A DNA stretch of 36,339 nt, taken from contig QPGO01000170.1 of the NCBI GenBank assembly GCA_008632985.1, positions 124,001 through 160,339 on the forward strand. The letters are read 5' to 3'. This DNA is from Psammoneis japonica. Its lineage: Eukaryota. Below are positions 1 to 36,339 of the stretch, piece after piece; the first letter of the stretch is position 1; each line of letters starts with the position of its first letter. The translations under genes were made by a program, and so were the position numbers. The notes beneath the pieces were generated by a model. The model was not told the origin of the DNA. It saw only the letters and a list, made by a program, of their open reading frames with translations, and searched no databases.

Positions 1-1122
1 CTTATCCAGCCAGACAAGAGGTTTGGACTGAAACACAGTCATGCATTCGTGCATGACACGAGAAACCTGAGCCTTGATTCTCGGCGTTCTTCTTGACCAA
101 GGCCGCCATGCAGTGTTAATGACCGGCAAAGGGGGGCATGCTTCTGGGCTCTGCTTCTGACTTGCTTCCTTGGTTTTTGAGCCCTTTTCTATACTTTTTC
201 CCACTGCTTTCCACAGAGTCTCTAGTAAACGAGCACATTCTGACTTGATGACTGGTGTTACAGCACTGTCTGGCAACTGCGGTACCTCCCCAATTACCGC
301 AAGTGCCTGCCGAAACAACATGGTTTGTTCATTATCACGATACTGATTGTTTCTGACAAAGTCAGATACTCGACTCAAGCCTAGATCAAGCGCTTCTGGC
401 AACGAGTCTACACCGCTACCAACAGTCGAGCGGCCCTTCTCCATAAAGCTCCATACCACGCCCAAAACTCGGATGCATTCTGATTTAACAACCAACAACA
501 AGTCGCTTGCAACTTCAATCAAGAGAAACTTGATGAAAATAGCAAGAAGCTCACGAAGCGCAATAGTCTCAGGCGTGTCTCGATGGCGATTGTCACGGAT
601 CTTTCGATTGATGACTCGATTCGAGAAATCAGCCAGAGTATCTTGAAAAGGATCCATATTCTCTTCAGTCTCTTCTTGTTCACCTACTCCTGAGGTACTT
701 CTGTCCTTGTCTTCACGTAGGACTTGTTGTCTGCTTGAAATGTCTTGTTTGCTTGAACTGACTTTTTGTGATCTCTCGTTCGAAGAATCGTTACTGGCAG
801 AGGGTCGATTCGTGCCTTGTTGATTCGTGCCCGGAATGGTTCCTGAATAAGCATGCAACTTGTCGCTGGTACCTGCATGCTCATGATGATCCTCGAATGG
901 GATTGGAGAATTTTCCCTGTTTTGTCCGTTTTGAGAAGAAATGACACGATCCTCTTGGCGCTGATGCACTGATTCGTATGTAACAGTCCTTATGGATGGT
1001 TGTTCGCCTTGCTGTGTCAGAGCAGGGTGAATGCTAAGGGATACATCATCGGTATGTAAGGACGACGCAGAAGAGCTCTTCTTGTCGGTACAGTTTAACA
1101 CATGATCGTTATGATCCGCCAT
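1..1122 (-). CDS. Hypothetical protein, 3'-partial (runs off window start)
   Basis: Hand translation: ATG at 1122 (MADHNDHVLNCTDKKSSS...), in-frame TAA just upstream, no stop down to position 1 (374 codons). Missing from the ORF track because there is no stop in the window. Normal TA content. Confidence 0.6.
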   Translation of the reverse strand, partial: MADHNDHVLNCTDKKSSSASSLHTDDVSLSIHPALTQQGEQPSIRTVTYESVHQRQEDRVISSQNGQNRENSPIPFEDHHEHAGTSDKLHAYSGTIPGTNQQGTNRPSASNDSSNERSQKVSSSKQDISSRQQVLREDKDRSTSGVGEQEETEENMDPFQDTLADFSNRVINRKIRDNRHRDTPETIALRELLAIFIKFLLIEVASDLLLVVKSECIRVLGVVWSFMEKGRSTVGSGVDSLPEALDLGLSRVSDFVRNNQYRDNEQTMLFRQALAVIGEVPQLPDSAVTPVIKSECARLLETLWKAVGKSIEKGSKTKEASQKQSPEACPPLPVINTAWRPWSRRTPRIKAQVSRVMHECMTVFQSKPLVWLDK

Positions 1123-3523
1123 GTGTGCCAATGTTGTGGTTTGTTTGTGATGCAGCAGCTTTTGTTTCCTTTATGTATTACCCGAACTTCTAATGACAAT
1201 GATTGTGTTGTTGCGTCGAGAGCGTGCGTTTTTCAGTTCACGTTGCTTGGGACGTCTTTGGAAGTGAGACTGTCGAAGAAAGTTACGTAGAATTTGTACT
1301 GAAACAGTCTGTCAATCAGTGCGATGGGGGCATTTGGGAACACTGGACAAATCCTACGTGTTTCATTTTGCGTACAAATTTTACTGGGAAAACCCCGAAA
1401 CGCACAGACGGACAGTACATTGTTTGGCAGGCAGCTCTCCAAAGACGTCATCCAAATGAAAGATACAGTACGGACGACGAGCGAGACGGCAAACGCTGAT
1501 GACGGACCCCTGCCGCAGTCTAGACTACTGTATTCAAACTGCGCGTGAGACGGGAAGTTGGCTTGGGGGTGCGGTGCGGAAGAGGTTGAGCATGCTGGAT
1601 GCACGAATCATCGCGATTGCGACCACATCATTCAGTGCATGCGGGCCACGTAGATTCTACGCACGCGCGCCATGCTCTTCATCTCAATCGTGGCGGGCTC
1701 AACAAGATTGGTCTTTTCGTCTCATTCGTGGATGAACCATTCGCAGTTTCTTTTTTGGTGCATTCGGCAAGCTTGTTGCAAAGGAGCCAAAGCCAAACTT
1801 GTGGATTTGCTCCTTTGCTCTGATTCAAGCAGTGCAGACATTTGAGGAGGACCTCAACAACAAGTCCACGGCAAAATCAATGATGCATGGCTCGCTCTGT
1901 TTGCCGGGGCTCTGGGACATGCCTCTTTGTTTCTCGTGGTGCAAAGCTCAAGGACAGACTTGCCCAACTGTGACTGGCACATCTGTCATTTGACTCATGT
2001 GCCAGGTTTGGAAGACTCAAGCCAAGGACCACCTGTGCAGCAGCAACAAAGGCAAAGTTGATGACAGGAGTGGCCCCAAGCTGTCGCGCCCAGTGTGCAC
2101 TGATCTGCAGCAGGTTTGGGTGCATCAGCCATGCAGCACCACACGCAATCACTCATTTGTCTGCCTGGCTCTCTGCAAATCTACAAAGCCACTGTGAATC
2201 ACATGAAATGCAAAAACAATGGCCCTCAGCCAGCAGAAAACAAGTGTTCATAAAAACAGGGTGTGCAACAAAGCAGATTTGTTCCCACCAGCATGCACCA
2301 CAACTTGCAGATGCCAGCAGCATCTTGCATTGTGGGGCTCCCATGGCAGGTGATGCACAGCCCAAAAGCATGTGCCACACATGCCTGCACAAACTCAAAC
2401 TCACTCTGCTGAGAAGTGGGCAGGTTGATGGCGTTGCTGCACTTCAACCGGGGAGTGGCTGGCCTGCACAGTCATGAGGGTTGAGCACTCAATTGGCCCA
2501 CAAAACCCTGTCTGTCAAGCAAATGCTCTGTGCACAATGCTGCTCATTGCCCAGCACTTGCTGGGAACTGAGATGAGCTTCTTGAGGCAAAGGTCTTCAC
2601 TTGTGGGTGAGAAGACGCCGGCGCACATGCATGGCATGAATGGGCGCTTTGCACAACTGGGGGTTTTGGAGCAACACACCACCAGCTCAGAAATGGCCCT
2701 TGCAAGTGTCAACAGTGGCAATCAACATGCCCCAGCTTTGGTGGATTGAACCTTGCACTGCTGCACTGTGACATGAGAGTTTTTTGATCATGCGCCACAT
2801 GTGTCAGGCACGCACATCTGTGTGCATGCTCTTCTGCAAAATTGCCCCATGCTCCCAAATGCTTTTTGTGTTGCTTGCTTGTGAGAACAAAAACAGTCTG
2901 GGTGCCCTGGGCAAGTGCCCAGGGTTTCAAGAAAATGTCACCACTTTTTGCTCAATTTTGTGAAAATGTTGGTGCTCTCAACATTTTTGGATTCAAAAGA
3001 CAGTTGAGGGTGGCCTGGAAAGCTGGCCAAAGACAAAAGCACCTGGCTGCATCCATTTTTCCATGAAAAAGTGATTTTTTTTAGCTCTGCACCCCAAGCC
3101 CCACCAAACAAATGATGTCACACATTGAGCAGCAACTCTCAAACTTTGAGCTGCAAAACTGCATGACAATTTGCTCTTTCATCTCAAGAGCACACAAGAC
3201 AGTTAAAAGTGACTTTTTTCCACCACAGAGACAGCAAGGCAAATGACCACATTGACAAACTTTGCAGGATGATTGCTTTGAGTGCTGTTGCACAGACATG
3301 GCATTGTCGCACCTTCAAATCTGACACACAAAATGACACATTTTGCTGTCAATTTTGTGCACAGTTTGTGATGTGGAGTCAGAACACCACAGTTTTCAGC
3401 ATGCAAATCACCAACAATGTCAATGTGACATGACAACAAAGCCTCCACTCCAGCACATTCACTCAACAACTGGTTGGGATTTGTGATGGCTTCAATGGTG
3501 TGCCGATTGCAGGGGCTGCATGA

Positions 3524-3925
3524 GATGGCAATGTTGCCATGTTGCTGTTTTCTTGAAACCCCACAGAAAACAATGCACTGCAAGCATGGGTTTTTTTCTG
3601 TTGACAATGTTCTTGGCAGAGAGCCCACATGCAACATTTTGCAGGTGCAGCATTGCATGGAGATCTGCCTGTCAGTGCTGGGGTGCATCAATCTTTGTAG
3701 CTGCTCAACACCTGTCTCCCAATTTGCACTCAGCGGAGAAGAGCCAATGGAAAGAAGGTGCATTTCTCAAACCTTCAGCTTTGAGATGGCACAATTTCCA
3801 CTGATCTGGTGTGTGTCCTCATGGGGCTCTGTTGACAGTGACAGCTGGCAACAACGCTGGATGGCGCTGTTGCCATGTTGCTGTTTTCTTCAAACCCCAC
3901 AGAAGCAACACACTGCAATCATGGG
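3524..3925 (+). repeat. ~66-bp dispersed direct repeat pair (3524-3590, 3860-3925)
   Basis: gatggcaatgttgccatgttgctgttttcttgaaaccccacagaaaacaatgcactgcaagcatggg vs gatggcgctgttgccatgttgctgttttcttcaaaccccacagaagcaacacactgcaatcatggg. Confidence 0.8.
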
Positions 3926-4348
3926 TGAGTTTGTGCACACACAAAATTTCTTTTTAAGGTGCTTTTGACAGTCACTGGTTGGTTCATCAGCACCACCTGA
4001 TGTTTTGAGTGCAGAGCTCACACACAGCATTCTGGCGTGGGTGCAATGTCCATCTGGGACGCCAACAATCTGGGTCTGACCATCTGCCATGATCTGGGCA
4101 TTTGTTGACTTCAATGCCAGATTGTTGTCAACTTATGAGCCAAGTCTCTCCTCAAACACAATGTGAGAACCACACAAGTTTGCAAGCTTCTAAAACCCAA
4201 ATCGCTTCCCACTTTTAAGTGCGGTCATTCTTTTCACACAATGGCGACCTGCACCTCAATTGACATTTGCAGTTTCTTGTTCTTTTGTCACAAATGTTGC
4301 TGCTTGTAATCCACTCGTCCTGCATTTTGTCTCTTTGCTGTGTTGTTT

Positions 4349-5536
4349 TCAAATCCAAACTCCCAACTGCCACACGTTCTTGCATCTAAACCGCTTTGCA
4401 GAAAGTTTTTCACATTTTTGCTTTTCTGGATTTTGTTGTTTGTGTTTCAATTTGCACTTGCACACCAGTTTGGTTGGCCACCATTGCAGCATTTGCCACC
4501 GCTCCATTGCCTGCAGCCACCGCCTGCAATGGCAGGTCCTCTCCCATCGGCACCGCCCATCCTTCCTCTCTCTCCTTTCTCTTTTCCTCTCTTTTGCGTT
4601 TCTTGTTTTCCTCCTTGGACAAGCTCGTCTTCTCTTGCCTTCTCTCTCCTTGAACCATGCACCGAATCCCTGGTTGTTCTCTCTGTCTTTCACCACCCAC
4701 TGGCACAGATCATTGTGCTTCTTGATCCCCTCCTTGCTCCATCCTTGGTTCCTCTTTGCCAATTCCCCCACTGCCTGCGCTGTGTGCTTTGCAGGAGCAG
4801 AGTCTTTCACTGTCAGCTTTCTTCTCCTTGCAACATTTTCTTCCTTTTCCAATTTCTCGGCCGTGTCCTTCACCTTGTTGCAGTGGCTCAAGTGCACTGG
4901 CAGAGCAAACGCCTCTGACGAAATGGAAAGCCACTCCTGAAGCATGTCGGTTGTGCTTCCACCAAACTGCGCTTGTCCCACCACCATCGGCACCACAGTT
5001 TCCAAGAACCATGCGCGTGTGTCCTTGTCATTTCTTCCCTTTGTCAAATCTTCACAATCCACCAGCGATCCCTCTAAAGCAGCAACTGCACAGATGAAAG
5101 CAAAGGAAGCAACACTCATCCCGTTGGACAATCGCCTCCAACACAATCAAAGGCGCGCACACATCTGCTTGCCTGTCATTCTCCTCCCAATGTTGTCCTG
5201 CACATTGTTCCTCTTTTGGTTGAGTTTGGTTCTGAACACCTCTTTGCATTCTTCCCAGAATGCCTCCGGTGAAGACGCCATGCTCCTCAACTCCTGCAGA
5301 ACCAATTTCATGCAATCTCCTCCTGCAGCAAGTTCTTGATCAAAGATTGTGAACTTGCCATGTGGCCAAACACTTTCATTGATTGCCTTTGTCAGCACAT
5401 CAATGCTGTCAATCTCTCGCCCACCGCTGGTGCATGATCCAACACAAGACATCCCTCTGTGGGAGTCACCACCGAACTTGAATCCCCACCTGTGCCTGGA
5501 ATCTGTTTGGTTTCCCATGTCCATTTCTTTGTGCAT
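4349..5536 (-). pseudogene. Decayed two-exon gene, transposon-associated hypothetical protein
   Basis: ORFs 5147-5536 (VWPHGKF...FWEECKEVFRTKLNQKRNNV) and 4349-5146 (SSEAFAL...KHT...GWSKEGIKKHNDL...KDR) join in frame (M-T-V-A-A-L-E-G) if an 87-bp intron 5172->5086 is removed. The motifs resemble proteins I recall beside diatom Plavaka-like transposases (unverified). Confidence 0.5.
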
Positions 5537-6307
5537 GCAACAAGGCCGCCACCGCAGGACTCATGGTGACTTCATGTGACACCACACAGGTGAGCCCAAT
5601 TCAGTCAGTTCTTCAGCAACTCTTTGTCATGTCCTTTCTCAACCTCACTTGCTGCTGGAAGTTGCGCTTCCTCCCTCCATTGCTCCTGTGAGAACTGCAT
5701 CTTCCATCCTTTTTACCTTCCCAATGGCTTCCTCTCATTTGGAACTTCTGTCCTTTCCTGTCACTTTATGAACAGGCAAGTTGCAAAATGAATGCACTTT
5801 GCATGTGATTTTCTCTGTTTTGTTGTTGCTTGCATGTCCTCTCTTGATTCAAACATGTCTTTGCATCATTTTTGAGTGCTCATTCCCAACCCCATGTTTG
5901 AATTTCTGTCAACCTTCCACTGTTTTGAATTGCGCACCTTTGCCAGCCAATCTACAACACACCAATGAAAATTGCAACATCATTTGGGTCAATGTCAAAC
6001 AACACATTTTACACTCTTGCATTGGTGCATGCATTGTGCCTGCTTCCTGATGCAACATCAGCTTCATTTGGTTCAATGAGGTGTGTCAAACCTCCTGTTT
6101 GTTTGTGCAAATCCACATTGCTCATTGTCTCTTGTCAATTCATCCCTGTCTCAATCAGTCATTCTCTCTGTTTCCCCTGCACCACATCTCTCCAATTGCT
6201 CTCTCTGTTGCCCAAACTGTCCAGCCCACTTTCCAGTTGTTCAATGTGTGTGTGCATCAGCAAAAGCATCCGTCCACAATTTCACACATTCCCTTTTTAG
6301 TCCTCCA

Positions 6308-7072
6308 ATGGCTGCCAAAGCATGTCATTGTCACTGAGATGTGGTCGTTGTGAGTCGTTCCTGTTGTGGGAACGTGCGCTCCCTCCATCGCAATCACATG
6401 CAGCCAACTGATGATCAAATTGGTTGTTTTGCTGGTGGTGGCGTGGAATCACACGGCAGCATGGCAAGCTTTGCCTTCTTCACTGAGGTTGTTTGTAACC
6501 CTGCTCTCCTTGTGGCCCAAACTTGCAGCCCTTTTAATTTCATTGACATTGGTGGTGGTGTTGCCGGTTTTGCGATTGCCTGTTGTTTGCTTGTTCCTTT
6601 CTGCAATGCCTGCAGCATTGAGTTCCACCGCCCCCCTCATGATTTGGGCTCTCAGTGGTGCAATGCCATCTGGCCTGACCACACCAGTTGCTGTCCCACC
6701 CTGATCAATCAGGACTTCCTCTCTGAAGATGATGCTGTGCGTCAGTTGTGCCGTCAGAACAACTTAAAGATTTTCTTCAACAACTGCAATGGGCGAATGC
6801 TTTTTGACGACAATGCAACACAGAACCAACTCAAGGAGATGCTGCCCAATGAGTGTCCTGAAGGTGCTGTCATCATTTCGCTGGACGTGATGTTTTGTGC
6901 GCATGCCCACAAATGGAGGCATGAAGCATTCTTTGTTCCTGCCTGTCCAGACGATCCATCATGGGGAGGCAGTGTCAACAGGCACCCACTTCACAAGTGC
7001 ACCAAGAAAAGAGACGATGCCGTGGAGCCAAGGCATTCCACCAGGAATGACCCAGGGTCTGACATCAAATGA
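6308..7072 (+). pseudogene. DOT1-like (H3K79-type) class I SAM-dependent methyltransferase, hypermutated
   Basis: Motifs in DOT1 order: HGS (cf. YGE), FIDIGGG (cf. FxDLGSG), SIE (cf. GIE), QDFL, IFFNN (cf. IFVNN), PEGAVIISL (cf. KEGGRIVSS). ATG at 6308 is in frame, with a TGA at 6335 (plausibly CGA->TGA). Confidence 0.65.
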
Positions 7073-7234
7073 AAATTTGAGCCCGCCAAAAGTGGGCAAC
7101 TTGGCACTTTCCCTTTTTTTGTGTGACTTTCTTCCATGCAAGCAATGCATTGTCAATTGGCCCTTCGCACAAACTTGCTTTTTACCTTTGCTGACTTGCT
7201 GCTCAGCCAGTTTTGCATTCCAACAACTGCTTGT

Positions 7235-8243
7235 TCACACGCTCACTGTGTCGAAATTGTGGACTGGACATGCCATGTTCCTTTGATCCGAGTTCTTTTT
7301 GTCAGGCAAAGCTCGGTGCAACATTCTTGCATCAAAAACAAATGCAGTGCCTGCTTCTCCAACCAGCAATTGTTTTTCCAAACCCAACCTGACCAAGTGT
7401 TTTTTGCATTCCTTCTCATTCAATGTTGCCTCACAACCATCCAGCCATGTCTCAACTGCACCATTGTCCTCCATTGTGTCATCGAGGAACAGAAACATGG
7501 TGAAAATTTTGTCGCCAGGAAACAATTCTGTTTCCACGCAATCACAATGAATTTCCCCCTTTGACCAGAAGTTTGATGTTGAGCTTGAAAACTTGAAGCA
7601 GGGGCGTTTGCTGCTGTGTGCCGGGATGTCTTTCTGCATGAATCACCTGCTGGGGGAAAGCCAGGAATTGACCCCAACATTTTTCTGCCAACTCAATGCC
7701 TTCCGCCTTGTCCTTTTTGTCAATGATGAACTCACTGACAAAACGGTGTCCTTCCTTCTCTTGCTTGCTGCTTGGTGCCTTGTTTGCCAGGGTTGCAATC
7801 TTGTTGAACAGGGGTTGTGGTGTTTTGAATTTTTGCAAGCAGCCTTTTTTTCCTTCCTGGTGCACTCTTTCTTTGGACCCGGCCATCTTGCTCTTGACGA
7901 CATGAGATTTCATTTCACCCGGGTGTGCCAGTAACTTGCTGTGTTTCTGACATGATGTTGTCGGCCAATGGGCAAATTTCCAGCATCCGTCAACAGAACA
8001 CTTTTGCACCATTCTCTGAACATGCCGGCTCCACCAAATCAAATGGAACCCAGTCTTTTTTTTTAAGCAGAACAGACCCAATTCAGCGAAAGTCCGCATC
8101 CATTGCTGTGCAATGAGCATGGCTTTCTTGTGAAATCTGTGTTGCCAACGGCATCTGTTGGGTGCACGGCAGACGTTTTTTTCGTAAATGGTCCAGTGTG
8201 ATGTGATCTTCGTCCATCCTCTTTGCTGCATGATCTCATTCAA
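7235..8243 (-). pseudogene. PhyH-like 2OG-Fe(II) dioxygenase, frameshifted and hypermutated
   Basis: GEIHCD (HxD), TMFLFLDD..DNGAVETW, GEAGTAFVFDARMLHRA (distal His) and a downstream Arg in ORF 7235-7639. The N-terminal part probably lies in ORF 7542-8243, with a frameshift near 7560. Confidence 0.65.
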
Positions 8244-8435
8244 TGGGTCATCCCAGCTGTCTCAAAGCACAGAAAACAATTTGGTTGCACACTGTCTTGT
8301 CAGTGTTTTTGTGTGATGTTTTCATGTTGACACCGCGGCCAACACAAAGGAACAGCCACCATCCACCATTCATTCCGCACCAAAAACAAACTCTTTTAGA
8401 ACAATGTGTGCAATGAACAACTGCAAATGATGCTT

Positions 8436-8735
8436 CGGTGTCACTTTTTAATTGACACACCCACATGTCAACAGATCAATTTGGTGCCATTTTTTGTTGA
8501 TGCACTTGTCTGCCAACAGACCAATTTGGCACAACTTTTTCATTGTTGCACACATGTGTTGACATGTGTGTTTGGCATCACTTTTTTGTTGACACACCTG
8601 TCTGTCAACAGAGCAACTTGGTTTCACTTTTTTGTTTTGCACATGTGCGCCAACAGAAGAATTTGGTGTCACTTTTTTGTTGATGCACCTGTCTGTTGAC
8701 AGATCAATTTGGTGTCACTTTTTTGTTTGCACACT
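8436..8735. repeat. Degenerate tandem array, ~45-bp unit, ~6-7 copies
   Basis: Consensus approx. ttggtgtcacttttttgttgacacacctgtctgtcaacagatcaat, with an internal inverted pair TGTTGAC...GTCAACA. Confidence 0.85.
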
Positions 8736-9024
8736 GAACAAAAGCCAGTGCATTGTCGTGACATAAAGTGGATCTCCCGCAGCAAACCACATTCTCCCAA
8801 ATCTGGTCCAAGTCGCTGATCAACGCATTTTGAGCAGCAAACGGACAACGTTGGGGCAACTCTGTCTCTTGTCCTCCGCAGCCATGTCATTCCCTTTGTG
8901 AAACAATGACCTCAACATGATCCCACCCCAAAGAATGCCTCCCAATCCCTTGCCTGTTGTGCCACGTTGCTGAAATGGAGCTGACGAATCTCTTTTTTGT
9001 CCGGCGCATCGCACTTCTTTCCTG

Positions 9025-10544
9025 ATGACATTCCACCCAACTCAACCTGACATTGCTTTGCCACTGCCATGTCACAAAACAGCGTTGGCCAACATTCCAT
9101 CTGGCCGTTGTCCCCCATCGGTGCATCCAGCCCCGTTTGGCACAGAAAACAGCCTTGACACAAAATTGAGGCTGCATTGTTCTCCCACACGTTGGGTGAA
9201 CAAATGCGGTCACGTTCATTCATCACTCAAAAAAAGGGGTTTGACAGACCACTCAATCCGCGGCATTGTGCTGATGATGTTTGGTGCAAAAATCTTTGCG
9301 TTTGAGAGCAGTGGGAAGAGCAATGCATGCAACCCAAACCGCCTTGGTGAACTTGCAAAATGGCCGGCACATCCAAGCTACATTGGATTGGCTTTGAAGA
9401 GGGCTCCCAGAGCTGGCTCAACGAAAGAAAAAAAGGCATGCAGAAAAATCATTGATGTGCACTGCCTCCAAACCAAAAAATGCAAAAGATCTGTGGTGGT
9501 TCAGGTGAGGGATTGCATCTTGCGCACTGCTTCCATTTCCCATCTGTTCCTCACCCAACAAAATGCATGTTGATTTCTCCTAGAATGAAAGCAAAGCTAA
9601 AAGTCAAATGATTGCCACTGGTGTTGACTCCGGTGTGGAGGCTGCCCATGACTGTGACAATGACACAACTTGGGCAGAGACGGATGTCATGGATGACGAA
9701 CATCAAATTTTGACTGGGGCAGAGAGTGAAGAAGTGTTGCCAGCAAGGGATTGCATCTGTCGCACCACTTGCATTTCCCATCTGTTCCTTGCCTGACAAA
9801 ATGCATGTTGATGTCTCCTGGAATGAAAGCAAAGCTAAAAGTCAAACAATTGCCACCGGCATTGACTCAGGTGAGGAGGCTGCCCATGACTGTGACAACA
9901 ACACAACATGGGTGGAGACGGATGACATGGATGACAAATGTCAAATTTTGACTGGGCCAGAGAGTGAAGAATTGTTGCATGATGCTGGCAGATTGTTGAC
10001 AATTGGCATGGAAGTCGGTGGTGATTTAAATGGAAGTGACAAAGATGCGCGCAACAGCATTCAAACTCAATGCCTGCAGGATCTTGGATGTGATGTTTGC
10101 ACAATTGACAAGAAGACATGCGCTGTGCTTCCTCACTGAAGCACACAGAGTGCGATGTTCTAAGTTTGCACAGATCAGCGGAATGGAAGAGATCATCCAA
10201 AGAGACAAAGTTTGACCGCACTTGCTTTGACTGCGTGCATTCAAACCCAGCGCATCTCTTGGCTTCAGTTCTAAAGGGACCTTTTTTCCAAGATGCACTC
10301 AAGGAGCTGCTGCTGTTGCTGACGGAAAATGGGATTTTCTTCTTGCCTGCATGCAATCTTGCTTTTTCCAAATTTTGGGTCAAATGGAAGAAACAACACA
10401 TGTCGGAAGAGTGCCCAATTTGCTTCTTGCGTGAAGAGCAAGCACAGAACAAGGTCCCCATCCTTTGAGACAAGGCACAAGTTGACATCTCTGCCTGCGG
10501 AAAGTTTTGTGCAAGGGAAGAGTGCACAAAGGATCATGAGTTAA
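9025..10544 (+). pseudogene. Decayed multi-exon gene with duplicated acidic exon and possible C-terminal methyltransferase-fold domain
   Basis: Phase-0 introns 9505-9583 and 9743-9821 join ORF 9025 (...VVVQ) to two NESKAKSQ...ESEE exons. Downstream FDRTCFDC...LTENGIFFLP weakly resembles class I MTase beta4/beta5. Confidence 0.45.
9505..9978 (+). repeat. 238-bp tandem duplication of an intron+exon unit
   Basis: 9505-9742 aligns with 9743-9978 (gaatgaaagcaaagctaaaagtcaaa at 9583 and 9821). Many differences are TG<->CA swaps. Confidence 0.92.
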
Positions 10545-13157
10545 AACATGAAGAAGTGAAATGGCTCACACAACCAGGTGAAGCTGTGTTGGCGCATTTT
10601 CCAGATTTTGGAGGTCCAGTCAAATGCATCGGATTGGCCAGAAGAAGAAAGGACCCTTGCCATGTTCCAGTTTTCACCGGTGGCAACTGTGTGCATTGTC
10701 CAACATGCAGTCTCAAGAGACAGAGCATTTTCTGCAATGCCCATGTTGCAGGCCGGCTCCCATCCGGAATGCTGTGCAGTTTGATCTTGACTGCAAAGAT
10801 GCACCTGACTCTGCATGTGGAACAAAAAACAGCAAGAAAACCAAGGAAGAATCTCTCCTCCACCAAATCAAAAAGTGCAACGCCAATCTTGTCAGTTGTT
10901 GGAGGAAGAAGGGCCAACCACATGGGGCGGGTGGCAAGAACTGGGGTTTGTTGTCAATGCGTCCCAAAAGCCTTGGTGACAATTCCAACAACAAAAGAGA
11001 AGTCAAGCAAAAGTTCCACCTGAAACAACCTCGCCGGAAGTCCAACAAGCTGTCTGATGCGTTCGACAACAACATCCTTTTTGTTGAAAAACCAGGCAGG
11101 GAGGGAACGAGGTGTTCCCTCATCATCCACTTCAAGCTGCGTGCAATGCACATGGTGTGATGGGTCCAAATGCTTTAGAGCAAATGAGTCGGCACCTTCA
11201 ATGCAAGGCAGAGATTCTGCACTCGGGTGCCAACCACCCGCACCGGGCAAGTGATCCAACTCATCCATTTGTTTTGAACCCAGATGCAATGGAGGGAATC
11301 ACCAACAATGCTGTCTTCAGGTCACGCAAGTTTGACAAAAGAATTCTTGGACTCGGTTTGTCAACGCAGCTCAGAGCCATTGTTGAACAGGGGCTGAGCA
11401 GTGGGTCAGCACGAGAGTTTTTACTTGCTGCAAAGTTTGACCATTCATGTCGAGGCACTGTGCCAAAGATTTTGGCATGAATGGAGTGATTGCTCAAGGG
11501 TGGAGCCGCAATGGTGGATCAGGTGTTGCAAAGCCTGGAATGACAGAAAAGGAAAAAGACCTCTCTGCCAGGTGCAGACAGTGGATTTTGCAGCTGACCG
11601 TGATTTTGGTTCACGTCATGTGCCAAAAAGCTTTGCATGGAACACCAAGGTCTTCCCAAGGAGAAATGTTGGAGTGAAGATGAAGGTTGTCTGAGAAATG
11701 CCAAGCCTGGTTGGGTTGCCCAGAACAATTGCGAGGTGTGTTAAAGCTCAATGAGGCAGGATCTCACATTGCCGGTTTTCCTCTAAAACACTTTGACTCA
11801 GAAAATGAGCGGGAATTCCTCTTGGATGACATTGGCAACGGTGTTGTGTTCATTGATGATTGGCGGGGTTGCAACACTGGCAAAGATTTGGTGGATGAGC
11901 TGAGAAGGCATTCGGCACCCATCACGAACACAATGTTTGACCATCTGTTGCAAAACAGAGAGATCGTCGGAGTTCAGTTACAAAAGCTGCTGTTCAAGAC
12001 GGATTGTGAACATGCAAATGCCCCATTGGAACAACTGGAATCCCTGACAGATGGCTTCAACCTTTCCACAATGGAAAACACAGATGATGTTCAGTGCGCC
12101 ACCCAACACATTGGGGATCACCTTCAGTGATTTGACAGTGGCGACCATGAGGGCATGTTGGGATTGCTTGTTGATGAAGGCTCAGACAGAGACCTTCTCC
12201 TGGGATCACCCACAGCTGGTTCAATTTCACATTTCACTGTGAGGGGCATGTTGCTTTCCACCACAGAGACGAATTCGCGGCATTTGTGGGCATGGAATTC
12301 AATGGCGCACCTCTTGTTGCATTGAGGGAATCTGTGAAACCTGAAAACCAAGAATCTGTGAAGACTTTGTTGCAGAAAAATGAAGTGGGATTGTTGCGCC
12401 ACCAACTGGTGTTGATGATGAAGCAACTGAAGAACAACGGCAACATGAGCGGAACAACGTGTTCAATGTTGCAGAGATTTCAATGCATGGATCCTTTGTT
12501 GACCAACATTGAAGAGATGCAAATCTGCTGTGCATTCATTTCCAGTCAATTTGACACTCTGCAGGCAAAGGACACTGGCGGAAGTCACGAATCTGCCAGG
12601 GAACTTTTGTTTTGTCGAGAAGCCAGGAAGAACAAATCACCCAAGCAGTGGTTGCCAAGCAAGAGGTTGGGCGATGTGCGCGTGGCTTTGACGATCCAAT
12701 CGGCTTCCGCGATGGGACAAATCCCCCCTCAAAATGCGCAGTGGCATGCACATCCAAGGGCAACTCTGGATTTTGTCTCTTTGTCAGCATGTGTGTTGTC
12801 AGGAAGGAAGCACATGCGAGAGGTGAATGGATCTCCTTGTTGAAGGCAAGGGAAGTTGTTCAAAATGCAATTGAAGTTGCAAGAAAAAATGGCAGAAGAC
12901 CAACTTGGGCCAAATGTGACCAACTGGGCTGCAGGGAATGTCGATCAATGAACAACAAGTTGTGTGAGGATCCATGCCACCTCACATCTGGCGAGTGGGG
13001 TGTGTTGCCCGTTCCCTCTTTGGAACATTCGAACAAGTCGACAAGCGGTTTGTGGCCTGATGAATCAGAGCACAGGATTGAATGTTTTGTTGGTGACCAA
13101 TGGTGTGATTTTGTCAACTCATGTCAGTGTTTGCTCTTGAGTCAAGTCAAAGCATGA
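10545..13157 (+). pseudogene. Large decayed coding region, function unknown
   Basis: Consecutive protein-like plus-strand fragments (11687-12130, 12286-12843, 12612-13157) broken by TGA stops and frameshifts. No family recognised. Confidence 0.4.
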
Positions 13158-13400
13158 ATGGATGAAGCAGAAGGGTTTGTTCCAATTCCGAGAATCGAAA
13201 CTGAGCGGGACCAACCAGCACTTTTAGACAAATTAGCAAGATCTCACTGTTCGCTGCACTTGCTGATGGAAGGACCAACAAGGAGTGGAACCAACAGATG
13301 CTTTTAGATGGGTTGACACGCCTTCACAGCAAACTCATTAGAACACTGACAGAGTGCTTAAAAAAATTTACGAGCGTTTCCTTTTTCCCAAGGTGCGTTG

Positions 13401-14560
13401 TCATTTCTCTTCATCTCGCTTCCTGCGTTTGTCTGAGTGAAGCTGGAGCACTTTGTTGGACAGGAAATAATTTGGCCAGTCATTGTGTCTGTCTGCAACA
13501 AACAACAATGAGTTCGAGCATCCCGCTGCTTCAACATTGTCTCCATTGCAGTTGTTGGGAACCAGGACAGAGAAACCACCCGCTGTAATTGCGTCTCTGC
13601 CAGCATGCCAAAATTTTGGGACATGCAATGTCTTTGTCTGTTCCTTGCATGACTGTCCTGCGGCAAGTGGCGTTGTTCCGTCATCAGCCAGTGCAAAACC
13701 ATGGAGCACAAAAGGGTGCCTTTTTTTCTGACCGGTTCCCTCTTTGCACAAGACCCTGGGTGTGTCACACCACAACCCATTGTTGTTGCAATTGGGGTGT
13801 CCATGAATTAAAATCCCTTTCTCTGGCATGGCAAACTCCGAGCAAACAACAATTTCATCATGCTTGGTGGACAGTTCCTCCGTTGGCAACAACAAAAAAT
13901 GAAGCAGGGTGGAGTCCACTTCTGCAGTTTCCGGGACAACCCGGATCTTGTTGCTGCCTGAACACTGACAGCAAGTTTGGGCAGTTCTGTTCACAACAAA
14001 CAAGGGGTGCATCAATTTTCTTCAGAGGAAGATGCGCTTGCCTGGCCAACCATGGGATGGATGAGAGGGCTGCATGCCTTCTCGAGAACTGCCATGTCAT
14101 GCAAACGAACAACAAGTTGGTCCAAGAAATTGTCTGCACCCAAAGCAACCTGGCAAGTTTTTGCCGGAAGCTTGGCCCAGAACTTCAGGTGACTCTCTCC
14201 AGTCATGGCAGAGAAATTTGCAATCTGGCCACAAAGGAAAGAGTCGACAATGAGATGCAGCATAGAATGGAACTTGGTGGTCCGGAACAAACTGGTGTTC
14301 CTTGTGCGATGAAGGCAAACTTTTGTCTTGAACATGAGCAGGATGACGCGGCACTTGAAATCCACCTTTCCTGTTTTTTCATGGAGTCCCTTGCTGCAGA
14401 GACAAAACAAATGGAAAAGCAGCACATGATGCAACAAGTCCAACAATTCATCAACTCCACAATCGACGGATTTTCATGAAAGAGTCAGGAAGTTTGTTTT
14501 CCATTTCTGCACAAATGACAGTGCTTGGCAATTTTGACTTGGTGAGAAGAAAGTGCCATC
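13401..14560 (-). pseudogene. Plavaka-like transposase, C-terminal portion (left of the copia insertion)
   Basis: TKFHSMLHL...GQIANFSAMTGESHLKFWAKLPAKTCQ (14012-14446) and IHGHPNCNNNGLWCD (cf. HPNY...WYD) in ORF 13401-14015. Confidence 0.7.
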
Positions 14561-14565
14561 TGTCT
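14561..14565 (+). repeat. 5-bp target site duplication TGTCT (left copy; right copy 21609-21613)
   Basis: ccatc-TGTCT-tgacagg at the left end; ctgtca-TGTCT-gctc at the right end. Confidence 0.95.
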
Positions 14566-14841
14566 TGACAGGATTTGAACAGGATTTGGATGCGCGCGAA
14601 GCATCGCGCGCTGTTTAGTTTGCCGTGCACAGTTTTGTGTGCTTTAGTTCCGCGCGTTCACGCGCGATGTAGTTTGCTTTCGAGCCACAAGGCTCACAAG
14701 AACAATGACAGCAGCCCGATTATACCGACTTGCACGTCTTTCGGCTCCTGCAACGGTCTCTGAGCGGAGACTCATCTGCCATTTAGACAGCAGCAAGGAG
14801 TCATTGTTTGAATTCTTGCCATTTGCCTTCAATTTCTGTCA
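14566..14841 (+). repeat. 5' LTR (276 bp)
   Basis: Ungapped alignment to 21333-21608 with 12 mismatches; TG...CA ends with a 6-bp inverted terminus. Confidence 0.97.
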
Positions 14842-14858
14842 GATTGACAGTCTTGCTC
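14842..14858 (+). promoter_or_regulatory. Putative primer-binding site, half-tRNA type
   Basis: gattgacagtcttgctc directly follows the LTR. Its reverse complement GAGCAAGA-CTGTCAA-TC resembles an anticodon arm, and there is no TGG complement to a CCA end. Confidence 0.45.
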
Positions 14859-15715
14859 ATTGTCAACCCATTGAGCAACCGCCATCATCGTCGTTGATTT
14901 TCCAACGACGCTGTTTTTAATTCTGCGTGGACCTCCGTACATGTTCTACATGCATCGGCAAGTCTGCGCGCATTCAATGCCAGGGCATCGGCAGGAAGTT
15001 AACGTCACCGTCAAGTCTCCTCACCGCTGGACATCTGGATTGATCATGCTACCTTTGATCGCTGAAGACATACATTCAACGGTCACATCCAAGTCCATCC
15101 TTGATCCTCATCCCTTGATGTACCTGTTCACATCTTCACGGCCAAGAACCTGCACCCACTCTTCGGACTGCGGTTTTGCTGCCACTCTGCAAGCACACCG
15201 AGTCCATTGCACCTGATCTACCCCGGACCACTGGTGCTCTGCAGTTCCACTGGGTCCACGAGGACGACTGTGAGAGCAAGCAGCCGTGATTGCAGCCTGC
15301 GTTGGGGCGAGGGTGCTTTCCCGCGTTTGTTCGTTCGTCCACAGCGCCTGACGCCTACGTCAACTGGCCAGCCTGATCGGGAAATCCAACCGATGTAAAA
15401 TGAGAACGGTTCGGGGGTCTTGTCCACCTCTGGTCAGCTTACCTGCAGGGGTTTACAACCCGCTGCTCCGCTCGTAAGCAACCCAAAGCGCCACCAGCTG
15501 CGGGTTCGGACGTGCCGGCACAACTCTACGGACCGGATAGGAAGTTTAGCACTCAACAACGAACGGGATGACAAAGCCCGGCGACTTCTGATTTTTAAGA
15601 TAGTTCAAGATTTCAAGTCAAGTCTGTTTCAAGTCAAGTCCACTCTCACCCAAGTTTCGAGTCTACCTTCGCTTCCCAACCAGAATTGATTGTCCTGACA
15701 CCATTTTTGTCTACC

Positions 15716-18700
15716 ATGGTTCTCACTCGTCAGCAACAAACCGATGGTTTCGAGCACGTGGTTGGAACCGTGCTTGCCCAAGGTGCTGGGAGTCCTCTTC
15801 GTTTGGCTTTGGCCCAAGACGGCACGGACTCACATCAGGAACTATTCACGTTCATGCCGTCCCAAATCGACTCGCTTGAGTGCGACAACGGCACTAATGC
15901 AATCCCTTTGCCCCGTGGTTGTGAGAACATGTTAGCAGCACTGGTCAGTCTGTACATTGTTAAAGCACACAAAGGTCTTGACGTTGCCAACGACTCCTCT
16001 TTGTTCACGCATGACGAGTTCCTTGCCTGCCGCCTCAGCCCCGACTGCATGTCTTCTGTGTCCATCGGCAGCTCACCCCTTGCACCTCCACATGTCACCA
16101 ACCCGACCAAGGCACGCGACCCGGTGCGAGACTTCAAGCGAGGCATCAAGCGTGATCCCACCGCTTTCACGGCTCTCAAATCCGACAAGCAGTGGCACAC
16201 TTGGCACACCTCACTTGTGGCACAAGCCCGTGCCCAAGACGTCGAGTGCACTCTAGACTCGTCGTACAAACCGACCAGCCCCGAAGACAAACTGCTCTTT
16301 GCTGAACAGCAAAAGCACATGTTCGCCGTCTTCGAACGCATCCTTCTCACCGACAAGGGCAAGGCTCTCATTCGCGAAAATGTGGGGTCCTCTGACGCAC
16401 AGACCGTCCACCGCTCCTTGTCTGCACACGCGCTTGCCTCCACCCGTGCATCTGTCGAGTCCTCCACCCTGCTCACGCACCTCACCACCGCACGTCTTGG
16501 TGATGGCACTTGGAAAGGTCCGACCCACGGGTTCATCCTTCATTGGCAAGATCAGTTGCGCAAGTACGAGGCACTCATCCCCGCCAGCGACCACTTCTCT
16601 GAAGGACAGAAGCGCGTCATGCTCGAGAATGCCGTGCATCCTGTCGAGGAACTCCGTGCTGTCAAGAACCAAGCTGATCAGCATCGTACGCAGAGTGGCA
16701 AGAGCCTCACATGCGATCAATGCTGTGGCTTGCTCCTCTCCGCGGCAGCTCAGTGCGACAGCACGTTTCAACCCAAGACGACACCTCGAGCTCCCCGACG
16801 CGCCATGTGCGCACACGACGTCTGCTCCGAGGAACCGTCCGACGATGTGTTCTACGACATTGACAGCGACGTTGACGTCCTTCAAGCCAATGCTGCCTGC
16901 ACTCGTGGTCCCAGCCTCACCGGTGTCCAATGGAGACGTCTCCCTCCCGACCACCAACGGCTCTGGGATTCGTTGCCCGATTCCACCAAGGCGATCATCC
17001 TCGAGCACTCTCGTCCGCCTCCCCGCAACCCGCGAGCCAGTGACCACCATGAGTCTGTTATGGCCAACCTTCACGACCAACACCTTGGGAGTGACGGTGA
17101 TGTCAACTTGTCCAACACGACTCCTGCTGACTGTGGTGACCCCGCCACACATGTGGATGCCACTTCGGATGATCCCATCCTGGCGCACCTCACCAAGCGC
17201 AAGCCACTGCCACCCGGTGATCTGCAACGTCTGTTGTCTCCTAACCAAGCCCCCAATGCCAGTCGACCGGGGCCATCCGCCGCTTCCTCCACCCCGCCAG
17301 CTTCTGCAGATGACATGGAACTTAACGGCCGCACTTGCCGCCGCGTCAACAACCACAATGTCATTTGCTCTGCCTCTGCTCATCGCTCCACACGCACTGG
17401 CGCTCTAGTCGATCGTGGGGCCAACGGCGGCATTGCTGGCGACGACGTTCGCATCATTGCACGCACCTCTCGCCAAGTCGACGTTCAGGGCATCGACGAT
17501 CATCAATTGGTGGACATCCCCATTGTCACCGCTGGTGCCGTCATTGAGACCCAGCGTGGTCCCGTCATCGCCATCCTCCATCAGTGCGCATGCACGGGAA
17601 AGGGCAAGACCATCCACTCCTGCGGCCAGCTCGAATGGTGCAAACAGGATGTCAACGATCGCTCTGTCAAGGTGCCCAACGGCTTGCAACGCATTGCCAC
17701 TCCTGATGGCTGTGTCATCCCCATTGACATCAAGGCTGGCCTGCCTCATGTTGCCATGCGACCTTGCACTGACGCCGAATGGGACACCCTGCCCCATGTC
17801 ATCCTTGCCGGTGATGACACATGGGACCCTTCCGTCCTCGATCACTCTGTCACTGACGACGACCAGTGGTGCGACGCGATCTCTGATCCACAGGACGATC
17901 CCACTGCCAACCTGTTTGACGAATGCGGCAACTGCCGTCACCGTGTCATTGTCAACGAGACCATCTTGTCCGCTTCCTTGTCTGCCGATCACGCGTCCGC
18001 CCTCGATGATCACCTCATTCCGAACGACGACGTGTTCTACGAGTGTCATCTGCATGCGATTGACCCCACGGGCGATGACGTTCCACCTCCGGAGCGCACT
18101 GTAAAGCCCAAGGACCCCCCCTTCGAGTCTCTTCGGCCTTGCTTTGGCTTCCCACCTGCCGATGCGGTCCGTCGTACTTTTGACTGCACCACGCAGCACG
18201 CCCGCATGCCCGCCGGTACACACCTTCGCAAGGCCTGCAAATCACCCAACCCCGCCCTTAATGTGCACCGCCGCAACGAGCCCATCGCCACTGACACCGT
18301 TCATGCCGACACCCCGGCCGTCGACTCTGGTTGCACCAGCGCCCAACTGTTTGTTGGCACCGAGTCTACCGTCACTGACGTCTGCGGCACTGAGACGGAC
18401 AAAGAGTTTGTCAACACACTCGAGGATCAGATCCGTGAACGTGGTGCACCATCCAAACTCATTAGCGACCGTGCTCAAGTTGAGATCAGCAACAAAGTGC
18501 TCGGGATCCTACGCGCCCTCTTCATCTCCAGCTGGCAAAGTGAGCCTCACCAGCAACACCAAAACTTTGCCGAGCATCGATGCCAGACTGTGAAGCGCAT
18601 GGCGAACACTGTCATGGACCGTTTTGGTTCGCCCGCCCACACATGGCTGCTGGCGCTCATGTGCGTGTGCTTCATGCTCAACCATGCAGCATCCCCACGT

Positions 18701-21385
18701 CTCCACTGGCGCACGCCCCTCGAGACTCTCACTGGATCCACCCCGGACATCAGCCCATTGCTTCGCTTTCACTGGTGGGAACCAGTGTGCTTCCACCTCG
18801 ATGACTCCGATTGGCCGTCCGAATCTCGTGAGTTGCGTGGACGCTTCGTTGGCATTGCTGAGCACGTCGGCCACCAGATGACCTTCAAGATTCTATCTGA
18901 CGAGACTCAGAAGATCCTCTGCCGGTCCAACGTTCGCTCCGCCACCCCCGATCCTGCCGTTCGAAACCTGCGTCTTGATCCTCCTGATGGGGAGCCACCT
19001 GAACCCATCATCAAATCTCGCCATGACGACAACCCCGTCGATTCTCCTGATGGGGAGATCAGGACACCCAAGATGCCAGTTTTCGATCCGCAAGACATCA
19101 TTGGACGTACCTTCCTCATGCAGCCACAAGAGGATGGACAACGCCACAGAGCTCGCATCGTCAAGGCCGTCGAAGACCACGAATGGAAAGTGAACGGCAA
19201 TCCCGAGCTCACTAAGTTCGTCTGCTCTGTCAACAATGACGAATACGAGGAAGTCCTTGCCTGCAATGACATCATGAATCACATTGAGCAAGAAGACGAA
19301 GACACCACCATTTGGAAATTTCGACGCATCGTGTCACACGAAGGCCCTCTGAAGCCTCACGACCCAACCTGGAAAGGCTCAAGCTACAACATCATGCTTG
19401 AATGGGAAAGTGGGGAGATCACGTCCGAGCCTCTTGCCATCATCGCCAAGGACGACCCCGTCACCTGTGCCATCTATGCACGAGAGAACGGACTCCTCGA
19501 CACGGATGGATGGAAGCGGTTCCGCACCATCGCGAGGCGCCAAAAGAAGCTATTTCGCATGGCCAACCAAGCCAAGCTTCGCTCCTTCCGCACTGCACCT
19601 CGCCACAAGTGCGGATGCGAAGTTCCCCGGAACTACAAACACGCCATGTCACTAGACGAACACAACGGCAACCGCAAGTGGGGAGACGCAACTAATCTCG
19701 AGATGGACCAACTCGACGAATACGAAGTCTTCCATGACTGCGGGCCCTTCAAGTCTTCCACTCCTCCTGCGGGACACAAGAAGATCCGAGTCCACCTGGT
19801 GCACGACGTGAAACACGACGGTCGCCACAAGGCACGACTCGTAGCCGACGGGCACCTCACGGACGTACCTGTCGACAGTGTCCACTCCGGAGCAGTCTCC
19901 CTTCGTGGCCTTCGGCTGATGATTTTCCTGGCCGAACTCAACGAGCTGGAGACATGGGCCACCGACACTGGCAATGCCCACCTTGAAGCCACCACCAAGG
20001 AGAAGCTTTACATTGTAGCTGGACCCGAATTTGGCAAACTCGAAGGACACATCCTTGTCATCCACAAGGCACTGTATGGACTCCGCAGCTCCGGTCTCCG
20101 CTGGCACGAGCGCTTCGCCGACTGCCTGCGAGCTGAAGGCTTCTTCCCCTGCCGCGCCGAACCCGACATTTGGATGCGCAGGAACGGCGACCACTGTGAA
20201 TGCATTGCCGTTTATGTGGATGACCTCGCCATTGCCATGAAGGACCCTCAATCTTTCGTCGACACTCTCACGGAAAAGTGCAAGTTCAAGCTCAAGGGTG
20301 CGGGACCCATTGAGTTCCATCTGGGTTGCGACTTTTCCCGGGACCCCGACGGAACCTTGTGCCTGTCTCCGCGCAAGCACATCGAGCGCATGGTCGACAG
20401 CTGCGCCCGACTGTTTGGGGAGAAACCTGCCACCAATGCCCTGTCACCTCTAGAGAAGGGTGACCACCCCGAACTGGACACTTCCGAACTGCTGGGACCC
20501 GATGGCATTCACAAGTTCCAGTCTCTTGTTGGTTCACTCCAATGGGCAGTGTCCCTTGGTCGAATTGACATTGCCACGGCCGTCATGTCACTCTCTAGCT
20601 TCCGAGCTGCACCCCGTCAAGGCCACTTGGATCGTGCCAAACGCGTCTGTGGGTGCCTCTCCAAGATGCGACACGGTGCTCTCCGCGTTCGCACGGAAGA
20701 GCCCGACCATTCGGATCTCCCTGCTCCGGCCTACGAATGGATGCATTCCGTGCATGGTGAAGCAGAAGAGATGATCCCGAAGGACGCTCCACCGCCCCTT
20801 GGCAAGTTCGTCACTGCCACCCACTGCGTCGATGCAAACTTGCACCATTGCATGCTCACCGGACGCTCTGTCATGGGAATGCTCCACTTCCTCAACAAAT
20901 TCCCGGCTGATTGGTTCTCCAAGAAACAAGCCACCGTGGAGACTGCAACCTGCGGATCTGAATTTGTTGCCGCAAGGAATTGTGTTGAGCAGATTGTCGA
21001 CCTGCGCATCACCCTGCGCCACCTTGGCGTCCCGATCCGTAATGTCAGTCACATGTTCGGTGACAACAAGTCGGTTGTAGACAGTGCCACCATCCCGCAC
21101 TCCAAGTTACACAAGCGACACACCGCACTGTCGTTCCACCGTGTGCGTGAGGCAATTGCCTCTGGTTGCCTTGAGTTCCACTTCATCGAAGGCTCCCGCA
21201 ACCCTGCTGACATTCTCAGCAAGCATTGGGGTTGCTCCCAAATCTGGGACCTTCTCCGCCCCCTCATGTTCTGGAACTTCATTCCATCCGAAGTCGAATC
21301 TGTTTCTGTGGCTCCTCAAGCAAACTGGGGAGTGACAGGATTTGAACAGGATTTGGATGCGCGCGAAGCATCGCGCGCTGTTTAG
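15716..21385 (+). CDS. Copia Gag-Pol polyprotein (open frame, missense-riddled)
   Basis: ATG at 15716 (MVLTRQ). Protease LVDRGANGG (~17405); integrase ATDTV / ISDRAQVE / QNFAE (~18285-18575); RT KARLVADGH, KALYGL, YVDD (~19830-20225); RNase H VDAN, GSEF, FGDN, NPADILSK (~20830-21225). Confidence 0.95.
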   Translation: MVLTRQQQTDGFEHVVGTVLAQGAGSPLRLALAQDGTDSHQELFTFMPSQIDSLECDNGTNAIPLPRGCENMLAALVSLYIVKAHKGLDVANDSSLFTHDEFLACRLSPDCMSSVSIGSSPLAPPHVTNPTKARDPVRDFKRGIKRDPTAFTALKSDKQWHTWHTSLVAQARAQDVECTLDSSYKPTSPEDKLLFAEQQKHMFAVFERILLTDKGKALIRENVGSSDAQTVHRSLSAHALASTRASVESSTLLTHLTTARLGDGTWKGPTHGFILHWQDQLRKYEALIPASDHFSEGQKRVMLENAVHPVEELRAVKNQADQHRTQSGKSLTCDQCCGLLLSAAAQCDSTFQPKTTPRAPRRAMCAHDVCSEEPSDDVFYDIDSDVDVLQANAACTRGPSLTGVQWRRLPPDHQRLWDSLPDSTKAIILEHSRPPPRNPRASDHHESVMANLHDQHLGSDGDVNLSNTTPADCGDPATHVDATSDDPILAHLTKRKPLPPGDLQRLLSPNQAPNASRPGPSAASSTPPASADDMELNGRTCRRVNNHNVICSASAHRSTRTGALVDRGANGGIAGDDVRIIARTSRQVDVQGIDDHQLVDIPIVTAGAVIETQRGPVIAILHQCACTGKGKTIHSCGQLEWCKQDVNDRSVKVPNGLQRIATPDGCVIPIDIKAGLPHVAMRPCTDAEWDTLPHVILAGDDTWDPSVLDHSVTDDDQWCDAISDPQDDPTANLFDECGNCRHRVIVNETILSASLSADHASALDDHLIPNDDVFYECHLHAIDPTGDDVPPPERTVKPKDPPFESLRPCFGFPPADAVRRTFDCTTQHARMPAGTHLRKACKSPNPALNVHRRNEPIATDTVHADTPAVDSGCTSAQLFVGTESTVTDVCGTETDKEFVNTLEDQIRERGAPSKLISDRAQVEISNKVLGILRALFISSWQSEPHQQHQNFAEHRCQTVKRMANTVMDRFGSPAHTWLLALMCVCFMLNHAASPRLHWRTPLETLTGSTPDISPLLRFHWWEPVCFHLDDSDWPSESRELRGRFVGIAEHVGHQMTFKILSDETQKILCRSNVRSATPDPAVRNLRLDPPDGEPPEPIIKSRHDDNPVDSPDGEIRTPKMPVFDPQDIIGRTFLMQPQEDGQRHRARIVKAVEDHEWKVNGNPELTKFVCSVNNDEYEEVLACNDIMNHIEQEDEDTTIWKFRRIVSHEGPLKPHDPTWKGSSYNIMLEWESGEITSEPLAIIAKDDPVTCAIYARENGLLDTDGWKRFRTIARRQKKLFRMANQAKLRSFRTAPRHKCGCEVPRNYKHAMSLDEHNGNRKWGDATNLEMDQLDEYEVFHDCGPFKSSTPPAGHKKIRVHLVHDVKHDGRHKARLVADGHLTDVPVDSVHSGAVSLRGLRLMIFLAELNELETWATDTGNAHLEATTKEKLYIVAGPEFGKLEGHILVIHKALYGLRSSGLRWHERFADCLRAEGFFPCRAEPDIWMRRNGDHCECIAVYVDDLAIAMKDPQSFVDTLTEKCKFKLKGAGPIEFHLGCDFSRDPDGTLCLSPRKHIERMVDSCARLFGEKPATNALSPLEKGDHPELDTSELLGPDGIHKFQSLVGSLQWAVSLGRIDIATAVMSLSSFRAAPRQGHLDRAKRVCGCLSKMRHGALRVRTEEPDHSDLPAPAYEWMHSVHGEAEEMIPKDAPPPLGKFVTATHCVDANLHHCMLTGRSVMGMLHFLNKFPADWFSKKQATVETATCGSEFVAARNCVEQIVDLRITLRHLGVPIRNVSHMFGDNKSVVDSATIPHSKLHKRHTALSFHRVREAIASGCLEFHFIEGSRNPADILSKHWGCSQIWDLLRPLMFWNFIPSEVESVSVAPQANWGVTGFEQDLDAREASRAV
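21322..21332 (+). promoter_or_regulatory. Polypurine tract
   Basis: aaactGGGGAG directly abuts the TG of the 3' LTR. Confidence 0.7.
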
Positions 21386-21608
21386 TTCACCGCGCACAGT
21401 TTTGTGTGCTTTAGTTCCGCGCGTTCACGCGCGATGTAGTTTGCTTTCGAGCCACAAGGCTCACAAGAATAACAACAGTAGCCCGATCATGCCGACTTAC
21501 ACGTCTTTCGGCTCCTGCAACGGTCTCTGAGCGGAGACTCATCTGCTGTTTAGACAGCAGCAAGGAGTCATTGTTTGAATTCTTGCCATTTGCCTTCAAT
21601 TTCTGTCA
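21333..21608 (+). repeat. 3' LTR (276 bp)
   Basis: Matches 14566-14841 at offset 6767. Confidence 0.97.
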
Positions 21609-21613
21609 TGTCT

Positions 21614-24601
21614 GCTCACCTTGCAAAGTTGTCCCGATCATCCGCCAAACCAACGACAAGACCATGTGGTCCGGGCATCAACAATTGATCAGGTGAAGTC
21701 TCAACAGCCCGTTGGTTCCGTCTCAATGATTTGGTTTCATCCCATGCAATCTTCTGGCACAACAAAAAGTGACCATCATCCAGTTGATTGGAAAATGGTT
21801 CCCAAAATTCAGAAAGGCCGTGACGATGCATCTGTTGCATCACACAGCAGGCGACATCCAACCATGTGCCTCTGGGAAGTGCAACAGGCACATTCTCATC
21901 AACCGGGCTTGTGTTTGTTTCACCAGTTTGTTCATTTGATGGTTCAACGGGATCAGGGTCCTCATCGTTGGGTCCACTTTCTGACAATTTGGTCAGTTGT
22001 TCTTCTTGTTGCTTCTTTCCTTTAAAGCCATCAGCCGTCTTTTTCTTTTTGCTGTCAAAGGATGGATCGCACCTTTTTTCCAGCAGTTTTCTGCCAGCGT
22101 GTGTGTGGCCAATGATGGCAAGTGCAAGAAGCTTGCCCACCTTCTCGTCACACACAAGTTGACTGAGTGTGGAAAGTCCCCCATCAACTCAAATTCGCGG
22201 ACAGTCACGTCTCTGACCAGGACGACAATGGGATGTGCAGAACAATTCAGATGCAATCTGGCCGCACTCCTCTTTCTGTTTGGCAGACATGTCTCCTGTT
22301 GTTGCCTCCATCATTTGAGGGACAATGCCCACCTCCAACACATGCATTGTGTCAGCAATGGTCATGCCAAATGCACCGCGTGGGCTGTCACCCATGCCAA
22401 GTGGAAAGTGAGCATTGTCCACCATGTGCTGTCCAAACACTTTCCTCAACATTTTGGAGCACACAGTCATTCGGCGAATGAGGGAGGAAGCCAGCTCAGT
22501 CTCGGCCTTTTTTTTTTGATGTCATTGCACGATGCTTCCGGGCAACGCTTTTGACATGCTGGTGCCAACAGCTGTTGTCATCCTCTGGATCTGGGCCCAA
22601 TGCAGCAACAGCGAGCAACTCTGTGAAAGCCTGGTCAAAGAATTGGCAGACATGGAGGGGATCATCAGAAAGGTGGGAGGGCACATGGCAGTTGTGAGAC
22701 AACCTCTTGGTCTTGCTTTGGCCCCATGTCTCTTCCACAAATGTGTTCTTGATTGAGGACATCCCCCAACAGGGAGTTGCAATGCATTGTGGCTCTGACA
22801 CAGCAGCATTGAGTGCCTGTCATTGCACGAACAATGGGTGGATTTGCCTGGCAATGAAGCAGACCACGGAGAACCTCCTTGAGAATGTGGTGGCAGTTGG
22901 CAACAACAAGGCACCCAAGCTTGTCTTTCTTGCATTTCTTGTCCAAATTGGGTGTGAATCCAAGTGGATGCCAACAACGACAGTCGCGGCGTGTGTCCTC
23001 TCGAATCATGGCAAGTGAGTGCATTGCAGGCTCCATCCCATGAGGATTGACCGCATCAACTCCAGTCTTGTCCGGGCATTTGACAAGGTGAATGTGAAAG
23101 TCAGAGGCTGTTTCCTTGGCATTGGAGCAATGTTGTTGCCACTCGCCATCACCCATGTCTTGACTTTGAGTGGACAATTGCCAGTCACCAGGACAATCCA
23201 GGAACTGCATCTCAACACTGTCAGCCTGGCCAGCACTGGAACCCAAATCACCGTCAGCAGTGGGTGGCACACAAGGTGACCAGATGTCATTTGGATTGAC
23301 CTGCAACTTGGAAAGATCACGGAACACTGGCTTGGCAAAGAGATCCTGCAAGGTCTTGGTGAAACTGCAAACTGGGAAAGGTGGGGAGTGACAACATTTT
23401 GGTCCATCCTTCTGTTGCTGCATTGGATTGTTGCATTCAAGCATCACAACAGCAGTGCGGGGGAGAGGAACATTGGGAAATGGCCCCAGGAGTTGCTTCA
23501 TTGCCACGGTGGTTGTGATGGGGGCTTTGACACATCCAGTCTTTTTTCTGCATGCTCTTCATGCTAAATTCTCATCACTTTGTCAATGAAGTCAATTGCG
23601 ACACCTGACCGATGACATGAATGATGCAAATGCACTGTGGGTGCAATGCTGGGTGAGTTGACTGGAGGTGCATCAAAGTCCTCATTGGGTGCAACATCAT
23701 GCACTGGGCCAAGAGGATTGTGTTGATTGAAGGAAGAAACAGGCTCTTCCATTGGACGGGAAATTGAGGGGGGCCCAGAACTGCCATTGAGATGGTCAGC
23801 TCCAATGAACTCGGGGACATCCACAGGACTGTCCTCTCCAAGGGCAGACACGCCATTGTCTGCAAACAAAACAAATTGGCGGGCATTTTGGGAGGCTGCA
23901 CTGGCAGCAGCAATGTTGGCGGCTAAACGCAATTGACCAGACCGTCTGATGGAGGGTGGGCGCAGTCCATTTCCGGCAGAGGGAGGGCAAGCTGGAGAAG
24001 AATTGTCCGATGGTGTGGGAGGAGATGGAGCTGGATTCCAAAGGACTTTGGGGAGGGGAGGAGGGGGTTTGTCATCGGCAAAACCAAACCCAGCAGGATC
24101 GTCATGGTCGTCCAGTGATTCATCATCTGCAGGGGGGAGTGCATTTGTGGCATTGGAAGATGCGGCATGCCGGCAAAGGGACATTTCCTCCTTTTTGCGG
24201 CAGGGCAAGTGCTTCTGTAGATGAAGGGCGATGTTGGAAAAGGGGACACGGCAATGGGGGCATTTGGGTTTGTTGGTGTTGGACCCAAGGGAGCCAACGG
24301 AGGCGGAATCCAGAGGATGAGAGGAAAGAGATGTTCTGCCGCATGGGGAAGACAATTGGGTTGCATGGCGCAACTGTGTCAATGGGGGATGAAGGCCAAA
24401 TGCAGCAGCACAGTGCCGAGATGGGTGACACTGCACATTGTTTTTGGAGTCAAATCCACATTGTCTGCAACGAGGACAACTGAAAGACTTGGTGGAAACG
24501 GCAGAACGGAGGCAGTTAGTTCTGATGTGCCTGCTGAGACCACGTTCGGAAAAGAAGCCAGTTTGTTTGCACCATGGACAAACAAGACCATCAGACAACA
24601 T
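21614..24601 (-). pseudogene. Plavaka-like transposase, N-terminal and core portion with C2H2-type zinc fingers
   Basis: ATG at 24601 (MLSDGLVCPWC...LSRH; CPRC; CPHC...LQKH). Core motifs PDKTGVDAVNPHGMEPAMHSL...WHPLGFTPNL, NCHHILKEVL, LLGD...ICG, VDNAHFPLGMGDSPRGAFGMTIADTMHVLEVGI. Several stops and frameshifts. Confidence 0.75.
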
Positions 24602-25189
24602 GGTCGATGTGCAGAGAAAAAGGAGTTGAGAAGAGAGTCGAAAGGAAACAGCATGTGCAGCAACAATCACTTGGGGATTTGGTGAGGGCAGAAACATGCA
24701 AAGAGAAACAATGTGCAATCAAGGGGGGAAGGCGTTGTGGACAGACGGGATGGAAGGATGGAAGGGGCAGGGAGAGAAAATTTAGAAGACAAGCAGAACC
24801 CACCTTTGCGAACACATGCGGCGATTTTGATCCAGAAAGTTGATTGACACACAATCCAGAAATTAACACAGAATTGAATGAACACACAAGGCTTGTCAGA
24901 TGGGGGGGTGAACAGTTGAATTGAGGAACACAGATGTTTGTTGTTGAACATTTCACAAATGCTGACTTGACAAATCAGCACGATCTTGGATTGAAGGGAG
25001 AGAATGTTGGGTTTTGTTTAAAGAAATCTTGACAGCCAGTGCAACACCTGGATCATTGGTGTCCCAGATGTCACAGAGAGTTCTGCCTGGAGCTGGGGCA
25101 TGCCAACCCATTTGCCACTGCTCAATGCTGGCGCGTGCAAGGCAAAACCACCTCTTCTTGATGTGCACACCCAGCCAGTGGCTGGAGCC

Positions 25190-25625
25190 AATGGCAAGAG
25201 AAGACACACTTCCCTTGCTCCCTCAGCTTTGAGAGAGCACAGTTTCAATTGATCTGGTTTGTTCTCATGGGATCACAACAGCCTGCAGAAGCAGCGCTTG
25301 ATGGTGCTGATGCCATGTTGTGCCATTGTTTTCTCAAACAAGGCCCTGCAAGCAGAGGCAATCTTGCTGATTCATTCACAGCCTGATGTTTCAGTGCAGA
25401 GCTTGCAAGCAGAATTCTGGTGTGGGTGCAACATCACACACAGCCAGTCCTGCCTGAAGCTGGAGCATGTCAACCTCTTTTTGGCAGCTGCTCAATGCCA
25501 ACATCATGTGCAAGGCTCACACAGCCTCTTTGTGCATTCAGCGGGGTGAGCCAGTGACAAGAATGCACACACTTCTGTTGCTCCTTCAGCTTTGAAAGGG
25601 CACAATTTCCATTCATCTGGTGTGT
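25190..25625 (-). repeat. Internal repeat pair (~60 bp core, ~363 bp apart) in decayed coding-like DNA
   Basis: KLCSLKAEGAREVC (~25205-25248) vs KLCPFKAEGATEVC (~25567-25610), with matching DNA. Confidence 0.6.
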
Positions 25626-28600
25626 CCTCAGGGGGCAGTTGGCAAAAGCACTTTGGGGAGAATGCAATGAGTTTGCCAGCAGGCAAGACAGATGCCCGCA
25701 TGAGAGCAGGAGGTGGGTGCAGTCTTTGGTCATGAGAGAGACAGCCCAACAGATGCAAGACTTTGTGGTCAATCAGAACACTGAAAATGCAATTTGGCAA
25801 CAAACAGTTGAAAACACCACACATGAATGTTTGCACCACCCCAATTGAACAGGTGGCAGATCAAAATTTTTGCTGCCAGAAGTTTGTCAATTTTTCAAAA
25901 TGTGACAGAAATGCACAAAAATGTGACACAACATGAGAAGTGACAATGACAACCATGCAGGGATGAAAACAGCATCTGTGCTAATTTCAGGCATGCAGCA
26001 GCAACAATGTGAGCATGACAAGTTTGGCTGATGCAATGTTTTGTTCACTGGTGTCTTGACAACAATGACCCAAACAGGTGCACATCTTGTCGATTGCAGC
26101 TCAACACATCTGGCACATTTTGTCACATGGAAATCAATGAACAGTGTCACACCACATTTGTCTGCCCATCACCCATTTTGTTGCCTGGAATCCATGAGAA
26201 AGAGTTCCCACACTTTAAGATGAGTTGTGCAAGCTTGAGATCTAGGGCAGATCTAAGTTGTGCCACACAGTGCCCTGTTTTTTTTAGAGAGCACCTCAAG
26301 ATGTTCAAACAGAGTGCAAGAGTGCGGTGAGTGGCCCTTGGAAAGCAAAAAAACAGACCAAAATGAAAGCAGGGTGCCAAATTCACAAAAAACACAGATC
26401 TGTTTGCTCCATGATTTGGTGCCTGATGCATGGGCTCTCTTCCCCGCTGTGTTGCAAAAAAACCTGAGATCAGCCTTGCAACACCTGCCAGCATTGTCAA
26501 TTGTCTGCCTTTGATGTTTTTTTGTGCAGCACCATTCTTGAACATCTCAAGAGTTGTGTGGGGCAGGTGGATTTTCAAGAACTTCAAAAGCATCAGACCT
26601 GTTCCAGCTCCAGGTGTCCTGCACAGTGTGTGCAACCCATCACTGGCCCATTTTTGCATTTGGCACAATGAACTCGTCCTTCAAAATTGATTTCCTCCCT
26701 GAATTGAAGGGAGAGTGCATGCAAAACTTTTTTCTTTGTGTGCAGTCATCTTTCAATTTTTGAAATGATCAAGTTTGAAGGAGCTCAATGTGCCAAGCTG
26801 CACAGAAAATTTGCCTCTCACATGATGGAGGATTGCAGATCATTTGGGGCTCCTGGAACAGGCCATCAAGAGCTGTGGTCACACCACCAACTCTGTTGCC
26901 TGCTCAGATGTTCAGTGTCACACACAGCCCCACCTGGGGCCAGAATGCATCAAGAAAATGATTGGCAAGCACAAGCTGGGAAGTGTTGCCCAAATGTTTT
27001 GCTGCTTGTTGCTGGCTCTGCAGCAGCATTGGCCAGAGACAAAAGCCTGGTGGCACTTGACAGCATTGCTTGTGAAAGGTTGAGAGTTGCCAGCCAGACA
27101 CACACTTCAAGCTCTTCAGACAATGTCTGCTCTGTGGCAGCTGGAAGCAAACAATCCAAAACAGCAGTGACACAGAGATGTTGGAGCAGTTGGCCAACAG
27201 CTGGCACAGAAGCTTTTGCCAGGGTGATGCGCGAGAATTGCCACAATGTGGCCACAACTGCTGCCGCACTCAAGCTCACAAAGAAGAAGAAGACAACAAT
27301 GAGGAAGAGCAGAAAAGGATCCAATGAATGCACTGAAGCATGCACTCAAGGGGAAAGACACCAAAAGGCATCAAGGAGAGAGCAAAAGTGATGCCAAGTG
27401 CTTCATTGAGTGAGCATGGTGAAGTCAATGCACAGCACCTGTGAATCAAGAAGTCAGTCAGATGACACACACAAAAGAAACGCAAGATGAAGGGGTGGGA
27501 TCACCCAAAAATGTCTCACATGCTGGACCCTGAGATTGAGAGGCCACATTGACATGTGGGCATGGCATGTGAACATGACACAGTGTTGACAAGTCAGGCA
27601 CACATGAATGAGTGGTTTGCACATCTGGCTCAACAGATCCAAGCTGCTGTGTGCTGCTGCTCTCCCGAGTGCAGAGATCCCTTCAGAGCACAAGAGTGAG
27701 CACAGCCCCCAGAAAGCAAGTGGAGTGCAAGAAGCCATGAGAAAGCAGGTTGCCCAAGCAATTTGGCAGCTGGCTGGAAAGCTGCTGGCAGCAATGCATG
27801 TGACTCAAGCTCACACTCACTTGAAAAAAACAGCAGGAGCAACTGGAACCAGTGAGTTGTGAAGCTCTTTTGAATCCTGACATGATCTCACACCAGTGCA
27901 GTTGGGAGGTCTGCTGTCTGTTCAATGCCCAATTTGCACCACAACACTTGGTCTCTCTCCCTTCATTGCCAACCCACAGCAGGGAAAATGATCCTCAACA
28001 ATTGCACTTGCACTCAGCATGAAAAAATCTGCCCATCAACATTGTTGCGCAACTTGACAGAGTTTTGTTGCAGGCCCACTGACAGTGAAAGAAGAGTGCT
28101 GCTGCCTCAAGAATGGATTTGAGCTCAAGAATGATGTGGCTGTGGGGTGCAATGGCAGTCTTTGAAGCATCGGCTCATTTTGCCATGCATGACAGCCTGA
28201 CACCACACGCAGCCAGAGAACATGAATGAAGTGTGCCAGTCCAAAAAGGGCACCCACATCATGCAAAATGCAAATGACATCACATGTGTGCACACCTGAG
28301 AGAAGCCGCACCATGTCCACACAGGTTCAAGGTGCACACTTGTGTTGTCCACATCCTGAAGATTCGGCATTACAGGAGTTCCAGGTGGACACACACGTCA
28401 AGCTGGGCCGCGTCGACTCTTGCGAGGACTTGTTGATGCCCGTTCCTTGACCGCTTCTTTGAGATCACACACATTGTCAGGAATGGGATGAATCGATAAC
28501 CTGTTCACCGCGTAGAAATATTTGTTGGGGAGCCTGCACAGCAGTTATCGCAGGCCTGAGGGACCGCAACGGAGTCTTGAAACACCTGACACGTTAGACT

Positions 28601-28772
28601 CTCGTTTGTTACCATACGGAGCAATTAATAGTGTTACGATAGGCTGCGGCAGCATAGTTCTCGACTACACAGAAATTATTTTGTACGTAAAAGTATGCAA
28701 TATTATTTTTTTGGATGGCGTCGCAAACCATCCATATTTCATTCTCTTGTCAAAGAATCACCTGTGAAAAAG

Positions 28773-30170
28773 TTAGTTCTCCTCCCTGATGGCAATTGAA
28801 GAACCGGGGCTGGTGTGATTCCATGCATTCATCATAATCATAAGAACAACAGCAAGAGCGAAGAATATCAAACGGCAGTAAAAGGCGCCAGGCTCGCTGT
28901 TTTGTTTGCGACTCCGCTCTTCTCGAAGGCGGAATCTGTCCTTCACAAAAAGCCCTTTGGCTTGATGTTGTAGTTCACCAATTTCGGCTTGAAGACGTTC
29001 TTCCTTTCTCTTGAATATATCCATTCGATAGGAGAGTTTGGCATTTTCCTTCTTCAGAACTTCGTTCTCATCTTCGAGCTTCTCCAACCCAGCTTGACGC
29101 TGGTGCTTTTCTTTTGAGATCACTTCATTCTTATCTGTGACTTTTTGAAACTCGGCTTGAAGTAGGTGCTTTTCTTTCGCGAGACCTATTTTCTCACCCT
29201 CGAGTTTCACAAGGTCGTCTTCAAGCTTGCCTTTCTCTTTGGAGATTACTTCGTTCTTATCCTTGAGTTTTTCAAACTCGACTTCAAGTTGTTGCTTTTC
29301 TTTTGCAAGAACTTCTTTCTCGTGGTTAAGTTTCATAAAGTCGGTTTGAAGCTGGTGCTTGTCTTTCAAGAGCGCGTCTTTTTCAGCCATGAGTTTTTCT
29401 AACTCGGCTTGATGCTGCTTTTCTTTCCGGCTTATATCGTTTTTCTGTTTGAGCTCATCAACATGGACTTGACCATGGTTTTGCTTCTTTTTGCTCCTCT
29501 TCCGTTGCTTGACTAGGCCATCTTCTGACTTCGTGCCGCCTCTCTTGTTCTTTTTCCAACTTTCAAATTTCTTTTCAAGCTGGATTAAATCCATGAGGCC
29601 TGCGATAGTTTCAACCATGTGATCCTGTGAGAGGGCGCTGAAGTCAGACATGGACGCCACCGATCTGTCATCTTTTCCATCGACGTACAACGCTTCGAGA
29701 TCGGCATTGATAACCCGACTTAGCAACTCTGTGACTTCTTGCCTCAAGCCACTCATCATTCCCATTCCGAGCATAGCTGCATCAATGGCTGCTTGAGTCT
29801 GACGAACCAACTTGCTTTCCTTCACTACTGCTCCCTGTAGTACCCGTTTAGTCAACTGGGAGAACGCATTATAGATGTCGATTTTGGCTTGTGCCTCCGC
29901 TTTCAAAGCTTCGCTTTGCGTTACTTTGGCTTGGGCAGCCGCTTGCACGACTTCGCTCTCAGCCTTAACCACCTTTTTTTTCTCGGCGCATTGCACCTCC
30001 AGCAAGGAAATTAATTCAGCTTTCTTTTCAAGCATTGATTTGCTCTTACATTCTATGAACTTTGGACCATTCAAGAGACGAAGCAGCGATGCCTTCAGCG
30101 TCGTTGGCTTGCTCCTCTCGAGATGGCTGTGGCACTCTTGGCAAATGCCTTTGAGAACAGCTTTCTCCAC
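28773..30170 (-). CDS. Coiled-coil protein with C-terminal transmembrane helix
   Basis: 465-aa ORF with about six 21-aa E/K-rich repeats (e.g. LAKEKQQLEVEFEKLKDKNEV) and a hydrophobic tail LIFFALAVVLMIMM. The track start is GTG, so the real start or first exon is uncertain. Confidence 0.75.
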   Translation of the reverse strand: MEKAVLKGICQECHSHLERSKPTTLKASLLRLLNGPKFIECKSKSMLEKKAELISLLEVQCAEKKKVVKAESEVVQAAAQAKVTQSEALKAEAQAKIDIYNAFSQLTKRVLQGAVVKESKLVRQTQAAIDAAMLGMGMMSGLRQEVTELLSRVINADLEALYVDGKDDRSVASMSDFSALSQDHMVETIAGLMDLIQLEKKFESWKKNKRGGTKSEDGLVKQRKRSKKKQNHGQVHVDELKQKNDISRKEKQHQAELEKLMAEKDALLKDKHQLQTDFMKLNHEKEVLAKEKQQLEVEFEKLKDKNEVISKEKGKLEDDLVKLEGEKIGLAKEKHLLQAEFQKVTDKNEVISKEKHQRQAGLEKLEDENEVLKKENAKLSYRMDIFKRKEERLQAEIGELQHQAKGLFVKDRFRLREERSRKQNSEPGAFYCRLIFFALAVVLMIMMNAWNHTSPGSSIAIREEN

Positions 30171-30747
30171 GATTCCGAGTCGTTTCTCTTGTACGCTATA
30201 TTCATTGCTTCGGCCTCGACAATAGTCGTTTGCTTACTGAAATCCGGCGATAAATGAACGAGAGACGCGTTCTTCGCCGCCAAAAAGTAAGTCACGTGTC
30301 ATCACTCATCACCTGTGCGAGGTGCGAGCGGTTTGAAGTGTCCAGAAGTATGTACCGGTAGGGCCCTAATCGTATTGTGCTGTGTATGTAGAAACCTACC
30401 TTATTTTATTACCTTATCCCGTGTGAGAAACACGAATGAGATCATATAATGTGCACGAGGAATAGTTCTCAGTATGTAGGATCCTACATAGCTTCGTTAG
30501 CACATACAAAATTTCTTGTGAGCGGTACCACACAACTGCCGAACTGAACGCGGAAGCATGATTCGATTACGTAAACCCCGGTACAGTTCTACAGCGGGTG
30601 TCAGTCTGAGAAGATTTTTGCATCCACCGCGCACCGCCACCTGCAACTTGAAACCGAGAGTGCTATCAAACTCGCCATACTTTGCCACAACGGTGAAACA
30701 ACCCCACCAGCACCCACTTCGAACACATTCACATAATATACGCCAAA

Positions 30748-32454
30748 ATGAGCACCATTGAAGGTTCGGGGCTTGCTCTAGATCATAGCATCGACCGGGA
30801 GCTTCGTCGTGAAAGGCGAGAGCTGCGCGAGCTGCAAGCACAAAATTCAAATGCTACGGATACCGAAATTGCAGCGAAACAAGAACGCATATCTGAACTC
30901 GAACAAATCAAGGAGGAAACACAAGCGGCATTATCTCGGCTTGCTCCGCCATCCCTTTCGAACATTGTTGTTGTTGATGATGAAAGCCATGAGCAGTCCT
31001 CATCGGTGGGCATGATGAGCGAGCAGCATCCCGACGGAGCAACGGCGGAAGATTTTGCGAGACTCGAAGCACGATTCAACGAAGTACTGCAGAGCAATCC
31101 TACTATCGGGACAGGCACTTTGGCGCAAGAGCAACAAGAGGACAACAGGAGAAATTGCCCTCGCTGGAAGCTTCTGTTGACTCTGTTTGGTGTTGCGATG
31201 ATGTGTGGAGCGGCTGTTAGTCTTGTGCTCAGCCTCATGGGAGTTTTTGACGACAACGACTCTCCGACGCCTAGTCCTTCATTGATTGGAAACCCGCACG
31301 GAGACCCCCCAAATGGTGCTCCGACGAGGGCGCCCCCAAGTCCTACCCGCGTGCCGACAAGAGTGGAACCTCCTCTCCCACCCGTCGGTGGCACCCCTCA
31401 GCCTTCGAGTTCTGGAAAACGGATGAAGATTGCAACCTCTGCTCAGGCAGAACAAGGTGAATTTCTATGTGGCTATAGCGTCGCAGTGGCAACAGATGGA
31501 AGCACAGTCTCGTTTGGCTGTCCCGGTTACAGTGAAAGATACTATTCAGCAGTTGTTGTGATCCGTTTAATCAATGGAGCATGGAAGATTCTGCAGAGTT
31601 TGGACGATAACAGGACTGGGAGAAATCATAGGTTTGGGTCAAGTGTGGCCCTAAATGGAATGGGTACCTACTTGATCGCCAGTGATGTTGAGGAAAGAAA
31701 TGGTGAAGTGTATTTGCACAACTCCAATGGTGAGAAATTTTATCAAGAATGGAAAATAACCGGTGGTGTAGACTCCAAAGGTCTTGGAGCTGCACTTGCA
31801 GTTTCCACCAGTGGCCGCACCTTTGCCATGGGAGCCCCGTATGCAAATAACAATAGGGGGTTTATTTCTGTTCGAGAAAAGAAATCTGCTGGAGTTGCTG
31901 TAAAAGGGCAGCTGTCTATCAATGGTACGGAAGCTGGACAGTACTTTGGCCTTTCGGTTGACATGAGTACTGACGGAAACATGATGATCGTAGGGGGCGT
32001 TGGGATTGCCAAGGTTTACGAGTACAGCAACGTGAAAGTTGCCTGGGAGCAAGTGGGAAGCCTCCCAGGCATCCCTGCAGGAGCCGCCGTGAGGGTAACA
32101 ATGTCAGCTAATGGTTCCAGAGTAGCCTTAGGACTCGAAACGGACAACGATTACAAAGGTAGCGTTCTTGTTTTCGACCGGGTCGGTGAGGACTATGTCC
32201 GTGTTGGAAGCCCACTTGAAGGGGAAGAATTTGGCGATGAGTTTGGGCGTGGCGTTTCGATTTCACACGACGGAAATACCTTGCTCGTTGGTGCCCCGAG
32301 GGCCGTAGGTCCGAACGGGCCTGACTCTGGTCGTGTATACCTGTTTTCATACCTTGGTGAGGATTGGAAGCTTCTCGATAGCGCTACTGGGGATGAGGCA
32401 CATGCGCAGTTGGGCTGGACGTTGCCATCTCTGGCGATGCATCAACAGCTGTAG
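30748..32454 (+). CDS. Single-pass membrane protein with Pro-rich stalk and FG-GAP/integrin-alpha-like beta-propeller repeats
   Basis: N-terminal coiled coil, TM LLLTLFGVAMMCGAAVSLVLSLMGV, Pro-rich linker, repeats FGSSVALN / LGAALAVS..GAPY / FGLSVDMS / FGRGVSIS..LVGAP..GRVYLF. Last blade appears frameshifted at ~32418. Confidence 0.85.
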   Translation: MSTIEGSGLALDHSIDRELRRERRELRELQAQNSNATDTEIAAKQERISELEQIKEETQAALSRLAPPSLSNIVVVDDESHEQSSSVGMMSEQHPDGATAEDFARLEARFNEVLQSNPTIGTGTLAQEQQEDNRRNCPRWKLLLTLFGVAMMCGAAVSLVLSLMGVFDDNDSPTPSPSLIGNPHGDPPNGAPTRAPPSPTRVPTRVEPPLPPVGGTPQPSSSGKRMKIATSAQAEQGEFLCGYSVAVATDGSTVSFGCPGYSERYYSAVVVIRLINGAWKILQSLDDNRTGRNHRFGSSVALNGMGTYLIASDVEERNGEVYLHNSNGEKFYQEWKITGGVDSKGLGAALAVSTSGRTFAMGAPYANNNRGFISVREKKSAGVAVKGQLSINGTEAGQYFGLSVDMSTDGNMMIVGGVGIAKVYEYSNVKVAWEQVGSLPGIPAGAAVRVTMSANGSRVALGLETDNDYKGSVLVFDRVGEDYVRVGSPLEGEEFGDEFGRGVSISHDGNTLLVGAPRAVGPNGPDSGRVYLFSYLGEDWKLLDSATGDEAHAQLGWTLPSLAMHQQL

Positions 32455-32979
32455 CTGGTGCACAATACAGCAACGCAGGCGGAACGCATTCTGGCTGACA
32501 ACTGTCTGGCGGATTGAGTAGGCTATCGAAGTTTTTGAATGCAAAGACTCGAGAAGGATTTTCGGTATTTCTGTTTGAGTGTAAATGTGCACGGCATTCA
32601 TATCTCATCAGCTGCTCTGTATCAAAAATGAAATCAAAAGACAAACAGGCTCTGACACAAAGTGACAAAGAAAAGCCAGTGGATGAGGGATACAAGAAAC
32701 GATGCTGAGGCTGAGGTCATCCCCACATTATTGTGAGACAATAACTATCGCGAGCGGAACATTCTCGCCGGCATTTGTGCAAAGATTGGAAAGTGTCAAT
32801 CACCTCGATGACCGCCTCAAGCGGATACAGACACGTTGATAGTCTAACACAGAGCGAGTGCCAAAATGAAACAAGAAACCCAGCGCCCATTTAACAGGAG
32901 TCTAGAGAATGAAATCTCGAGGGAGGCAGGAACGGACGAAACGGTGAAGTCCATCGTAGACGGACAGGATACCTAGAGT

Positions 32980-33864
32980 TGGACTCTTAGGTGCTGTCAC
33001 GGAAGTTACAATGAAAATCAAGCCGAAAAAGGCTCTGGCCGTGGAACCCGCAGAGTACACGGTCGAAGAGTCATGGAAGAGTTTCGAGCCAACGCGGACA
33101 ACATCCTAGATCGAAACGGGATCTTCATGTACGTCTTTCCAATGTTGGGGACCATCACCGTTGATTCACTCTCTTATAATGAAAATGAGATCAAAGGCGA
33201 GGTTTGTGAATTTACCGCAATTTCGGCTTCAAAACAGCATCATCATCGTACGGCAGCAAAACTATGAATACTCCTTCGCTCTCCGACAGGGTCAAGTACT
33301 GGATGGTGGATAAATATTTGCATCGTTTGCAGGCTTCCTTGAAGATATTGAGTTCGGACACTTTCAACCCCACTGACCAAAGCATCCGCTATCGAAAATC
33401 CCGGTGTTCAGCGCTTTCTCTTTACATTCTGGGCGTTTCCATTGGAAAAGGCGGGTGAGATCATGTACGAGTAAATGCAATTCAATGTAGAGCACTACAA
33501 ACGAACGGGGTATCGTATCAGTGTGCCCTCTATTTCGTACATTCAATGGTTAGGCGACGACAAGGCACACTTCTCCTACAGCTCTGGTAGAGAGGACGTG
33601 ATTACTATTGATCCGGTGTCCTCGGGGGATTATGGTGACAGCAATAGTTGGCAAAAGTAATTGGAAGAATACAATGGATTCGCCATTAAGCGAAACGGCC
33701 GCCCCATGTTTAATCAGTCTCCTTATATTCCTCGTGACCAAGTTGTCACAGCATTTTGGGACGAAACGTTGAAAGCATTCGAAGAAGTTCGTCATTATTA
33801 TGATCCGGGACAAAGGCTTGTCAACAACTACATGCGCAAGCTACTGAATATTAAAGCCATCTAA
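32980..33864 (+). pseudogene. FAD-linked oxidase (ALO/GULO-like) C-terminal remnant
   Basis: GLLGAVTEVTMKI (~32982), then FWAFPLE, ITIDPVS, NGRPMFNQ, FEEVRHYYDPGQRLVNNYMRKLL. In-frame TAA at 33472 and 33658, plus frameshifts. Confidence 0.65.
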
Positions 33865-34200
33865 TGGTTGTTTGATGATTTCGGGTTAAGGTGTTCATGC
33901 CGATGCTACGTCGCTCTAGCTTCTAGGATATAACGTTTGGAATCATCATGATGCTTACATTAGCGTAAGAGTAAGTAGCCCTTTAGTAAGTCGAAAACAT
34001 GACGCAATGAACGCAGGACACTTTCACATAACGTGGATCTATTTGCATGATTCTTTGACGCGTGCATTAACTCCCTGCTACGCTAAATAAAGCCCGAGAG
34101 TGAACCCAAAATGTATGGTTCAAAAAAAAAATCAAAACAAGACTACTACTAGAGTGTGCAAATCTAAAACATGTAGGTATGTATAGGGCCCTACGTCAAC

Positions 34201-35300
34201 CTATCCGCCCAAAACAATGTCAACGAGCTCCTCCGTCTCATTGGGTAGTTCGACAACGTCGAAAACGTACGGCGATTCTTCCGCCGCCAAGTGTTCAATC
34301 AATTCTTTGAGTGTCGTTTCGCGCGCCAATGAAATGGGCTTCCCGCTACTCAGCTGTAGCATAAATTCAATTGACGTTCCTTGGTGACAAAGAAAAACCT
34401 TTGAGTTGACTTTTCGCGCAACAACAGCTGCATCTTCGATCGTCGCATCTAAAGGCACCTTTTTAGTGTCTACCAAGACGGATGCCTCATAGAATGTATT
34501 CCATGCACATGTCTTCCGTCGGAAAGTTACCACAGGCTTATTCTTCTTCTTCTTGGTTTTCTTGCTGCTACTTTTCTCTTCAGCCGCTGGAGCGGTGTGC
34601 TTCTTGCCGGCTACTTTGCCTGAAGATTCTTCCGTCTTCACAGGCTTGTTCTTCTTCTTCGTTTTCTTGCTGTTTCTTTTCTCTTTAGCCGCTGGAACGG
34701 TGTGCTCCTTGCCGGCTACTTTGCATGAAGATTCTTCCCTCGTAACAGAGAAGCGAAACCCCTCCAGTGTCGTGTCAGTTGCCACACCCCAATCGGCGTA
34801 CTCAGGATCTCCCCANTAAAACGTTGCCGCTGTCCAGGTTCATCCGACCATTTGTCCGTCCGGCCTTTAATTAAGCAGAAAACTTGCTCCTTAATATCGT
34901 AATCCTCTTTATGGTCATCGATCCATGTCAAGAAATTTTCCAAATCTTTTTTTCCAATAGAAAAGTGCGACTCGTCCTCACAAATCTCGTCTCCCTTCTT
35001 CATCCGAAAGTAATCACGCACCATCACATTAGCTGTTGTAGGATAACGACCGTATCCAAGTACGGTAATATGGCAATCCCTGACTGGATAGAGACGCACA
35101 AATCTCTTTTCATTGCACTCTTTGACAAAGCCCAGACCACCAAAGCCTAACCGTTTTTCAACCTCTTTCATAACTTCCTCGAATTCCTCCTTTTTCAATT
35201 GCTTTCGTCGACCTTGAGCATTTCTGGTGGGGAACTTAGCATCGCGGACTTTGTCGTACTCTATCGTCGCTGTGTTTCTTGGGAAGATGTTTATCGACAA
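34201..35300 (-). CDS. Hypothetical protein, probably one gene split by an indel at the N near 34816
   Basis: ORF 34716-35300 changes to the frame of 34201-34785 (GDPEYADWGVATDT) at the ambiguous base. Start uncertain. Confidence 0.55.
34527..34740 (-). repeat. ~105-bp in-frame tandem duplication (Lys-rich)
   Basis: EESSCKVAGKEHTVPAAKEKRNSKKTKKKNKPV / EESSGKVAGKKHTAPAAEEKSSSKKTKKKKNKPV. Confidence 0.85.
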
Positions 35301-35360
35301 GTGGAGACTCCAAAATAATGTCGGTCTCCAAAAAACTGCCTGGCTCCTTGATTAGAGCAG

Positions 35361-35828
35361 CTACAGCCTTAGCGTAGGCATTGTAATTAATTCCCGAAGC
35401 TCTAGGCGACGCTGCATTCTGCTCCTGCGCTTGTTGCGGGACTGAGACGTCTTGCGTGTCCGGGGTTTCAGACCCATCCAGGAAGCAGGAGACCCCTTTT
35501 GTTTCTCCGCCAGTTCATTCAGACCAGTCCCAAATGGAGCGGTGGTAACTATTTGGGGCGGTTTGCCTACTGCCGCGAACTTATCACCACGATGTTTTTC
35601 TTGCAAACCATCATTTAGGTGAACCTCACCAAACTCAATGTTTGCCATCTTACAATTCCCGCAACCTAAGTCGTAGTGATCATGGTGTTCACAGGACTTC
35701 ATCGTGATTTGAACCGTCTGCGCTTCTGCTCCACCCGTCTCCGATTGTAACAGTAGAGCTACAAGAATATTCTTCGGAAGTGTCGCTTGCAGCTTCTTCC
35801 GGCTCGTTTTCTTCCACCCATCTATCAA
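35361..35828 (-). CDS. Hypothetical ORF or exon
   Basis: 155-aa open frame with a CxHH..C..C cluster and a basic C-terminus; no recognised family, non-ATG track start. Confidence 0.3.
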   Translation of the reverse strand: MIDGWKKTSRKKLQATLPKNILVALLLQSETGGAEAQTVQITMKSCEHHDHYDLGCGNCKMANIEFGEVHLNDGLQEKHRGDKFAAVGKPPQIVTTAPFGTGLNELAEKQKGSPASWMGLKPRTRKTSQSRNKRRSRMQRRLELRELITMPTLRL

Positions 35829-36339
35829 TCAATCGGCCAAGCGGTGTATCATCATCACTCTTGCACCCATGAATAACAGGTGGAGACGACATGGCGTACA
35901 AAGTTTGATCTGATGGAGGGACGAATTAGTATGTGAGCAACGTGATGACACCGTGCAAACAACGAATCATGTCAATCCCAGACCTTCATTCCATATGGTA
36001 ATCGCTCTTGTTGCCAATGATTGCTTACCTCAGTAAATAAATCAGTCGATCGTATTGTATAACACCAGCGTTTCTGGGCTTTGAGAGAGCTTCTACAGTG
36101 GTTGAGAACGAGTGCAAATGTTACAGCGCTTGCAAATACGGTATGTACAGTAATGTGAATGAAGTCTCTCGATGTTTTCGCGATGCCGATTCGCGATTCG
36201 CGATCGTTCCCCCCTTCTTGTTCACGACTCCAATTCTTCAACGAACCGATGACCGATCGTGACACAAAAAAAGGAACTTTTAGGACACAAAAATCGATAC
36301 TAAGAGTTTTAAGCATTCTGATTGGCTCTCCCCAATGTC

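Follow-up and report, generated by a model that had tools for sequence, protein, structure and literature searches.

The question raised by this locus is why a single dinucleotide, TpA, should have nearly vanished from DNA lying between two genes in which it is ordinarily frequent. In the window (the whole stretch of DNA analysed, 36,339 nt), positions 1660 to 28490 contain 142 TA, where about 1,087 are predicted from the flank frequency of 0.0405 (26,831 nt; binomial p 4e-294). The observed/expected (obs/exp) ratio of TA is 0.09 within this TA-poor domain, where TG and CA stand at 1.66 and 1.62; the left flank has a TA ratio of 0.49 and the right flank one of 0.59. A preliminary description had reported the near-erasure of TA over ~27 kb, its replacement by both TG and CA, and the sparing of the neighbouring genes, and these values bear it out. 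The edges that it gave, 1660 and 28490, also agree with individual sites. On the left, TA occurs at 1651 and 1658 and then not until 2182; on the right, it occurs at 26285 and 28371, and ordinary density resumes at 28497. The domain occupies the entire space between two flanking genes, the left ORF (1 to 1170, minus strand, ordinary TA content) facing it with its start and the repeat-rich right ORF (28773 to 30170, minus strand) with its 3′ end. A title naming TA loss was correct but understated the case, since CG is depleted too (obs/exp 0.52 over 1660 to 28490 as a whole). Per nucleotide, the losses of TA (0.035) and CG (0.020) together approximate the gain of TG plus CA (0.064).

Within the domain lies a Ty1/Copia element (14566 to 21608, plus strand), identified by direct LTRs of 276 nt with TG...CA ends (14566 to 14841 and 21333 to 21608), a 5-bp target-site duplication, TGTCT (14561 to 14565 and 21609 to 21613), and an RVT_2 match (E 2e-25) in one long polyprotein frame that is open from start to stop (15716 to 21385). 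The gag, protease and integrase Pfam models gave no match in the element. The frame is colinear with relatives of ~1,850-1,940 aa in a single tblastn segment, free of frameshifts and stops. In three contigs of a public run, 14560 is followed directly by 21609 with an overlap of five letters; these contigs represent other host-repeat copies, in which the site is empty. Members of the Copia family are extremely numerous, their summed contig depth being 63,678-137,033 as against ~58 in the flank. TA depletion is graded, the obs/exp ratio being 0.23 in the Copia element, 0.06 in 1660 to 14565 and 0.03 in 21609 to 28490; the corresponding CG ratios are 0.94, 0.36 and 0.26, with the lowest values (0.08-0.17) at 2001 to 4000 and 25001 to 28000. 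The domain is best explained as a silent, gene-free block in which a young, complete Ty1/Copia element is nested in older, unrecognisable repeats.

The two LTRs of such an element are identical to each other at integration. At present, 12 of their 276 columns differ, all by transitions; reduced to purines and pyrimidines, the two LTRs are 100% identical. These columns correspond to nine events: three TG↔CA doubles, three TA↔CA, two TA↔TG and one CG↔TG, so that eight lie at an ancestral TpA and one at a CpG. Altogether, 11 of 24 ancestral TpA copies are altered, whereas of the 504 other bases one is (Fisher p 1.5e-15). Of the 12 inferred mutations, 11 are A:T>G:C, the remaining one lying at CpG. 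The outcomes at TpA are five TG and six CA, with both types in each LTR. Across 2 × 276 nt, these 11 TpA changes stand against zero ordinary substitutions. Since the LTRs, once identical, now differ at TpA, the change post-dates integration; it is a DNA-level A:T>G:C transition at TpA affecting both strands.

The polyprotein carries the corresponding scars. In 38 columns, tyrosine is conserved in 80% or more of 40 relatives; of these columns, the element now has Cys in 19, His in nine and Phe in three, and has kept Tyr in seven; other conserved residues are kept at 76-100%. Its composition is 0.74% Tyr, 3.0% Cys and 5.0% His, whereas 120 relatives average 3.86, 0.96 and 3.51%, respectively. 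The order of Cys and His along the frame gives 12 runs versus 13.2 ± 2.25 expected, with no strand-coordinated tracts. Could all this arise with no mutation process, either as a sequencing or polishing artefact or as foreign DNA that is intrinsically poor in TA? Our comparison does rest on assembled short-read contigs, and the public run that supplied them may be the source of the assembly itself. However, a 13,260-nt contig of that run crosses the right edge, covering 26652 to 30500 with one differing letter in 3,849 nt, and the pattern is structured: tyrosine codons have become Cys or His, paralogues carry TG where others carry CA, and depletion is stronger the older the element. Furthermore, none of 80 metagenomic relatives has a TA obs/exp below 0.50 (range 0.50-1.02), against 0.23 in this element, and their GC content is 0.39-0.53 against 0.564. 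Ordinary TA in 80 of 80 relatives means that TA poverty was not inherited from the family, and the LTR pair rules out an intrinsically TA-poor composition. We find the absence of any mutation process the least credible of the explanations considered. Relative to other genomic copies, the window differs by transitions at 295 of 348 places; among 40 listed copy differences, five are TG↔CA pairs and 11 have CA or TG in the window where other copies have CG.

Another explanation places the editing before integration, by an ADAR-like A>I activity on retrotransposon RNA or by editing of cDNA, fixed by reverse transcription, so that the element arrived already poor in TA. A preprint (bioRxiv 10.64898/2026.01.13.699255) notes that dsRNA from repeats is a substrate of ADARs and that these favour a U 5′ of the A they edit, and part of the Copia loss may indeed have been inherited from an already mutated parent copy. 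ADAR hyper-editing and APOBEC3 also resemble the present case in producing deaminase-type clustered transitions in retroelements. However, they act on RNA or minus-strand cDNA, before integration, so that their marks would fall on a single strand and be the same in both LTRs. Instead, the LTRs differ at eight TpA sites with TG and CA outcomes in each, and the two strands are affected about equally, for which reason ADAR or APOBEC3 editing of this kind was rejected. The signature also extends to non-Copia DNA, to tandem copies and to a stretch at single-copy depth, and its edges track the inter-gene block rather than the element ends. Pre-integration editing is contradicted as the sole cause, and we regard it as very improbable.

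The older parts of the domain, 1660 to 14565 and 21609 to 28490, are poor in both TA and CG, and the left one is unannotatable. None of 100 stop-to-stop ORFs of at least 90 aa in the two parts passes a Pfam cut-off, a 384-aa frame (23567 to 24718, minus strand) has no relative among 1.84 billion representatives, and 1660 to 10500 is without any protein match. Summed contig depth marks 10501 to 14502 (663-1,075, versus ~58 in the flank) and 21840 to 25174 (1,129-2,514) as repeats. The term 'transposon-derived' holds for the Copia element; for these two stretches, depth shows repeat status. The claim that the loss is repeat-confined is not supported, since most of 25175 to 28490 lies near single-copy depth and is equally poor (TA 0.00-0.05, CG 0.08-0.09). 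Depth there is 66-75 in 25175 to 26508 and 59-61 in 27176 to 28509, compared with 58.5 in the flank; only the bin 26509 to 27175 is raised (422), the other four of the five bins up to 28509 being single-copy at the 90% likeness used for counting, which more diverged copies would escape. Therefore, the target looks like the domain and not repeats as such, which suggests targeting by chromatin state rather than by copy number.

Two tandem repeats in the left part record the same kind of change. In a 46-nt array of 6.5 copies (8437 to 8734), the copies differ mainly as TG versus CA. A 233-nt pair (9508 to 9978) serves as an internal mutation recorder: its 29 differing columns comprise 16 in eight TG↔CA doubles, one TA↔TG, two at CpG and 10 transversions. 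In a flank tandem used as control (34541/34646), just one of 11 differences falls at TpA. The conversion of TpA to TpG or CpA, that is, A:T>G:C on either strand, which had been proposed beforehand, is thus supported by the LTR pair, the tandem copies and the conserved tyrosines alike.

With regard to known processes, deamination of 5-methylcytosine at CpG resembles what is seen in the old parts, where CG obs/exp falls to 0.08-0.36 with a gain of TG and CA. However, it cannot remove TpA, and CpG loss is absent from the young Copia element (0.94). The CpG decay probably reflects cytosine methylation of the same silent block, and part of it could be a matter of how the old elements were composed to begin with. 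Fungal RIP is similar in that a burst of transitions at one kind of dinucleotide destroys selfish DNA where it lies and leaves adjacent genes intact, but it is opposite in direction: it converts C:G to T:A, mostly at CpA, and so makes TpA and stops, whereas here TpA is lost, CpA and TpG are raised and no stops appear. RIP itself was rejected on this direction, which the LTR pair and the tyrosine codons establish. The preliminary description was right that neither RIP nor 5-methylcytosine deamination can remove TA. RIP depends on duplication and on a premeiotic stage; here a stretch mostly at apparent single-copy depth (at 90% likeness) has been struck.

Error-prone synthesis by a Pol-eta-like enzyme, which has WA hotspots, or GC-biased gene conversion among many copies would also raise G:C. 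Among WA motifs, TA is the one most strongly targeted in somatic hypermutation, and the abundant Copia family (depth as above) offers many conversion partners. However, AA is undepleted (obs/exp 1.22 inside, 1.09-1.20 outside), and none of the nine LTR events lies at ApA or at another A/T site outside TpA. Gene conversion has no dinucleotide preference, and it would homogenise the LTRs rather than split them into TG and CA. With the single-copy-depth stretch affected too, we consider both mechanisms very improbable.

A process of this spectrum is already on record, which contradicts the suggestion that it might be undescribed. Mettrop et al. (bioRxiv 10.64898/2026.01.13.699255) report TpA hypermutation in the alga Bigelowiella natans, where it affects integrated DNA of giant viruses and virophages: 230 of 231 mutations in hypermutable regions are A>G/T>C, all of those on TpA, at a 1000-fold higher rate, and the genome holds 124 TpA-poor clusters, with transposon Pfams enriched among TpA-poor CDS. 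The two cases are alike in that only TpA is struck, with TpG and CpA outcomes and a nearly pure A:T>G:C spectrum; in that the effect is regional and sharply bounded, surrounded by normal genome and aimed at foreign or selfish DNA (here Copia); and in forming 1-kb clusters poor in TpA and rich in CpA+TpG. When the preprint's cluster rule, as given there, was applied to 1-kb windows of our domain, 18 passed, 12 consecutive ones at 2001 to 14000 and six at 22001 to 28000, as did one of seven from 15001 to 21001, most of which fall within the Copia element. The flanks match B. natans CDS in TpA frequency (0.0405 versus 0.041) and in CpA+TpG (0.141 versus 0.137), by the values in the same source.

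There are also differences. The direct evidence in B. natans comes from two viral insertions, transposons being only suggested there ('potentially transposable elements'), whereas here, as read from its LTRs, an LTR retrotransposon has been struck after integration. Depletion is much further advanced in our domain (0.03-0.23 versus 0.45 for the B. natans NCLDV region), and it is accompanied by CpG decay and a visible neighbour-base preference. The B. natans rate derives from de novo mutations, whereas the process here is deduced from static DNA. Besides, B. natans has ~8 introns per gene (PMC13746701), with which the three long, intron-free ORFs in the flanks here agree poorly, and the closest relative of a flank protein is 31% identical. 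We give about even chances to an origin of this DNA in B. natans or a near relative of it. We infer that the process is the same as the B. natans hypermutation of integrated foreign DNA, and consider the process as demonstrated here, together with its identity in kind with the published one, highly probable. What the present locus adds is direct proof on an LTR retrotransposon, the neighbour-base preference and stop-free 'ghost' ORFs.

Which base is attacked is less certain. TpA is self-complementary, so that in the sequence an attack on A by deamination looks the same as a modification of the T opposite it. The preprint prefers an adenine deaminase, with an ADAT2-like candidate, and cites reports of DNA-editing activity for amphioxus and trypanosome ADAT2 (bioRxiv 10.64898/2026.01.13.699255). 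The A>I chemistry of ADAT2/ADAT3, TadA and laboratory adenine base editors fits, inosine being read as G. The natural ADAT/TadA target, A34, comes after U33, a U-A step. We know of no natural enzyme with a demonstrated defensive role through adenine deamination of chromosomal double-stranded DNA. The preliminary statement that no responsible enzyme lies in the window was accurate; no deaminase match and no ADAT2/ADAT3/TadA-type gene was found in it. The chemistry that we tentatively favour, at somewhat less than even chances, is that an enzyme deaminates adenine within DNA and the resulting hypoxanthine is read as G. Alternatively, a TET/JBP-type oxygenase or another enzyme could modify T in TpA of silent DNA (e.g., to 5-hydroxymethyluracil), which then mispairs with G or is repaired to C; thymine chemistry of this kind was among the candidates of the preliminary description. 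All sequence results are equally compatible with this, and base J is located at T of TpA in trypanosome telomere repeats. To our knowledge, however, in no natural system does T modification yield near-exclusive T>C at such a rate, and the preprint, as noted, prefers adenine; we give thymine-side chemistry a minor but real chance and leave the remaining probability to other routes.

Taken together, the process acted once the DNA was in place and turned TpA into TpG or CpA, each time by an A:T>G:C transition at one or the other base pair of this self-complementary step. The changes were independent single events on both strands, evidently hundreds of times faster than ordinary substitution, and they cease within ~130 bp where the adjacent gene lies. 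Proteins are wrecked by Tyr>Cys/His replacement while the long 'ghost' frames stay open, because no TpA>TpG/CpA change can yield an in-frame stop. The older parts appear to have been subject to a second and slower clock as well, CpG>TpG/CpA. More speculatively, and with somewhat less confidence than in adenine deamination as such, a chromatin-aimed enzyme might edit A (or the paired T) at TpA in dsDNA as a long-acting, RIP-like, stop-free defence against retrotransposons after integration, with a preference of TAT over TAC, TAG and TAA, alongside cytosine methylation and possibly in a host other than B. natans.

The neighbour-base preference emerged from a two-strand additive model, which fits the survival of the 10 NTAN classes. 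For the base 3′ of the target A, the model ranks T (1.9-2.2) far above C, A and G (0.4-1.1) under two independent baselines. In a 4-mer gain/loss test, CpG decay and the baseline chosen both acted as confounders. At the informative LTR sites, the model gives the right direction of outcome in three of five, and the four TA that survive in both LTRs all lie in T[T/G]TAG.

The present analysis reveals that, in a window of 36,339 nt including one N (at 34816), the dinucleotide TA occurs across the block 1660-28490 at an observed/expected ratio of 0.09, compared with 0.49 and 0.59 in the two flanks (1-1659 and 28491-36339). Where the flank frequency of 0.0405 per nt predicts about 1,087 TA, the block holds 142 (binomial p 4e-294), and TG and CA are enriched there at 1.66 and 1.62, respectively. 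Both edges are sharp: closely spaced TA end at 1651 and 1658, with the next at 2182, and on the right, TA at 26285 and 28371 are followed by ordinary density from 28497. The limits of the block in the preliminary description, 1660 to 28490, are exact. The block occupies the entire gap between two minus-strand ORFs, the left one at 1-1170, whose start borders it, and the right one at 28773-30170, which faces it with its 3′ end. CG is also depleted, with a ratio of 0.52 overall, 0.08 to 0.17 at 2001-4000 and 25001-28000, and 0.85 to 0.99 across 15001-21000. The gain of TG plus CA (0.064 per nt) is nearly balanced by the losses of TA (0.035) and CG (0.020).

A complete Ty1/Copia element (14566-21608) lies within the block. 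It is bounded by 276-nt LTRs that start with TG and end with CA, and the target sequence TGTCT (5 bp) is duplicated on either side. Its polyprotein frame (15716-21385, plus strand) is open and can be aligned in one piece, free of frameshifts and stops, with polyproteins about 1,850 to 1,940 aa long. A search with this polyprotein returned 2,136 proteins at E ≤ 0.001, the best 120 of which are 59 to 71% identical, and 317 metagenome DNA stretches were confirmed for the lineage, of which 80 were kept. The RVT_2 domain is found at E 2e-25 in a Pfam search and is the only one among the models of the usual Copia domains to match. The lineage is characterized by its unusually long single polyprotein (about 1,850 to 1,940 aa); it is plentiful among metagenome assemblies from marine, freshwater, and sediment sources. 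Four of these relatives, used as tblastn queries, detected no further Copia fragments in the window.

The TA depletion is graded with the age of the part and is least in the Copia, where the ratio is 0.23, against 0.06 in the old left part (1660-14565) and 0.03 in the old right part (21609-28490). Corresponding CG ratios are 0.94, 0.36, and 0.26. 

The two LTRs serve as a recorder of mutation, as both were copied from one template and were identical at integration. They differ at 12 of 276 columns, all transitions, and are 100% identical in purine/pyrimidine space. The 12 columns represent nine events: three TG-versus-CA doubles, three TA-versus-CA, two TA-versus-TG, and one CG-versus-TG. A TG/CA double is an ancestral TA mutated independently in each copy, once per strand. 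Counted in this way, 11 of 24 ancestral TpA copies changed (five to TG and six to CA), against a single change among 504 other bases (Fisher p 1.5e-15). Similarly, a 233-nt tandem pair at 9508/9746 differs at 29 columns, 16 of them in eight TG/CA doubles; in a control tandem from the right flank, one of 11 differences is at a TpA.

The coding sequence of the Copia carries the same record. At 38 alignment columns with Tyr (codon TAY) in at least 80% of 40 relatives, the window copy retains Tyr at 7; Cys (TGY) stands at 19 of the others, His (CAY) at nine, and Phe at three. Every other conserved residue class is 76 to 100% retained. Accordingly, the frame contains 0.74% Tyr, 3.0% Cys, and 5.0% His, the corresponding averages for 120 relatives being 3.86, 0.96, and 3.51%. 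The seven surviving Tyr include those of the reverse-transcriptase YVDD (frame residue 1510) and ALYGL (residue 1464); their survival may be due to chance, or it may reflect that part of the TA loss occurred in a parent lineage still under selection. TA depletion is not a trait of the Copia family: none of the 80 metagenomic relatives, in a sample somewhat biased against hypermutated copies since one of two search patterns contained Tyr, has a TA ratio below 0.50 (range 0.50 to 1.02, GC 0.39 to 0.53), compared with 0.23 at GC 0.564 here.

Other copies, seen in assembled contigs of a public run, differ from the window copy at 348 places, 295 of them transitions. Among the 40 listed rows of differences (35 events) are five TG/CA pairs and two of TA versus TG or CA; the window has CA or TG against CG in the others 11 times and the reverse once; the remainder comprises 12 other transitions and four transversions. 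Taken together, the LTR pair, the tandem pair, the Tyr codons, the family composition, and the other copies show a TpA-specific A:T>G:C process acting on DNA after integration and on both strands, together with a slower CpG decay. This is direct proof that an LTR retrotransposon was mutated after integration, by independent events that are specific to TpA on both strands, are confined to one domain, and accrued at a rate far above background. The preliminary description was right in reading the composition as TpA to TpG/CpA mutation.

Editing before integration has also been considered; it is contradicted jointly by the LTR pair, the dinucleotide ratios, the copies and depth in the run contigs, the Tyr columns, and the TA content of the relatives. 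The same joint evidence contradicts synthesis of the Pol-eta type and biased gene conversion, and it contradicts an artefact or an intrinsic composition of this DNA as well.

The summed depth of the run contigs over the Copia is 63,678 to 137,033, compared with about 58 in the flank, and the repeated DNA on either side lies at 663 to 1,075 (10501-14502) and 1,129 to 2,514 (21840-25174). A very small run of the same sample (1,439 contigs) covers 11 of 30 bins, all within 14503-21839. That this run assembles essentially the Copia alone is compatible with a family that ranks among the genome's most abundant sequences. Three run contigs connect 14560 straight to 21609, with five letters shared; this junction represents other copies of the surrounding repeat, in which the site is empty. 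Farther right, at 25175-28509, four of five bins have single-copy depth (59 to 75) and one has 422, and TA is as scarce there as anywhere in the block. This suggests that the target of the process is the domain rather than the repeat count. Within this stretch, at 26103 and 27028, the window has CA where the run has CG, in one contig each (depth 66 and 59); these are CpG>CpA differences at the same locus. In the older DNA, no inverted repeat, tRNA, or Rfam family was detected. The sole similarity that a self-comparison shows for this DNA is short (3524-4046 versus 25072-25636, 72 to 88%), lies in the outermost, most CpG-poor parts, and hints at remnants of a single old repeat family on either side.

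Along the Copia frame, Cys and His alternate in 12 runs, against 13.2 ± 2.25 expected, so that the events are independent and long strand-coordinated tracts are absent. TA survival depends on the neighbors: ATAN classes are almost absent, ATAT has no survivors, and TTAA and CTAA/TTAG survive best. A model in which the TpA loss rate is the sum of two strand-specific terms, each set by the 3′ neighbor of the target A, fits the ten NTAN classes, with terms of 1.86 (T), 0.62 (C), 0.60 (A), and 0.37 (G) for the Copia with the baseline of 80 relatives, and of about 2.2 (T), 1.1 (C), 0.85 (G), and 0.5 (A) in a hand fit to the flank baseline. The four TA that both LTRs retain all stand in the context T[T/G]TAG, and the model foretells the outcome at only three of five single-copy LTR changes. 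In the old parts, TTAN yields TTGN far above TCAN (e.g., TTAC, 4.47 versus 1.08 per kb), which fits an unfavorable effect of an A after the target. Tentatively, TA flanked as ATA/TAT would be the hottest target; in the 4-mer gain/loss test the flank baseline is confounded by CpG decay and the Copia-relative baseline is swamped by the GC difference, and the Tyr-codon neighbors are too few to settle which strand's base is mutated.

In tRNA, ADAT/TadA enzymes edit a U-A step within the anticodon loop. Adenine deamination to hypoxanthine is the leading candidate chemistry here, since it accounts for A>G and that U-A step agrees with the motif. Were the paired thymine modified instead, the record would be the same, as TpA is its own complement and the two routes are inseparable by sequence. 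A natural A:T to G:C activity at a defined dinucleotide in chromosomal DNA would constitute a second, independent mutational genome defence beside fungal RIP and might also yield naturally occurring DNA adenine editors.

In a full-text literature search, TpA-specific hypermutation was found described in one source alone, the preprint of Mettrop et al. on Bigelowiella natans (bioRxiv 10.64898/2026.01.13.699255, dated 2026-04-14); a search on B. natans transposons returned nothing on its Copia elements. According to the accessible text of this preprint, two integrated viral regions in mutation-accumulation lines take 231 of 302 nuclear single-nucleotide mutations, 230 of the 231 being A>G or T>C, and the GC-biased changes all turn TpA into TpG or CpA. 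The rate there is about 6e-7 per site per generation, compared with 3.5e-10 elsewhere, and the process is present in some lines only. The same text reports 324 TpA-poor CDS, in which DDE endonuclease and reverse-transcriptase domains are overrepresented, and 124 clusters of TpA-poor, CpA+TpG-rich 1-kb windows, and names an ADAT2-like candidate deaminase. Therefore, the process, which the preliminary description had put forward as a candidate without confirming that it was undescribed, is already on record; our locus is a clear new instance of this kind, and we infer that the two processes would be identical. Under the cluster rule as the preprint's text gives it, 12 consecutive 1-kb windows (2001-14000) and six more (22001-28000) pass, against one of the seven at 15001 to 21001, which are mostly within the Copia; thus, such a scan would be prone to overlook elements that are still at this earlier stage. 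Beyond the accessible text of the preprint, the locus adds the LTR-retrotransposon proof, a tentative neighbor-base preference, and the co-occurrence of CpG decay and stop-free ghost frames.

The window also holds an internal clock, in that TpA changes far outpace ordinary substitutions, evidence of a kind that the accessible text of the preprint does not contain. From its figures (211 mutations, 6,169 TpA, 3,132 line-generations; 10.64898/2026.01.13.699255), we compute about 1.1e-5 per TpA per generation. At that rate, if transferable to this host, about 5.6e4 generations would be needed for the loss seen in the LTRs (13 of 24 TpA copies remain). Over this time, 552 nt should collect about 0.01 ordinary substitutions; none is observed, which agrees if the rates transfer. 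Regarding targeting, the chromatin state would aim the process at the block. Transposons and repressed genes of B. natans have one common H3K9me3+H3K27me3 state, as stated in the available part of a further report (10.1101/2025.03.17.643675), and this state would be a plausible address label.

The process also reshapes reading frames. TAA and TAG occur at 1.9 and 1.4 per kb inside the block, against 9.7 each in the right flank, leaving TGA as nearly the sole stop. Since TA>TG/CA is unable to create an in-frame stop, long overlapping frames on both strands fill the block; for example, a frame at 16253-17383 (minus strand) lies over 15686-21385 (plus strand). These long open frames are not genes: none of 100 stop-to-stop frames of at least 90 aa in the old parts reaches the Pfam cut-off, and the longest, of 384 aa, has no relative among 1.84 billion representatives. 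The Copia frame itself is still open despite 28 conserved Tyr having become Cys or His. Annotators should thus be warned that such blocks carry long non-gene frames and that an intact frame may encode a dead protein.

Two observations favor B. natans as the host: the signature is known from this alga alone, and the flanks match it in composition, with TpA at 0.0405 and CpA+TpG at 0.141, close to the averages for CDS (0.041 and 0.137) in the accessible text of Mettrop et al. (bioRxiv 10.64898/2026.01.13.699255). In contrast, the three long flank ORFs lack introns, which agrees poorly with the roughly eight per B. natans gene stated in the available part of PMC13746701. On balance, B. natans as the host is about as likely as not, and a new host is possible. 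Pfam matches of the flank ORFs are all sub-threshold, and the FG-GAP flank protein shares 31% identity with its best relative. Fragments in different frames at 32400-33861 (plus strand) resemble the C-terminal part of D-arabinono-1,4-lactone/gulonolactone oxidase (ALO, E 0.0026 at 33661-33861, below the cut-off) and probably represent an intron-containing gene. The right ORF (28773-30170) contains, at 29056-29366, a tandem repeat with a 63-nt unit (4.9 copies, 65% matches), which probably encodes a repetitive coiled-coil segment.

Follow-up and report, generated by a model that had tools for sequence, protein, structure and literature searches.

Evidence for a TAY-preferring conversion of TA to TG or CA in transposon DNA of the diatom Psammoneis japonica

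Transposons of the diatom Psammoneis japonica are, with very little doubt, subject after insertion to a mutational process that turns TA into TG or CA and prefers adenines in a 5′-TAY context. The evidence comes from a stretch of 36,339 nucleotides (the window; assembly GCA_008632985.1, contig QPGO01000170.1, positions 124,001 to 160,339) and from other genomic copies of the elements within it. The process has so far been reported only from one unrelated alga, Bigelowiella natans, and a literature search returned no description of it in diatoms and none of the TAY context. Why does this matter? Hardly any natural enzyme is known to deaminate adenine within genomic DNA; adenine base editors were obtained only by evolving them. 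The erasure of TA from transposons at 15 times the rate of CpG decay implies an adenine-deaminating activity or equally unusual chemistry.

Nested transposons in a TA-poor block

The features of the window are as follows (o/e, observed/expected).

1–1600: left control flank
1700..4050, no strand: old repeat-like block, left part; TA o/e 0.04, CG o/e 0.18; left edge approximate
2100..13300, no strand: TA-erased stretch under study; 42 surviving TA (25 YTAR, 10 YTAY, 7 RTAR, 0 RTAY)
4051..14565, minus strand: Plavaka-like DNA transposon, left part (up to the copia insertion); TA o/e 0.06, CG o/e 0.40
4051..4080, plus strand: left terminal inverted repeat (TIR) of the DNA transposon, directly preceded by TC (2-bp target duplication)
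14566..21608, plus strand: young Ty1/copia LTR retrotransposon (RVT_2); TGTCT target duplication; TA o/e 0.23, CG o/e 0.94
14566..14841, plus strand: copia 5′ LTR, 276 bp; mismatches to the 3′ LTR, 12 (11 in TA-type sites)
21333..21608, plus strand: copia 3′ LTR, 276 bp, paired with the 5′ LTR
21614..25070, minus strand: Plavaka-like DNA transposon, right part (zinc-finger/transposase region, right TIR, then TC); TA o/e 0.04, CG o/e 0.38
25071..28350, no strand: old outer block, right part; TA o/e 0.02, CG o/e 0.09
28400..36339, no strand: right control flank, gene-bearing and unmutated; TA o/e 0.59, 16/16 NTAN present

The island is a young copia element nested in a Plavaka-like DNA transposon, itself nested in an older repeat. 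Depletion of TA spans ~1700–28350 and so exceeds the stretch under study; within the window, TA o/e is 0.02–0.06 in the old repeats, 0.23 in copia and 0.49–0.59 in the flanks. CpG is also depleted in the repeats. The copia element has at least 40 genomic copies at 96%–98% identity and is mutated in part. The DNA transposon has dozens of copies across the genome at ~80%–89% identity, and its two TIRs mismatch at TG/CA positions. Pfam searches of the window's own degraded ORFs gave nothing useful. Of 20 ORFs taken from further copies of the DNA transposon, one matched the Plavaka profile PF18759 (E = 4e-5; 23.4 bits, below the cut-off of 26.3), and Atlas feature matches of 0.95 and 0.94 led to clusters bearing Plavaka. 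The right outer block (25071..28350) has a full-length match only in the other haplotype, with short dispersed repeats of ~160–270 bp in addition. Some TA sites differ between the two haplotypes, at most a hint that mutation is ongoing.

Could the pattern be an artefact of sequencing or assembly, such as a modified base miscalled in long reads? The assembly does have many 1-bp indels between haplotypes. However, the separately assembled second haplotype is concordant at 334/334 sites that are variably TG or CA among the other family members, and one copy may have TG and another CA in a near-identical context. In addition, a 2281-bp short-read contig from a public run matches 1800–4079 with three other letters and one gap, a check that covers that interval rather than the multi-copy 4051–14565 copy by copy. 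The run is probably from the same sample and therefore controls for the method, not the biology; another run covers next to nothing of the island and was uninformative. An artefact is most improbable.

Direction, timing and strand of the hits

The copia data set comprised 30 genomic copies per half and 198 TA sites in total. For 108 TA-bearing sites across 30 copies, the cells held TA (1160), TG (1052), CA (788) or CG (1), and both TG and CA were seen at 78 of the 108 sites. TA is converted to TG or CA, hardly ever to CG; the first hit abolishes the target on both strands. The A>G rate is ~31% per TA half-site, versus 0.4% (159/40087 cells) for other adenines. Per adenine, the rate in TA is ~75 times that in other contexts and 15 times CpG decay, and there is no C>T here beyond CpG. 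At the protein level, 18 of the 25 columns with Tyr in at least 90% of homologues are Cys or His in the window's copia element, and nearly every other conserved residue is retained. Its Tyr content is 0.74%, versus a normal 2.9%–5.0% in 120/120 copia homologues; most of these are metagenomic contigs, which collapse copies, and their normal Tyr is therefore no guide to how widespread the process is.

The copia copies are star-like (mean excess concordance −0.013; pairs above 0.95, 1/374 and 0/406). Once context is fitted, the strand ratio is 1.09 (0.89–1.35), and strand-coordinated or processive runs of hits were not seen in the copia copies (p = 0.36, 0.09). Hits are post-insertion, equal on both strands and mutually independent. 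These results bear on two possible RNA-level sources, A-to-I editing of the element's RNA and damage incurred in reverse transcription. Such a source would fit the raw copia excess of TG over CA (1052 vs. 788) and the direction-only strand term of 1.25 (1.02–1.52) under a simple Y/R model. The strand term shrinks to the value above when context is fitted, however. Moreover, the two LTRs differ from each other, hits are not common by descent among copies, TAG is spared, and a DNA transposon with TIRs is mutated equally, not only the LTR element. The DNA transposon and the LTR pair already contradict an RNA-level source, which deserves next to no credence.

Error-prone (polymerase eta-like, WA>WG) synthesis during repair of methylated repeats is another conceivable source: the A of WA is mutated by Pol eta, more in TA than in AA, and the repeats here lose CpG as well as TA. 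AA is also a Pol eta hot spot, but it is not hot here: AA>AG accounts for 45/10922 cells (0.4%), equal to CA and GA, against ~31% per TA half-site. Neither strand-coordinated tracts nor an effect of CpG proximity (0.89, 0.78–1.04) was found, and per-copy TA loss in copia tracks CpG loss weakly (rho 0.30, p = 0.11). Error-prone synthesis is thus very unlikely. TA loss showed no clear trend with position along the element. Nor was there a dose effect of neighborhood among the copia copies (one of the 30 dropped for a short flank): the 8 copies followed on the 3′ side by TA-rich DNA kept 0.37 of their TA, and the 21 followed by TA-poor DNA kept 0.40 (rho −0.18, p = 0.35).

Surviving TA sites and sequence context

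An earlier note on this DNA had counted roughly 40 survivors by hand (about 25 YTAR, about 16 YTAY or RTAR, no RTAY); a recount of 2100–13300 gave 42, divided 25, 17 and 0. The comparison of NTAN contexts with the flanks that it had proposed shows survival to be unequal by class. Relative to 376 flank TA sites (66 YTAR, 107 YTAY, 99 RTAR and 104 RTAY), the class counts differ strongly (chi2 = 43.9, p = 1.6e-9), with YTAR enriched (odds ratio 6.9, p = 1.8e-8) and RTAY absent (0/42, p = 5e-6). Expectations drawn from the island's own N(TA|TG|CA)N flanks (9.9/11.7/10.0/10.4, in the same order) gave p = 1.4e-7. Chance and base composition are rejected as the source of the bias by these two comparisons. 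A second island, 21600–28400, has 14 TA: 12 YTAR, 1 YTAY, 1 RTAR and 0 RTAY. The survivors are mostly old sites rather than newly made TA. Among 36 within the DNA transposon, 31 are also TA in other copies, one is TG and CA, one has a CG copy, two are mostly in other states and one has no data. New TA through slippage or double CpG decay is rejected for most survivors.

The note had proposed a strand-symmetric mutator preferring 5′-TAY, to be checked with consensus-polarised rates per context, and both survival and direction show this preference. The TAY/TAR rate ratio is 2.49 (1.95–3.40; site bootstrap, 198 copia sites). Direction alone gives 2.12 (1.62–2.77) for copia and 2.17 (1.78–2.72) for the DNA transposon (222 sites); in that regression the +1 and −2 coefficients, and those at +2 and −3, are not separable, and therefore only Y/R ratios are quoted from it. 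YTAY goes mostly to TG (copia cells, TG 1149, CA 462) and RTAR mostly to CA. Relative to T at +1, the rate is 0.95 for C, 0.41 for G and 0.37 for A; TAG is spared, as the note had said, contrary to the ADAR consensus UAG. A at −2 raises the rate 1.9-fold, a purine at −3 raises it 2.0- to 2.4-fold and A at +2 lowers it (0.66). Hence, the Y/R rule is part of a motif in which −2 and −3 count about as much.

A palindromic TA is two half-sites, and YTAR (two slow) is therefore the longest-lived and RTAY (two fast) the first lost. Out of sample, the copia-fitted model gave a median predicted hazard of 0.97 for island survivors versus 2.44 for flank TA (p = 6e-15). In copia alone, survival differs little among YTAY (0.37), RTAR (0.35) and RTAY (0.29), and the YTAR excess is weaker in the 5′ half (0.49 vs. 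0.68). The preference is not absolute, as the note had allowed: 11 of the 12 LTR-pair differences lie at eight TA-type sites and comprise 7 TAY and 4 TAR hits, classed by hand. TACG is the top raw 4-mer (0.50), but its excess disappears once other terms are fitted (0.91, 0.55–1.38). Local AT content is without effect (0.97, 0.85–1.10 per SD), as are hairpin loops, gauged by the crude proxy of predicted 42-nt folds at 197 sites (1.04, 0.91–1.17 per SD). Single-strand accessibility was considered as a rate driver, and no effect was found.

It is possible to imagine a lesion that is TA-strict and blind to wider context, with the TAY bias arising from DNA flexibility, from context-biased repair or from marking of A (e.g., by methylation) before deamination. 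Part of the context is shared by both halves, A at −2 being T at +1 of the other half. EndoV is present in the genome, a point that also weighs against the deaminase reading given below, and Y-A-Y stacks weakly, which any base-flipping protein would feel. However, the effect of C at +1 is strand-specific (the YTAY cells above), local AT content has no effect, and no MPG/AAG glycosylase was found in one profile search of an intron-bearing, possibly incomplete assembly. A context-blind lesion is unlikely. A second question is which base is damaged: A>G in TAY and T>C in RTA leave one and the same sequence change, in which damage to A is not separable from damage to T. TET/JBP-like oxidation of T in R-T-A to hydroxymethyl- or formyl-uracil, mispairing with G, would leave a formally identical footprint, and other eukaryotes show an association of Plavaka-type elements with TET/JBP genes. 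Nevertheless, a T with a purine on either side stacks well and is flipped less readily, and one PF12851 profile search of the same intron-bearing, possibly incomplete assembly returned 0 candidates, with a weak control (1 of 14 genomes responded, none over the cut-off). Oxidation of T is quite unlikely.

Known systems and candidate enzymes

How does the process compare with known systems? First, NCLDV and virophage DNA integrated in B. natans undergoes TpA hypermutation (Mettrop et al., bioRxiv 10.64898/2026.01.13.699255), with a de novo rate ~1000-fold above background in mutation-accumulation lines. Common to both algae are TpA>TpG/CpA on both strands, confinement to foreign or silent DNA, and rates far above background; B. 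natans also has TpA-poor transposon domains. In the diatom, A:T>G:C occurs almost only at TpA on both strands, and within this window it is restricted to selfish DNA (TA o/e 0.02–0.23 in elements vs. 0.49–0.59 in flanks). B. natans, however, is a rhizarian with mainly single-copy viral inserts, whereas here LTR and DNA transposons of a diatom show near-complete erasure. A deaminase is proposed there, with ADAT2/3 as candidate. The −3 to +2 context measured here is at odds with known ADAT2/3 preferences and argues against that simplest reading; the main text of the B. natans preprint gives no wider context. A further source (10.64898/2026.07.20.739671) confirms the −1 pyrimidine preference of the deaminase context.

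Second, several adenosine deaminases share parts of the fingerprint. Fungal ADAT2/3 (Tad2-Tad3) edits mRNA with 5′ U and A or G at +1 in hairpin loops (PMC11156358); the 5′ U/T is common to both, whereas +1 here is a pyrimidine, hairpins have no effect and the target is DNA. Amphioxus BjADAT2 deaminates DNA at GAA and in hairpins and also converts C to U (PMC10354150), none of which matches. ADAR1/2 act on dsRNA with consensus UAG (PMC10661471) and share the A>G reading and 5′ U, but the present process acts on DNA and is slow at TAG. The note's link to TadA is not established. Of the engineered editors, ABE7.10 prefers YAY and ABE8e prefers TAT at guide-independent sites (PMC11983105), which fits the context here, with A:T>G:C in DNA and pyrimidines on both sides of A; the likeness is one of context only. 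These editors use single-strand or R-loop substrates with broad 5′ tolerance (PMC10354150), in contrast to the natural process here, with its nearly strict 5′ T. The T-A-C-G consensus of natural bacterial TadA brings no extra rate, hairpins have no effect, and the one TadA of bacterial type that was found in the genome appears to be an organelle-targeted, tRNA-type enzyme. Third, fungal RIP (RID/DNMT4-like) is likewise a post-insertion, dinucleotide-specific hypermutation of repeats. Its polarity is CpA>TpA. RIP makes TA and stop codons, whereas the process here removes them, with loss of conserved Tyr and without C:G>T:A polarity. A diatom DNMT4 is RID-related (PMC9998398).

We lean toward a host-encoded adenine deaminase that targets silenced DNA. 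Under this reading, a host mutator would act on either strand of transposon DNA after insertion and change A:T of 5′-TA to G:C site by site. A zinc-dependent deaminase, presumably of the TadA/ADAT superfamily, would convert adenine to hypoxanthine, which replication would read as G. The 5′ T would be required and the weakly stacked Y-A-Y adenine flipped most readily; guidance may come from silenced chromatin rather than from sequence or hairpins. Elements would be crippled through recoding (Tyr to Cys/His), not by stop codons. The genome encodes ADAT2, TadA and two A_deamin paralogues, the second of which has an ADAT1/ADAR fold, is diatom-wide, has intact catalytic motifs and has no annotated dsRNA-binding domain. 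More tentatively, diatoms, and perhaps SAR algae more widely, may possess a dedicated natural DNA adenine deaminase, distinct from ADAT2/3, that acts on silenced transposons in duplex DNA at T-A-pyrimidine; the second A_deamin paralogue is one example of a candidate. If so, it would be both a genome defense whose polarity is the reverse of RIP and a naturally occurring adenine base editor. Stramenopile deaminase clades are listed in PMC3239186.

Any candidate can be held against a fingerprint: T at −1 required, Y at +1 favored ~2.5-fold, and A at −2 and a purine at −3 each ~2-fold. Absence of TACG, hairpin and CpG effects is part of this fingerprint, which narrows the enzyme type. The fingerprint is also comparable with the 231 de novo B. 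natans mutations, and could indicate whether one machine is shared by a stramenopile and a rhizarian. Elsewhere in the genome, a deaminase-like pseudogene also lies within TA-poor DNA.

Nested elements and the loss of TA

Positions 1700-28350 consist of three layers, one inside another, and are followed by two genes:

14566-21608: copia retrotransposon, innermost; LTRs of 276 bp, target duplication TGTCT
4051-14565 + 21614-25070: DNA transposon, ~14 kb, probably Plavaka-like; terminal inverted repeats, TC duplicated at the target site; hosts copia
around the DNA transposon, within 1700-28350: older outer block; the full-length copy of its right part occurs only in the second haplotype
28773-30233, - strand: coiled-coil protein gene; a 63-bp unit is repeated in tandem at 29044-29421
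30697-32454, + strand: gene for an FG-GAP repeat membrane protein

The Plavaka assignment draws on a sub-threshold Pfam match in one of 20 ORFs from other copies, with which Atlas features agree. From inside to outside, observed/expected TA is 0.23 in copia, 0.04-0.06 in the DNA transposon and 0.02-0.04 in the outer block; the corresponding CG values are 0.94, ~0.4 and 0.09-0.18. Thus, TA is lost first and CpG decays later. The copia insertion has no counterpart in contig C110 (the other haplotype), so it is young and heterozygous. Despite this youth, some two thirds of the TA sites in it have already changed.

What is the direction of the change? Candidate matches to the two copia halves (459 and 366 at first look) were ranked by likeness to the window copy, and for each half the best 30 of 40 scored matches were projected onto that copy. 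In the 3' half, 108 sites bear TA; summed over copies, they read TA 1160 times, TG 1052, CA 788 and CG once, and 78 of them show TG as well as CA. Hence, TA is the hub, and a single hit destroys the target on both strands. In the window, TG and CA gain balances TA loss. In copia, ~31% of TA half-sites have changed, as against 2.1% of CpG cytosines (307/14938), 0.4% of other A (159/40087) and 0.12% for transversions, the polarity of non-TA changes being set by the commoner base. The protein bears the same mark: at 25 columns with at least 90% Tyr among aligned homologues, the window copy has Cys or His at 18, Tyr at five and Phe at two, and almost all other conserved residues are retained. Eleven of the 12 bases that differ between the copia LTRs lie at TA-type sites, and hits are shared between copies at chance level. 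As the DNA transposon is equally hit, the process acts on DNA, after insertion and site by site. No strand runs were seen among copia copies, nor, on average across copies, any trend with position along the element. In some lightly mutated copies of the 5' half, the first ~30 TA sites (LTR and leader) are nearly intact and the interior is hit.

The copia ORF (15599-21385, + strand) is still open over 1928 codons, with only 0.74% Tyr. Because TA>TG/CA changes cannot yield a stop codon, a long open frame in an island of this kind is no sign of function. TA-poor DNA (<20 per kb) directly follows the LTR in 21 of 29 copia copies; the element resides mostly in islands mutated beforehand. The DNA transposon carries internal tandem duplications at 8434-8707 and 9508-9978, with spacings of 137 and 238 bp. 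Single-base indels relative to the other haplotype suggest assembly frameshifts in the flanking genes.

As a check for artefacts, C110 was compared with the window at 334 sites that vary between TG and CA among other family copies; the two are the same at every one. A public-run contig, probably from the same sample as the assembly, matches 1800-4079 with three other letters and one gap. A few haplotype differences at TA-type sites hint that the process is recent or ongoing.

Sequence context of surviving TA sites

TA sites can be classed by their flanking bases, YTAR having two slow halves and RTAY two fast ones. An earlier note had tallied about 25 YTAR, about 16 YTAY or RTAR and no RTAY among survivors in 2100-13300. 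The full count bears this out: 42 TA, comprising 25 YTAR, 10 YTAY and seven RTAR (17 together), with no RTAY. In a second island (21600-28400), 12 of 14 are YTAR. The 376 flank TA are distributed among all four classes (66/107/99/104). The island skew is far from chance, whether judged by flank TA (chi2 p=1.6e-9) or by the bases that flank TA, TG and CA in the island itself (p=1.4e-7), which confirms the survivor observation.

Context was modeled at 198 copia sites, each covered by at least 15 copies of which one or more has TA and at least 90% read TA, TG or CA; six of the 108 sites of the 3' half fall outside this set. TA is retained in 57% of YTAR cells, 37% of YTAY, 35% of RTAR and 29% of RTAY (site-level Kruskal p=0.002). 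A competing-risk model with site bootstrap and T as reference base gave a TAY/TAR rate ratio of 2.49 (1.95-3.40) and a strand ratio of 1.09 (0.89-1.35), supporting, as a half-site model, the strand-symmetric 5'-TAY preference that the note had proposed. At +1, rates are 0.37 (0.23-0.54) for A, 0.95 for C and 0.41 (0.28-0.58) for G. Other positions contribute: A at -2 has a rate of 1.89 (1.29-2.73); A, G and C at -3 have rates of 2.43, 2.04 and 1.44; and A at +2 has 0.66. No added effect came from TACG, from hairpin loops or unpairedness as predicted, from a CpG closer than 10 bp or from local AT content.

A direction-only estimate, which is independent of dose, put TAY/TAR at 2.12 for copia. 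For the DNA transposon it was 2.17 (1.78-2.72) at 222 sites bearing TA, and 1.61 at 578 sites, among them some probably born from CpG. The DNA transposon family was represented by 55 of 60 loci, excluding self and the second haplotype; some of these loci overlap, and a few copies are therefore counted twice. Applied to the unseen islands, the copia-fitted model finds survivors at slow sites, with median hazards of 0.97 (n=42) and 0.87 (n=13) versus 2.44 for flank TA (p=6e-15 and 2e-6). Many survivors lie at the ends of T runs because of the -3 and +2 terms. Two observations run counter to a simple Y/R rule, however: YTAY, RTAR and RTAY are nearly alike in the young copia, and the YTAR excess is weaker in its 5' half than in its 3' half (0.49, 0.68).

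Proposed chemistry, targeting and candidate enzymes

The process resembles RIP in its logic, although RIP has the opposite polarity, and adenine base editing in its footprint. It is best classed as one form of the TpA dinucleotide process described in a preprint on Bigelowiella natans, for which ADAT2/3 was proposed; the main text of that preprint holds nothing on wider context or diatoms (10.64898/2026.01.13.699255). In the literature searched, which covered few subscription papers, we found no account of the process in diatoms or of the TAY bias. Reported contexts are UA-purine for ADAT2/3 on fungal mRNA (PMC11156358), GAA for ADAT2/3-type activity in amphioxus DNA assays (PMC10354150) and UAG for ADAR (PMC10661471). 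None of these matches the TAY profile.

What might the mutating step be? We infer deamination of A: A would be converted to hypoxanthine, with A>G as the direct product. First, A>G fits hypoxanthine. Second, a purine flanked by pyrimidines is the easiest to flip. Third, profile searches of the genome found neither TET/JBP nor MPG/AAG, the main mammalian hypoxanthine glycosylase; EndoV was found. A loss of hypoxanthine repair could have a bearing on the mutator. Fourth, engineered TadA enzymes favor YAY and TAT on DNA (PMC11983105). This last point agrees with the TadA link suggested in the earlier note, but TACG adds no rate, and the link is unproven.

Silent chromatin, rather than repeat pairing, would select the DNA, because the outer block is erased yet now nearly unique, the mutation dose of copia copies is independent of neighbourhood, and the B. 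natans target is single-copy (10.64898/2026.01.13.699255).

Candidate enzymes came from profile searches of the genome. Matches to dCMP deaminase, RibD and guanine-deaminase-like proteins look like housekeeping enzymes from their motifs. A bacterial-type TadA has a hydrophobic N-terminus, judged by eye to be a signal peptide, and Asp at what we take to be the match to E. coli motif position 108. The ADAT2 candidate has Asn at the site equated with 108, as is usual for eukaryotic ADAT2. There are two A_deamin genes, one Tad1-like (contig C40) and one divergent, ~34-44% identical over short stretches:

L151:503-2216 (G000:C79 ~344170-345890), + strand: divergent A_deamin (ADAT1/ADAR fold), catalytic motifs intact, diatom-wide orthologues

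All 120 listed homologues are closer to the divergent protein than to the Tad1-like one and keep the catalytic motifs; those named come from centric and pennate diatoms. The host is treated as a diatom, since the named homologues of one of its genes belong to diatoms. The divergent A_deamin is no more than a candidate mutator; ADARs, which share its fold, favor UAG. In L129:313-1785 (- strand), a zinc deaminase domain is joined to a DIOX_N/2OG-Fe(II) oxygenase, probably for nucleobase salvage. A deaminase-like ORF similar to this deaminase (L134:1315-1773, - strand) lies in TA-poor surroundings, and Tyr residues of L129 are replaced in it by His or Cys; it seems to be a host-type gene copy struck by the mutator.

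Follow-up and report, generated by a model that had tools for sequence, protein, structure and literature searches.

A probable giant cargo-carrying Plavaka-lineage transposon, now dead, in a TpA-depleted block of Psammoneis japonica DNA

Positions 4051-25070 of the DNA analysed here (a stretch of 36,339 bp, called the window) are probably a single giant insertion of the Plavaka lineage, in the CMCT clade related to EnSpm/CACTA transposons, with PlavakaB-like ends and a cargo of additional genes. This copy is dead: its transposase gene bears in-frame stops and three frame changes, and a copia retrotransposon has broken it in two. An earlier note on the same DNA had already suggested one multi-gene mobile unit of 13 kb or more without the copia, a view now supported by a single pair of termini, a target-site duplication, an empty site and sharp CpG steps. 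The span given at that time, 4349-24601, falls inside the element, whose true ends at 4051 and 25070 have now been located. The element measures 21,020 bp; without the nested copia and the 5 bp duplication that accompanies it, 13,972 bp remain (Table 1).

Table 1. Positions in the window of the element, its genes and repeats, and the nested retrotransposon
Feature	Positions	Strand	Basis or remark
Whole Plavaka-type element (probable)	4051..25070	- (transposase strand)	termini, duplication, empty site, CpG o/e steps, depth jump
Target-site duplication, left copy	4049..4050	.	TC; GTC (4048-4050) or ATC if 3 bp
Left terminal inverted repeat	4051..4075	+	begins 5'-CATCT
Gene A, conserved partner of the transposase family, no family match	4352..5560	-	tblastn homologues
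DOT1-like methyltransferase ORF (lead only), 244 aa, open	6338..7069	+	ESM Atlas
PhyH-type 2OG-Fe(II) oxygenase gene	7238..8261	-	weak Pfam, ESM, L023 homologue
Tandem array, 6.5 units of 46 bp	8437..8734	.	between oxygenase gene and gene D
238 bp unit present twice in tandem	9508..9978	.	87-88% identity
Gene D, large, no family match	10115..12828	+	L013 homologue; converges on transposase gene
Transposase, C-terminal part, far side of copia	13416..14565	-	homologues continue across insertion
Copia LTR retrotransposon, later nested insertion, not part of the element	14566..21608	+	LTRs, duplication, RVT_2
Transposase, N-terminal and catalytic part	21609..24718	-	phmmer relatives, collinear tblastn pieces, alignments
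Right terminal inverted repeat	25046..25070	-	plus strand ends ...AGATG-3'
Target-site duplication, right copy	25071..25072	.	TC

Termini, insertion site and decay

Comparison of the left terminal repeat with the reverse complement of the right one revealed agreement at 25 of 25 positions as purine/pyrimidine and at 20 of 25 as nucleotides, with all five nucleotide mismatches sitting at CG, CA or TG sites. Beyond these 25 nt the similarity fades, but extends to about 110 columns. When the whole window was searched, 25046-25070 was the sole zero-mismatch partner of the left terminus (0.002 expected), and the terminus is not repeated anywhere inside the element. As a purine/pyrimidine run of 25 was also reached in 7 of 200 local shuffles, the inverted repeat alone is modest evidence, and its position at the host breakpoints weighs more. 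In this regard, a paralogous unit of the host repeat around 25431-25439 keeps the empty site and reads ...GCAACATCACACACAG without interruption, to be compared with the occupied site, which reads ...GCAATGTC, then the element, then TCACAGAGAG. The target-site duplication measures 2 bp (TC), with 3 bp as a possible alternative. Moreover, the CpG o/e ratio jumps from ~0.1 to ~0.4 on entering the element at both ends, and the summed depth of read contigs jumps between 3975 and 4256, near the left end.

The whole block has decayed through TpA to TpG/CpA hypermutation plus CpG loss. In the two parts of the element that flank the copia (4051-14565 and 21609-25070), rho values of 0.06 and 0.04 were obtained for TpA, against 0.43 and 0.59 in normal flanks, and of 0.40 and 0.38 for CpG, against 0.89 and 0.97; the uniform decay noticed earlier is thus borne out. 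The TpA depletion is near total (rho 0.03-0.06) and extends over the DNA transposon, the young copia and some 5 kb of host repeat at single-copy depth, so that the TpA process strikes transposons and neighbouring single-copy-depth DNA, along with CpG loss. The succession from old host repeat to transposon and then to young copia constitutes a built-in time series for this hypermutation. The copia itself shows LTRs at 14566-14841 and 21333-21608, a TGTCT target duplication and an intact ORF of 1928 aa (15599-21385) that matches Pfam RVT_2 (E 5e-25).

Transposase and cargo genes

The transposase previously noticed in the block is a minus-strand gene running from 24718 to 13416 and interrupted by the copia. 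Pieces of homologues aligned by tblastn are collinear on both flanks of the retrotransposon and run from 21673-21715 on to 14578-13416, across the insertion: the relative P0003 bridges the break with residues 418-689 and then 725-887, and residues 647-995 of P0005 align to the C-terminal part. Between 23947 and 21979 the reading frame changes three times, and the gene also has in-frame stops. A phmmer search with the ORF at 22668-23558(-) gave 175 relatives at E <= 1e-3 (best 1.1e-37). Among the 25 relatives tested, 14 matched the Plavaka family PF18759 at E <= 1e-3, 12 of them reaching the 26.3-bit cut-off, and 11 had no match to it, including the six best phmmer hits; in the window's own decayed ORFs there was no Pfam match to PF18759 at E <= 1. 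The catalytic motifs DKTG (first D), GD (second D) and D.MH..E.GIVP (E) are kept, and fall on invariant columns D184, D288 and E420 of a 14-sequence alignment. The C(2)C/H-x3-H region reads RLSHNCHVPSH, with H-x3-H present and Ser in place of the leading Cys of the C(2)C motif, as in P0001 and P0005 (family consensus CRAC). Zinc-finger-like motifs in the N-terminal part are weak (Pfam zf-C2H2_4, E 0.044). Altogether, transitive homology and the terminal motif support a Plavaka-like assignment of the transposase.

The 2OG-Fe(II) dioxygenase gene proposed by the earlier note is confirmed and is of the PhyH type. Its catalytic half occupies 7253-7576 and an N-terminal Cys/His motif 7938-8009, with a frame change near 7545-7642. 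The Pfam matches of the gene itself are sub-threshold, both for 2OG-FeII_Oxy_3 (E 0.01, 17.2 bits, cut-off 27) and for PhyH (PF05721; E 0.076, 13.7 bits, cut-off 22), and PhyH makes up 27 of 30 hits of an ESM search. Over 108 aa the catalytic half shows 37% identity to a gene of the metagenome locus L023 (7674-8432), where the iron ligand motif HRD matches HCD (HxD) and the distal His is kept; as that homologue passes the Pfam PhyH cut-off (24.2 bits, cut-off 22), the PhyH family is reached indirectly, through L023. A TET/JBP dioxygenase was considered and rejected: no such family came out of the six-frame or ORF Pfam scans, and PhyH is the family matched by this oxygenase as well as by its homologue in L023. 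In the array next to this gene, the consensus of the 46 bp units contains an inverted repeat, GTTGACA-N8-TGTCAAC, and the units could be candidate binding sites. Of the two 238 bp units further on, a single one is skipped by one contig of the sequencing run, from 9631 to 9874.

The DOT1-like methyltransferase of the earlier note stands as a lead only, which comes from language-model features. In the ESM Atlas the first hit scored 0.96 with 206 of 256 features in common, clusters annotated solely as DOT1 made up 19 of 30 hits, and several neighbours were clusters from Nucleocytoviricota; the ORF also contains a GxGxG-type motif, IDIGGGVAG. It had neither a Pfam match (DOT1, PF08123) nor a PDB match at E <= 1, a word-based search for relatives returned none, and its AlphaFold model (pLDDT 32.9) gave no usable fold. 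As for the possible second methyltransferase, none appeared in the six-frame Pfam scan of 2000-28600 (E <= 0.01) or in the ORF scans (E <= 1). The Pfam scans found neither Plavaka nor DOT1 in the window's own ORFs and gave sub-threshold 2OG/PhyH matches, Plavaka being reached through the relatives.

Gene A carries one in-frame TGA (5147-5149) and reads outward to the left terminus, from which it is separated by 300-370 bp both in the window and in L023. It had no match in Pfam or PDB. Homologues were detected in 10 of 51 related metagenome loci by tblastn with the translated window, and in 22 of the 51 when unmutated queries were used, always upstream of the transposase and divergent from it; the homologue L016A aligns at 4628-5356. 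The ORF pieces of gene D span about 9714 to 13154, and residues 522-1540 of L013:4316-9400(-) align at 10115-12828 in three pieces, with the homologue also convergent with the transposase in that locus. Five relatives of gene D were found, all without Pfam domains, and gene D itself had no PDB match.

From what is typical of the family, the DDE transposase of an intact element would cut at 5'-CATC[T/A]...[A/T]GATG-3' termini and paste the DNA elsewhere, duplicating 2-3 bp of target. The cargo would comprise gene A at one end, the PhyH-type oxygenase with its 46 bp array, the probable DOT1-like methyltransferase and gene D. By analogy with red-algal giant Plavaka elements, fungal TET/JBP transposons and VANDAL elements, this cargo would most likely have an anti-silencing role, the extra genes acting on the chromatin or DNA of the element itself and blunting host silencing. 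Regional TpA to TpG/CpA transitions and CpG loss have rewritten the entire block. Plant VANDAL (Mutator-like) elements carry the anti-silencing protein VANC, and the concept is alike, a DNA transposon encoding a protein that targets the element itself and lets it evade silencing, but they belong to another superfamily and the proteins are unrelated. With its ends, duplication and gene map, the element offers a substrate for testing transposon-borne anti-silencing enzymes, given intact copies.

Copy number, relatives and alternative readings

A total of 14,739 contigs of one sequencing run (X1), which may be the assembly's own data, were aligned on positions 1-20000 of the window. Their summed depth, which is not a copy number, is 840-4,640 over 4003-14007 and 57-66 for the flanking contigs, that is, 13-70 times the value of flanking single-copy contigs, and suggests that the element family is present in tens of copies. 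Differences among run contigs are mostly transitions. In addition, L022 and L023 are metagenome copies 99.9% identical to each other with different left flanks, both starting at 5'-CATCAGAGATGGG; this related element begins with CATCA. A PhyH gene adjoins the transposase in L023, but as no right end could be located in that locus, the gene may lie outside the element there. The expectation that the cargo accompanies the transposase elsewhere holds in part: for gene A in the 22 loci, for gene D in L013 and for PhyH in L023, but not for DOT1, of which no homologue was found in the 51 loci.

Summed depth over 4003-8004 (about 1,500-4,600) is roughly three times that over 8005-14007 (about 840-1,680), and the window has its genes in the order A, DOT1, 2OG, D and transposase, as opposed to A, transposase and large gene in the metagenome relatives, in which gene A is placed directly beside the transposase. 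Both differences make a composite history possible, where at least two different mobile elements would lie nested or side by side, for example a more abundant element with gene A, the DOT1-like ORF and the oxygenase and a Plavaka core with gene D and the transposase, so that no single transposon would carry all of the cargo; the repeat array at 8437-8734 coincides with the change in depth. Such a history is nevertheless unlikely given the single pair of termini without any internal copy, the occurrence of just one target-site duplication and a single empty site, the uniform TpA and CpG decay in both halves, and the family-wide association of gene A with this very transposase family. Internally deleted derivatives, which are frequent among DNA transposons, would also account for the higher depth at one end.

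A much less probable reading takes the DOT1-like ORF and the oxygenase for host genes trapped amid transposon fragments in a repeat-rich hypermutated region. DOT1 and PhyH are indeed common cellular families, and the 51 loci place no DOT1 homologue near related transposases. However, both ORFs lie inside the termini, the summed depth in their bins is 1,533-3,829, compared with about 60 in single-copy contigs, their CpG level is that of the element and not of the host block, and a close homologue of the oxygenase adjoins a related transposase in L023. Least credible of all is an origin as part of a giant virus, virophage or comparable agent that had integrated, a reading which the Nucleocytoviricota neighbours of the DOT1-like ORF and the description of the TpA process on viral insertions would favour, but against which stand the lack of viral hallmark families in the six-frame Pfam scans, the DDE transposase with Plavaka-type ends and short duplication, the depth suggestive of tens of copies and, in the preprint on that process, an enrichment of DDE and reverse-transcriptase domains in TpA-depleted coding sequences (10.64898/2026.01.13.699255).

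Beyond the single Plavaka-lineage insertion, a broader proposal, tentative and rather doubtful, is that of a new giant PlavakaB-like lineage found in a TpA-hypermutating protist and in many environmental eukaryotes, whose swappable cargo would be a counter-silencing kit and the regional hypermutation of TpA (plus CpG) the irreversible answer of the host. The cargo of the relatives includes HhH-GPD DNA glycosylases; a swappable slot, if there is one, would collect enzymes of chromatin or modified DNA, such as the DOT1-like ORF and the PhyH-type oxygenase with its array in the window and these glycosylases in the relatives.

Comparison with known systems

Regarding the decay, TpA-specific hypermutation has been reported in Bigelowiella natans (10.64898/2026.01.13.699255), and both cases have in common the restriction to TpA to TpG/CpA changes, a depletion of TpA together with an excess of CpA and TpG, and an action on foreign or mobile DNA over whole regions. 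In the window, by contrast, the depletion is near total and coupled to CpG loss, which the accessible text of that preprint does not mention.

Giant Plavaka elements with chromatin-type accessory genes have already been published for red algae and fungi. The fungal PlavakaB elements of the CMCT clade end in CATCA..TGATG and duplicate 2 or 3 bp (Kojima 2025, PMC12730594). They share the transposase family with the window, through the relatives that match PF18759, as well as four of five terminal bases (CATCT..AGATG in the window) and the duplication of 2 or 3 bp. An accessory oxygenase of the 2OG superfamily is also present, although of TET/JBP type there and PhyH type in the window, and the window element is far richer in cargo, with four extra genes. 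Moreover, the closest relatives of the window element are environmental eukaryote contigs and not fungi, its own ORFs fall short of the Pfam model, and Ser stands at the leading Cys position of its C(2)C motif, as in the two relatives aligned (P0001 and P0005).

In red algae, giant Plavaka elements have a 2OG oxygenase among their accessory genes, adjacent to inverted repeats in tandem (Bostrychia preprint, 10.1101/2025.02.11.637652). By their description, these red-algal elements with the accessory genes PAG1-3 and the window element both combine a transposase with several accessory genes, among them a 2OG oxygenase next to an inverted-repeat array, a chromatin-type methyltransferase (the DOT1-like lead in the window) and one gene without known function, and the red-algal copies are likewise mostly degenerate. 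The size is 17-19 kb there and 14 kb in the window. PAG3 is described with a ParB-like domain together with the 2OG oxygenase and array, whereas the window had no ParB match at E <= 1. PAG2 combines an N6-adenine DNA methylase (PF01555) with SET (PF00856), in whose place the window has the DOT1-like ORF; both families were absent from the six-frame and ORF Pfam scans, whose sensitivity is lowered by decay. The large gene D is an extra of the window element. The window copy and its 51 environmental relatives indicate that the cargo-carrying Plavaka design also exists outside fungi and red algae, with other cargo.

Ends, transposase and copies of the element

Since transitions leave the purine or pyrimidine class of a base unchanged, inverted repeats were searched for in a two-letter purine/pyrimidine alphabet. 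Positions 4051-4075 and the reverse complement of 25046-25070 agree in this alphabet at 25/25 positions (20/25 as nucleotides), every one of the five mismatches being a CG, CA or TG alternative, and a weaker likeness extends to about 110 columns. A purine/pyrimidine run of length 25 was reached in 7 of 200 local shuffles, so that the terminal repeat by itself is modest evidence. Over the whole window and both strands this pair is the sole zero-mismatch match, against 0.002 expected, and the same scan found no internal copies of the terminus. Moreover, the outer edges of the repeats coincide with independently defined breakpoints. The host blocks outside the element (2000-4050 and 25071-28000) are direct arrays of diverged units of 336-367 bp, and a paralogous unit near 25431-25439 reveals the empty site: it reads ...GGGTGCAACATCACACACAG uninterrupted, where the window has ...GGGTGCAATGTC, the element and then TCACAGAGAG. 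The target-site duplication is TC or, alternatively, if the right end is at 25069, a 3 bp ATC that is now GTC on both sides. A step in CpG content falls at the same two places and, taken together, terminal repeat, empty site and CpG step delimit the element at 4051-25070, a size of 21,020 bp, which falls to 13,972 bp when the nested copia retrotransposon and the duplication of the latter are excluded. The ends of the element (5'-CATCT...AGATG-3') are PlavakaB-like, as is its duplication: the available text on PlavakaB families describes ends of the form 5'-CATCA..TGATG-3' and duplications of 2 or 3 bp (PMC12730594). Inverted-repeat searches of six long related loci found no convincing termini.

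Between these ends lie the gene of a Plavaka-lineage DDE transposase and four further genes. A phmmer search with the open reading frame (ORF) 22668-23558 (minus strand) against 1.84 billion representatives gave 175 matches at E <= 1e-3, 19 of them at E <= 1e-10, the best with an E-value of 1.1e-37 and 38% identity. Pfam family PF18759 (Plavaka) was found in 14 of the 25 scanned matches at E <= 1e-3, and 12 of the 25 reach the curated cut-off; Pfam was silent for the other 11, the six best included. A look-up of clusters for 10 of the relatives supplied neither names nor organisms. Direct Pfam scans of the window's own ORFs gave no Plavaka match, and a word-based search with the transposase ORF found nothing among longer proteins. 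Homology (indirectly), catalytic residues and ends all place the element in Plavaka. When the 60 best of the 175 phmmer matches were aligned by tblastn, 127 pieces were obtained on the window; among the matches listed (120 of 127), all are collinear minus-strand matches within 24010-21673 or 14578-13416, as with residues 166-689 and then 725-887 of the relative P0003. Such collinear pieces on both sides of the copia indicate that its insertion split the transposase gene. The catalytic residues are kept: D (DKTG), D (GD) and E (D.MH..E.GIVP). At the C(2)C motif the window reads RLSHNCHVPSH, in which H-x3-H is kept and the first Cys is replaced by Ser, as it also is in relatives P0001 and P0005, against CRAC in the consensus of the family. 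The present copy is dead: between 23947 and 21979 its transposase gene changes reading frame three times, and the aligned columns contain seven in-frame stops. All 6 columns with a Tyr conserved among the relatives hold Cys (5) or His (1) in the window, where Tyr accounts for just 1 of 1,288 aligned residues, the codon-level trace of TA becoming TG or CA.

The element is multi-copy. The public run X1 (Logan contigs, possibly the assembly's own data) accounts for 49% of the words sampled from 4349-14348, and 14,739 of its contigs were mapped on positions 1-20000 of the window. Flanking contigs have a depth of 57-66, whereas summed depth rises to 1,533-4,638 over 4003-8004 and to 837-1,680 over 8005-14007, with a jump (one contig at 3975, 16 at 4256) that is consistent with an end at 4051. 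Summed contig depth does not equal copy number, but it indicates tens of related copies of each part of the element that was covered, among them the DOT1-like ORF and that of the oxygenase. Transitions predominate among the contig differences (237-282 per transition type vs 23-43 per transversion type). Over the copia, summed depth reaches 45,000-200,000 vs about 60 for single-copy sequence, which indicates a family of extreme abundance that has probably been active recently. The copia itself marks the window as eukaryotic. Two other runs, X2 and X3, cover just 4/30 and 9/30 bins. In the left flank, the bin 668-1334, outside the TA-free domain, has a summed depth of 2,254 vs 136 and 364 in the adjacent bins, and seems to contain a short repeated piece.

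Loss of TpA and CpG

TpA is nearly absent from about 1660 to about 28370, a domain of 26.7 kb that extends beyond the transposon itself. The observed/expected ratio (rho) of TpA is 0.03-0.06 in the block vs 0.43 and 0.59 in the flanks, accompanied by an excess of CpA+TpG (rho 1.68-1.99). CpG decays stepwise, with rho values of 0.14 (2000-4050) and 0.08 (25071-28000) outside the element and of 0.40 (4051-14565) and 0.38 (21609-25070) within it; nowhere in the window is CpG lower than in the host DNA around the transposon. The earlier note had described a uniformly decayed block, which is real, its uniformity in TpA and CpG rho and its single pair of ends marking one unit. The copia insert (14566-21608) keeps a normal CpG (0.94) and is already half depleted of TpA (0.23), so the TpA signature is graded by age, from the outer host repeat and the element to the young copia. 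Since TAA and TAG need TA, TGA is the sole remaining stop, which makes all six frames appear half open.

About 5 kb of the TA-free domain is host repeat at single-copy depth in X1 (67-115 summed; one contig with a depth of 64). The possibility that errors of base calling or assembly explain the loss of TA was rejected, since an X1 contig of 2,281 bp reproduces the TA-free sequence 1800-4079 with three differences (X1 being perhaps the assembly's own data), and since differences between the copia long terminal repeats (LTRs) are confined to TA and CG sites. Classical RIP raises TpA and was rejected as the decay process, given that TpA is lost here.

The two LTRs, which enclose an intact ORF of 1928 aa with an RVT_2 domain, are identical except at 8 TA sites and 1 CpG site. 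Three of these TA sites read TG in one LTR and CA in the other, so each was mutated separately from TA, and the location of the differences implies that TA erosion goes on once an insert is in place and is of recent date. Of the TA sites inferred for the ancestral LTR, about 11 of 24 have been altered, against 1 of about 40 CpG sites, the pair thereby providing a direct gauge of the relative rates of both processes after insertion.

The normal right flank carries an ORF of 486 aa (28773-30233, minus strand) with at least 5 tandem repeats of 63 bp (21 aa) at 29044-29412, for which Pfam gave just a weak match to an importin-like TPR (E 0.006). An ORF of 585 aa in the same flank (30697-32451, plus strand) has an FG-GAP_2 repeat (E 2e-15) and is a candidate for an ordinary host gene.

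Accessory genes and cargo of related loci

Features of the element and of the nested copia (window coordinates)
Feature	Position	Strand	Description
Gene A	4352-5560	minus	
DOT1-like ORF	6338-7069	plus	open, 244 aa; candidate from ESM features
Oxygenase	7238-8261	minus	PhyH-type 2OG
Repeat array	between oxygenase and gene D		6.5 units of 46 bp; consensus unit with GTTGACA-N8-TGTCAAC
Gene D	pieces within 9714-13154	plus	
Copia LTRs	14566-14841, 21333-21608		276 bp, TG..CA, 95.7% identical; TGTCT duplication

Three of the four further genes co-occur with the same transposase family elsewhere. The 51 metagenome loci encoding transposase relatives were searched with the translated element and, separately, with unmutated ORFs. 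Homologues of gene A were found in 10/51 loci with the decayed window as query and in 22/51 with intact queries. Wherever it occurs in the metagenome loci, this gene lies upstream of the transposase in divergent orientation, and it reads outward, at about 370 bp from a 5'-CATCA terminus in loci L022 and L023 and at 301 bp from the left terminus in the window. Gene A has no Pfam match, nor did its protein in L016 match PDB (E <= 0.01), and its pieces in a 26-row alignment reach a mean column identity of 15%, too poor for fold prediction. Gene D matches residues 522-1540 of an ORF of 1695 aa (L013:4316-9400), has five relatives and converges on the transposase, as its L013 counterpart does; it has no Pfam family, and the L013 protein has no PDB match (E <= 0.01).

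The oxygenase gave weak direct Pfam matches (2OG-FeII_Oxy_3, E 0.01; PhyH, E 0.076) and, among its ESM neighbours, PhyH clusters in 27/30; a PDB sequence search with the ORF (E <= 1) retrieved nothing relevant. It is 37% identical over 108 aa to the protein of L023:7674-8432, which itself scores 24.2 bits for PhyH (cut-off 22), with HRD matched to HCD and the distal His retained, and the N-terminal Cys/His motif of this relative aligns to window positions 8009-7938. The L023 gene is located downstream of a related transposase, at a distance of 1.7 kb, and no tandem array like that of the window was found beside it. L022 and L023 are 99.9% identical over 7,276 bp and the PhyH segment is missing from L022, so the gene may be variable cargo; in L023 it may instead lie outside the element, since the right end of the L022/L023 element was searched for and not found.

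As for the DOT1-like ORF, its first ESM match scored 0.96 (206/256 features shared), with DOT1-only clusters in 19/30. Pfam (E <= 1), PDB (E <= 1) and word-based searches were negative, a single-sequence AlphaFold model (pLDDT 32.9) was unusable, and no homologue was found in the 51 loci. The possible second methyltransferase of the earlier note did not materialize in either type of Pfam scan: six-frame translations of 2000-28600, with X at stops, gave the copia RVT_2 only (E <= 0.01), and ORF-wise scans gave weak 2OG and zinc-finger matches only (E <= 1).

The longer loci share a plan of an outward gene A, the transposase and a large convergent gene. The large genes of four of them (L013, L037, L026 and L040) have no mutual similarity at E <= 1e-3. 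An HhH-GPD DNA-glycosylase domain was found at L026:6857-10369, L028:5286-6290 and L029:7823-8938 (E 3e-10 to 1e-8), the L026 ORF occupying the convergent-gene slot next to a Plavaka-like transposase; this could be a further enzyme class able to act on modified DNA. Altogether, Pfam scans of 68 flanking ORFs gave PhyH once, HhH-GPD three times, one sub-threshold pilin-like match and nothing else. To judge from these comparisons, the large-gene position behaves as a variable cargo slot. The order in the window is A, DOT1-like ORF, oxygenase, array, D and transposase and, set against that of the relatives, it implies that the D-transposase pair is inverted relative to A and that two genes have been added.

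In L037:12087-12685, a palindrome (TCTAATCAAGAAGATTGATTAGA and variants) recurs at 12087, 12280, 12473 and 12663, with a spacing of about 190 bp, upstream of the large convergent gene carried by this related element; it is reminiscent of the window's array of 46 bp units with inverted repeats.

Comparison with known systems

As a member of its family, the element would have moved by cut and paste. By analogy with red-algal giant Plavaka elements, fungal TET/JBP transposons and VANDAL elements, its accessory enzymes probably act on the chromatin or DNA of the element itself, and the 46 bp array could be a docking site for the oxygenase. Giant Plavaka elements with chromatin-type accessory genes are a kind already in print. 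According to the available text, those of red algae measure 17.4-19.1 kb and encode PAG2, an N6-adenine methylase and SET protein, and PAG3, a ParB-like and 2OG oxygenase protein beside tandem inverted repeats (10.1101/2025.02.11.637652), and fungal transposons carry TET/JBP genes (PMC12730594). Of the red-algal cassette, compared by description, no N6-methylase, SET or ParB domain was detected in the window. In the literature retrieved on Plavaka and on accessory or anti-silencing genes of DNA transposons, we found neither DOT1-like cargo on a Plavaka element nor the present cargo set (DOT1-like ORF, PhyH-type oxygenase and gene D) under TpA hypermutation.

The present copy is a fossil, and its value lies in a defined element structure, in the 51 environmental relatives that form a family with a variable cargo slot, and in a nested time series for the hypermutation process. 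In this regard, hypermutation solely at TpA (to TpG/CpA) has been experimentally observed in integrated viral regions of Bigelowiella natans; the preprint, in its available part, reports DDE and reverse-transcriptase domains to be over-represented among TpA-depleted coding sequences, and an ADAT2-like adenine deaminase is proposed as a candidate (10.64898/2026.01.13.699255). The window has the same signature, near completion, and to what that part of the preprint mentions it adds a strong loss of CpG.

Follow-up and report, generated by a model that had tools for sequence, protein, structure and literature searches.

Structure of the locus

The analysed window, a stretch of 36,339 nt from Psammoneis japonica, contains a Plavaka-like cut-and-paste DNA transposon, within which a Ty1/copia-type retroelement is inserted (Table 1). 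Paralogues of the transposon aligned over 4051-25070 and jumped the copia insert. The ends of the transposon are CATCTGGGA, and target duplications of 2-3 bp were found in all five copies having both ends. The family has at least 16 copies in its own genome; a DNA search of the 91-Mb assembly gave 25 matches and a protein search gave 34, among which no unmutated close copy was found. TA was nearly absent from the element, and CG was approximately halved. The transposase was recognized through relatives of the fragments: the region 22668-23558 of the minus strand had 175 relatives at E ≤ 0.001, and 11 of the 20 relatives scanned, out of 150 listed, matched the Pfam family Plavaka (PF18759), nine of them at or above the cut-off. 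The window's own transposase fragments gave no Pfam match.

The transposon has two coding regions that point away from each other, and a 46-bp tandem array of 6.5 copies (8437-8734), the copy number of which differs among the paralogues, separates them. A second, older repeat, with even stronger loss of TA and CG, was found on both sides of the Plavaka-like element (1700-4050 and 25071-28480); short shared repeats suggest that the element inserted into it. Short TA-rich inserts within two mutated copies (L012:2000-2500 and L014) are probably younger insertions. Ordinary host-like genes lie at 28773-30233 (minus strand), 30697-32454 (plus strand), and 34544-34738, and their features include one 63-bp repeat array, one FG-GAP repeat match, and one 105-bp tandem repeat. 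Two whole loci, L056 and L057, contain related elements, only 27% identical, which have retained far more TA and Tyr than the family of the window; the layout of L057 is like that of the window's element, and its opposite strand carries a transposase-like frame. These two elements, which are possibly younger or partly spared, are useful as less mutated references.

Table 1 Features of the transposon and its accessory gene in the window.
Feature	Position	Strand	Remarks
Plavaka-like cut-and-paste DNA transposon	4051..25070	.	About 14 kb without copia insert; common ends in paralogues, termini, target duplications
Upstream exon (putative start)	8917..9504	+	Phase-0 end; broken in window copy; open in inferred pre-mutation state
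Intron 1, 79 nt	9505..9583	+	Donor GTGAGG (from GTAAGG), branch CCAAC 9555-9559 (from CTAAC), acceptor TAG intact
Middle exon, 53 codons, 159 nt	9584..9742	+	Phase 0/0; acidic spacer; without sign of selection
Intron 2, 79 nt	9743..9821	+	Donor GCAAGG, branch CTGAC 9793-9797, acceptor now TGG
Downstream exon	9822..10700	+	Second acidic-spacer copy, then conserved domain; gene runs on past 10700
Ty1/copia-type retroelement within transposon	14566..21608	+	RVT_2 E=2e-25; 5-bp target duplication
276-bp LTRs of copia insert	14566-14841 and 21333-21608		96% identical
Transposase gene fragments	22665..24718	-	Pfam matches via relatives

A duplicated intron-exon unit in the accessory gene

The repeat search of the window detected a tandem repeat at 9508-9978 (period 238, 2.0 copies, 87% matches, no indels), and self-comparison of the window paired the 238-bp repeat over 233 nt at 88%. 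An earlier note on this DNA had read the repeat as an intron-exon unit in two copies, with donors GTGAGG at 9505 and GCAAGG at 9743, acceptors CCTAG (ending at 9583) and CCTGG (ending at 9821), and a phase-0 exon of 159 nt, and all of these were found in place. Each unit is made up of a 79-nt intron and the 159-nt exon. The two copies differ at 33 bases, 18 of which form nine TG<->CA swaps; these are the donor and exactly eight others (9528, 9552, 9556, 9609, 9622, 9661, 9675, and 9701), where the note had counted at least eight. The remaining differences are three single-base transitions within TA or CG steps, ten transversions, and two at the unit end. One unit was present in two copies of the element and two units in 13 complete copies, a variation that is expected of a phase-0 module.

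Before mutation, as inferred, the upstream frame was open and met a stop inside the first 79-nt segment, and the downstream frame, like the segment of 53 codons, began directly after an acceptor. When substitutions shared among copies outside TA and CG steps were counted, the upstream exon showed an excess of synonymous changes (14 of 32, p = 0.0065), in the reading frame only, and so did the region 9981-10697 (18 of 44, p = 0.0032), where the excess was absent from the other two frames. A strict donor-branch-acceptor pattern occurred in the inferred element at 9505 and 9743 only, and 200 Markov resamples contained it 0.21 times on average and four times at most. The signals fit the U2 type, with GTAAGG intact in one paralogue (L011), CT[AG]A in 25 of 29 introns, and YAG in 26 of 29. 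Among the shared indels, those of 30 and 33 nt, both in frame, fall within exons, and a 2-nt insertion falls within intron 2; this pattern was given little weight, since shared 1-nt indels were observed in the upstream exon too.

Alternatively, there might be no intron, the 238-bp repeat being a non-coding or degenerate duplication with splice-like motifs by chance. The 159-nt segment, which lacks a codon-position signal, agrees with this: no synonymous excess was detected in the duplicated spacer (6 of 38, p = 0.63, for the middle exon, and 3 of 18). However, the flanking frames, each with its own synonymous excess, are 317 nt apart, which is not a multiple of three, and excising the two 79-nt segments joins them. 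In addition, L054 and L055, which stand for two distant subfamilies, are each interrupted at the same codon boundary by a single intron, of 80 and 82 nt respectively; both introns begin with GCAAGT and end with CAG, although the interiors have diverged (51% alike, 48% when shuffled, versus 74% in the upstream exon). Homologues without an intron at this place had been named as evidence against the reading, and L054 and L055 carry one at the same boundary. The six elements L056-L061, which are more distant (25-28% identity) and fail to align in their upstream part, had no clearly recognizable intron at the corresponding position. We regard a chance origin of the motifs as improbable, and conclude from these sequence comparisons that the 238-bp unit is a real spliceosomal intron with its exon, in duplicate, a reading borne out by the frames, the branch motif, and a position kept in two distant subfamilies.

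The downstream domain of the gene may be methyltransferase-like, as hinted at by weak matches: Pfam Methyltransf_11 was hit at E = 0.1 and 0.034 in single members, below the cut-off, and Atlas gave 0.84 for one query of the domain and nothing for another. Two structure models of the domain had low confidence (pLDDT 32 and 38) and no fold match, and sequence and fold searches of the PDB were empty. The region 9950-10300 is a conserved accessory domain common to the window and the distant element family L056-L061. No outside homologues of the intron-bearing gene were found in protein searches (longer proteins) or in a first metagenome scan; the sole match of a second metagenome scan (L053) was set aside as chance similarity within AT-rich DNA.

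Ancestral dinucleotides at the swapped sites

The window and 14 paralogues (15 copies) were stacked column by column, leaving out a near-identical copy on contig C110, a redundant view of one copy, and a copy split into short pieces. Among 2707 pyrimidine-purine columns, 547 held both TG and CA, each at least twice, and 44 of 2737, 8 of 2867 (AA/GA/AG), and 10 of 3279 (TT/CT/TC) columns varied likewise in three control dinucleotide classes; the swapping thus exceeded chance. In the 547 mixed columns, the survivors were TA alone in 73, CG alone in 201, both in one, and neither in 272, and the two kinds of survivor were mutually exclusive across columns (Fisher p = 4e-15). The 456 TA-type columns, which take in the 272 columns without a survivor, where TA was inferred from the lack of CG, contained 2263 TG, 2184 CA, 481 TA, and 47 CG cells. 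Thus, approximately 10% of the cells in TA-type columns were still TA, 1% were CG (a second hit), and 90% were TG or CA, and about half of the cells in the 553 CG-type columns were still CG; columns in which every copy changed in the same way go uncounted, which biases these estimates of survival. Element-wide, 80% of the pairwise swaps were located at TA-type columns and 20% at CG-type columns. TG and CA were about equally frequent in most of the 15 copies, indicating that both strands were hit. Six real exon-3 translations contained no Tyr in 220-299 residues; in the inferred earlier state the Tyr content was 3.9%.

The proposal that TA was ancestral at the splice signals was supported by TA survivors at donor, branch, and acceptor in 29 units from 16 elements. 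The donor column contained CA in 17 units, TG in nine, TA in one, CG in one, and a gap in one; the branch column TG in 22, CA in four, and TA in three; and the acceptor column TA in 17, CA in nine, and TG in three. Less-mutated paralogues, to which the earlier note had pointed as a check, agree with this, because L011 retains GTAAGG and the acceptor TAG is kept in 17 of the 29 units. The branch of intron 2 was CTGAC in all 13 copies, and was thus probably already TG. The broader claim that every TG<->CA swap implies TA stood for only half of the other eight swaps: in the 29 units, TA survivors were present at 9552 and 9556, and 9528 and 9622 were TA-type by inference. Three swaps (9609, 9661, and 9675) came from CG, which is still present in 21, 6, and 18 of 29 units, respectively, and the swap at 9701 (CA 25, TG 1) was neither TA-type nor CG-type.

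Changes from TA were largely independent copy by copy. Copies that were 3% apart at other sites had the same TG/CA outcome at 62% of sites, compared with 56% expected from site frequencies. The agreement was slightly above expectation between close relatives (0.60-0.67) and below it between distant ones (0.46-0.51), suggesting that some of the TG/CA states were inherited rather than new. No strand clustering of hits within copies was detected (|z| ≤ 1.6 in all eight distance bins).

The copia insertion and the direction of change

The copia insert was missing from the 99.7% identical copy on C110, indicating that it is younger than the transposon. The 12 bases that distinguish its LTRs all belong to TA, TG, CA, or CG steps: TA stands against CA or TG at five sites, TG and CA are swapped at three, and TG stands against CG at one. 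Of the 12 visible TA-type sites in the pair, eight have changed, and five sites retain TA in one LTR. The LTR pair shows the change from TA to TG or CA directly, and the activity was recent. LTR dating would overstate the age of the insertion, since all 12 differences are at mutator or CpG sites and the copy of the locus is 99.7% identical. The copia ORF, which is open over 1928 codons, had TA at 0.18 of expectation and CG at 0.93, implying that TA loss is separate from, and faster than, CG loss.

These results bear on the possibility that all TG/CA swaps arose by decay of methylated CpG, with CG as the ancestor. Such an ancestor holds for the 553 columns in which about half of the copies are still CG and for three of the eight swaps found besides the donor, and six of ten in-frame stops in real copies derive from CGA. 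On the other hand, the donor, branch, and acceptor columns retain TA and hardly ever CG, and the copia ORF lost TA without losing CG. CG decay is refuted at the splice signals by the TA survivors and stands as a second, parallel process; as the source of all the swaps it is very improbable.

The opposite polarity, in which CA or TG would be ancestral and TA the product as in repeat-induced point mutation (RIP) of fungi, might also be considered, since a two-way comparison of LTRs has no polarity by itself. However, TA was depleted rather than enriched: in this window, repeat DNA other than copia (approximately 1500-28500) had TA at 0.0-0.2 of the expected level, and the flanks at 0.3-0.9. Moreover, TG and CA in one column require a shared TA or CG ancestor. 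Restoration of TA also yields canonical splice motifs and a normal Tyr content. We assign this polarity a negligible probability.

Damage to the splice signals

The motifs GTAAG, CTAAC, and TAG each hold a TA and hence would be hit like any other TA, each with one predicted harmless outcome (GTGAG, CTGAC, and CAG) and one predicted harmful outcome (GCAAG, CCAAC, and TGG). GT was kept in 11 of 30 donors and GC was present in 19, whereas the branch CT[AG]A was kept in 25 of 29 introns and the acceptor AG in 26, being lost in three. Nine of 29 introns kept all three canonical signals, and among the 13 two-unit copies a single one had both introns intact; the number of passing introns would rise to 22 of 29 if GC donors are functional. 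In the window, intron 1 combines GT and AG with CCAAC as its branch. In intron 2, the donor is GC and the acceptor is TGG, beyond which the next AGs are 8, 13, and 20 nt downstream, none of them in frame. The statement that the mutator destroys splice signals was therefore too strong: intron 2 is clearly broken, but intron 1 is still GT...AG. As judged from the motifs, the splice damage is partial and not total. GC donors have been given as about 1% of human introns (PMC3167603). The introns presumably were spliced once, and GC donors and CCAAC branches would impair their splicing here.

By the genetic code, a change from TA to TG or CA is unable to create a stop codon, and the in-frame stops of real copies came from CGA in six of ten cases. 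Without the power to make stops, the mutator would inactivate a gene through splice loss and missense changes. The window copy also bears frameshifts and a CGA-derived stop, so that splice loss need not be what killed it.

TA sites that survived

Acceptor 1 retained TA in 15 of 16 copies and acceptor 2 in two of 13 (p = 2e-5). The three bases on either side of the two acceptors are identical in most copies, and local context failed to explain the retention at acceptor 1; 18 other CTAG columns had TA in three cells in total. Among 314 well-covered TA columns, seven were protected like acceptor 1. T at -1 and -2 increased TA survival, but T at -4 did not: a protective T four bases upstream, which had appeared within the unit (10/10 versus 3/12, p = 0.0005), was rejected because TA survival element-wide was 0.086 with T versus 0.09-0.11. 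TA sites surviving in every copy examined were located at 9581, 10027, 6765, 13225, 13809, and 22023; they mostly have pyrimidines before and purines after, and like contexts elsewhere are fully mutated.

Discussion

Taken together, these findings suggest, with a probability of about 85%, that an intron and an exon were duplicated within a transposon and that a TpA mutator then scarred the TA-bearing splice signals while CpG decay went on in parallel. The intron and its symmetric phase 0/0 exon would have been duplicated in tandem in the accessory gene while the Plavaka-like family was active. After the insertion of each copy, a mutator confined to repeat DNA would have turned TpA into TpG or CpA, by one A-to-G or T-to-C hit per site on either strand, scattered rather than processive. 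Slower CpG decay would have reached the same end states, TG and CA, from CG.

A similar process was recently reported for Bigelowiella natans, in which integrated NCLDV and virophage DNA undergoes TpA hypermutation (Mettrop et al., bioRxiv 10.64898/2026.01.13.699255, 2026 preprint). According to that preprint, TpA is changed to TpG or CpA on both strands of foreign or silent DNA only, the process is live in mutation-accumulation lines at a thousand-fold raised rate and on in some lines only, an ADAT2-like deaminase is the candidate enzyme, and transposons are proposed as further targets (bioRxiv 10.64898/2026.01.13.699255). The words "intron" and "diatom" are absent from the main text (bioRxiv 10.64898/2026.01.13.699255). 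The signature at the present locus matches the Bigelowiella case, as described there, in changes of A to G or T to C that are almost limited to TpA, occur on both strands, and, in the window, are confined to repeat DNA. In contrast, the Bigelowiella targets are single-copy viral inserts in which TA is still 0.45 of expectation, whereas here a multicopy DNA transposon has been changed almost to saturation and shows CpG decay as well. We conclude that the locus is a new case of this recently described process. A literature search that took in few subscription papers yielded nothing on the loss of TpA in diatom transposons or on how it affects splice sites.

RIP changes C to T at CpA/TpG, enriches TA, and is triggered by the pairing of duplicates in the sexual cycle. 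The process at the present locus is likewise a transition mutation at one dinucleotide, confined to repeats and acting copy by copy; unlike RIP, which makes TA and hence stop codons, it depletes TA and enriches TG and CA. Deamination of methyl-CpG in silenced repeats also yields TG and CA. It shares these end states with the TpA process and accounts for 20% of the pairwise swaps here, but leaves about half of CG and spares the splice signals except the exonic CCG before donor 2.

As for the host element, PlavakaB of the CMCT clade comprises fungal families with termini CATCA..TGATG, target duplications of 2 or 3 bp, and accessory genes (PMC12730594). The element described here is similar in its Plavaka-family transposase relatives, CAT..ATG termini, target duplications of 2-3 bp, and accessory genes. 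It differs in its termini, CATCT..AGATG, which agree in four of five bases, the fifth being the exception, and in an accessory gene with a weak methyltransferase-like hint and without a TET/JBP match.

The mutator may be a host enzyme that acts as a genome defence. A competing explanation accepts the footprint as real and attributes it to a by-product of silenced chromatin, such as error-prone repair synthesis or a miscoding base modification, instead of a dedicated defence deaminase. The absence of strand clustering fits hits scattered over time, as such a by-product would leave, and A-to-G on one strand is the same as T-to-C on the other in sequence data. The specificity is nevertheless very tight for a by-product, with only 8 of 2867 and 10 of 3279 control columns varying and a second hit to CG in about 1% of cells, and polymerase-eta-type errors strike AA also. 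We consider this explanation possible, though on the unlikely side. A more far-reaching and equally doubtful proposal, within the reading of a TpA mutator, is that a candidate TpA editor akin to that of Bigelowiella defends a second and distant lineage of algae against transposons, that hits on splice signals are its chief route to null alleles without writing stops, and that TA sites of the acceptor 1 type are shielded by a factor other than local sequence, for example a bound protein or the placement of a nucleosome. If this were true, the duplicated acceptor pair would be a ready-made substrate test for the enzyme.

So far, a single preprint has described TpA hypermutation, in the viral inserts of one alga; here it is near saturation in a DNA transposon of another organism. 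The splice signals and the LTR pair fix the direction of the mutator, and the locus offers a simple way to tell TpA hypermutation from CpG decay, both of which end in TG and CA. As a consequence, gene finders meet disguised introns and Tyr codons in repeats of this kind, and dead elements may retain open frames.

Follow-up and report, generated by a model that had tools for sequence, protein, structure and literature searches.

TA-directed hypermutation probably acted on a copia-type retrotransposon after its integration into an older TA-depleted block

The 36,339-nt stretch of DNA analysed here (the window) contains, at positions 14566-21608, a full-length Ty1/copia-type LTR retrotransposon in which TA dinucleotides have been changed to TG or CA on both strands and in both LTRs, in a preferred sequence context and within sharp limits. 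Our overall explanation, to which we assign a probability of about 80%, is that this copia element underwent TA-directed hypermutation after integration and lies within an older, saturated block. A locus-targeted process would have turned 5'-TA-3' into TG or CA in the integrated retrotransposon, A>G after T on one strand being T>C before A on the other; both strands would have been hit, and about half to three quarters of the element's ancestral TAs would have been lost. In the older block into which it inserted (~1.7-28.4 kb), the TA process and ordinary CpG decay would both have come close to completion.

The element comprises a 5' LTR (14566..14841, + strand, 276 nt, TG..CA ends), an internal region (14842..21332, + strand; GC 0.57, TA o/e 0.22, CG o/e 0.92) and a 3' LTR (21333..21608, + strand, 276 nt), and a repeat search with MAFFT alignment found the two LTRs to be the single direct repeat pair in the window. 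Paired LTRs, TG..CA ends and a 5-bp target-site duplication are all present, as in other Ty1/copia-type elements. The duplicated bases, TGTCT, stand at 14561..14565 (+ strand) and are repeated after the 3' LTR at 21609..21613 (+ strand); as they occur on both sides of the element, both LTRs stem from a single insertion event. Contigs of the source sequencing run also include the empty-site joint, 14560>21609, at which 5 letters are shared. The best DNA run, X1, contains 63% of the sampled words of the window, and 14,846 of its contig pieces map to the window, indicating a highly repeated element family; summed depth of source-run contigs over the element is ~20-240 times flank depth. No further LTR copy was found within the window or in the metagenome collection searched, and among the variant rows listed from the source-run contigs none falls within either LTR. 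Marine, freshwater and sediment metagenomes contain relatives of this copia family in abundance.

Alignment of the LTRs with MAFFT gave 12 mismatches in 276 nt and no gaps (95.65% identity), all 12 being transitions at exactly the positions reported in the initial annotation: five TA versus CA/TG sites (14703, 14712, 14721, 14724 and 14732), three TG/CA double differences (14621-2, 14706-7 and 14780-1), and only one CG versus TG difference (14626). Every one of the 12 sits within aligned YpR/YpR dinucleotides. Assuming that two thirds of changes are transitions, the probability of 12 of 12 is 0.008; were 12 positions drawn at random from 276, three or more adjacent mismatch pairs would arise with a probability of 0.009; and, with 58 of 276 positions able to toggle by transition, the probability of at least five of the six single differences being TA<->CA/TG changes is 0.002. 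Seven of the 12 differences fall within 30 bp (14703-14732), a cluster that is simply a TA-rich segment, and within it the TA state alternates between the LTRs.

The initial annotation had further claimed that up to 11 of the 12 differences fit a TA ancestor and that both LTRs were hit by a process acting on chromosomal DNA. Site modelling agrees with the former, a TA ancestor fitting the TG/CA sites (G=1.3) with a hit probability p=0.54 per site per copy. As to the latter, the 5' LTR carries six inferred TA hits (3 to TG, 3 to CA) and the 3' LTR five (3 to CA, 2 to TG), and the presence of both directions in each LTR points to a target that was double-stranded and chromosomal. The ancestral state of TA is supported by four independent lines of evidence, namely the open reading frame, the mutation spectrum, site modelling and TA depletion, rather than by outgroup LTR copies. 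Uniquely explained, polarised changes number 53 (26 A>G, 10 T>C, 4 CpG transitions and 13 transversions); 24 of the 26 A>G changes come after T, and 9 of the 10 T>C changes come before A. Inside the element, 37 variant rows are listed, 18 with CA/TG in the window and TA in other copies and 4 with the reverse; at 4 listed sites the window has TA and the other copies, mostly or without exception, have TG. A majority consensus of genomic copies would be unreliable for polarising such sites because the hit probability per copy is 0.5-0.8, and a tree is required. The predicted overestimate of age by LTR dating holds: nominal divergence is 4.3% (12/276), against 0.36% (1/276) without the TA-derived sites, so that TA hypermutation inflates LTR divergence ~10-12-fold.

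The polyprotein of the element, P0001 (15686..21385, + strand, 1899 codons), lies in a single frame that stays open for 1,928 codons without a stop codon (15599-21385, stop to stop). Of the domains expected in the Ty1/copia-type order protease - integrase - RT - RNase H, Pfam reports for it only the copia-type reverse transcriptase RVT_2 (PF07727; aa 1361-1571, E=2e-25, 90.3 bits against a cut-off of 31.6), N-terminal of which lies what we take, from motifs judged by eye, to be an integrase-like region. Homologs, for which PF07727 is the only precomputed domain, number 1161 at E<=1e-3; all 120 that are listed have PF07727, and the best polyprotein match among these is 71% identical. P0001 retains 8 of 37 conserved Tyr columns, with 19 changed to Cys and 8 to His, while 32-37 of the 37 are kept in each of 39 homologs; conserved non-Tyr residues are kept in P0001 at 630 of 676 positions. 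Tyr content is 0.7%, against a median of 3.8%, and is the lowest of 121 proteins. Replacement of a conserved Tyr by Cys or His requires TAY to have become TGY (19 cases) or CAY (8 cases), that is, TA>TG/CA. Since no stop codon can arise by TA hypermutation, a long frame that stays open is not evidence of function, and with 27 conserved Tyr>Cys/His changes in its open frame the polyprotein is probably not functional.

The Tyr fates form 14 runs against 12.3 expected, with no strand runs. At these codons the sense strand shows 19 A>G against 8 T>C (p=0.052), an excess to which RNA-level or transcription-coupled editing may contribute somewhat. Seven of the eight retained Tyr residues cluster at aa 1234-1510, a segment in which TA retention is higher in codon phases 1 and 2 and not in phase 3. 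This codon-phase pattern hints that some TA loss preceded insertion and occurred under selection, in which case not all hits would be post-integration; loss of TA in still-transposing lineages under selection may represent an arms race and not only post-mortem decay.

The block around the element has limits at ~1.7 and 28.4 kb that are sharp within a few hundred bases, TA density returning at 28497. Measured in 1-kb windows (from 2001 on the left; six windows from 22001 on the right), the TA-free, CpG-poor left tract (1751..14565) has TA o/e of 0.00-0.15, CG o/e of 0.10-0.73 and CA/TG of 1.39-2.07, and the right part of the same tract (21609..28450) has TA o/e of 0.00-0.07 and CG o/e of 0.08-0.49. 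Over the tract, TA o/e is ~0.05, with 0-5 TA per kb in 16 of 18 1-kb windows and 9 and 10 in the two that adjoin the element; CA and TG are mostly at 1.5-2.1, and twelve consecutive windows (2001-14000) have TA at 0.00-0.13 and CA and TG each at 1.54-2.07. The left tract is symmetric (CA 1.67, TG 1.69). CpG is also depleted, with CG o/e of 0.08-0.49 in most 1-kb tract windows, reflecting real CpG decay, and the TC context carries no signal (TC o/e 0.98, CC 0.91). An old tandem duplication in the tract (9504..9978, + strand, 2 x 237 nt) has a nucleotide identity of 0.86, against 0.96 when bases are scored as purine or pyrimidine alone, and its two copies show 9 CA/TG double differences. The flanking tract is multi-copy in the source run; no copia similarity was found in it, none of its 145 ORFs of at least 75 aa matches Pfam, and its original nature is unrecognisable. 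The element, at TA o/e 0.22 and GC 0.57, falls outside the ranges of 0.44-1.02 and 0.39-0.55 found in 65 metagenomic relatives. Elsewhere in the window, a 585-aa ORF at 30697-32454 has one weak homolog among 5.8 billion proteins.

Surviving TAs are biased in sequence context. In the tract, 41 of 64 surviving TAs are YTAR, a context that accounts for 67 of 384 TAs in the window's normal ends (p=1e-13), and in the LTRs none of 6 YTAR site-copies was hit versus 11 of 18 others (p=0.016). The process thus favours TAs that read RTA on one or both strands, with a purine two bases upstream, and YTAR is refractory. Its estimated rate is ~30-fold that of CpG decay (0.54 versus 0.024 per site per copy, a single CpG hit lying behind the latter value).

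Processes limited to C>T offer one other account of these data, in which RIP-like CpA>TpA (TpG>TpA) change made the five TA sites and opposite-strand deamination of 5mC in CpG made the TG/CA sites. The surrounding CpG decay is real and accounts for LTR site 14626, and at a few internal sites (2 of 37 variant rows) the window reads CG and other copies TG. However, this account is hardly credible, since TA is strongly depleted rather than enriched, no stop codon interrupts 1,928 codons and the loss of conserved Tyr to Cys and His demands TA>TG/CA. A CG ancestor would need three opposite double hits when only one of the 24 CpG sites carries a single hit and 20 are undamaged in both LTRs, and it is rejected (G=16.0; P=1.35e-4 by simulation). 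Editing before integration, whether ADAR/ADAT-like A-to-I change on RNA or APOBEC-like deamination of single-stranded intermediates, would instead have made the LTRs different at insertion. From the scheme of reverse transcription we infer that editing of minus-strand or plus-strand strong-stop DNA could give LTR-specific changes, and the 19 to 8 excess of sense-strand A>G over T>C at Tyr codons points the same way. Yet RNA editing would leave identical LTRs and sense-strand A>G only, and a cDNA model expects TG only in the 5' LTR and CA only in the 3' LTR, unlike the mixture of both directions seen in each. The flanking tract, moreover, has no retroelement similarity and is nevertheless saturated symmetrically, and in Bigelowiella natans a comparable process was observed on integrated DNA during clonal growth, according to the main text of Mettrop et al. 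(bioRxiv 10.64898/2026.01.13.699255). We regard pre-integration editing as very unlikely to explain the LTR differences.

The process may also be real and the LTR pair not a clean record of it, if assembly or polishing mixed copies or if gene conversion occurred between differently mutated copies. The great abundance of the family, as judged by the depth and the number of mapped pieces above, makes this conceivable, as do the 63% of sampled words contained in run X1 and the concentration of 7 of the 12 differences inside 30 bp. Such mixing is nonetheless unlikely: the matching 5-bp duplication marks one insertion, the LTRs differ by neither indels nor transversions, whereas other copies in the same run show transversions at 116 places as well as indels, and the alternation of TA state within the 30-bp cluster is unlike a single conversion tract. 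A final alternative concerns chemistry only and replaces adenine deamination by modification of thymine at TpA, with TET/JBP-type oxidation to 5hmU or 5fU, mispairing with G and T>C change. One event, viewed from opposite strands, appears as T>C before A or as A>G after T, so that sequence by itself cannot decide, and in dinoflagellates, according to the available text of PMC11572971, 5hmU lies mostly in transposable elements, older work having found T replaced preferentially in TA and TC. We consider the thymine route somewhat unlikely, because the TC context is untouched in the tract and because the B. natans authors, in their main text and from homology only, prefer an ADAT2/ADAT3-type adenine deaminase. 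For the TA-directed, post-integration hypermutation that we favour, the chemistry that we infer to be most likely, at slightly better than even odds, is deamination of adenine by an enzyme (A>I, read as G) in silenced or foreign sequence on the chromosome, thymine oxidation being the chief alternative.

If this explanation is true, a process otherwise known from one 2026 preprint has here a far deeper natural record, consisting of a 20-kb saturated tract and a dated internal clock in the LTR pair. It would also yield new estimates, a hit probability of ~0.5-0.8 per site and a rate ~30-fold that of CpG, which are absent from the main text on B. natans, and the YTAR-refractory tetranucleotide rule would constrain any candidate enzyme. 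An "intact ORF" would lose value as a sign of an active element, and hypermutated repeats would be expected to yield many spurious long ORFs, like the 145 without a Pfam match in 19.6 kb. With 71% identity in the best polyprotein match and a single weak homolog for the 585-aa ORF, the proteome is absent from the protein database, which hints, short of proof, that the source is not the sequenced B. natans strain. Should it be another organism, the process would be phylogenetically wider than reported, and a conserved, deaminase-type system by which protists defend themselves against mobile DNA would gain in plausibility. Tentatively, and at somewhat less than even odds, TpA hypermutation might be a general genome defence, RIP-like but opposite in direction, that extends to another lineage of marine protists, unrelated to the first, with retrotransposons as a main target, an RTA/TAY core with YTAR protected, a rate ~30 times that of CpG decay, and erasure of TAA and TAG stops that leaves long open frames in dead repeats.

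Among known systems, RIP in ascomycete fungi changes C to T at CpA, raises TA, depletes CA/TG, lowers GC and makes premature stop codons. The process described here resembles it in consisting of dinucleotide-specific transitions at the DNA level that degrade repeated or mobile DNA in place, on both strands and in both copies, in regional islands. It differs in direction, with TA destroyed, GC raised and stop codons impossible, and we reject RIP given the TA o/e of 0.05-0.22, CA/TG of 1.3-2.1, the 1,928-codon open frame and the TA>TG/CA polarity. APOBEC3 (C>U on cDNA) and ADAR (A>I on dsRNA) act before integration and strand-specifically. They share with the present case a deaminase-type hypermutation of retroelements with a preference for the 5' neighbour, whereas here hits are independent on both strands and LTRs and extend to non-retroelement DNA. 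Editing of the APOBEC3/ADAR type is not what we find, since both directions occur in each LTR and strand runs are absent among the Tyr fates. According to a citation in the main text of 10.64898/2026.01.13.699255, ADARs prefer a U just 5' of the A that they edit. Dinoflagellate 5-hydroxymethyluracil is likewise a mark concentrated in transposable elements with a preference for T in TA, and a possible route to T>C, but TC is preferred there and untouched here; the available text of PMC11572971 reports no mutational consequence of the mark (the terms 'mispair' and 'T-to-C' are absent from it).

The closest likeness is to B. natans, for which the main text of Mettrop et al. (bioRxiv 10.64898/2026.01.13.699255) describes TpA>TpG/CpA hypermutation of integrated viral DNA. 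There, two integrated viral regions gained 231 single-nucleotide mutations, of which 230 were A>G or T>C, the GC-biased ones all at TpA; mutation-accumulation lines gave a direct measurement of a mutation rate elevated ~1000-fold; and RT and DDE families were enriched among TpA-depleted CDS. Shared features are two-direction, TpA-confined transitions, sharply local action on foreign or mobile DNA, and clusters of 1-kb windows that are depleted in TpA and enriched in CpA+TpG. The tract falls within the thresholds given in that main text (Rho TpA <=0.43, CpA+TpG >=1.52), with our o/e computed per dinucleotide and the combined Rho there possibly defined slightly differently. The target here is a high-copy copia element and an unrecognisable repeated tract, in contrast to a single-copy NCLDV/virophage insert there, and TA o/e is ~0.05 in our tract versus 0.45 in the NCLDV region. 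CpG decay proceeds alongside in the present case, and LTR, retrotransposon, copia and CpG are absent from that main text, which also gives no context past TpA such as the YTAR-refractory one seen here. By analogy, the process at work here would be the same as that in the B. natans mutation-accumulation lines. The case would then add a further instance, and a further class of target, to that recently described process rather than a process of a different kind.

The copia-type element at 14566–21608 and the DNA around it show a regionally confined conversion of TA to TG or CA that acted at the DNA level after integration. The only direct repeat pair in the window consists of two 276-nt LTRs on the forward strand, LTR5 at 14566–14841 and LTR3 at 21333–21608, each starting with TG, ending with CA and carrying TGTCT (5 bases) directly outside it; these identical flanks, together with the TG..CA repeats, identify them as the two LTRs of one insertion. 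The polyprotein frame P0001, on the same strand (15686–21385), is a single open frame of 1,899 codons (1,928 stop to stop) with a copia-type reverse transcriptase (Pfam RVT_2, E=2e-25). The LTRs, target site duplication and RVT_2 domain mark this as an ordinary retrotransposon of the copia type. We found no further copies of the LTR elsewhere in the window, and no exact matches to its first 27 nt in the metagenome contigs.

Over the 276-nt LTR alignment we observed 12 mismatches and no gaps; all 12 are transitions and all fall within aligned YpR dinucleotides. This alignment reproduced the differences reported in the initial annotation in number, type and position, with the same breakdown into five TA versus CA or TG differences (14703, 14712, 14721, 14724 and 14732 in LTR5), three adjacent TG/CA double differences (14621–14622, 14706–14707 and 14780–14781) and one CG versus TG difference (14626). 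The pattern is non-random by three chance tests: 12 of 12 transitions when two thirds of changes are taken as transitions (P=0.008), at least three adjacent mismatch pairs (P=0.009), and at least five of six single differences toggling between TA and CA/TG, of which 58 of the 276 LTR positions are capable (P=0.002).

Several lines of evidence support TA as the ancestral state inferred from these sequences, with TG and CA derived. The aligned YpR sites of the LTRs fall into the classes TA/TA (4), TA/CA (3), TA/TG (2), CA/TG (3), CG/CG (20) and CG/TG (1). If the CA/TG sites descend from TA, as proposed in the initial annotation, a model of independent hits fits (G=1.3) at a hit probability of p=0.54 per site per copy. 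If they descend from CG, it does not fit (G=16.0): with 7 hits spread over 24 CpG sites, at least three opposite double hits arose in only 1.35e-4 of simulations. For polarisation at the protein level, P0001 was aligned with 39 of at least 120 homologs, 59–71% identical over aa 850–1899, and columns with Tyr in at least 80% of the 39 were scored as conserved (n=37). At these columns P0001 has 8 Tyr, 19 Cys (TAY to TGY), 8 His (TAY to CAY) and 2 Phe, compared to 630 of 676 other conserved residues retained; each of the 39 homologs retains 32–37 of its 37–39 Tyr columns. Tyr makes up 0.7% of P0001, against a median of 3.8% and a second-lowest value of 2.9% among 121 proteins. At 75 conserved columns P0001 departs from the consensus, and after setting aside 18 multi-base and 4 ambiguous cases, the 53 usable changes comprise 26 A>G (24 after T), 10 T>C (9 before A), 4 CpG transitions and 13 transversions.

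We then compared the window with other genomic copies in the source run, the DNA run whose contigs supplied them, where the element is highly repeated (14,846 contig pieces placed). We used the 40 variant rows with the best support out of 687, a sample biased for that reason, and after dropping 3 flank rows we analysed 37 inside the element, none of them within the LTRs. Among these, the window has CA or TG where other copies have TA in 18 rows and the reverse in 4; 9 rows toggle between CG and TG/CA when read by single position, although four adjacent pairs among them are really CA/TG double differences, and the remainder are 4 other transitions and 2 transversions. At the four adjacent double-variable sites among these best-supported rows, depth shares permit residual TA and never an excess of CG, with the clearest residual TA at 15251–15252 (A share 0.60 versus C share 0.30); we give these shares little weight because contig-derived shares are rough. 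Counting against a TA ancestor, four sites in the same set of rows have TA in the window, yet 21–100% of the other-copy depth is TG. The best DNA run contains 63% of the sampled words of the stretch, no RNA run was among the matches listed, and the assembly of so abundant a family may have mixed copies. Taken together, the protein, spectrum, LTR-model and copy evidence exclude a RIP-like reading in which TA is the derived state.

Both LTRs were hit, as the initial annotation had claimed, with 3 TG and 3 CA in LTR5 and 3 CA and 2 TG in LTR3. The two-directional hits in each LTR support its further claim that the process acts on chromosomal DNA. Editing before integration does not fit: RNA editing would leave the LTRs identical, and editing of reverse-transcription intermediates predicts a single direction per LTR, unlike the presence of both TG and CA in each. 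In the left part of the tract, the TA-depleted, CpG-poor DNA flanking the element (1751–14565 and 21609–28450), the two strands are affected equally (CA 1.67, TG 1.69), and we detected no strand-coordinated runs of Cys or His fates in P0001 (14 runs versus 12.3 expected). The hit probability per site per LTR copy is 0.54 for TA versus 0.024 for CpG, so that TA conversion runs at about 30 times the rate of CpG decay in the same DNA, a ratio that depends on a single CpG hit.

Surviving TAs in the tract are strongly enriched in the context YTAR (41 of 64: CTAA/TTAG 23, TTAA 16, CTAG 2) compared to those of the normal window ends (67 of 384; odds ratio 8.4, p=1e-13), and ATAT, ATAC/GTAT and GTAC are completely absent among them. 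The LTRs independently show the same preference, with 0 of 6 hits at the TTAG sites 14616, 14645 and 14784 versus 11 of 18 at other TAs (p=0.016). YTAR survival in both tract and LTRs indicates that efficient conversion of a TA requires R-T-A on one strand or the other, which suggests R-T-A as the core motif. Because the conversion destroys TAA and TAG and cannot make a stop codon, the P0001 frame looks intact, the element has many long frames on either strand, and the tract holds 145 long ORFs.

The block that is poor in both TA and CG spans 26.7 kb (1751–28450) including the 7,043-bp copia element, and is sharply bounded: on the left side the final TA before it lies at 1658, and TA is dense again from 28497, with shifts in CG density near 1765 and 28365. 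Per 1-kb window, TA o/e is 0.00–0.13 at 2001–14000 and 0.00–0.07 at 22001–28000, corresponding to 0–5 TA per kb at 44–51% GC in all but one window; CA and TG o/e are mostly 1.5–2.1 and CG o/e is 0.08–0.49. The window ends are ordinary (TA o/e 0.39–0.74, CG mostly 0.7–1.4). Duplications within the tract are 0.78–0.86 identical in nucleotides and 0.95–0.97 in purine/pyrimidine space and hold 9, 5 and 3 CA/TG double differences, and copies of its tandem repeats at 8434–8734 (46/91/137-nt units) and 9504–9978 (2 × 237 nt) are distinguished almost exclusively by transitions, with many CA/TG doubles among them. The presence of these doubles in old duplications indicates that the double difference is the normal end state of the process.

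The tract may derive from old transposons, an integrated virus or some other source. None of the 145 ORFs of at least 75 aa in its 19.6 kb outside the element matches Pfam, tblastn with 5 copia homologs as queries gave matches confined to the element, and the tract edges carry no terminal direct or inverted repeats in nucleotide or purine/pyrimidine space. Searches for tRNA genes and Rfam families returned none. The element flanks (13800–14565 and 21609–22400) reach a summed depth of about 1,000–1,900 in the source run, compared to about 70 for one contig, and joins across the empty insertion site occur in several contigs, indicating that the tract itself belongs to a repeat family. These empty-site joints probably derive from paralogues of that flank and were not counted as insertion polymorphism.

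In the window ends, the right-hand normal-composition DNA contains two long intron-free ORFs. The first (28773–30233, reverse strand) includes a 63-nt tandem repeat and encodes a coiled-coil protein of 486 aa. The second (30697–32454, forward strand) encodes a 585-aa FG-GAP repeat protein, for which a search of 5.8 billion proteins yielded a single weak homolog (27% identity). Neither P0001 nor P0087 has an entry in the protein atlas. When 20 larger ORFs were compared with Pfam, the only matches were FG-GAP_2 and one sub-threshold TPR, both outside the tract. The left-end ORF P0123 looks non-conserved, and the assembly has one N at 34816, within an ORF of the right-hand normal region.

Inside the tract, the copia element is a younger, half-converted insert, with TA o/e 0.22, CG o/e 0.92 and GC 0.57. 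It lies outside the ranges of 65 metagenomic relatives for both TA (o/e 0.44–1.02) and GC (0.39–0.55). If the ancestral TA o/e was 0.44–1.02, the interior has taken about 74–315 hits (p=0.53–0.83), in agreement with the 27 of 35 Tyr codons and the LTR estimate. There were no hypermutated relatives among 39 aligned homologs, at least 120 retrieved proteins and the 65 metagenomic loci, the scan for the last being biased against hypermutated copies because Tyr occurs in one of its two search patterns. Seven of these loci (L018, L049, L006, L031, L035, L026 and L032) have CG o/e 0.14–0.26 with normal TA (0.49–0.72), and most of them have CA and TG at 1.4–1.8; these CpG-depleted relatives thus show CpG decay without the TA process.

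Seven of the 8 conserved Tyr retained in P0001 lie at aa 1234–1510 (19385–20215). Inside versus outside this interval, which was chosen post hoc, TA retention was 7/40 versus 7/224 in codon phase 1 (p=0.0017) and 5/27 versus 10/180 in phase 2 (p=0.03), whereas phase 3, which offers a synonymous route, showed no increase (1/69 versus 15/464). The a-priori Pfam RT interval gave no significant effect. The phase pattern resembles the outcome of purifying selection against some of the hits, in which case some TA loss may predate this insertion and have occurred in a still-active lineage.

The best-matching described process appears to be the TpA hypermutation of Bigelowiella natans, the only match for this signature in the literature collection searched, which also yielded papers on RIP and CpG; the diatom CoDi paper (PMC2806351) makes no mention of hypermut, RIP, TpA, deamination or dinucleotide. 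In the mutation-accumulation lines of the 2026 B. natans preprint, an integrated NCLDV region and a virophage region took 231 of the 302 single-nucleotide mutations of the nuclear genome, 230 of these 231 were A>G or T>C, the GC-biased changes were all on TpA, and the rate was about 1e-7 to 1e-6 per site per generation in some lines only (10.64898/2026.01.13.699255). From homology only, its authors suggest that an adenine deaminase of the ADAT2/ADAT3 type acts on DNA (10.64898/2026.01.13.699255). Following them, adenine deamination, with A converted to I and then read as G, would be the most likely chemistry here. The main rival chemistry is thymine oxidation at TpA: dinoflagellate transposable elements are marked by 5hmU, for which a preference for T in TA and TC has been reported (PMC11572971), but TC is untouched in the tract of the window (o/e 0.98).

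All testable features that define the B. natans signature are present in the element and tract, whereas those of RIP and of pre-integration APOBEC/ADAR editing are absent. The proteome of the source organism is missing from the collection of 5.8 billion proteins, which suggests, without proving it, that the organism is not the B. natans strain that was sequenced. For sequence context, the B. natans main text goes no further than TpA, although its Fig. 2B and Table S2 may do so, and LTR, retrotransposon, copia and CpG each occur 0 times in that main text. Relative to it, our data add an LTR retrotransposon as target, an LTR pair that serves as internal clock, saturation to a TA o/e of about 0.05, parallel CpG decay, the YTAR rule, and consequences for dating and ORF calling. 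The LTR observation of the initial annotation is thus confirmed and its interpretation supported, and the element extends to another case, and to a new class of target, a process whose first description is only months old; it does not represent a new kind of process.

Follow-up and report, generated by a model that had tools for sequence, protein, structure and literature searches.

Fast loss of TA and slower loss of CpG in transposon DNA of the diatom Psammoneis japonica

A copia retrotransposon that keeps its CpG and has lost most of its TA, lying in older DNA depleted of both, raises the question of whether transposons in this genome are subject to two mutational clocks, and how far these are separate from each other. 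The window analysed is the whole 36,339-nt stretch of Psammoneis japonica contig QPGO01000170.1 from 124,001 to 160,339, which runs up to the contig end. Its features are listed below, where rho denotes the composition-corrected observed/expected ratio of TA or CG, with intervals from a block bootstrap.

1..1750, no strand: host-type DNA, control; rho TA 0.47, CG 0.95
1751..14565, no strand: older TA-erased repeat mosaic, with 2001-4000 among its most CG-poor parts
14561..14565, plus strand: left target-site duplication, TGTCT
14566..14841, plus strand: 5' LTR of 276 bp, with intact CGCGCG runs (14593-14598 and 14605-14610) and a single lost CpG, at 14626
14794..15165, plus strand: zone of about 370 bp, made up of the 3' end of the 5' LTR and the leader, that escapes TA loss in 10 of 19 sister copies
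15599..21385, plus strand: copia gag-pol frame without stops, 1928 codons from stop to stop, with an RVT_2 domain
21333..21608, plus strand: 3' LTR, differing from the 5' LTR at 12 sites (11 TA-class, 1 CpG)
21609..21613, plus strand: right target-site duplication, the duplicated copy of the left TGTCT
21609..25100 (right end approximate), minus strand: older Plavaka-like DNA transposon copy, the insertion target of the copia
25101..28250, no strand: oldest tier, mostly single-copy today save short repeats; TA and CG near floor
28251..36339, no strand: host-type DNA, control; rho TA 0.58, CG 0.96; a host open reading frame at 30697-32454 has one weak relative

The preliminary description had called the copia CpG-rich and stripped of most TA, and the DNA around it depleted of TA and of much CG, which our measurements bear out. 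In the copia, rho is 0.23 for TA (0.17-0.29) and 0.92 for CG (0.87-0.97), with 155 of 231 TA-class pairs now TG or CA and 14 of 520 CpG lost. Outside it, old DNA is lower in both, at 0.06 (0.04-0.07) and 0.35 (0.31-0.39) on the left (1751-14565) and 0.03 (0.01-0.05) and 0.25 (0.18-0.30) on the right (21609-28250), while host-type DNA is higher. The oldest DNA has rho 0.03 for TA and 0.11 for CG; its TA-erased part at 25100-28200 may once have been repeated. Between haplotypes, 28251..36339 shows zero transitions at 330 TA and 429 CG. The Plavaka-like copy retains 2 of 62 TA and 46 of 122 CG (pairs defined on a TA-rich paralogue), and its family about 10% of TA and 66% of CG. The family name comes from a paralogue, L040 (Pfam E 4e-5, below the cut-off; Atlas 0.96), since Pfam gave no match on the window's open reading frames in old DNA. 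A gain of TGA stops in the older DNA, also claimed earlier, stands weakly: rho of TGA is 1.41 and 1.55 there, against similar values of 1.42 in the copia and 1.20 and 1.37 in host DNA, about half of the gain comes from TAA, and the rise of TGC, TGT and TGG exceeds that of TGA. Scoring of 21700-24700 covered 127 TGA trinucleotides, of which 88 show no variation, 21 derive from CG and 18 from TA; TGA is the dominant stop mainly because TAA and TAG vanished.

The copia is a discrete insertion, whose two LTRs are 96% identical and whose bounds are confirmed exactly by the TGTCT duplication; it is missing from the other haplotype (99.7% identical), where a single TGTCT marks the empty site (G000:C110). 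Its sequence features, namely TG...CA LTRs, a 5-bp duplication and a single gag-pol frame with RVT_2, place it in Ty1/copia, where it is putatively CoDi-like. The CGCGCG runs are identical between its LTRs. At 47 columns where 120 outside relatives conserve tyrosine, the element now has Cys at 20, His at 13, Tyr at 9, Phe at 4 and Trp at 1, so that 33 are Cys or His (one of these His is fixed in the family). Other conserved residues are kept (Gly 70/72, Arg 61/63, His 32/33).

The direction of change is directly visible in the best 30 of 459 candidate places, which, as the closest matches to the window's copia, span a narrow age range. Over the 231 TA-class pairs these copies carry 2280 TA, 1931 TG, 1277 CA, 3 CG and 17 other states; A:T to G:C transitions at TpA are thus nearly all of the change (3208 single, 3 double), and individual copies have lost from 7 to 83% of TA, a spread that age, activity or both may produce. 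Loss occurs after insertion, as is evident from the absence of the copia on the other haplotype and from 21 LTR pairs, in which 209 of 253 differences are TA-class, 26 CG and 18 other. Part of the changes is inherited from source elements, the two LTRs sharing their state at 48 of 76 doubly hit sites against 38.4 expected (p=0.0035). The Plavaka-like DNA transposon is equally affected, and the process therefore acts on DNA, not only on LTR retrotransposons.

Both strands are hit. The raw 60:40 excess of TG results from sequence context and not from strand bias, as the strand effect after context correction is 1.14 (0.93-1.30), and the TG:CA ratio shows no overdispersion across copies (chi2 24.1, 29 df). 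Relative to A, the base following TA raises its loss 2.7-fold when C, 2.5-fold when T and 1.2-fold when G; the 63 TA surviving in old DNA include 16 TTAA, 12 CTAA and 11 TTAG. Outside TA, A-to-G change amounts to 0.26% at AA, 0.15% at CA and 0.14% at GA, and per adenine the TA rate is about 190-fold above that of AA.

CpG is lost by the same kind of step, the 520 CG pairs having yielded 272 TG and 237 CA against 25 other states, on both strands, in transposable elements. TA loss precedes and outpaces it, as the preliminary description had proposed, in all three age tiers: 63% against 4% lost in the young copia family, about 90% against 34% in the Plavaka-like family, and the two rho values of the oldest DNA. 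The hazard ratio of TA to CpG, fitted on 19 copies, is 23 (95% interval 18-31), and TA hits outnumber CG hits about five to one. The earlier proposal of separateness from 5mC deamination is supported for the chemistry (the opposite polarity, A:T to G:C, the indifference to CpG density, the five-to-one hits, and CpG-poor relatives elsewhere with intact tyrosines) but not for time and place: the losses co-vary and share a spared zone and host genes. A common scaling of the two depletions, which would have told against that proposal, is found in rank (Spearman 0.72, p=0.0005, 19 copies) but not in rate. Strict proportionality fails (chi2 49.7, 18 df), the log-slope being 0.40 +/- 0.21, or 0.81 +/- 0.22 minus copy L064; in L064 and L040, TA loss is far below that predicted from CG loss.

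We give a probability of roughly 55% to the reading that A-to-I deamination of DNA is aimed at silenced transposon chromatin, alongside slower 5mC deamination at CpG, so that two mutation processes would share one substrate: (i) an enzyme, perhaps of TadA/ADAT2 type, would turn the A of 5'-TA(C/T) into inosine in genomic DNA after insertion, singly at each site and on either strand, and replication would fix A:T to G:C, leaving TG or CA, so that the target would be gone and could not be hit twice; (ii) at CpG, 5mC laid down by DNMT5-type methylation would deaminate to the same TG/CA products at about one-twentieth of the speed. The first process would strip about 60% of TA while CpG drops 4% and would disable the element through Tyr to Cys/His changes, creating no stops, possibly in a defence role. 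Both would bypass host genes and, in young copies, the promoter zone while it is still open, for which reason the TA mutator probably follows a silencing mark. The genome holds a candidate ADAT2-like gene (L113) with HAE, PCxxC and the N of FGCRNDRFGG (position matched by motif, by eye), a putative TadA-like gene, two putative A_deamin genes and a Tudor-DNMT-SNF2 locus that appears DNMT5-like. The N of ADAT2 is a feature of its whole family. All deaminase genes detected belong to the usual tRNA-editing types and show no expansion, none being tied to TA loss; many diatoms have the second editase, and an Atlas query with one of its exons gave no usable match.

The strongest competitor, which we nevertheless consider unlikely, retains two clocks and places the TA lesion on thymine (5hmU/5fU, or O4-alkyl-T mispairing with G) or on 6mA that is deaminated or excised. 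A-to-G after T is the same event as T-to-C before A, so the damaged base is not readable from sequence; such lesions have the same outcome as adenine deamination, would likewise yield clean transitions confined to a single dinucleotide, and could draw on a genome with many C5-methyltransferase genes (27 matches). No Tet_JBP match was found in the genome, though the control gave none anywhere either. TadA-fold enzymes have a 3' preference. The 5'-T and 3'-pyrimidine preference and the weak A-to-G at AA, CA and GA fit such an enzyme, and for this reason we infer deamination rather than thymine damage.

A coupling of the clocks is indicated by where they act. Both losses end at the same host-gene boundaries. 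Zone 14794..15165, spared in many sister copies, is fully affected in 5 of 19, including the window's copy (17 of 23 leader TA lost), and CG loss in the leader is 1/190 in TA-protected against 5/95 in TA-hit copies (p=0.017; 6 CG events in total, groups picked after the data were seen). Between LTRs of identical sequence, the 5' LTR has the lower loss of both TA (91 against 145, p=0.0017) and CG (2.5% against 5.5%). The losses also co-vary in the old Plavaka-like family (rho 0.56, p=0.0016). Two chemistries with two speeds thus probably obey one targeting signal. The flanks are less informative: their TA level does not predict a copy's TA loss, and in a search for spread of TA loss into flanks both flanks proved to be repeats themselves, with no empty allele found.

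That the processes are wholly independent, their co-variation reflecting age alone, we hold to be distinctly improbable. Age by itself correlates two clocks across copies, coupling within copies is weak (rho 0.10, p=0.012 in 150-bp bins; 0.07, p=0.12 in 300-bp bins), the leader comparison has few events and post hoc groups, and the available text on Bigelowiella natans describes TA hypermutation with no CpG component; the shared gene boundaries, the leader and the paired LTRs count against it.

Less probable again is a single cause, in which 5mC deamination would leave a T:G mismatch whose error-prone pol eta patch repair (WA motif) mutates adjacent TA. Pol eta mutagenesis at WA, as in phase 2 of antibody hypermutation, produces transitions and transversions in strand-coordinated patches, with TA favoured a few-fold over AA. 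The off-target order, AA above CA and GA, and the co-variation of TA and CG loss, weak within copies, would suit it. Against it stand the 17 non-transition states beside 3208 single transitions, the excess of TA over AA, the absence of strand-coordinated runs at four distance classes (within 10 bp, for example, 245/443 against 239 expected), TA site rates that do not respond to nearby CpG density at any of six window sizes, and the CpG-poor relatives elsewhere that retain Tyr codons.

Artefact, whether through modified bases misread by long reads, through selection or through descent from few master copies, is scarcely credible despite homopolymer indels typical of long reads in the assembly and some inherited alleles, since most sites show both TG and CA, as do the paired LTRs of a single copy, and miscalling is rejected because the separately assembled haplotype carries the same TG/CA states across about 14 kb of old DNA and contigs of public run X1 (which may be the same sample) differ over 25042-31000 at 2 letters, both CpG-type and matching the other haplotype.

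The deamination reading has a close parallel in integrated NCLDV and virophage DNA of B. natans, for which TpA to TpG/CpA hypermutation is described on both strands, almost only as transitions, in foreign DNA only and at >1000 times background, with ADAT2 proposed, TpA-poor genes enriched for RT and DDE domains, and the signature observed as de novo mutation (Mettrop et al., bioRxiv 10.64898/2026.01.13.699255). Like it, the diatom shows TpA transitions on both strands of DNA after integration, confined to mobile DNA, and has a putative ADAT2 homologue (HxE-PCxxC plus Asn, presence only). As far as the available part of that preprint goes, B. natans differs in being a rhizarian, in two viral inserts that are still TpA-rich, in a context given as the dinucleotide only and in having no CpG comparison, whereas the diatom loss is near-complete in LTR retrotransposons and DNA transposons, prefers TAC/TAT, spares a promoter zone and is accompanied by slower CpG decay.

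Other known systems match in part. In Phaeodactylum, DNMT5 CG methylation targets transposable elements including CoDi copia (Hoguin et al., PMC9998398); such methylation, for which P. japonica has a DNMT5-like locus, would explain the CpG clock; the accessible portion of that paper does not use the word deamination and leaves TA loss unexplained. For ABE8e, a TadA-derived editor, 94% A-to-G/T-to-C genome-wide off-targets are reported at TA sites (PMC13225742), which resembles the diatom process, although ABE8e is engineered and untargeted and the diatom process natural and confined to transposon DNA. CoDi-like elements from metagenomes include 3 of 79 loci that are CpG-poor (rho 0.15-0.24) with intact Tyr codons and none of 79 with rho TA below 0.49, where one search pattern contains Tyr and contigs often merge copies. 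Fungal repeat-induced point mutation (RIP), a process of ascomycetes, is homology-triggered, premeiotic and RID-dependent. It likewise disables repeats after insertion by dinucleotide-specific transitions while sparing genes (PMC7882544, in part), but consists of C-to-T changes that create TpA, while the diatom process removes TpA and leaves no strand-coordinated runs. RIP itself does not fit the diatom, in which TpA is depleted, not enriched, and C-to-T singletons at non-CpG sites number 48 in 68426 site-copies.

A TA-directed anti-transposon mutator thus appears to be in print from one unrelated alga only, in a preprint and with no enzyme; our search, whose scope did not extend to subscription journals and bioRxiv supplements, found no diatom or stramenopile report of TA hypermutation beyond it. 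What the diatom adds is the clearing of TA from whole transposon families, with thousands of scored sites, a TAC/TAT signature, a rate measured against that of CpG decay and a promoter zone that escapes, in a lineage where CRISPR and DNMT5 mutants make enzyme and targeting testable. As a tentative generalization, somewhat against the odds, diatoms may have a natural editor of DNA adenine that is drawn in by the mark of transposon silencing (5mC or its chromatin). Within a few hundred thousand generations it would rewrite most TA steps after an element inserts, and the lasting imprint would show which parts had been silenced, open promoter zone included. Such an editor would be to A-to-G change what RIP is to C-to-T, common to distant SAR algae, and its protein signature would occur in one or more other organisms. 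A native DNA editor specific for TA, if true, would be of interest to base-editing work. The relative TA rate is about 10^4 over background, a value drawn from just 5 background SNPs in 22 kb, and the per-generation figure borrows the Phaeodactylum rate. For genome annotation, stop-free frames in dead elements are no evidence of activity, and because TA hits account for 83% of the differences between LTRs, dating by LTR divergence overstates age many-fold in P. japonica.

The erasure of TA dinucleotides is supported as a real feature of this DNA, one that proceeds faster than CpG loss and is separate from it only in chemistry. The preliminary description held that the young copia keeps its CpG and has lost most of its TA, and that the older DNA around it is poor in both; composition-corrected rho values with bootstrap intervals, taken inside versus outside the element, bear this out. 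They are 0.23 (TA) and 0.92 (CG) in the copia, 0.03-0.06 and 0.25-0.35 in the old flanks, and 0.47-0.58 and 0.95-0.96 in host-type DNA, and the intervals of the three do not overlap. The CGCGCG runs are likewise unchanged in both LTRs, as described, and the 231 TA-class pairs of the copia imply a host-like founder with rho TA near 0.62. The supposed gain of TGA stops in the old DNA proved weak (rho TGA 1.41 and 1.55, where the copia has 1.42 and host DNA 1.20-1.37); at 21700-24700, 39 of 127 scored TGA were not invariant, arising from CG in 21 and from TA in 18. All six in-frame stops across copia copies are TGA at CG-containing codons, so TA erasure by itself creates no stops.

14566-21608: copia retrotransposon with 276-bp LTRs, a TGTCT duplication and a single frame, free of stops, that carries an RVT_2 domain

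A second contig matching the copia flanks at 99.5-99.9% has TGTCT once and no copia; this is taken to be the other haplotype, so that the insertion would be recent. The leader of the window copy lacks, at ~15130-15150, some 45-50 bp present in sister copies.

Thirty copies were compared (the window copy, 19 full-length and 10 partial, being the best 30 of 40 scored from 459 candidates), leaving out L062, which is tandem and partial. The TA-class pairs read TA 2280, TG 1931, CA 1277, CG 3 and other 17, and the 520 CG-class pairs CG 12181, TG 272, CA 237 and other 25. The polarity of TA loss is given independently by the Tyr columns of outside relatives: at the 47 columns with Tyr in at least 70% of 120 such relatives, the window copia carries Cys at 20, His at 13, Tyr at 9, Phe at 4 and Trp at 1 (all Phe and Trp states and a single His are fixed family-wide), and conserved residues other than Tyr are retained. 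Differences within 21 LTR pairs (n=253) were TA-class in 209 cases, CG in 26 and other in 18. A minor share of TA changes is inherited; the same allele occurs at 48 of 76 sites mutated in both LTRs (38.4 expected, p=0.0035). A young 391-bp element with inverted ends (L073:463-853), found at >1000 candidate places with 97-99% identity, also differs among its few variant sites mostly by TA to TG/CA.

The claim that TA loss outpaces CpG loss stands. Across 173 TA and 480 CG sites past element position 600 in 19 copies, with one little-altered copy serving as reference, losses amount to 63% for TA and 4.1% for CG (hazards 0.98 vs 0.042), a ratio of 23 (18-31); the window copia lost 155/231 and 14/520. 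The older Plavaka-like DNA transposon on its right (identified through a paralogue, sub-threshold in Pfam and at 0.96 in Atlas) retains in 15 close copies ~10% of TA vs 66% of CG, scored at the pairs (62 TA, 122 CG) of a TA-rich paralogue, L040, and across 29 copies CG retention falls from ~0.6 to 0.26 with rising background divergence (rho -0.70). In the oldest DNA CG:(CA+TG) is 0.026, near the 0.037 expected if weak CA-to-CG gain offsets CG loss. Taken together, these figures indicate that TA is lost first and CG later, each down to a floor. L040 and L074, of two families, keep most TA in TA-rich surroundings, being young or outside silenced chromatin; the copia copy L064 retains 70% of its TA although its CG loss is average.

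Haplotypes differ in background by 5 substitutions in 22 kb, or 2.3e-4 pairwise (0.7-5.3e-4), which, with a rate borrowed from Phaeodactylum (reported as 4.77e-10), roughly places their split ~2.4e5 generations ago. Since the window copia reached a TA hazard of 1.1 within that time, TA would mutate, again roughly, at no less than ~5e-6 per TA per generation. The counts reported for B. natans (211 mutations, 6169 TpA, 3132 generations; bioRxiv 10.64898/2026.01.13.699255) compute to ~1e-5, a rough match.

The two losses had also been called separate. Chemically they are, because their polarities are opposite, CpG density has no influence on TA site rates and TA changes form no strand runs among copia copies, and 3 of 79 metagenome relatives (L150, L166, L195) are CpG-poor (rho 0.15-0.24) yet keep Tyr intact; in those other hosts the decay order is reversed. 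In targeting they are probably not separate, given co-variation and a common spared zone. TA hazard and private CG loss agree in rank across 19 copies (rho 0.72) but not in proportion (chi2 49.7, 18 df; log-slope 0.40 +/- 0.21, or 0.81 +/- 0.22 without L064), so that the two depletions scale together in the first sense only. Coupling inside copies is weak (rho 0.10, p=0.012 in 150-bp bins; p=0.12 in 300-bp bins), with a TA excess within 30 bp of CG loss (p=0.015). The 5' LTR is mutated less than the identical 3' LTR, for TA (91 vs 145; 13 sites, 19 copies; p=0.0017) and CG (2.5% vs 5.5%).

14794-15165 (element ~229-600): TA-spared zone, in sister copies L061-L080 nearly intact in 10 of 19, fully mutated in 5 and between in 4

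Copies that lost the zone show body TA loss of 0.71 vs 0.57, and leader CG loss is 1/190 in TA-spared vs 5/95 in TA-hit copies (p=0.017, for groups set post hoc). This sharp, all-or-none zone may be the fossil footprint of an open promoter, and full independence of the two clocks is improbable.

We favour A-to-I deamination within silenced chromatin (probability roughly 0.55). Competing risks were fitted with sites oriented by the strand of the A: TA change is promoted by +1 C (2.7) or T (2.5) vs A (1) and G (1.2), by +2 non-A (~2) and opposed by -3 T (0.4), with a strand effect of 1.14 (0.93-1.30; 40 bootstraps). A-to-G singletons outside TA (AA 48/18261, CA 37/24738, GA 34/24480) exceed non-CpG C-to-T (48/68426). 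The TadA-fold DNA deaminase ABE8e is reported to leave similarly clean transitions at TA (PMC13225742). A thymine or 6mA lesion is a distinctly weaker candidate, and polymerase-eta patch repair is quite unlikely. Candidate genes comprise an ADAT2-like, a TadA-like and two editase-domain genes and one Tudor-DNMT-SNF2 locus; this genome shows no expansion of deaminase genes.

G000:C40 and C79 (loci L114-L117): editase-domain (A_deamin) genes, the C79 gene conserved across diatoms and with no other Pfam domain

DNA_methylase has 27 matches in the genome. C5-methyltransferase genes (L244-L246, L266; G000:C301, C297) lie in TA-erased DNA (rho TA 0.07-0.10) and are probably carried by a mobile element.

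An artefact is highly improbable, since contigs of the public run X1 and the second haplotype carry matching TG/CA states, the haplotypes agreeing over ~14 kb of old DNA. The X1 contigs, possibly of the same sample as the assembly, span 25042-26665 and 26652-31000 and differ by one letter each, at CpG-type sites and with the other haplotype's letter; correction of the assembly's homopolymer indels by both runs suggests that X1 comes from short reads. Between haplotypes, substitutions in 13.8 kb of old TE DNA (265 CG and 42 TA in the window; one further difference in 21609-22322 lies outside the tally) are of CG type in 15 cases, of TA type in 3, a TG/CA double in 1 and of other kinds in 3, and 8.1 kb of host DNA (429 CG, 330 TA) shows 2 transversions and no CG-type or TA-type transition. 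At 2 of 5 polarised CG-type sites most paralogues have CA, so some of these differences are gains. CpG-type change over background, for window 7317-14565 and 21609-28200 against L082 and L083, runs from ~30x (copies) to ~100x (haplotypes); this is high for passive 5mC decay, and part of it may be CA-to-CG gain.

Mettrop et al. measured TpA-only A:T-to-G:C hypermutation in B. natans viral inserts (bioRxiv 10.64898/2026.01.13.699255), in a main text where 'CpG' and 'diatom' do not occur; we found no diatom report of it in the literature searched. The rate ratio, context, absent strand runs, co-variation with CG loss and spared 5' zone are added here. TA erasure works like RIP but lacks its defining polarity. 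Another organism probably has the same process, because a copia protein in ENA (P0109) carries Cys/His at 14 of the 47 conserved Tyr, including the RT YVDD motif, and is foreign to this genome (of 764 candidates here 150 were scored, the best reaching 65%).

Silicon transporters give 24 matches in the 91-Mb eukaryotic assembly (best ~695 bits), which marks the genome as that of a diatom. In host-type DNA, five degenerate repeats with 63-bp spacing (29044-29412) lie within a 486-codon ORF (28773-30233, minus strand), homopolymer indels of the assembly fall at 30024-30208, and a 585-codon ORF with an FG-GAP repeat (30697-32454) has a single weak database relative.

Follow-up and report, generated by a model that had tools for sequence, protein, structure and literature searches.

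The window analysed here, a stretch of 36,339 nucleotides, carries a young LTR retrotransposon insertion with a single long Gag-Pol frame (Table 1). The element is of the Ty1/copia type: its direct LTRs begin with TG and end with CA, the insertion is bordered by a 5-bp duplication, and the reverse transcriptase is of the RVT_2 kind. The consensus of its relatives starts MVxTR, in agreement with the ATG at 15716. What appears to be the empty site was found in contigs of run X1, where 14560 is joined to 21609 with 5 letters shared, a weak signal of three contigs whose shorter side measures 27 letters. The family has many copies, as judged from a summed contig depth of 59,000–213,000 over the element against 1,100–1,400 over the flanks, a depth that is not itself a copy number. 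The whole element (7,043 bp) contains 78 TA, a TA o/e of 0.23, with a CG o/e of 0.94.

Table 1. Coordinates of the insertion, its Gag-Pol features and the tract around it, in window positions
Feature	Position	Strand	Details
Older TA-erased, CpG-poor, repetitive tract left of the insertion	1661-14560	none	
Target-site duplication, 5' copy	14561-14565	+	TGTCT; same 5 bases after the 3' LTR
5' LTR	14566-14841	+	276 bp, TG...CA
Leader, LTR to start codon	14842-15715	+	
Gag-Pol ORF	15716-21385	+	1,889 codons and TAG stop; internal stops 0
Candidate protease active-site stretch	17405-17446	+	aa 564-577, LVDRGANGG, unchanged
Candidate integrase D,D35E core	18293-18574	+	D860, D918, E953 unchanged; invariant columns
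Reverse transcriptase	19766-20398	+	Pfam RVT_2 (PF07727), aa 1351-1561, 90.3 bits, E 2e-25
3' LTR	21333-21608	+	276 bp; ORF extends 53 nt inside
Target-site duplication, 3' copy	21609-21613	+	TGTCT
Older TA-erased, CpG-poor tract right of the insertion	21614-28490	none	

To an annotation pipeline the frame would look intact, as an earlier, sequence-only reading of this DNA had supposed: it is a single open frame, and its RVT_2 score falls inside the range of 86.9–115.4 bits obtained for 12 relatives. Within the RVT_2 stretch YVDD is retained, and the conserved Tyr at residues 1354, 1390, 1422, 1494, 1496 and 1555 are now His or Cys. Residues 564–577, which we take by motif to be the protease active site, include D566, R567 and G568, all invariant in alignment A2 of the relatives. 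D860, D918 and E953, spaced 58 and 35 residues apart and lying upstream of RVT_2, probably form the integrase D,D35E core. The conserved acidic residues of Gag-Pol that we presume from their motifs to be catalytic are thus all intact and, together with the intact YVDD, they count against assuming that the protein is inactive. Pfam rve had no match in the window or in the 12 relatives. The absence of rve and gag matches was considered as a sign of damage and rejected, all 12 relatives likewise matching RVT_2 only; the C-terminal extension was considered as the product of an erased stop and also rejected, as the relatives' ends vary and several likewise run into the LTR.

The frame is strikingly short of tyrosine. 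A hand count had given ~14 Tyr in ~1890 aa, and the translation indeed contains 14 Tyr (0.74%), with 57 Cys (3.02%) and 95 His (5.03%). Among the matches listed, all 120 of 120 relatives had between 2.86 and 4.52% Tyr (mean 3.87%), with means of 0.98% for Cys and 3.52% for His. Relative to these means, Gag-Pol is short by ~59 Tyr and has a surplus of ~67 Cys and His combined. For a position-by-position comparison, the first 50 full-length relatives of 1800–1950 aa were taken from the 120 listed matches, and a column was counted as conserved Tyr if 80% or more of the 50 had that residue. There were 38 such columns, and in them the window has 7 Tyr, 19 Cys, 9 His, 2 Phe and 1 Trp. Conserved Tyr is therefore lost at 31 of 38 columns, and 28 of those 31 losses are to Cys or His. 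The relatives themselves retain 84–100% of these columns, and just 11 of their 1,900 cells hold Cys or His. At conserved columns other than Tyr the window keeps 660 of 715 residues, within the relatives' range of 88–98%, and the difference in retention between the two kinds of column is extreme (Fisher p = 1.7e-25).

The replacements have a single signature. Over all 753 conserved columns there were 86 mismatches, 65 of them one base change away, and of these 34 are TA>TG/CA and 5 are CpG-type. On the coding strand of the ORF the TA-type replacements comprise 24 TA>TG and 10 TA>CA, so that both outcomes are present. At 29 of the 34 the window residue was seen in none of the 50 relatives, and at 11 positions the window has replaced a Tyr that is present in all 50. 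The ten peptides that had been picked out as bearing His or Cys in place of Tyr are all present in the translation, and they align with Tyr-bearing strings in the relatives' consensus, such as SVYSG, DIGNAYLEA, YEYIAVYVDD, ETATYGSEF, LRYLG and HWGYxQ. Because relatives have Tyr at the window's Cys and His sites, the comparison supports the direction TAY>TGY/CAY that had been proposed from the letters alone. The sole relatives found with such Cys or His residues were themselves Tyr-stripped fragments (P0221, P0171 and P0265; 3 of 150 public representatives), so the refuting case named in the sequence-only reading, the same residues in expressed, active relatives, did not turn up. The polarised sites carry no information on the 3' neighbour of the TA, as Tyr codons fix that base.

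TA survival was also compared across codon phases, being 0.19 in the Tyr phase and 0.20 and 0.11 in the other phases. The Tyr-phase baseline alone is robust in this comparison, since the baselines for xTA and xxT|A spread widely among relatives (17–78 and 36–117 per 1,000 codons, respectively). By this measure there is no sign of selection protecting Tyr. Enumeration of all codons upheld the further point that a TA>TG or TA>CA change makes a stop from none of the sense codons; in the other direction, TAA becomes TGA or CAA, and TAG becomes TGG or CAG. The Gag-Pol frame is still open because TA>TG/CA cannot convert a sense codon into a stop.

A functional lineage that is naturally Tyr-poor and avoids TA, through compositional selection rather than mutation, might be expected to look similar in part. 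The element has 56% GC, with 32% C on the + strand, which is more than TA loss alone explains (the flanks have ~47% GC), and it retains the presumed catalytic acidic residues. Such a lineage, however, should not have replaced Tyr at 11 positions where it is universal in the 50 relatives, nor lost Tyr-phase TA as much as largely synonymous TA; nor would it explain why the LTR copies disagree at TA sites or why non-coding flanks have the same TA loss. We regard this explanation as scarcely credible.

The LTR pair bears on the timing of the changes. The two copies differ at 12 of 276 columns (4.3%), comprising three TG/CA doublets, five sites with TA in one copy and TG or CA in the other, and one CG-versus-TG site. 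By column, 11 of the 12 differences fall in TA/TG/CA sites and the twelfth is CpG-type, which leaves none at any other site. The TA-type outcomes are 5 TG and 6 CA, with both outcomes within each LTR, and 4 TA and 20 CG are common to the two copies. With 11 of 12 LTR differences at TA/TG/CA sites, most of the change therefore followed integration, and at least part of it demonstrably did so.

The same comparison tells against change before integration, whether by ADAR-like editing of the element's RNA or by a deaminase acting on single-stranded cDNA that was then inserted. ADAR-type enzymes favour a 5' U, according to a recent preprint (10.64898/2026.01.13.699255), and the 24:10 bias towards TA>TG rather than TA>CA on the ORF coding strand (binomial p = 0.024) would fit such an origin. 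So would the greater erasure of the ORF, which is 82% at conserved Tyr against ~46% in the LTR comparison (11 events in 24 visible site-copies). LTRs are copied from one template, however, and between these two there are 11 columns with TA-type differences, each LTR having some TG and some CA outcomes. Moreover, both strands are affected, the non-element flanks are still more erased and have sharp edges in common with the element's tract, and tandem repeats in the flanks have the same TG/CA doublets. Hyperediting of the ADAR type would place edits common to both LTRs, in the element only and on one strand, and this was not the pattern found. A pre-integration origin is accordingly very improbable.

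The TA loss is not peculiar to the ORF, and is stronger in the 19.8 kb of older flanking DNA. The TA-erased tract that encloses the element is 26.8 kb long (about 1661–28490), and 64 TA are left in its older flanks, with counts of 50 in 2001–14565 and 13 in 21609–28000. Per kb, TA o/e is 0.0–0.15 over 2–14 kb and 22–28 kb, and 0.39–0.74 at the gene-bearing ends of the window. Both edges are sharp: the left one is bracketed by the TA at 1658 and the TA-free bin 1801–2000, and the right one by the TA at 28371 and a cluster of TA starting from 28497. The flanks have also lost CG, with CG o/e per kb of 0.1–0.73 on the left and 0.08–0.49 on the right. In a 238-bp tandem at 9508/9746 the copies are separated by 8 TG/CA doublets; tandem copies show 8 and 5 such doublets inside the tract, and 0 and 0 outside it. 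Outgroup polarisation of the changes applies to the element's coding region, the old flanks lying outside its reach. The process is thus regional as well as post-integration, two points absent from the sequence-only reading.

Of the 56 long ORFs scanned in the erased flanks, all 56 were without a Pfam family, and tblastn with 5 relatives as queries gave no copia fragments outside the element. The frequency of TAA plus TAG falls from 26.5–38.6 per kb to 3.8–6.1 per kb in the old flanks, and ORFs of at least 100 aa are about twofold commoner there per kb. Next to the tract, no homologue was found for the neighbouring ORF at 28773–30233, and the neighbouring FG-GAP ORF had one homologue match.

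Across 65 related metagenome loci, TA o/e was 0.44–1.02 (median 0.69, none under 0.44), in a sample biased against stripped copies, being score-ranked and with one of its two search patterns holding the Tyr of TVETATYG. The three stripped fragments come from three unrelated metagenome assemblies; P0221 has lost Tyr at all 14 Tyr columns (to Cys at 8 and to His at 4), and P0171 retains it at 4 of 13. These stripped proteins and the window have differing outcomes at the same sites, including TG-versus-CA doublets. Transitions made up 264 of the 297 variable places in run X1, and among the best-supported 40 of 305 listed places 24 were TA-type and 7 CpG-type. Runs X1–X4 contain 0.65 or less of the sampled words; all four consist of contigs from a single sample that may itself have supplied the assembly, and the base calls therefore gain no independent confirmation from them.

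It could be argued that the true genome has TA at these places and that base modification at TpA has led to systematic miscalls in silent DNA during sequencing or assembly. Modified bases do give context-specific miscalls in some long-read data, which counts in favour of such an artefact. Yet a given site is TA in some copies of one run and TG or CA in others, each of the two states being backed by many contigs, and the contigs reach 315 kb, pointing to accurate reads. Tyr-stripped relatives are known from unrelated assemblies, as noted above, and the flanks are CG-poor, whereas a mixture of miscalls on both strands would be expected to generate CG. In addition, the result on comparable hypermutation in Bigelowiella natans, considered below, was obtained with Illumina reads. 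An artefact therefore has a very small probability.

The anatomy of the element, the direction and specificity of its changes and their regional extent are direct results of these comparisons, and we think it highly probable that they reflect insertion of a Ty1/copia-type element into TA/CG-depleted repeat DNA, followed by in-place, DNA-level conversion of TpA to TpG or CpA. The landing site would have been repeat DNA already stripped of nearly all TA and most CG. After insertion, A:T to G:C changes on either strand would have turned TpA into TpG or CpA in place, throughout the tract, while sparing the neighbouring genes. By now some four in five TA sites of the coding region would have been erased, and about half of those in the LTRs, with any TA inside a Tyr codon becoming Cys or His. 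Gag-Pol would in this way have acquired dozens of replacements at conserved positions, yet kept one open frame and a near-normal HMM score. The protein is probably inactive.

The same in-situ conversion might proceed through thymine rather than adenine, with the T of TpA modified (e.g. to 5-hydroxymethyluracil) and then mis-repaired or mis-copied to C. As TpA is self-complementary, A>G on one strand is indistinguishable from T>C on the other, and thymine modifications exist in some protists. The sole experimental report nevertheless favours an ADAT2-like adenine deaminase, although as a hypothesis itself, and we consider the thymine route unlikely.

That report concerns integrated giant-virus and virophage DNA of B. 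natans, which undergoes TpA-restricted hypermutation (Mettrop et al., bioRxiv 10.64898/2026.01.13.699255). In mutation-accumulation lines, two viral regions yielded 231 mutations, of which 230 were A>G or T>C, all at TpA, and an ADAT2-like adenine deaminase was put forward as a hypothesis for the enzyme (10.64898/2026.01.13.699255). The signature is the same as at the present locus. In both, A:T>G:C transitions at TpA give TpG or CpA according to strand, regions of foreign DNA are affected while adjoining genes mutate normally, and a lasting signature of low TpA with high CpA+TpG results; the window has the TA-type transitions, both outcomes, and a confined tract with normal window ends. Reverse-transcriptase and DDE domains are also enriched among the TpA-poor CDS of B. 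natans. The two cases differ in that B. natans is a chlorarachniophyte with mainly viral inserts, whereas an LTR retrotransposon is affected here, and in that mutation rates were measured in the B. natans lines and are inferred here from LTRs only. Rho(TpA) is 0.45 in the hypermutable NCLDV region of B. natans, against an o/e of 0.0–0.15 in the flanks and 0.23 in the element here, and the CpG loss alongside TA loss in the old tract also sets this locus apart. By analogy with B. natans, the agent may be a DNA adenine deaminase that is directed to silent chromatin or repeats and prefers a 5' T, and the process may serve genome defence. The available text of the preprint (10.64898/2026.01.13.699255) has no mention of diatom, retrotransposon, tyrosine or stop codon, and in the literature, supplements lying outside the search, we found no other report of TpA>TpG/CpA hypermutation.

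Other known processes fit less well. Repeat-induced point mutation (RIP) of Neurospora and other ascomycetes (PMC7296669) resembles the present case in its dense, dinucleotide-specific transitions, its repeated or mobile targets and its sharp borders. It inactivates transposons in place by C>T changes (CpA>TpA) and raises TA and AT content. By enumeration, RIP makes stops from CAA, CAG and TGG, whereas the direction here is the reverse and no stop is possible. RIP-type changes could have made stops of 66 Gln and 32 Trp codons in this ORF; with 0 stops, TA depleted and GC raised (56% versus ~47% in the flanks), the pattern is not that of fungal RIP. CpG methylation-deamination decay likewise feeds TG and CA, and it is present in the old flanks, where CG o/e is 0.08–0.73. 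Such decay cannot remove TA, however, and CG o/e in the element is 0.94 against 0.23 for TA, with 1 CpG-type versus 11 TA-type columns in the LTR pair.

The element itself is similar to the diatom CoDi elements (Maumus et al. 2009, PMC2806351) in its single-frame copia-type Gag-Pol, its RVT_2 domain and the abundance of its relatives in aquatic metagenomes, a likeness at the level of general copia features. In the nearest Atlas cluster a phylum is recorded for a single member, Bacillariophyta, which is a weak hint of the taxon. In the text of two diatom transposon papers, PMC2806351 among them, hypermutation, dinucleotide and RIP are not mentioned; GC content and degenerate are absent from one, and TpA and deaminase from the other.

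These results carry a process known from one 2026 chlorarachniophyte preprint over to a second lineage, probably of diatoms, and there to LTR retrotransposons. TA erasure is nearly saturated here, so that a defence of this kind could plausibly be widespread among algae, a proposition open to test. More tentatively, and at somewhat less than even chances, TpA erasure could be a dedicated genome defence by DNA adenine deamination under the guidance of silent chromatin or repeats, common to at least stramenopiles and rhizarians. Stop-free missense, Tyr>Cys/His and the like, would then kill transposon proteins while leaving 'zombie' frames, TAA and TAG would be deleted in all frames, and gene counts and LTR ages in such algal genomes would be systematically inflated. 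The replacement of conserved Tyr by Cys or His is an outgroup-polarised read-out that can be applied to protein databases. For annotation, the consequence is that TA-erased elements retain long open frames and near-normal HMM scores. The surplus of TA-poor ORFs may likewise account for some of the unannotated proteins that are in excess in the TpA-poor clusters of B. natans. LTR dating is misled, the 4.3% divergence of this pair including no differing column outside TA and CpG sites. Finally, the lower erasure of the LTRs may mean that some coding changes were already present in the copy from which the element derives, or that TAY is a preferred context.

The window contains a complete LTR retrotransposon, with the LTR pair bordered on either side by TGTCT and a leader of 874 bp between the 5′ LTR and the Gag-Pol ATG, which agrees with MVxTR, the N-terminal start of the relatives' consensus. 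The sequence-only reading held that Gag-Pol is crippled by Tyr→Cys/His changes and nevertheless looks intact, and it does: the frame is single and open, and its RVT_2 domain (aa 1351–1561) scores 90.3 bits, within the 86.9–115.4 bits of 12 relatives. RVT_2 is the only Pfam domain in the ORF. Loss of gag and rve hits through damage was considered and ruled out, since all 12 relatives scanned with Pfam likewise show RVT_2 only, making the absence a family trait. Residues D860, D918 and E953 are invariant, have D,D35E spacing and lie upstream of RT, which fits the copia gene order; by their motif they are probably the integrase core.

Features of the element and of the TA-depleted tract around it (window coordinates)
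Feature	Position	Description
5′ LTR	14566–14841	276 bp, direct repeat, starts TG, ends CA
3′ LTR	21333–21608	276 bp, direct repeat, starts TG, ends CA
Gag-Pol ORF	ATG 15716, TAG 21383–21385	1,889 codons, single frame
Left tract edge	between 1658 and 1801	
Right tract edge	between 28371 and 28497	

The Gag-Pol frame extends 53 nt into the 3′ LTR (21333–21385), and several relatives (P0033, P0037, P0040 and P0041) also end in a KRGVT-like stretch corresponding to the LTR start. Three contigs of run X1, whose sample is possibly the assembly's own source, join 14560 to 21609 with five shared letters and a shorter side of 27 letters, a weak indication that the site is empty in a paralogue or an allele. 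Variant joints occur nearby too, the five letters correspond to the element's 5-bp duplication, and flank depth in run X1 is far above that of single contigs; the flank seems to be a repeat family with some copies lacking the insertion.

Gag-Pol has 14 Tyr in 1,889 residues (0.74%), matching the earlier hand count of about 14; Cys numbers 57 (3.02%) and His 95 (5.03%). Each of the 120 listed relatives, 59–71% identical to the window protein over residues 900–1889, has 2.86–4.52% Tyr, and their mean Cys and His contents are 0.98% and 3.52%. The window protein was aligned with 50 of these, the first 50 by id among those of 1800–1950 residues, and conserved columns (at least 80% identity of residue) were set from the relatives alone, giving 753. 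At the 38 conserved Tyr columns the window retains Tyr in 7 and has Cys in 19, His in 9, Phe in 2 and Trp in 1, whereas it retains 660 of the other 715 (92.3%), within the relatives' own range of 88.1–97.6% (Fisher's test, p = 1.7 × 10−25). The relatives retain 84–100% of the Tyr columns, with Cys or His in 11 of 1,900 cells, and 11 of the lost positions (aa 255, 336, 551, 624, 740, 1183, 1390, 1422, 1496, 1680 and 1769) are Tyr in all 50. Judged from its sequence, a Gag-Pol with these invariant tyrosines replaced would probably be inactive.

Of 86 conserved-column mismatches, 65 are reachable by a single base change, and TA>TG or TA>CA explains 34 of these, CpG-type change 5. The 34 comprise 28 Tyr changes, three Thr>Ala and one each of Lys>Glu, Val>Ala and Ile>Met, and at 29 of them the window residue occurs in none of the 50 relatives. 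Thus the TAY→TGY/CAY direction proposed from sequence alone was borne out by the tabulated alignment it had called for, here with the 50 relatives in place of the CoDi references it named. On the coding strand, TA>TG outnumbers TA>CA by 24 to 10 (binomial p = 0.024). TA survival was 0.19 in the Tyr phase and 0.20 and 0.11 in the other two, relative to the 20 of 65 related metagenome loci with an ORF of at least 1,500 codons, a baseline that is stable among relatives for the Tyr phase alone. In that phase each TA change alters the protein, and we see no sign in these counts of selection shielding Tyr.

Each codon was enumerated in each context for the outcome of TA>TG/CA. No sense codon becomes a stop, in agreement with the sequence-only reading, while TAA becomes TGA or CAA, and TAG becomes TGG or CAG. 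RIP-type changes turn CAA, CAG and TGG into stops, and CpG decay does so to CGA; the ORF holds 66 Gln and 32 Trp codons. TAA plus TAG number 3.8–6.1 per kb in the old flanks, the TA-erased DNA around the element, versus 26.5–38.6 in the window ends outside it, and ORFs of at least 100 aa number 3.6–4.4 versus 1.5–1.8 per kb. Many overlapping ORFs of 100–380 aa occupy the remaining five frames along the element, and 25 ORFs of at least 100 aa overlap 14–23 kb; this surplus is a by-product of TAA/TAG loss.

The element's two LTRs, identical when it integrated, now differ at 12 columns, comprising three TG-vs-CA doublets, five TA-vs-TG/CA sites and one CG-vs-TG site, with no ordinary substitutions in the remaining columns; four TA and 20 CG are common to both. 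CpG ancestors for the three doublets are implausible, since only one of about 21 CpG sites has changed, and TA ancestors struck in both copies explain them. On this count, 11 of 24 visible site-copies were hit (46%; 5 TG, 6 CA). By the ordinary clock the insertion is a young one, and TA has been lost far more quickly than CpG has decayed or background mutations have built up. At conserved Tyr the loss is higher (82%), which could reflect LTR sites hit twice in the same direction and so hidden, a preference for TAY context or part inheritance from a mutated source.

TA depletion extends beyond the element, TA o/e being 0.0–0.15 in each 1-kb bin over 2001–15000 and 22001–28000 versus 0.39–0.74 in the window ends, with 64 TA left in 19.8 kb of old flank. 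The flanks are CpG-poor (CG o/e 0.08–0.73) and the element is not (0.94), so the element inserted into already processed DNA and TA loss precedes CpG loss. Tandem copies within the tract differ by 8 (238-bp pair 9508/9746) and 5 (8434/8571) TG/CA doublets, and two such comparisons in a normal window end gave 0 and 0. A Pfam scan of 56 of the 57 old-flank ORFs of at least 110 aa found no family, and tblastn of five copia relatives against the old flanks found no match; the ORFs in the window ends look ordinary, and one of them has an FG-GAP repeat. Repeats of 43–45 nt common to both flanks (3524–3904, 3772–3814 and 25220–25625) hint that both come from copies of one older repeat. The 3′ neighbour of the 64 TA surviving in the old flanks (1661–14565 and 21609–28490) is A in 56%, G in 26%, C in 13% and T in 5% (both strands pooled), versus about 23/22/30/25 (A/G/C/T) in normal DNA, suggesting that TAY is struck earliest and TAA/TTA latest, or the remaining TA could instead have arisen by recent back-mutation.

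Other copies have been hit too. On the 13,490 run X1 contig pieces covering the element, variable places comprise 264 transitions and 33 transversions, and the best-supported 40 of 305 listed places are 24 TA-type, 7 CpG-type, 4 other transitions and 5 transversions. Single Tyr codons differ among these copies: aa 956 is Cys in the window and His in the majority of contigs, aa 284 is Tyr in the window and Cys in the contigs, and aa 69 and 1297 are Tyr in the majority. Three Tyr-poor fragments of the element's family, all from metagenome contigs, occur among 150 representatives drawn from a library of 1.84 billion proteins: P0221 has lost Tyr at all 14 of its conserved Tyr columns (Cys at 8, His at 4), P0171 retains 4 of 13 and P0265 1 of 5. 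Their outcomes are unlike the window's at several sites, indicating independent hits. TA o/e was below 0.44 in none of the 65 related metagenome loci, a sample biased against stripped copies. In the nearest Atlas cluster a single record names a phylum, Bacillariophyta, which places the organism weakly.

We conclude that a TpA-specific A:T>G:C process acted at the DNA level, after integration and over a bounded tract. The common edges of TA and CpG depletion suggest targeting by silent chromatin. tRNA adenosine deaminases act on A34 beside U33, which would fit a 5′-T rule. The agent could be a DNA-directed adenine deaminase of the ADAT2-like type, as proposed for Bigelowiella natans in the sole experimental precedent (Mettrop et al., bioRxiv 10.64898/2026.01.13.699255). 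Chemistry directed at thymine instead is possible, since TpA is self-complementary and thus compatible with either. The signature matches the B. natans TpA hypermutation: in that preprint, two viral regions yielded 231 mutations, of which 230 are A>G or T>C and all of these lie at TpA, RT and DDE domains are enriched among TpA-poor CDS, and diatom, retrotransposon, tyrosine and stop codon are absent from the text (bioRxiv 10.64898/2026.01.13.699255). Our literature search found the process reported nowhere else, and the diatom transposon papers checked for hypermutation, dinucleotides and RIP made no mention of them. The window adds a fully polarised protein-level read-out of TA loss, its ordering before CpG loss and a demonstration that TA>TG/CA chemistry leaves an intact-looking frame.

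The element's plus strand is C-rich (C 32.4%, G 24.0%), with 56% GC versus the relatives' median of 48%; about 250 TA losses are insufficient for this, so the element seems to belong to a sub-lineage with its own C-ending codons. The assembly has a single N, at 34816. A protein search with the minus-strand ORF 28773–30233 found no homologue; this ORF has a sub-threshold importin-like Pfam hit and contains at least five tandem 63-nt units (21 codons, 64–71% alike) at 29044–29412.
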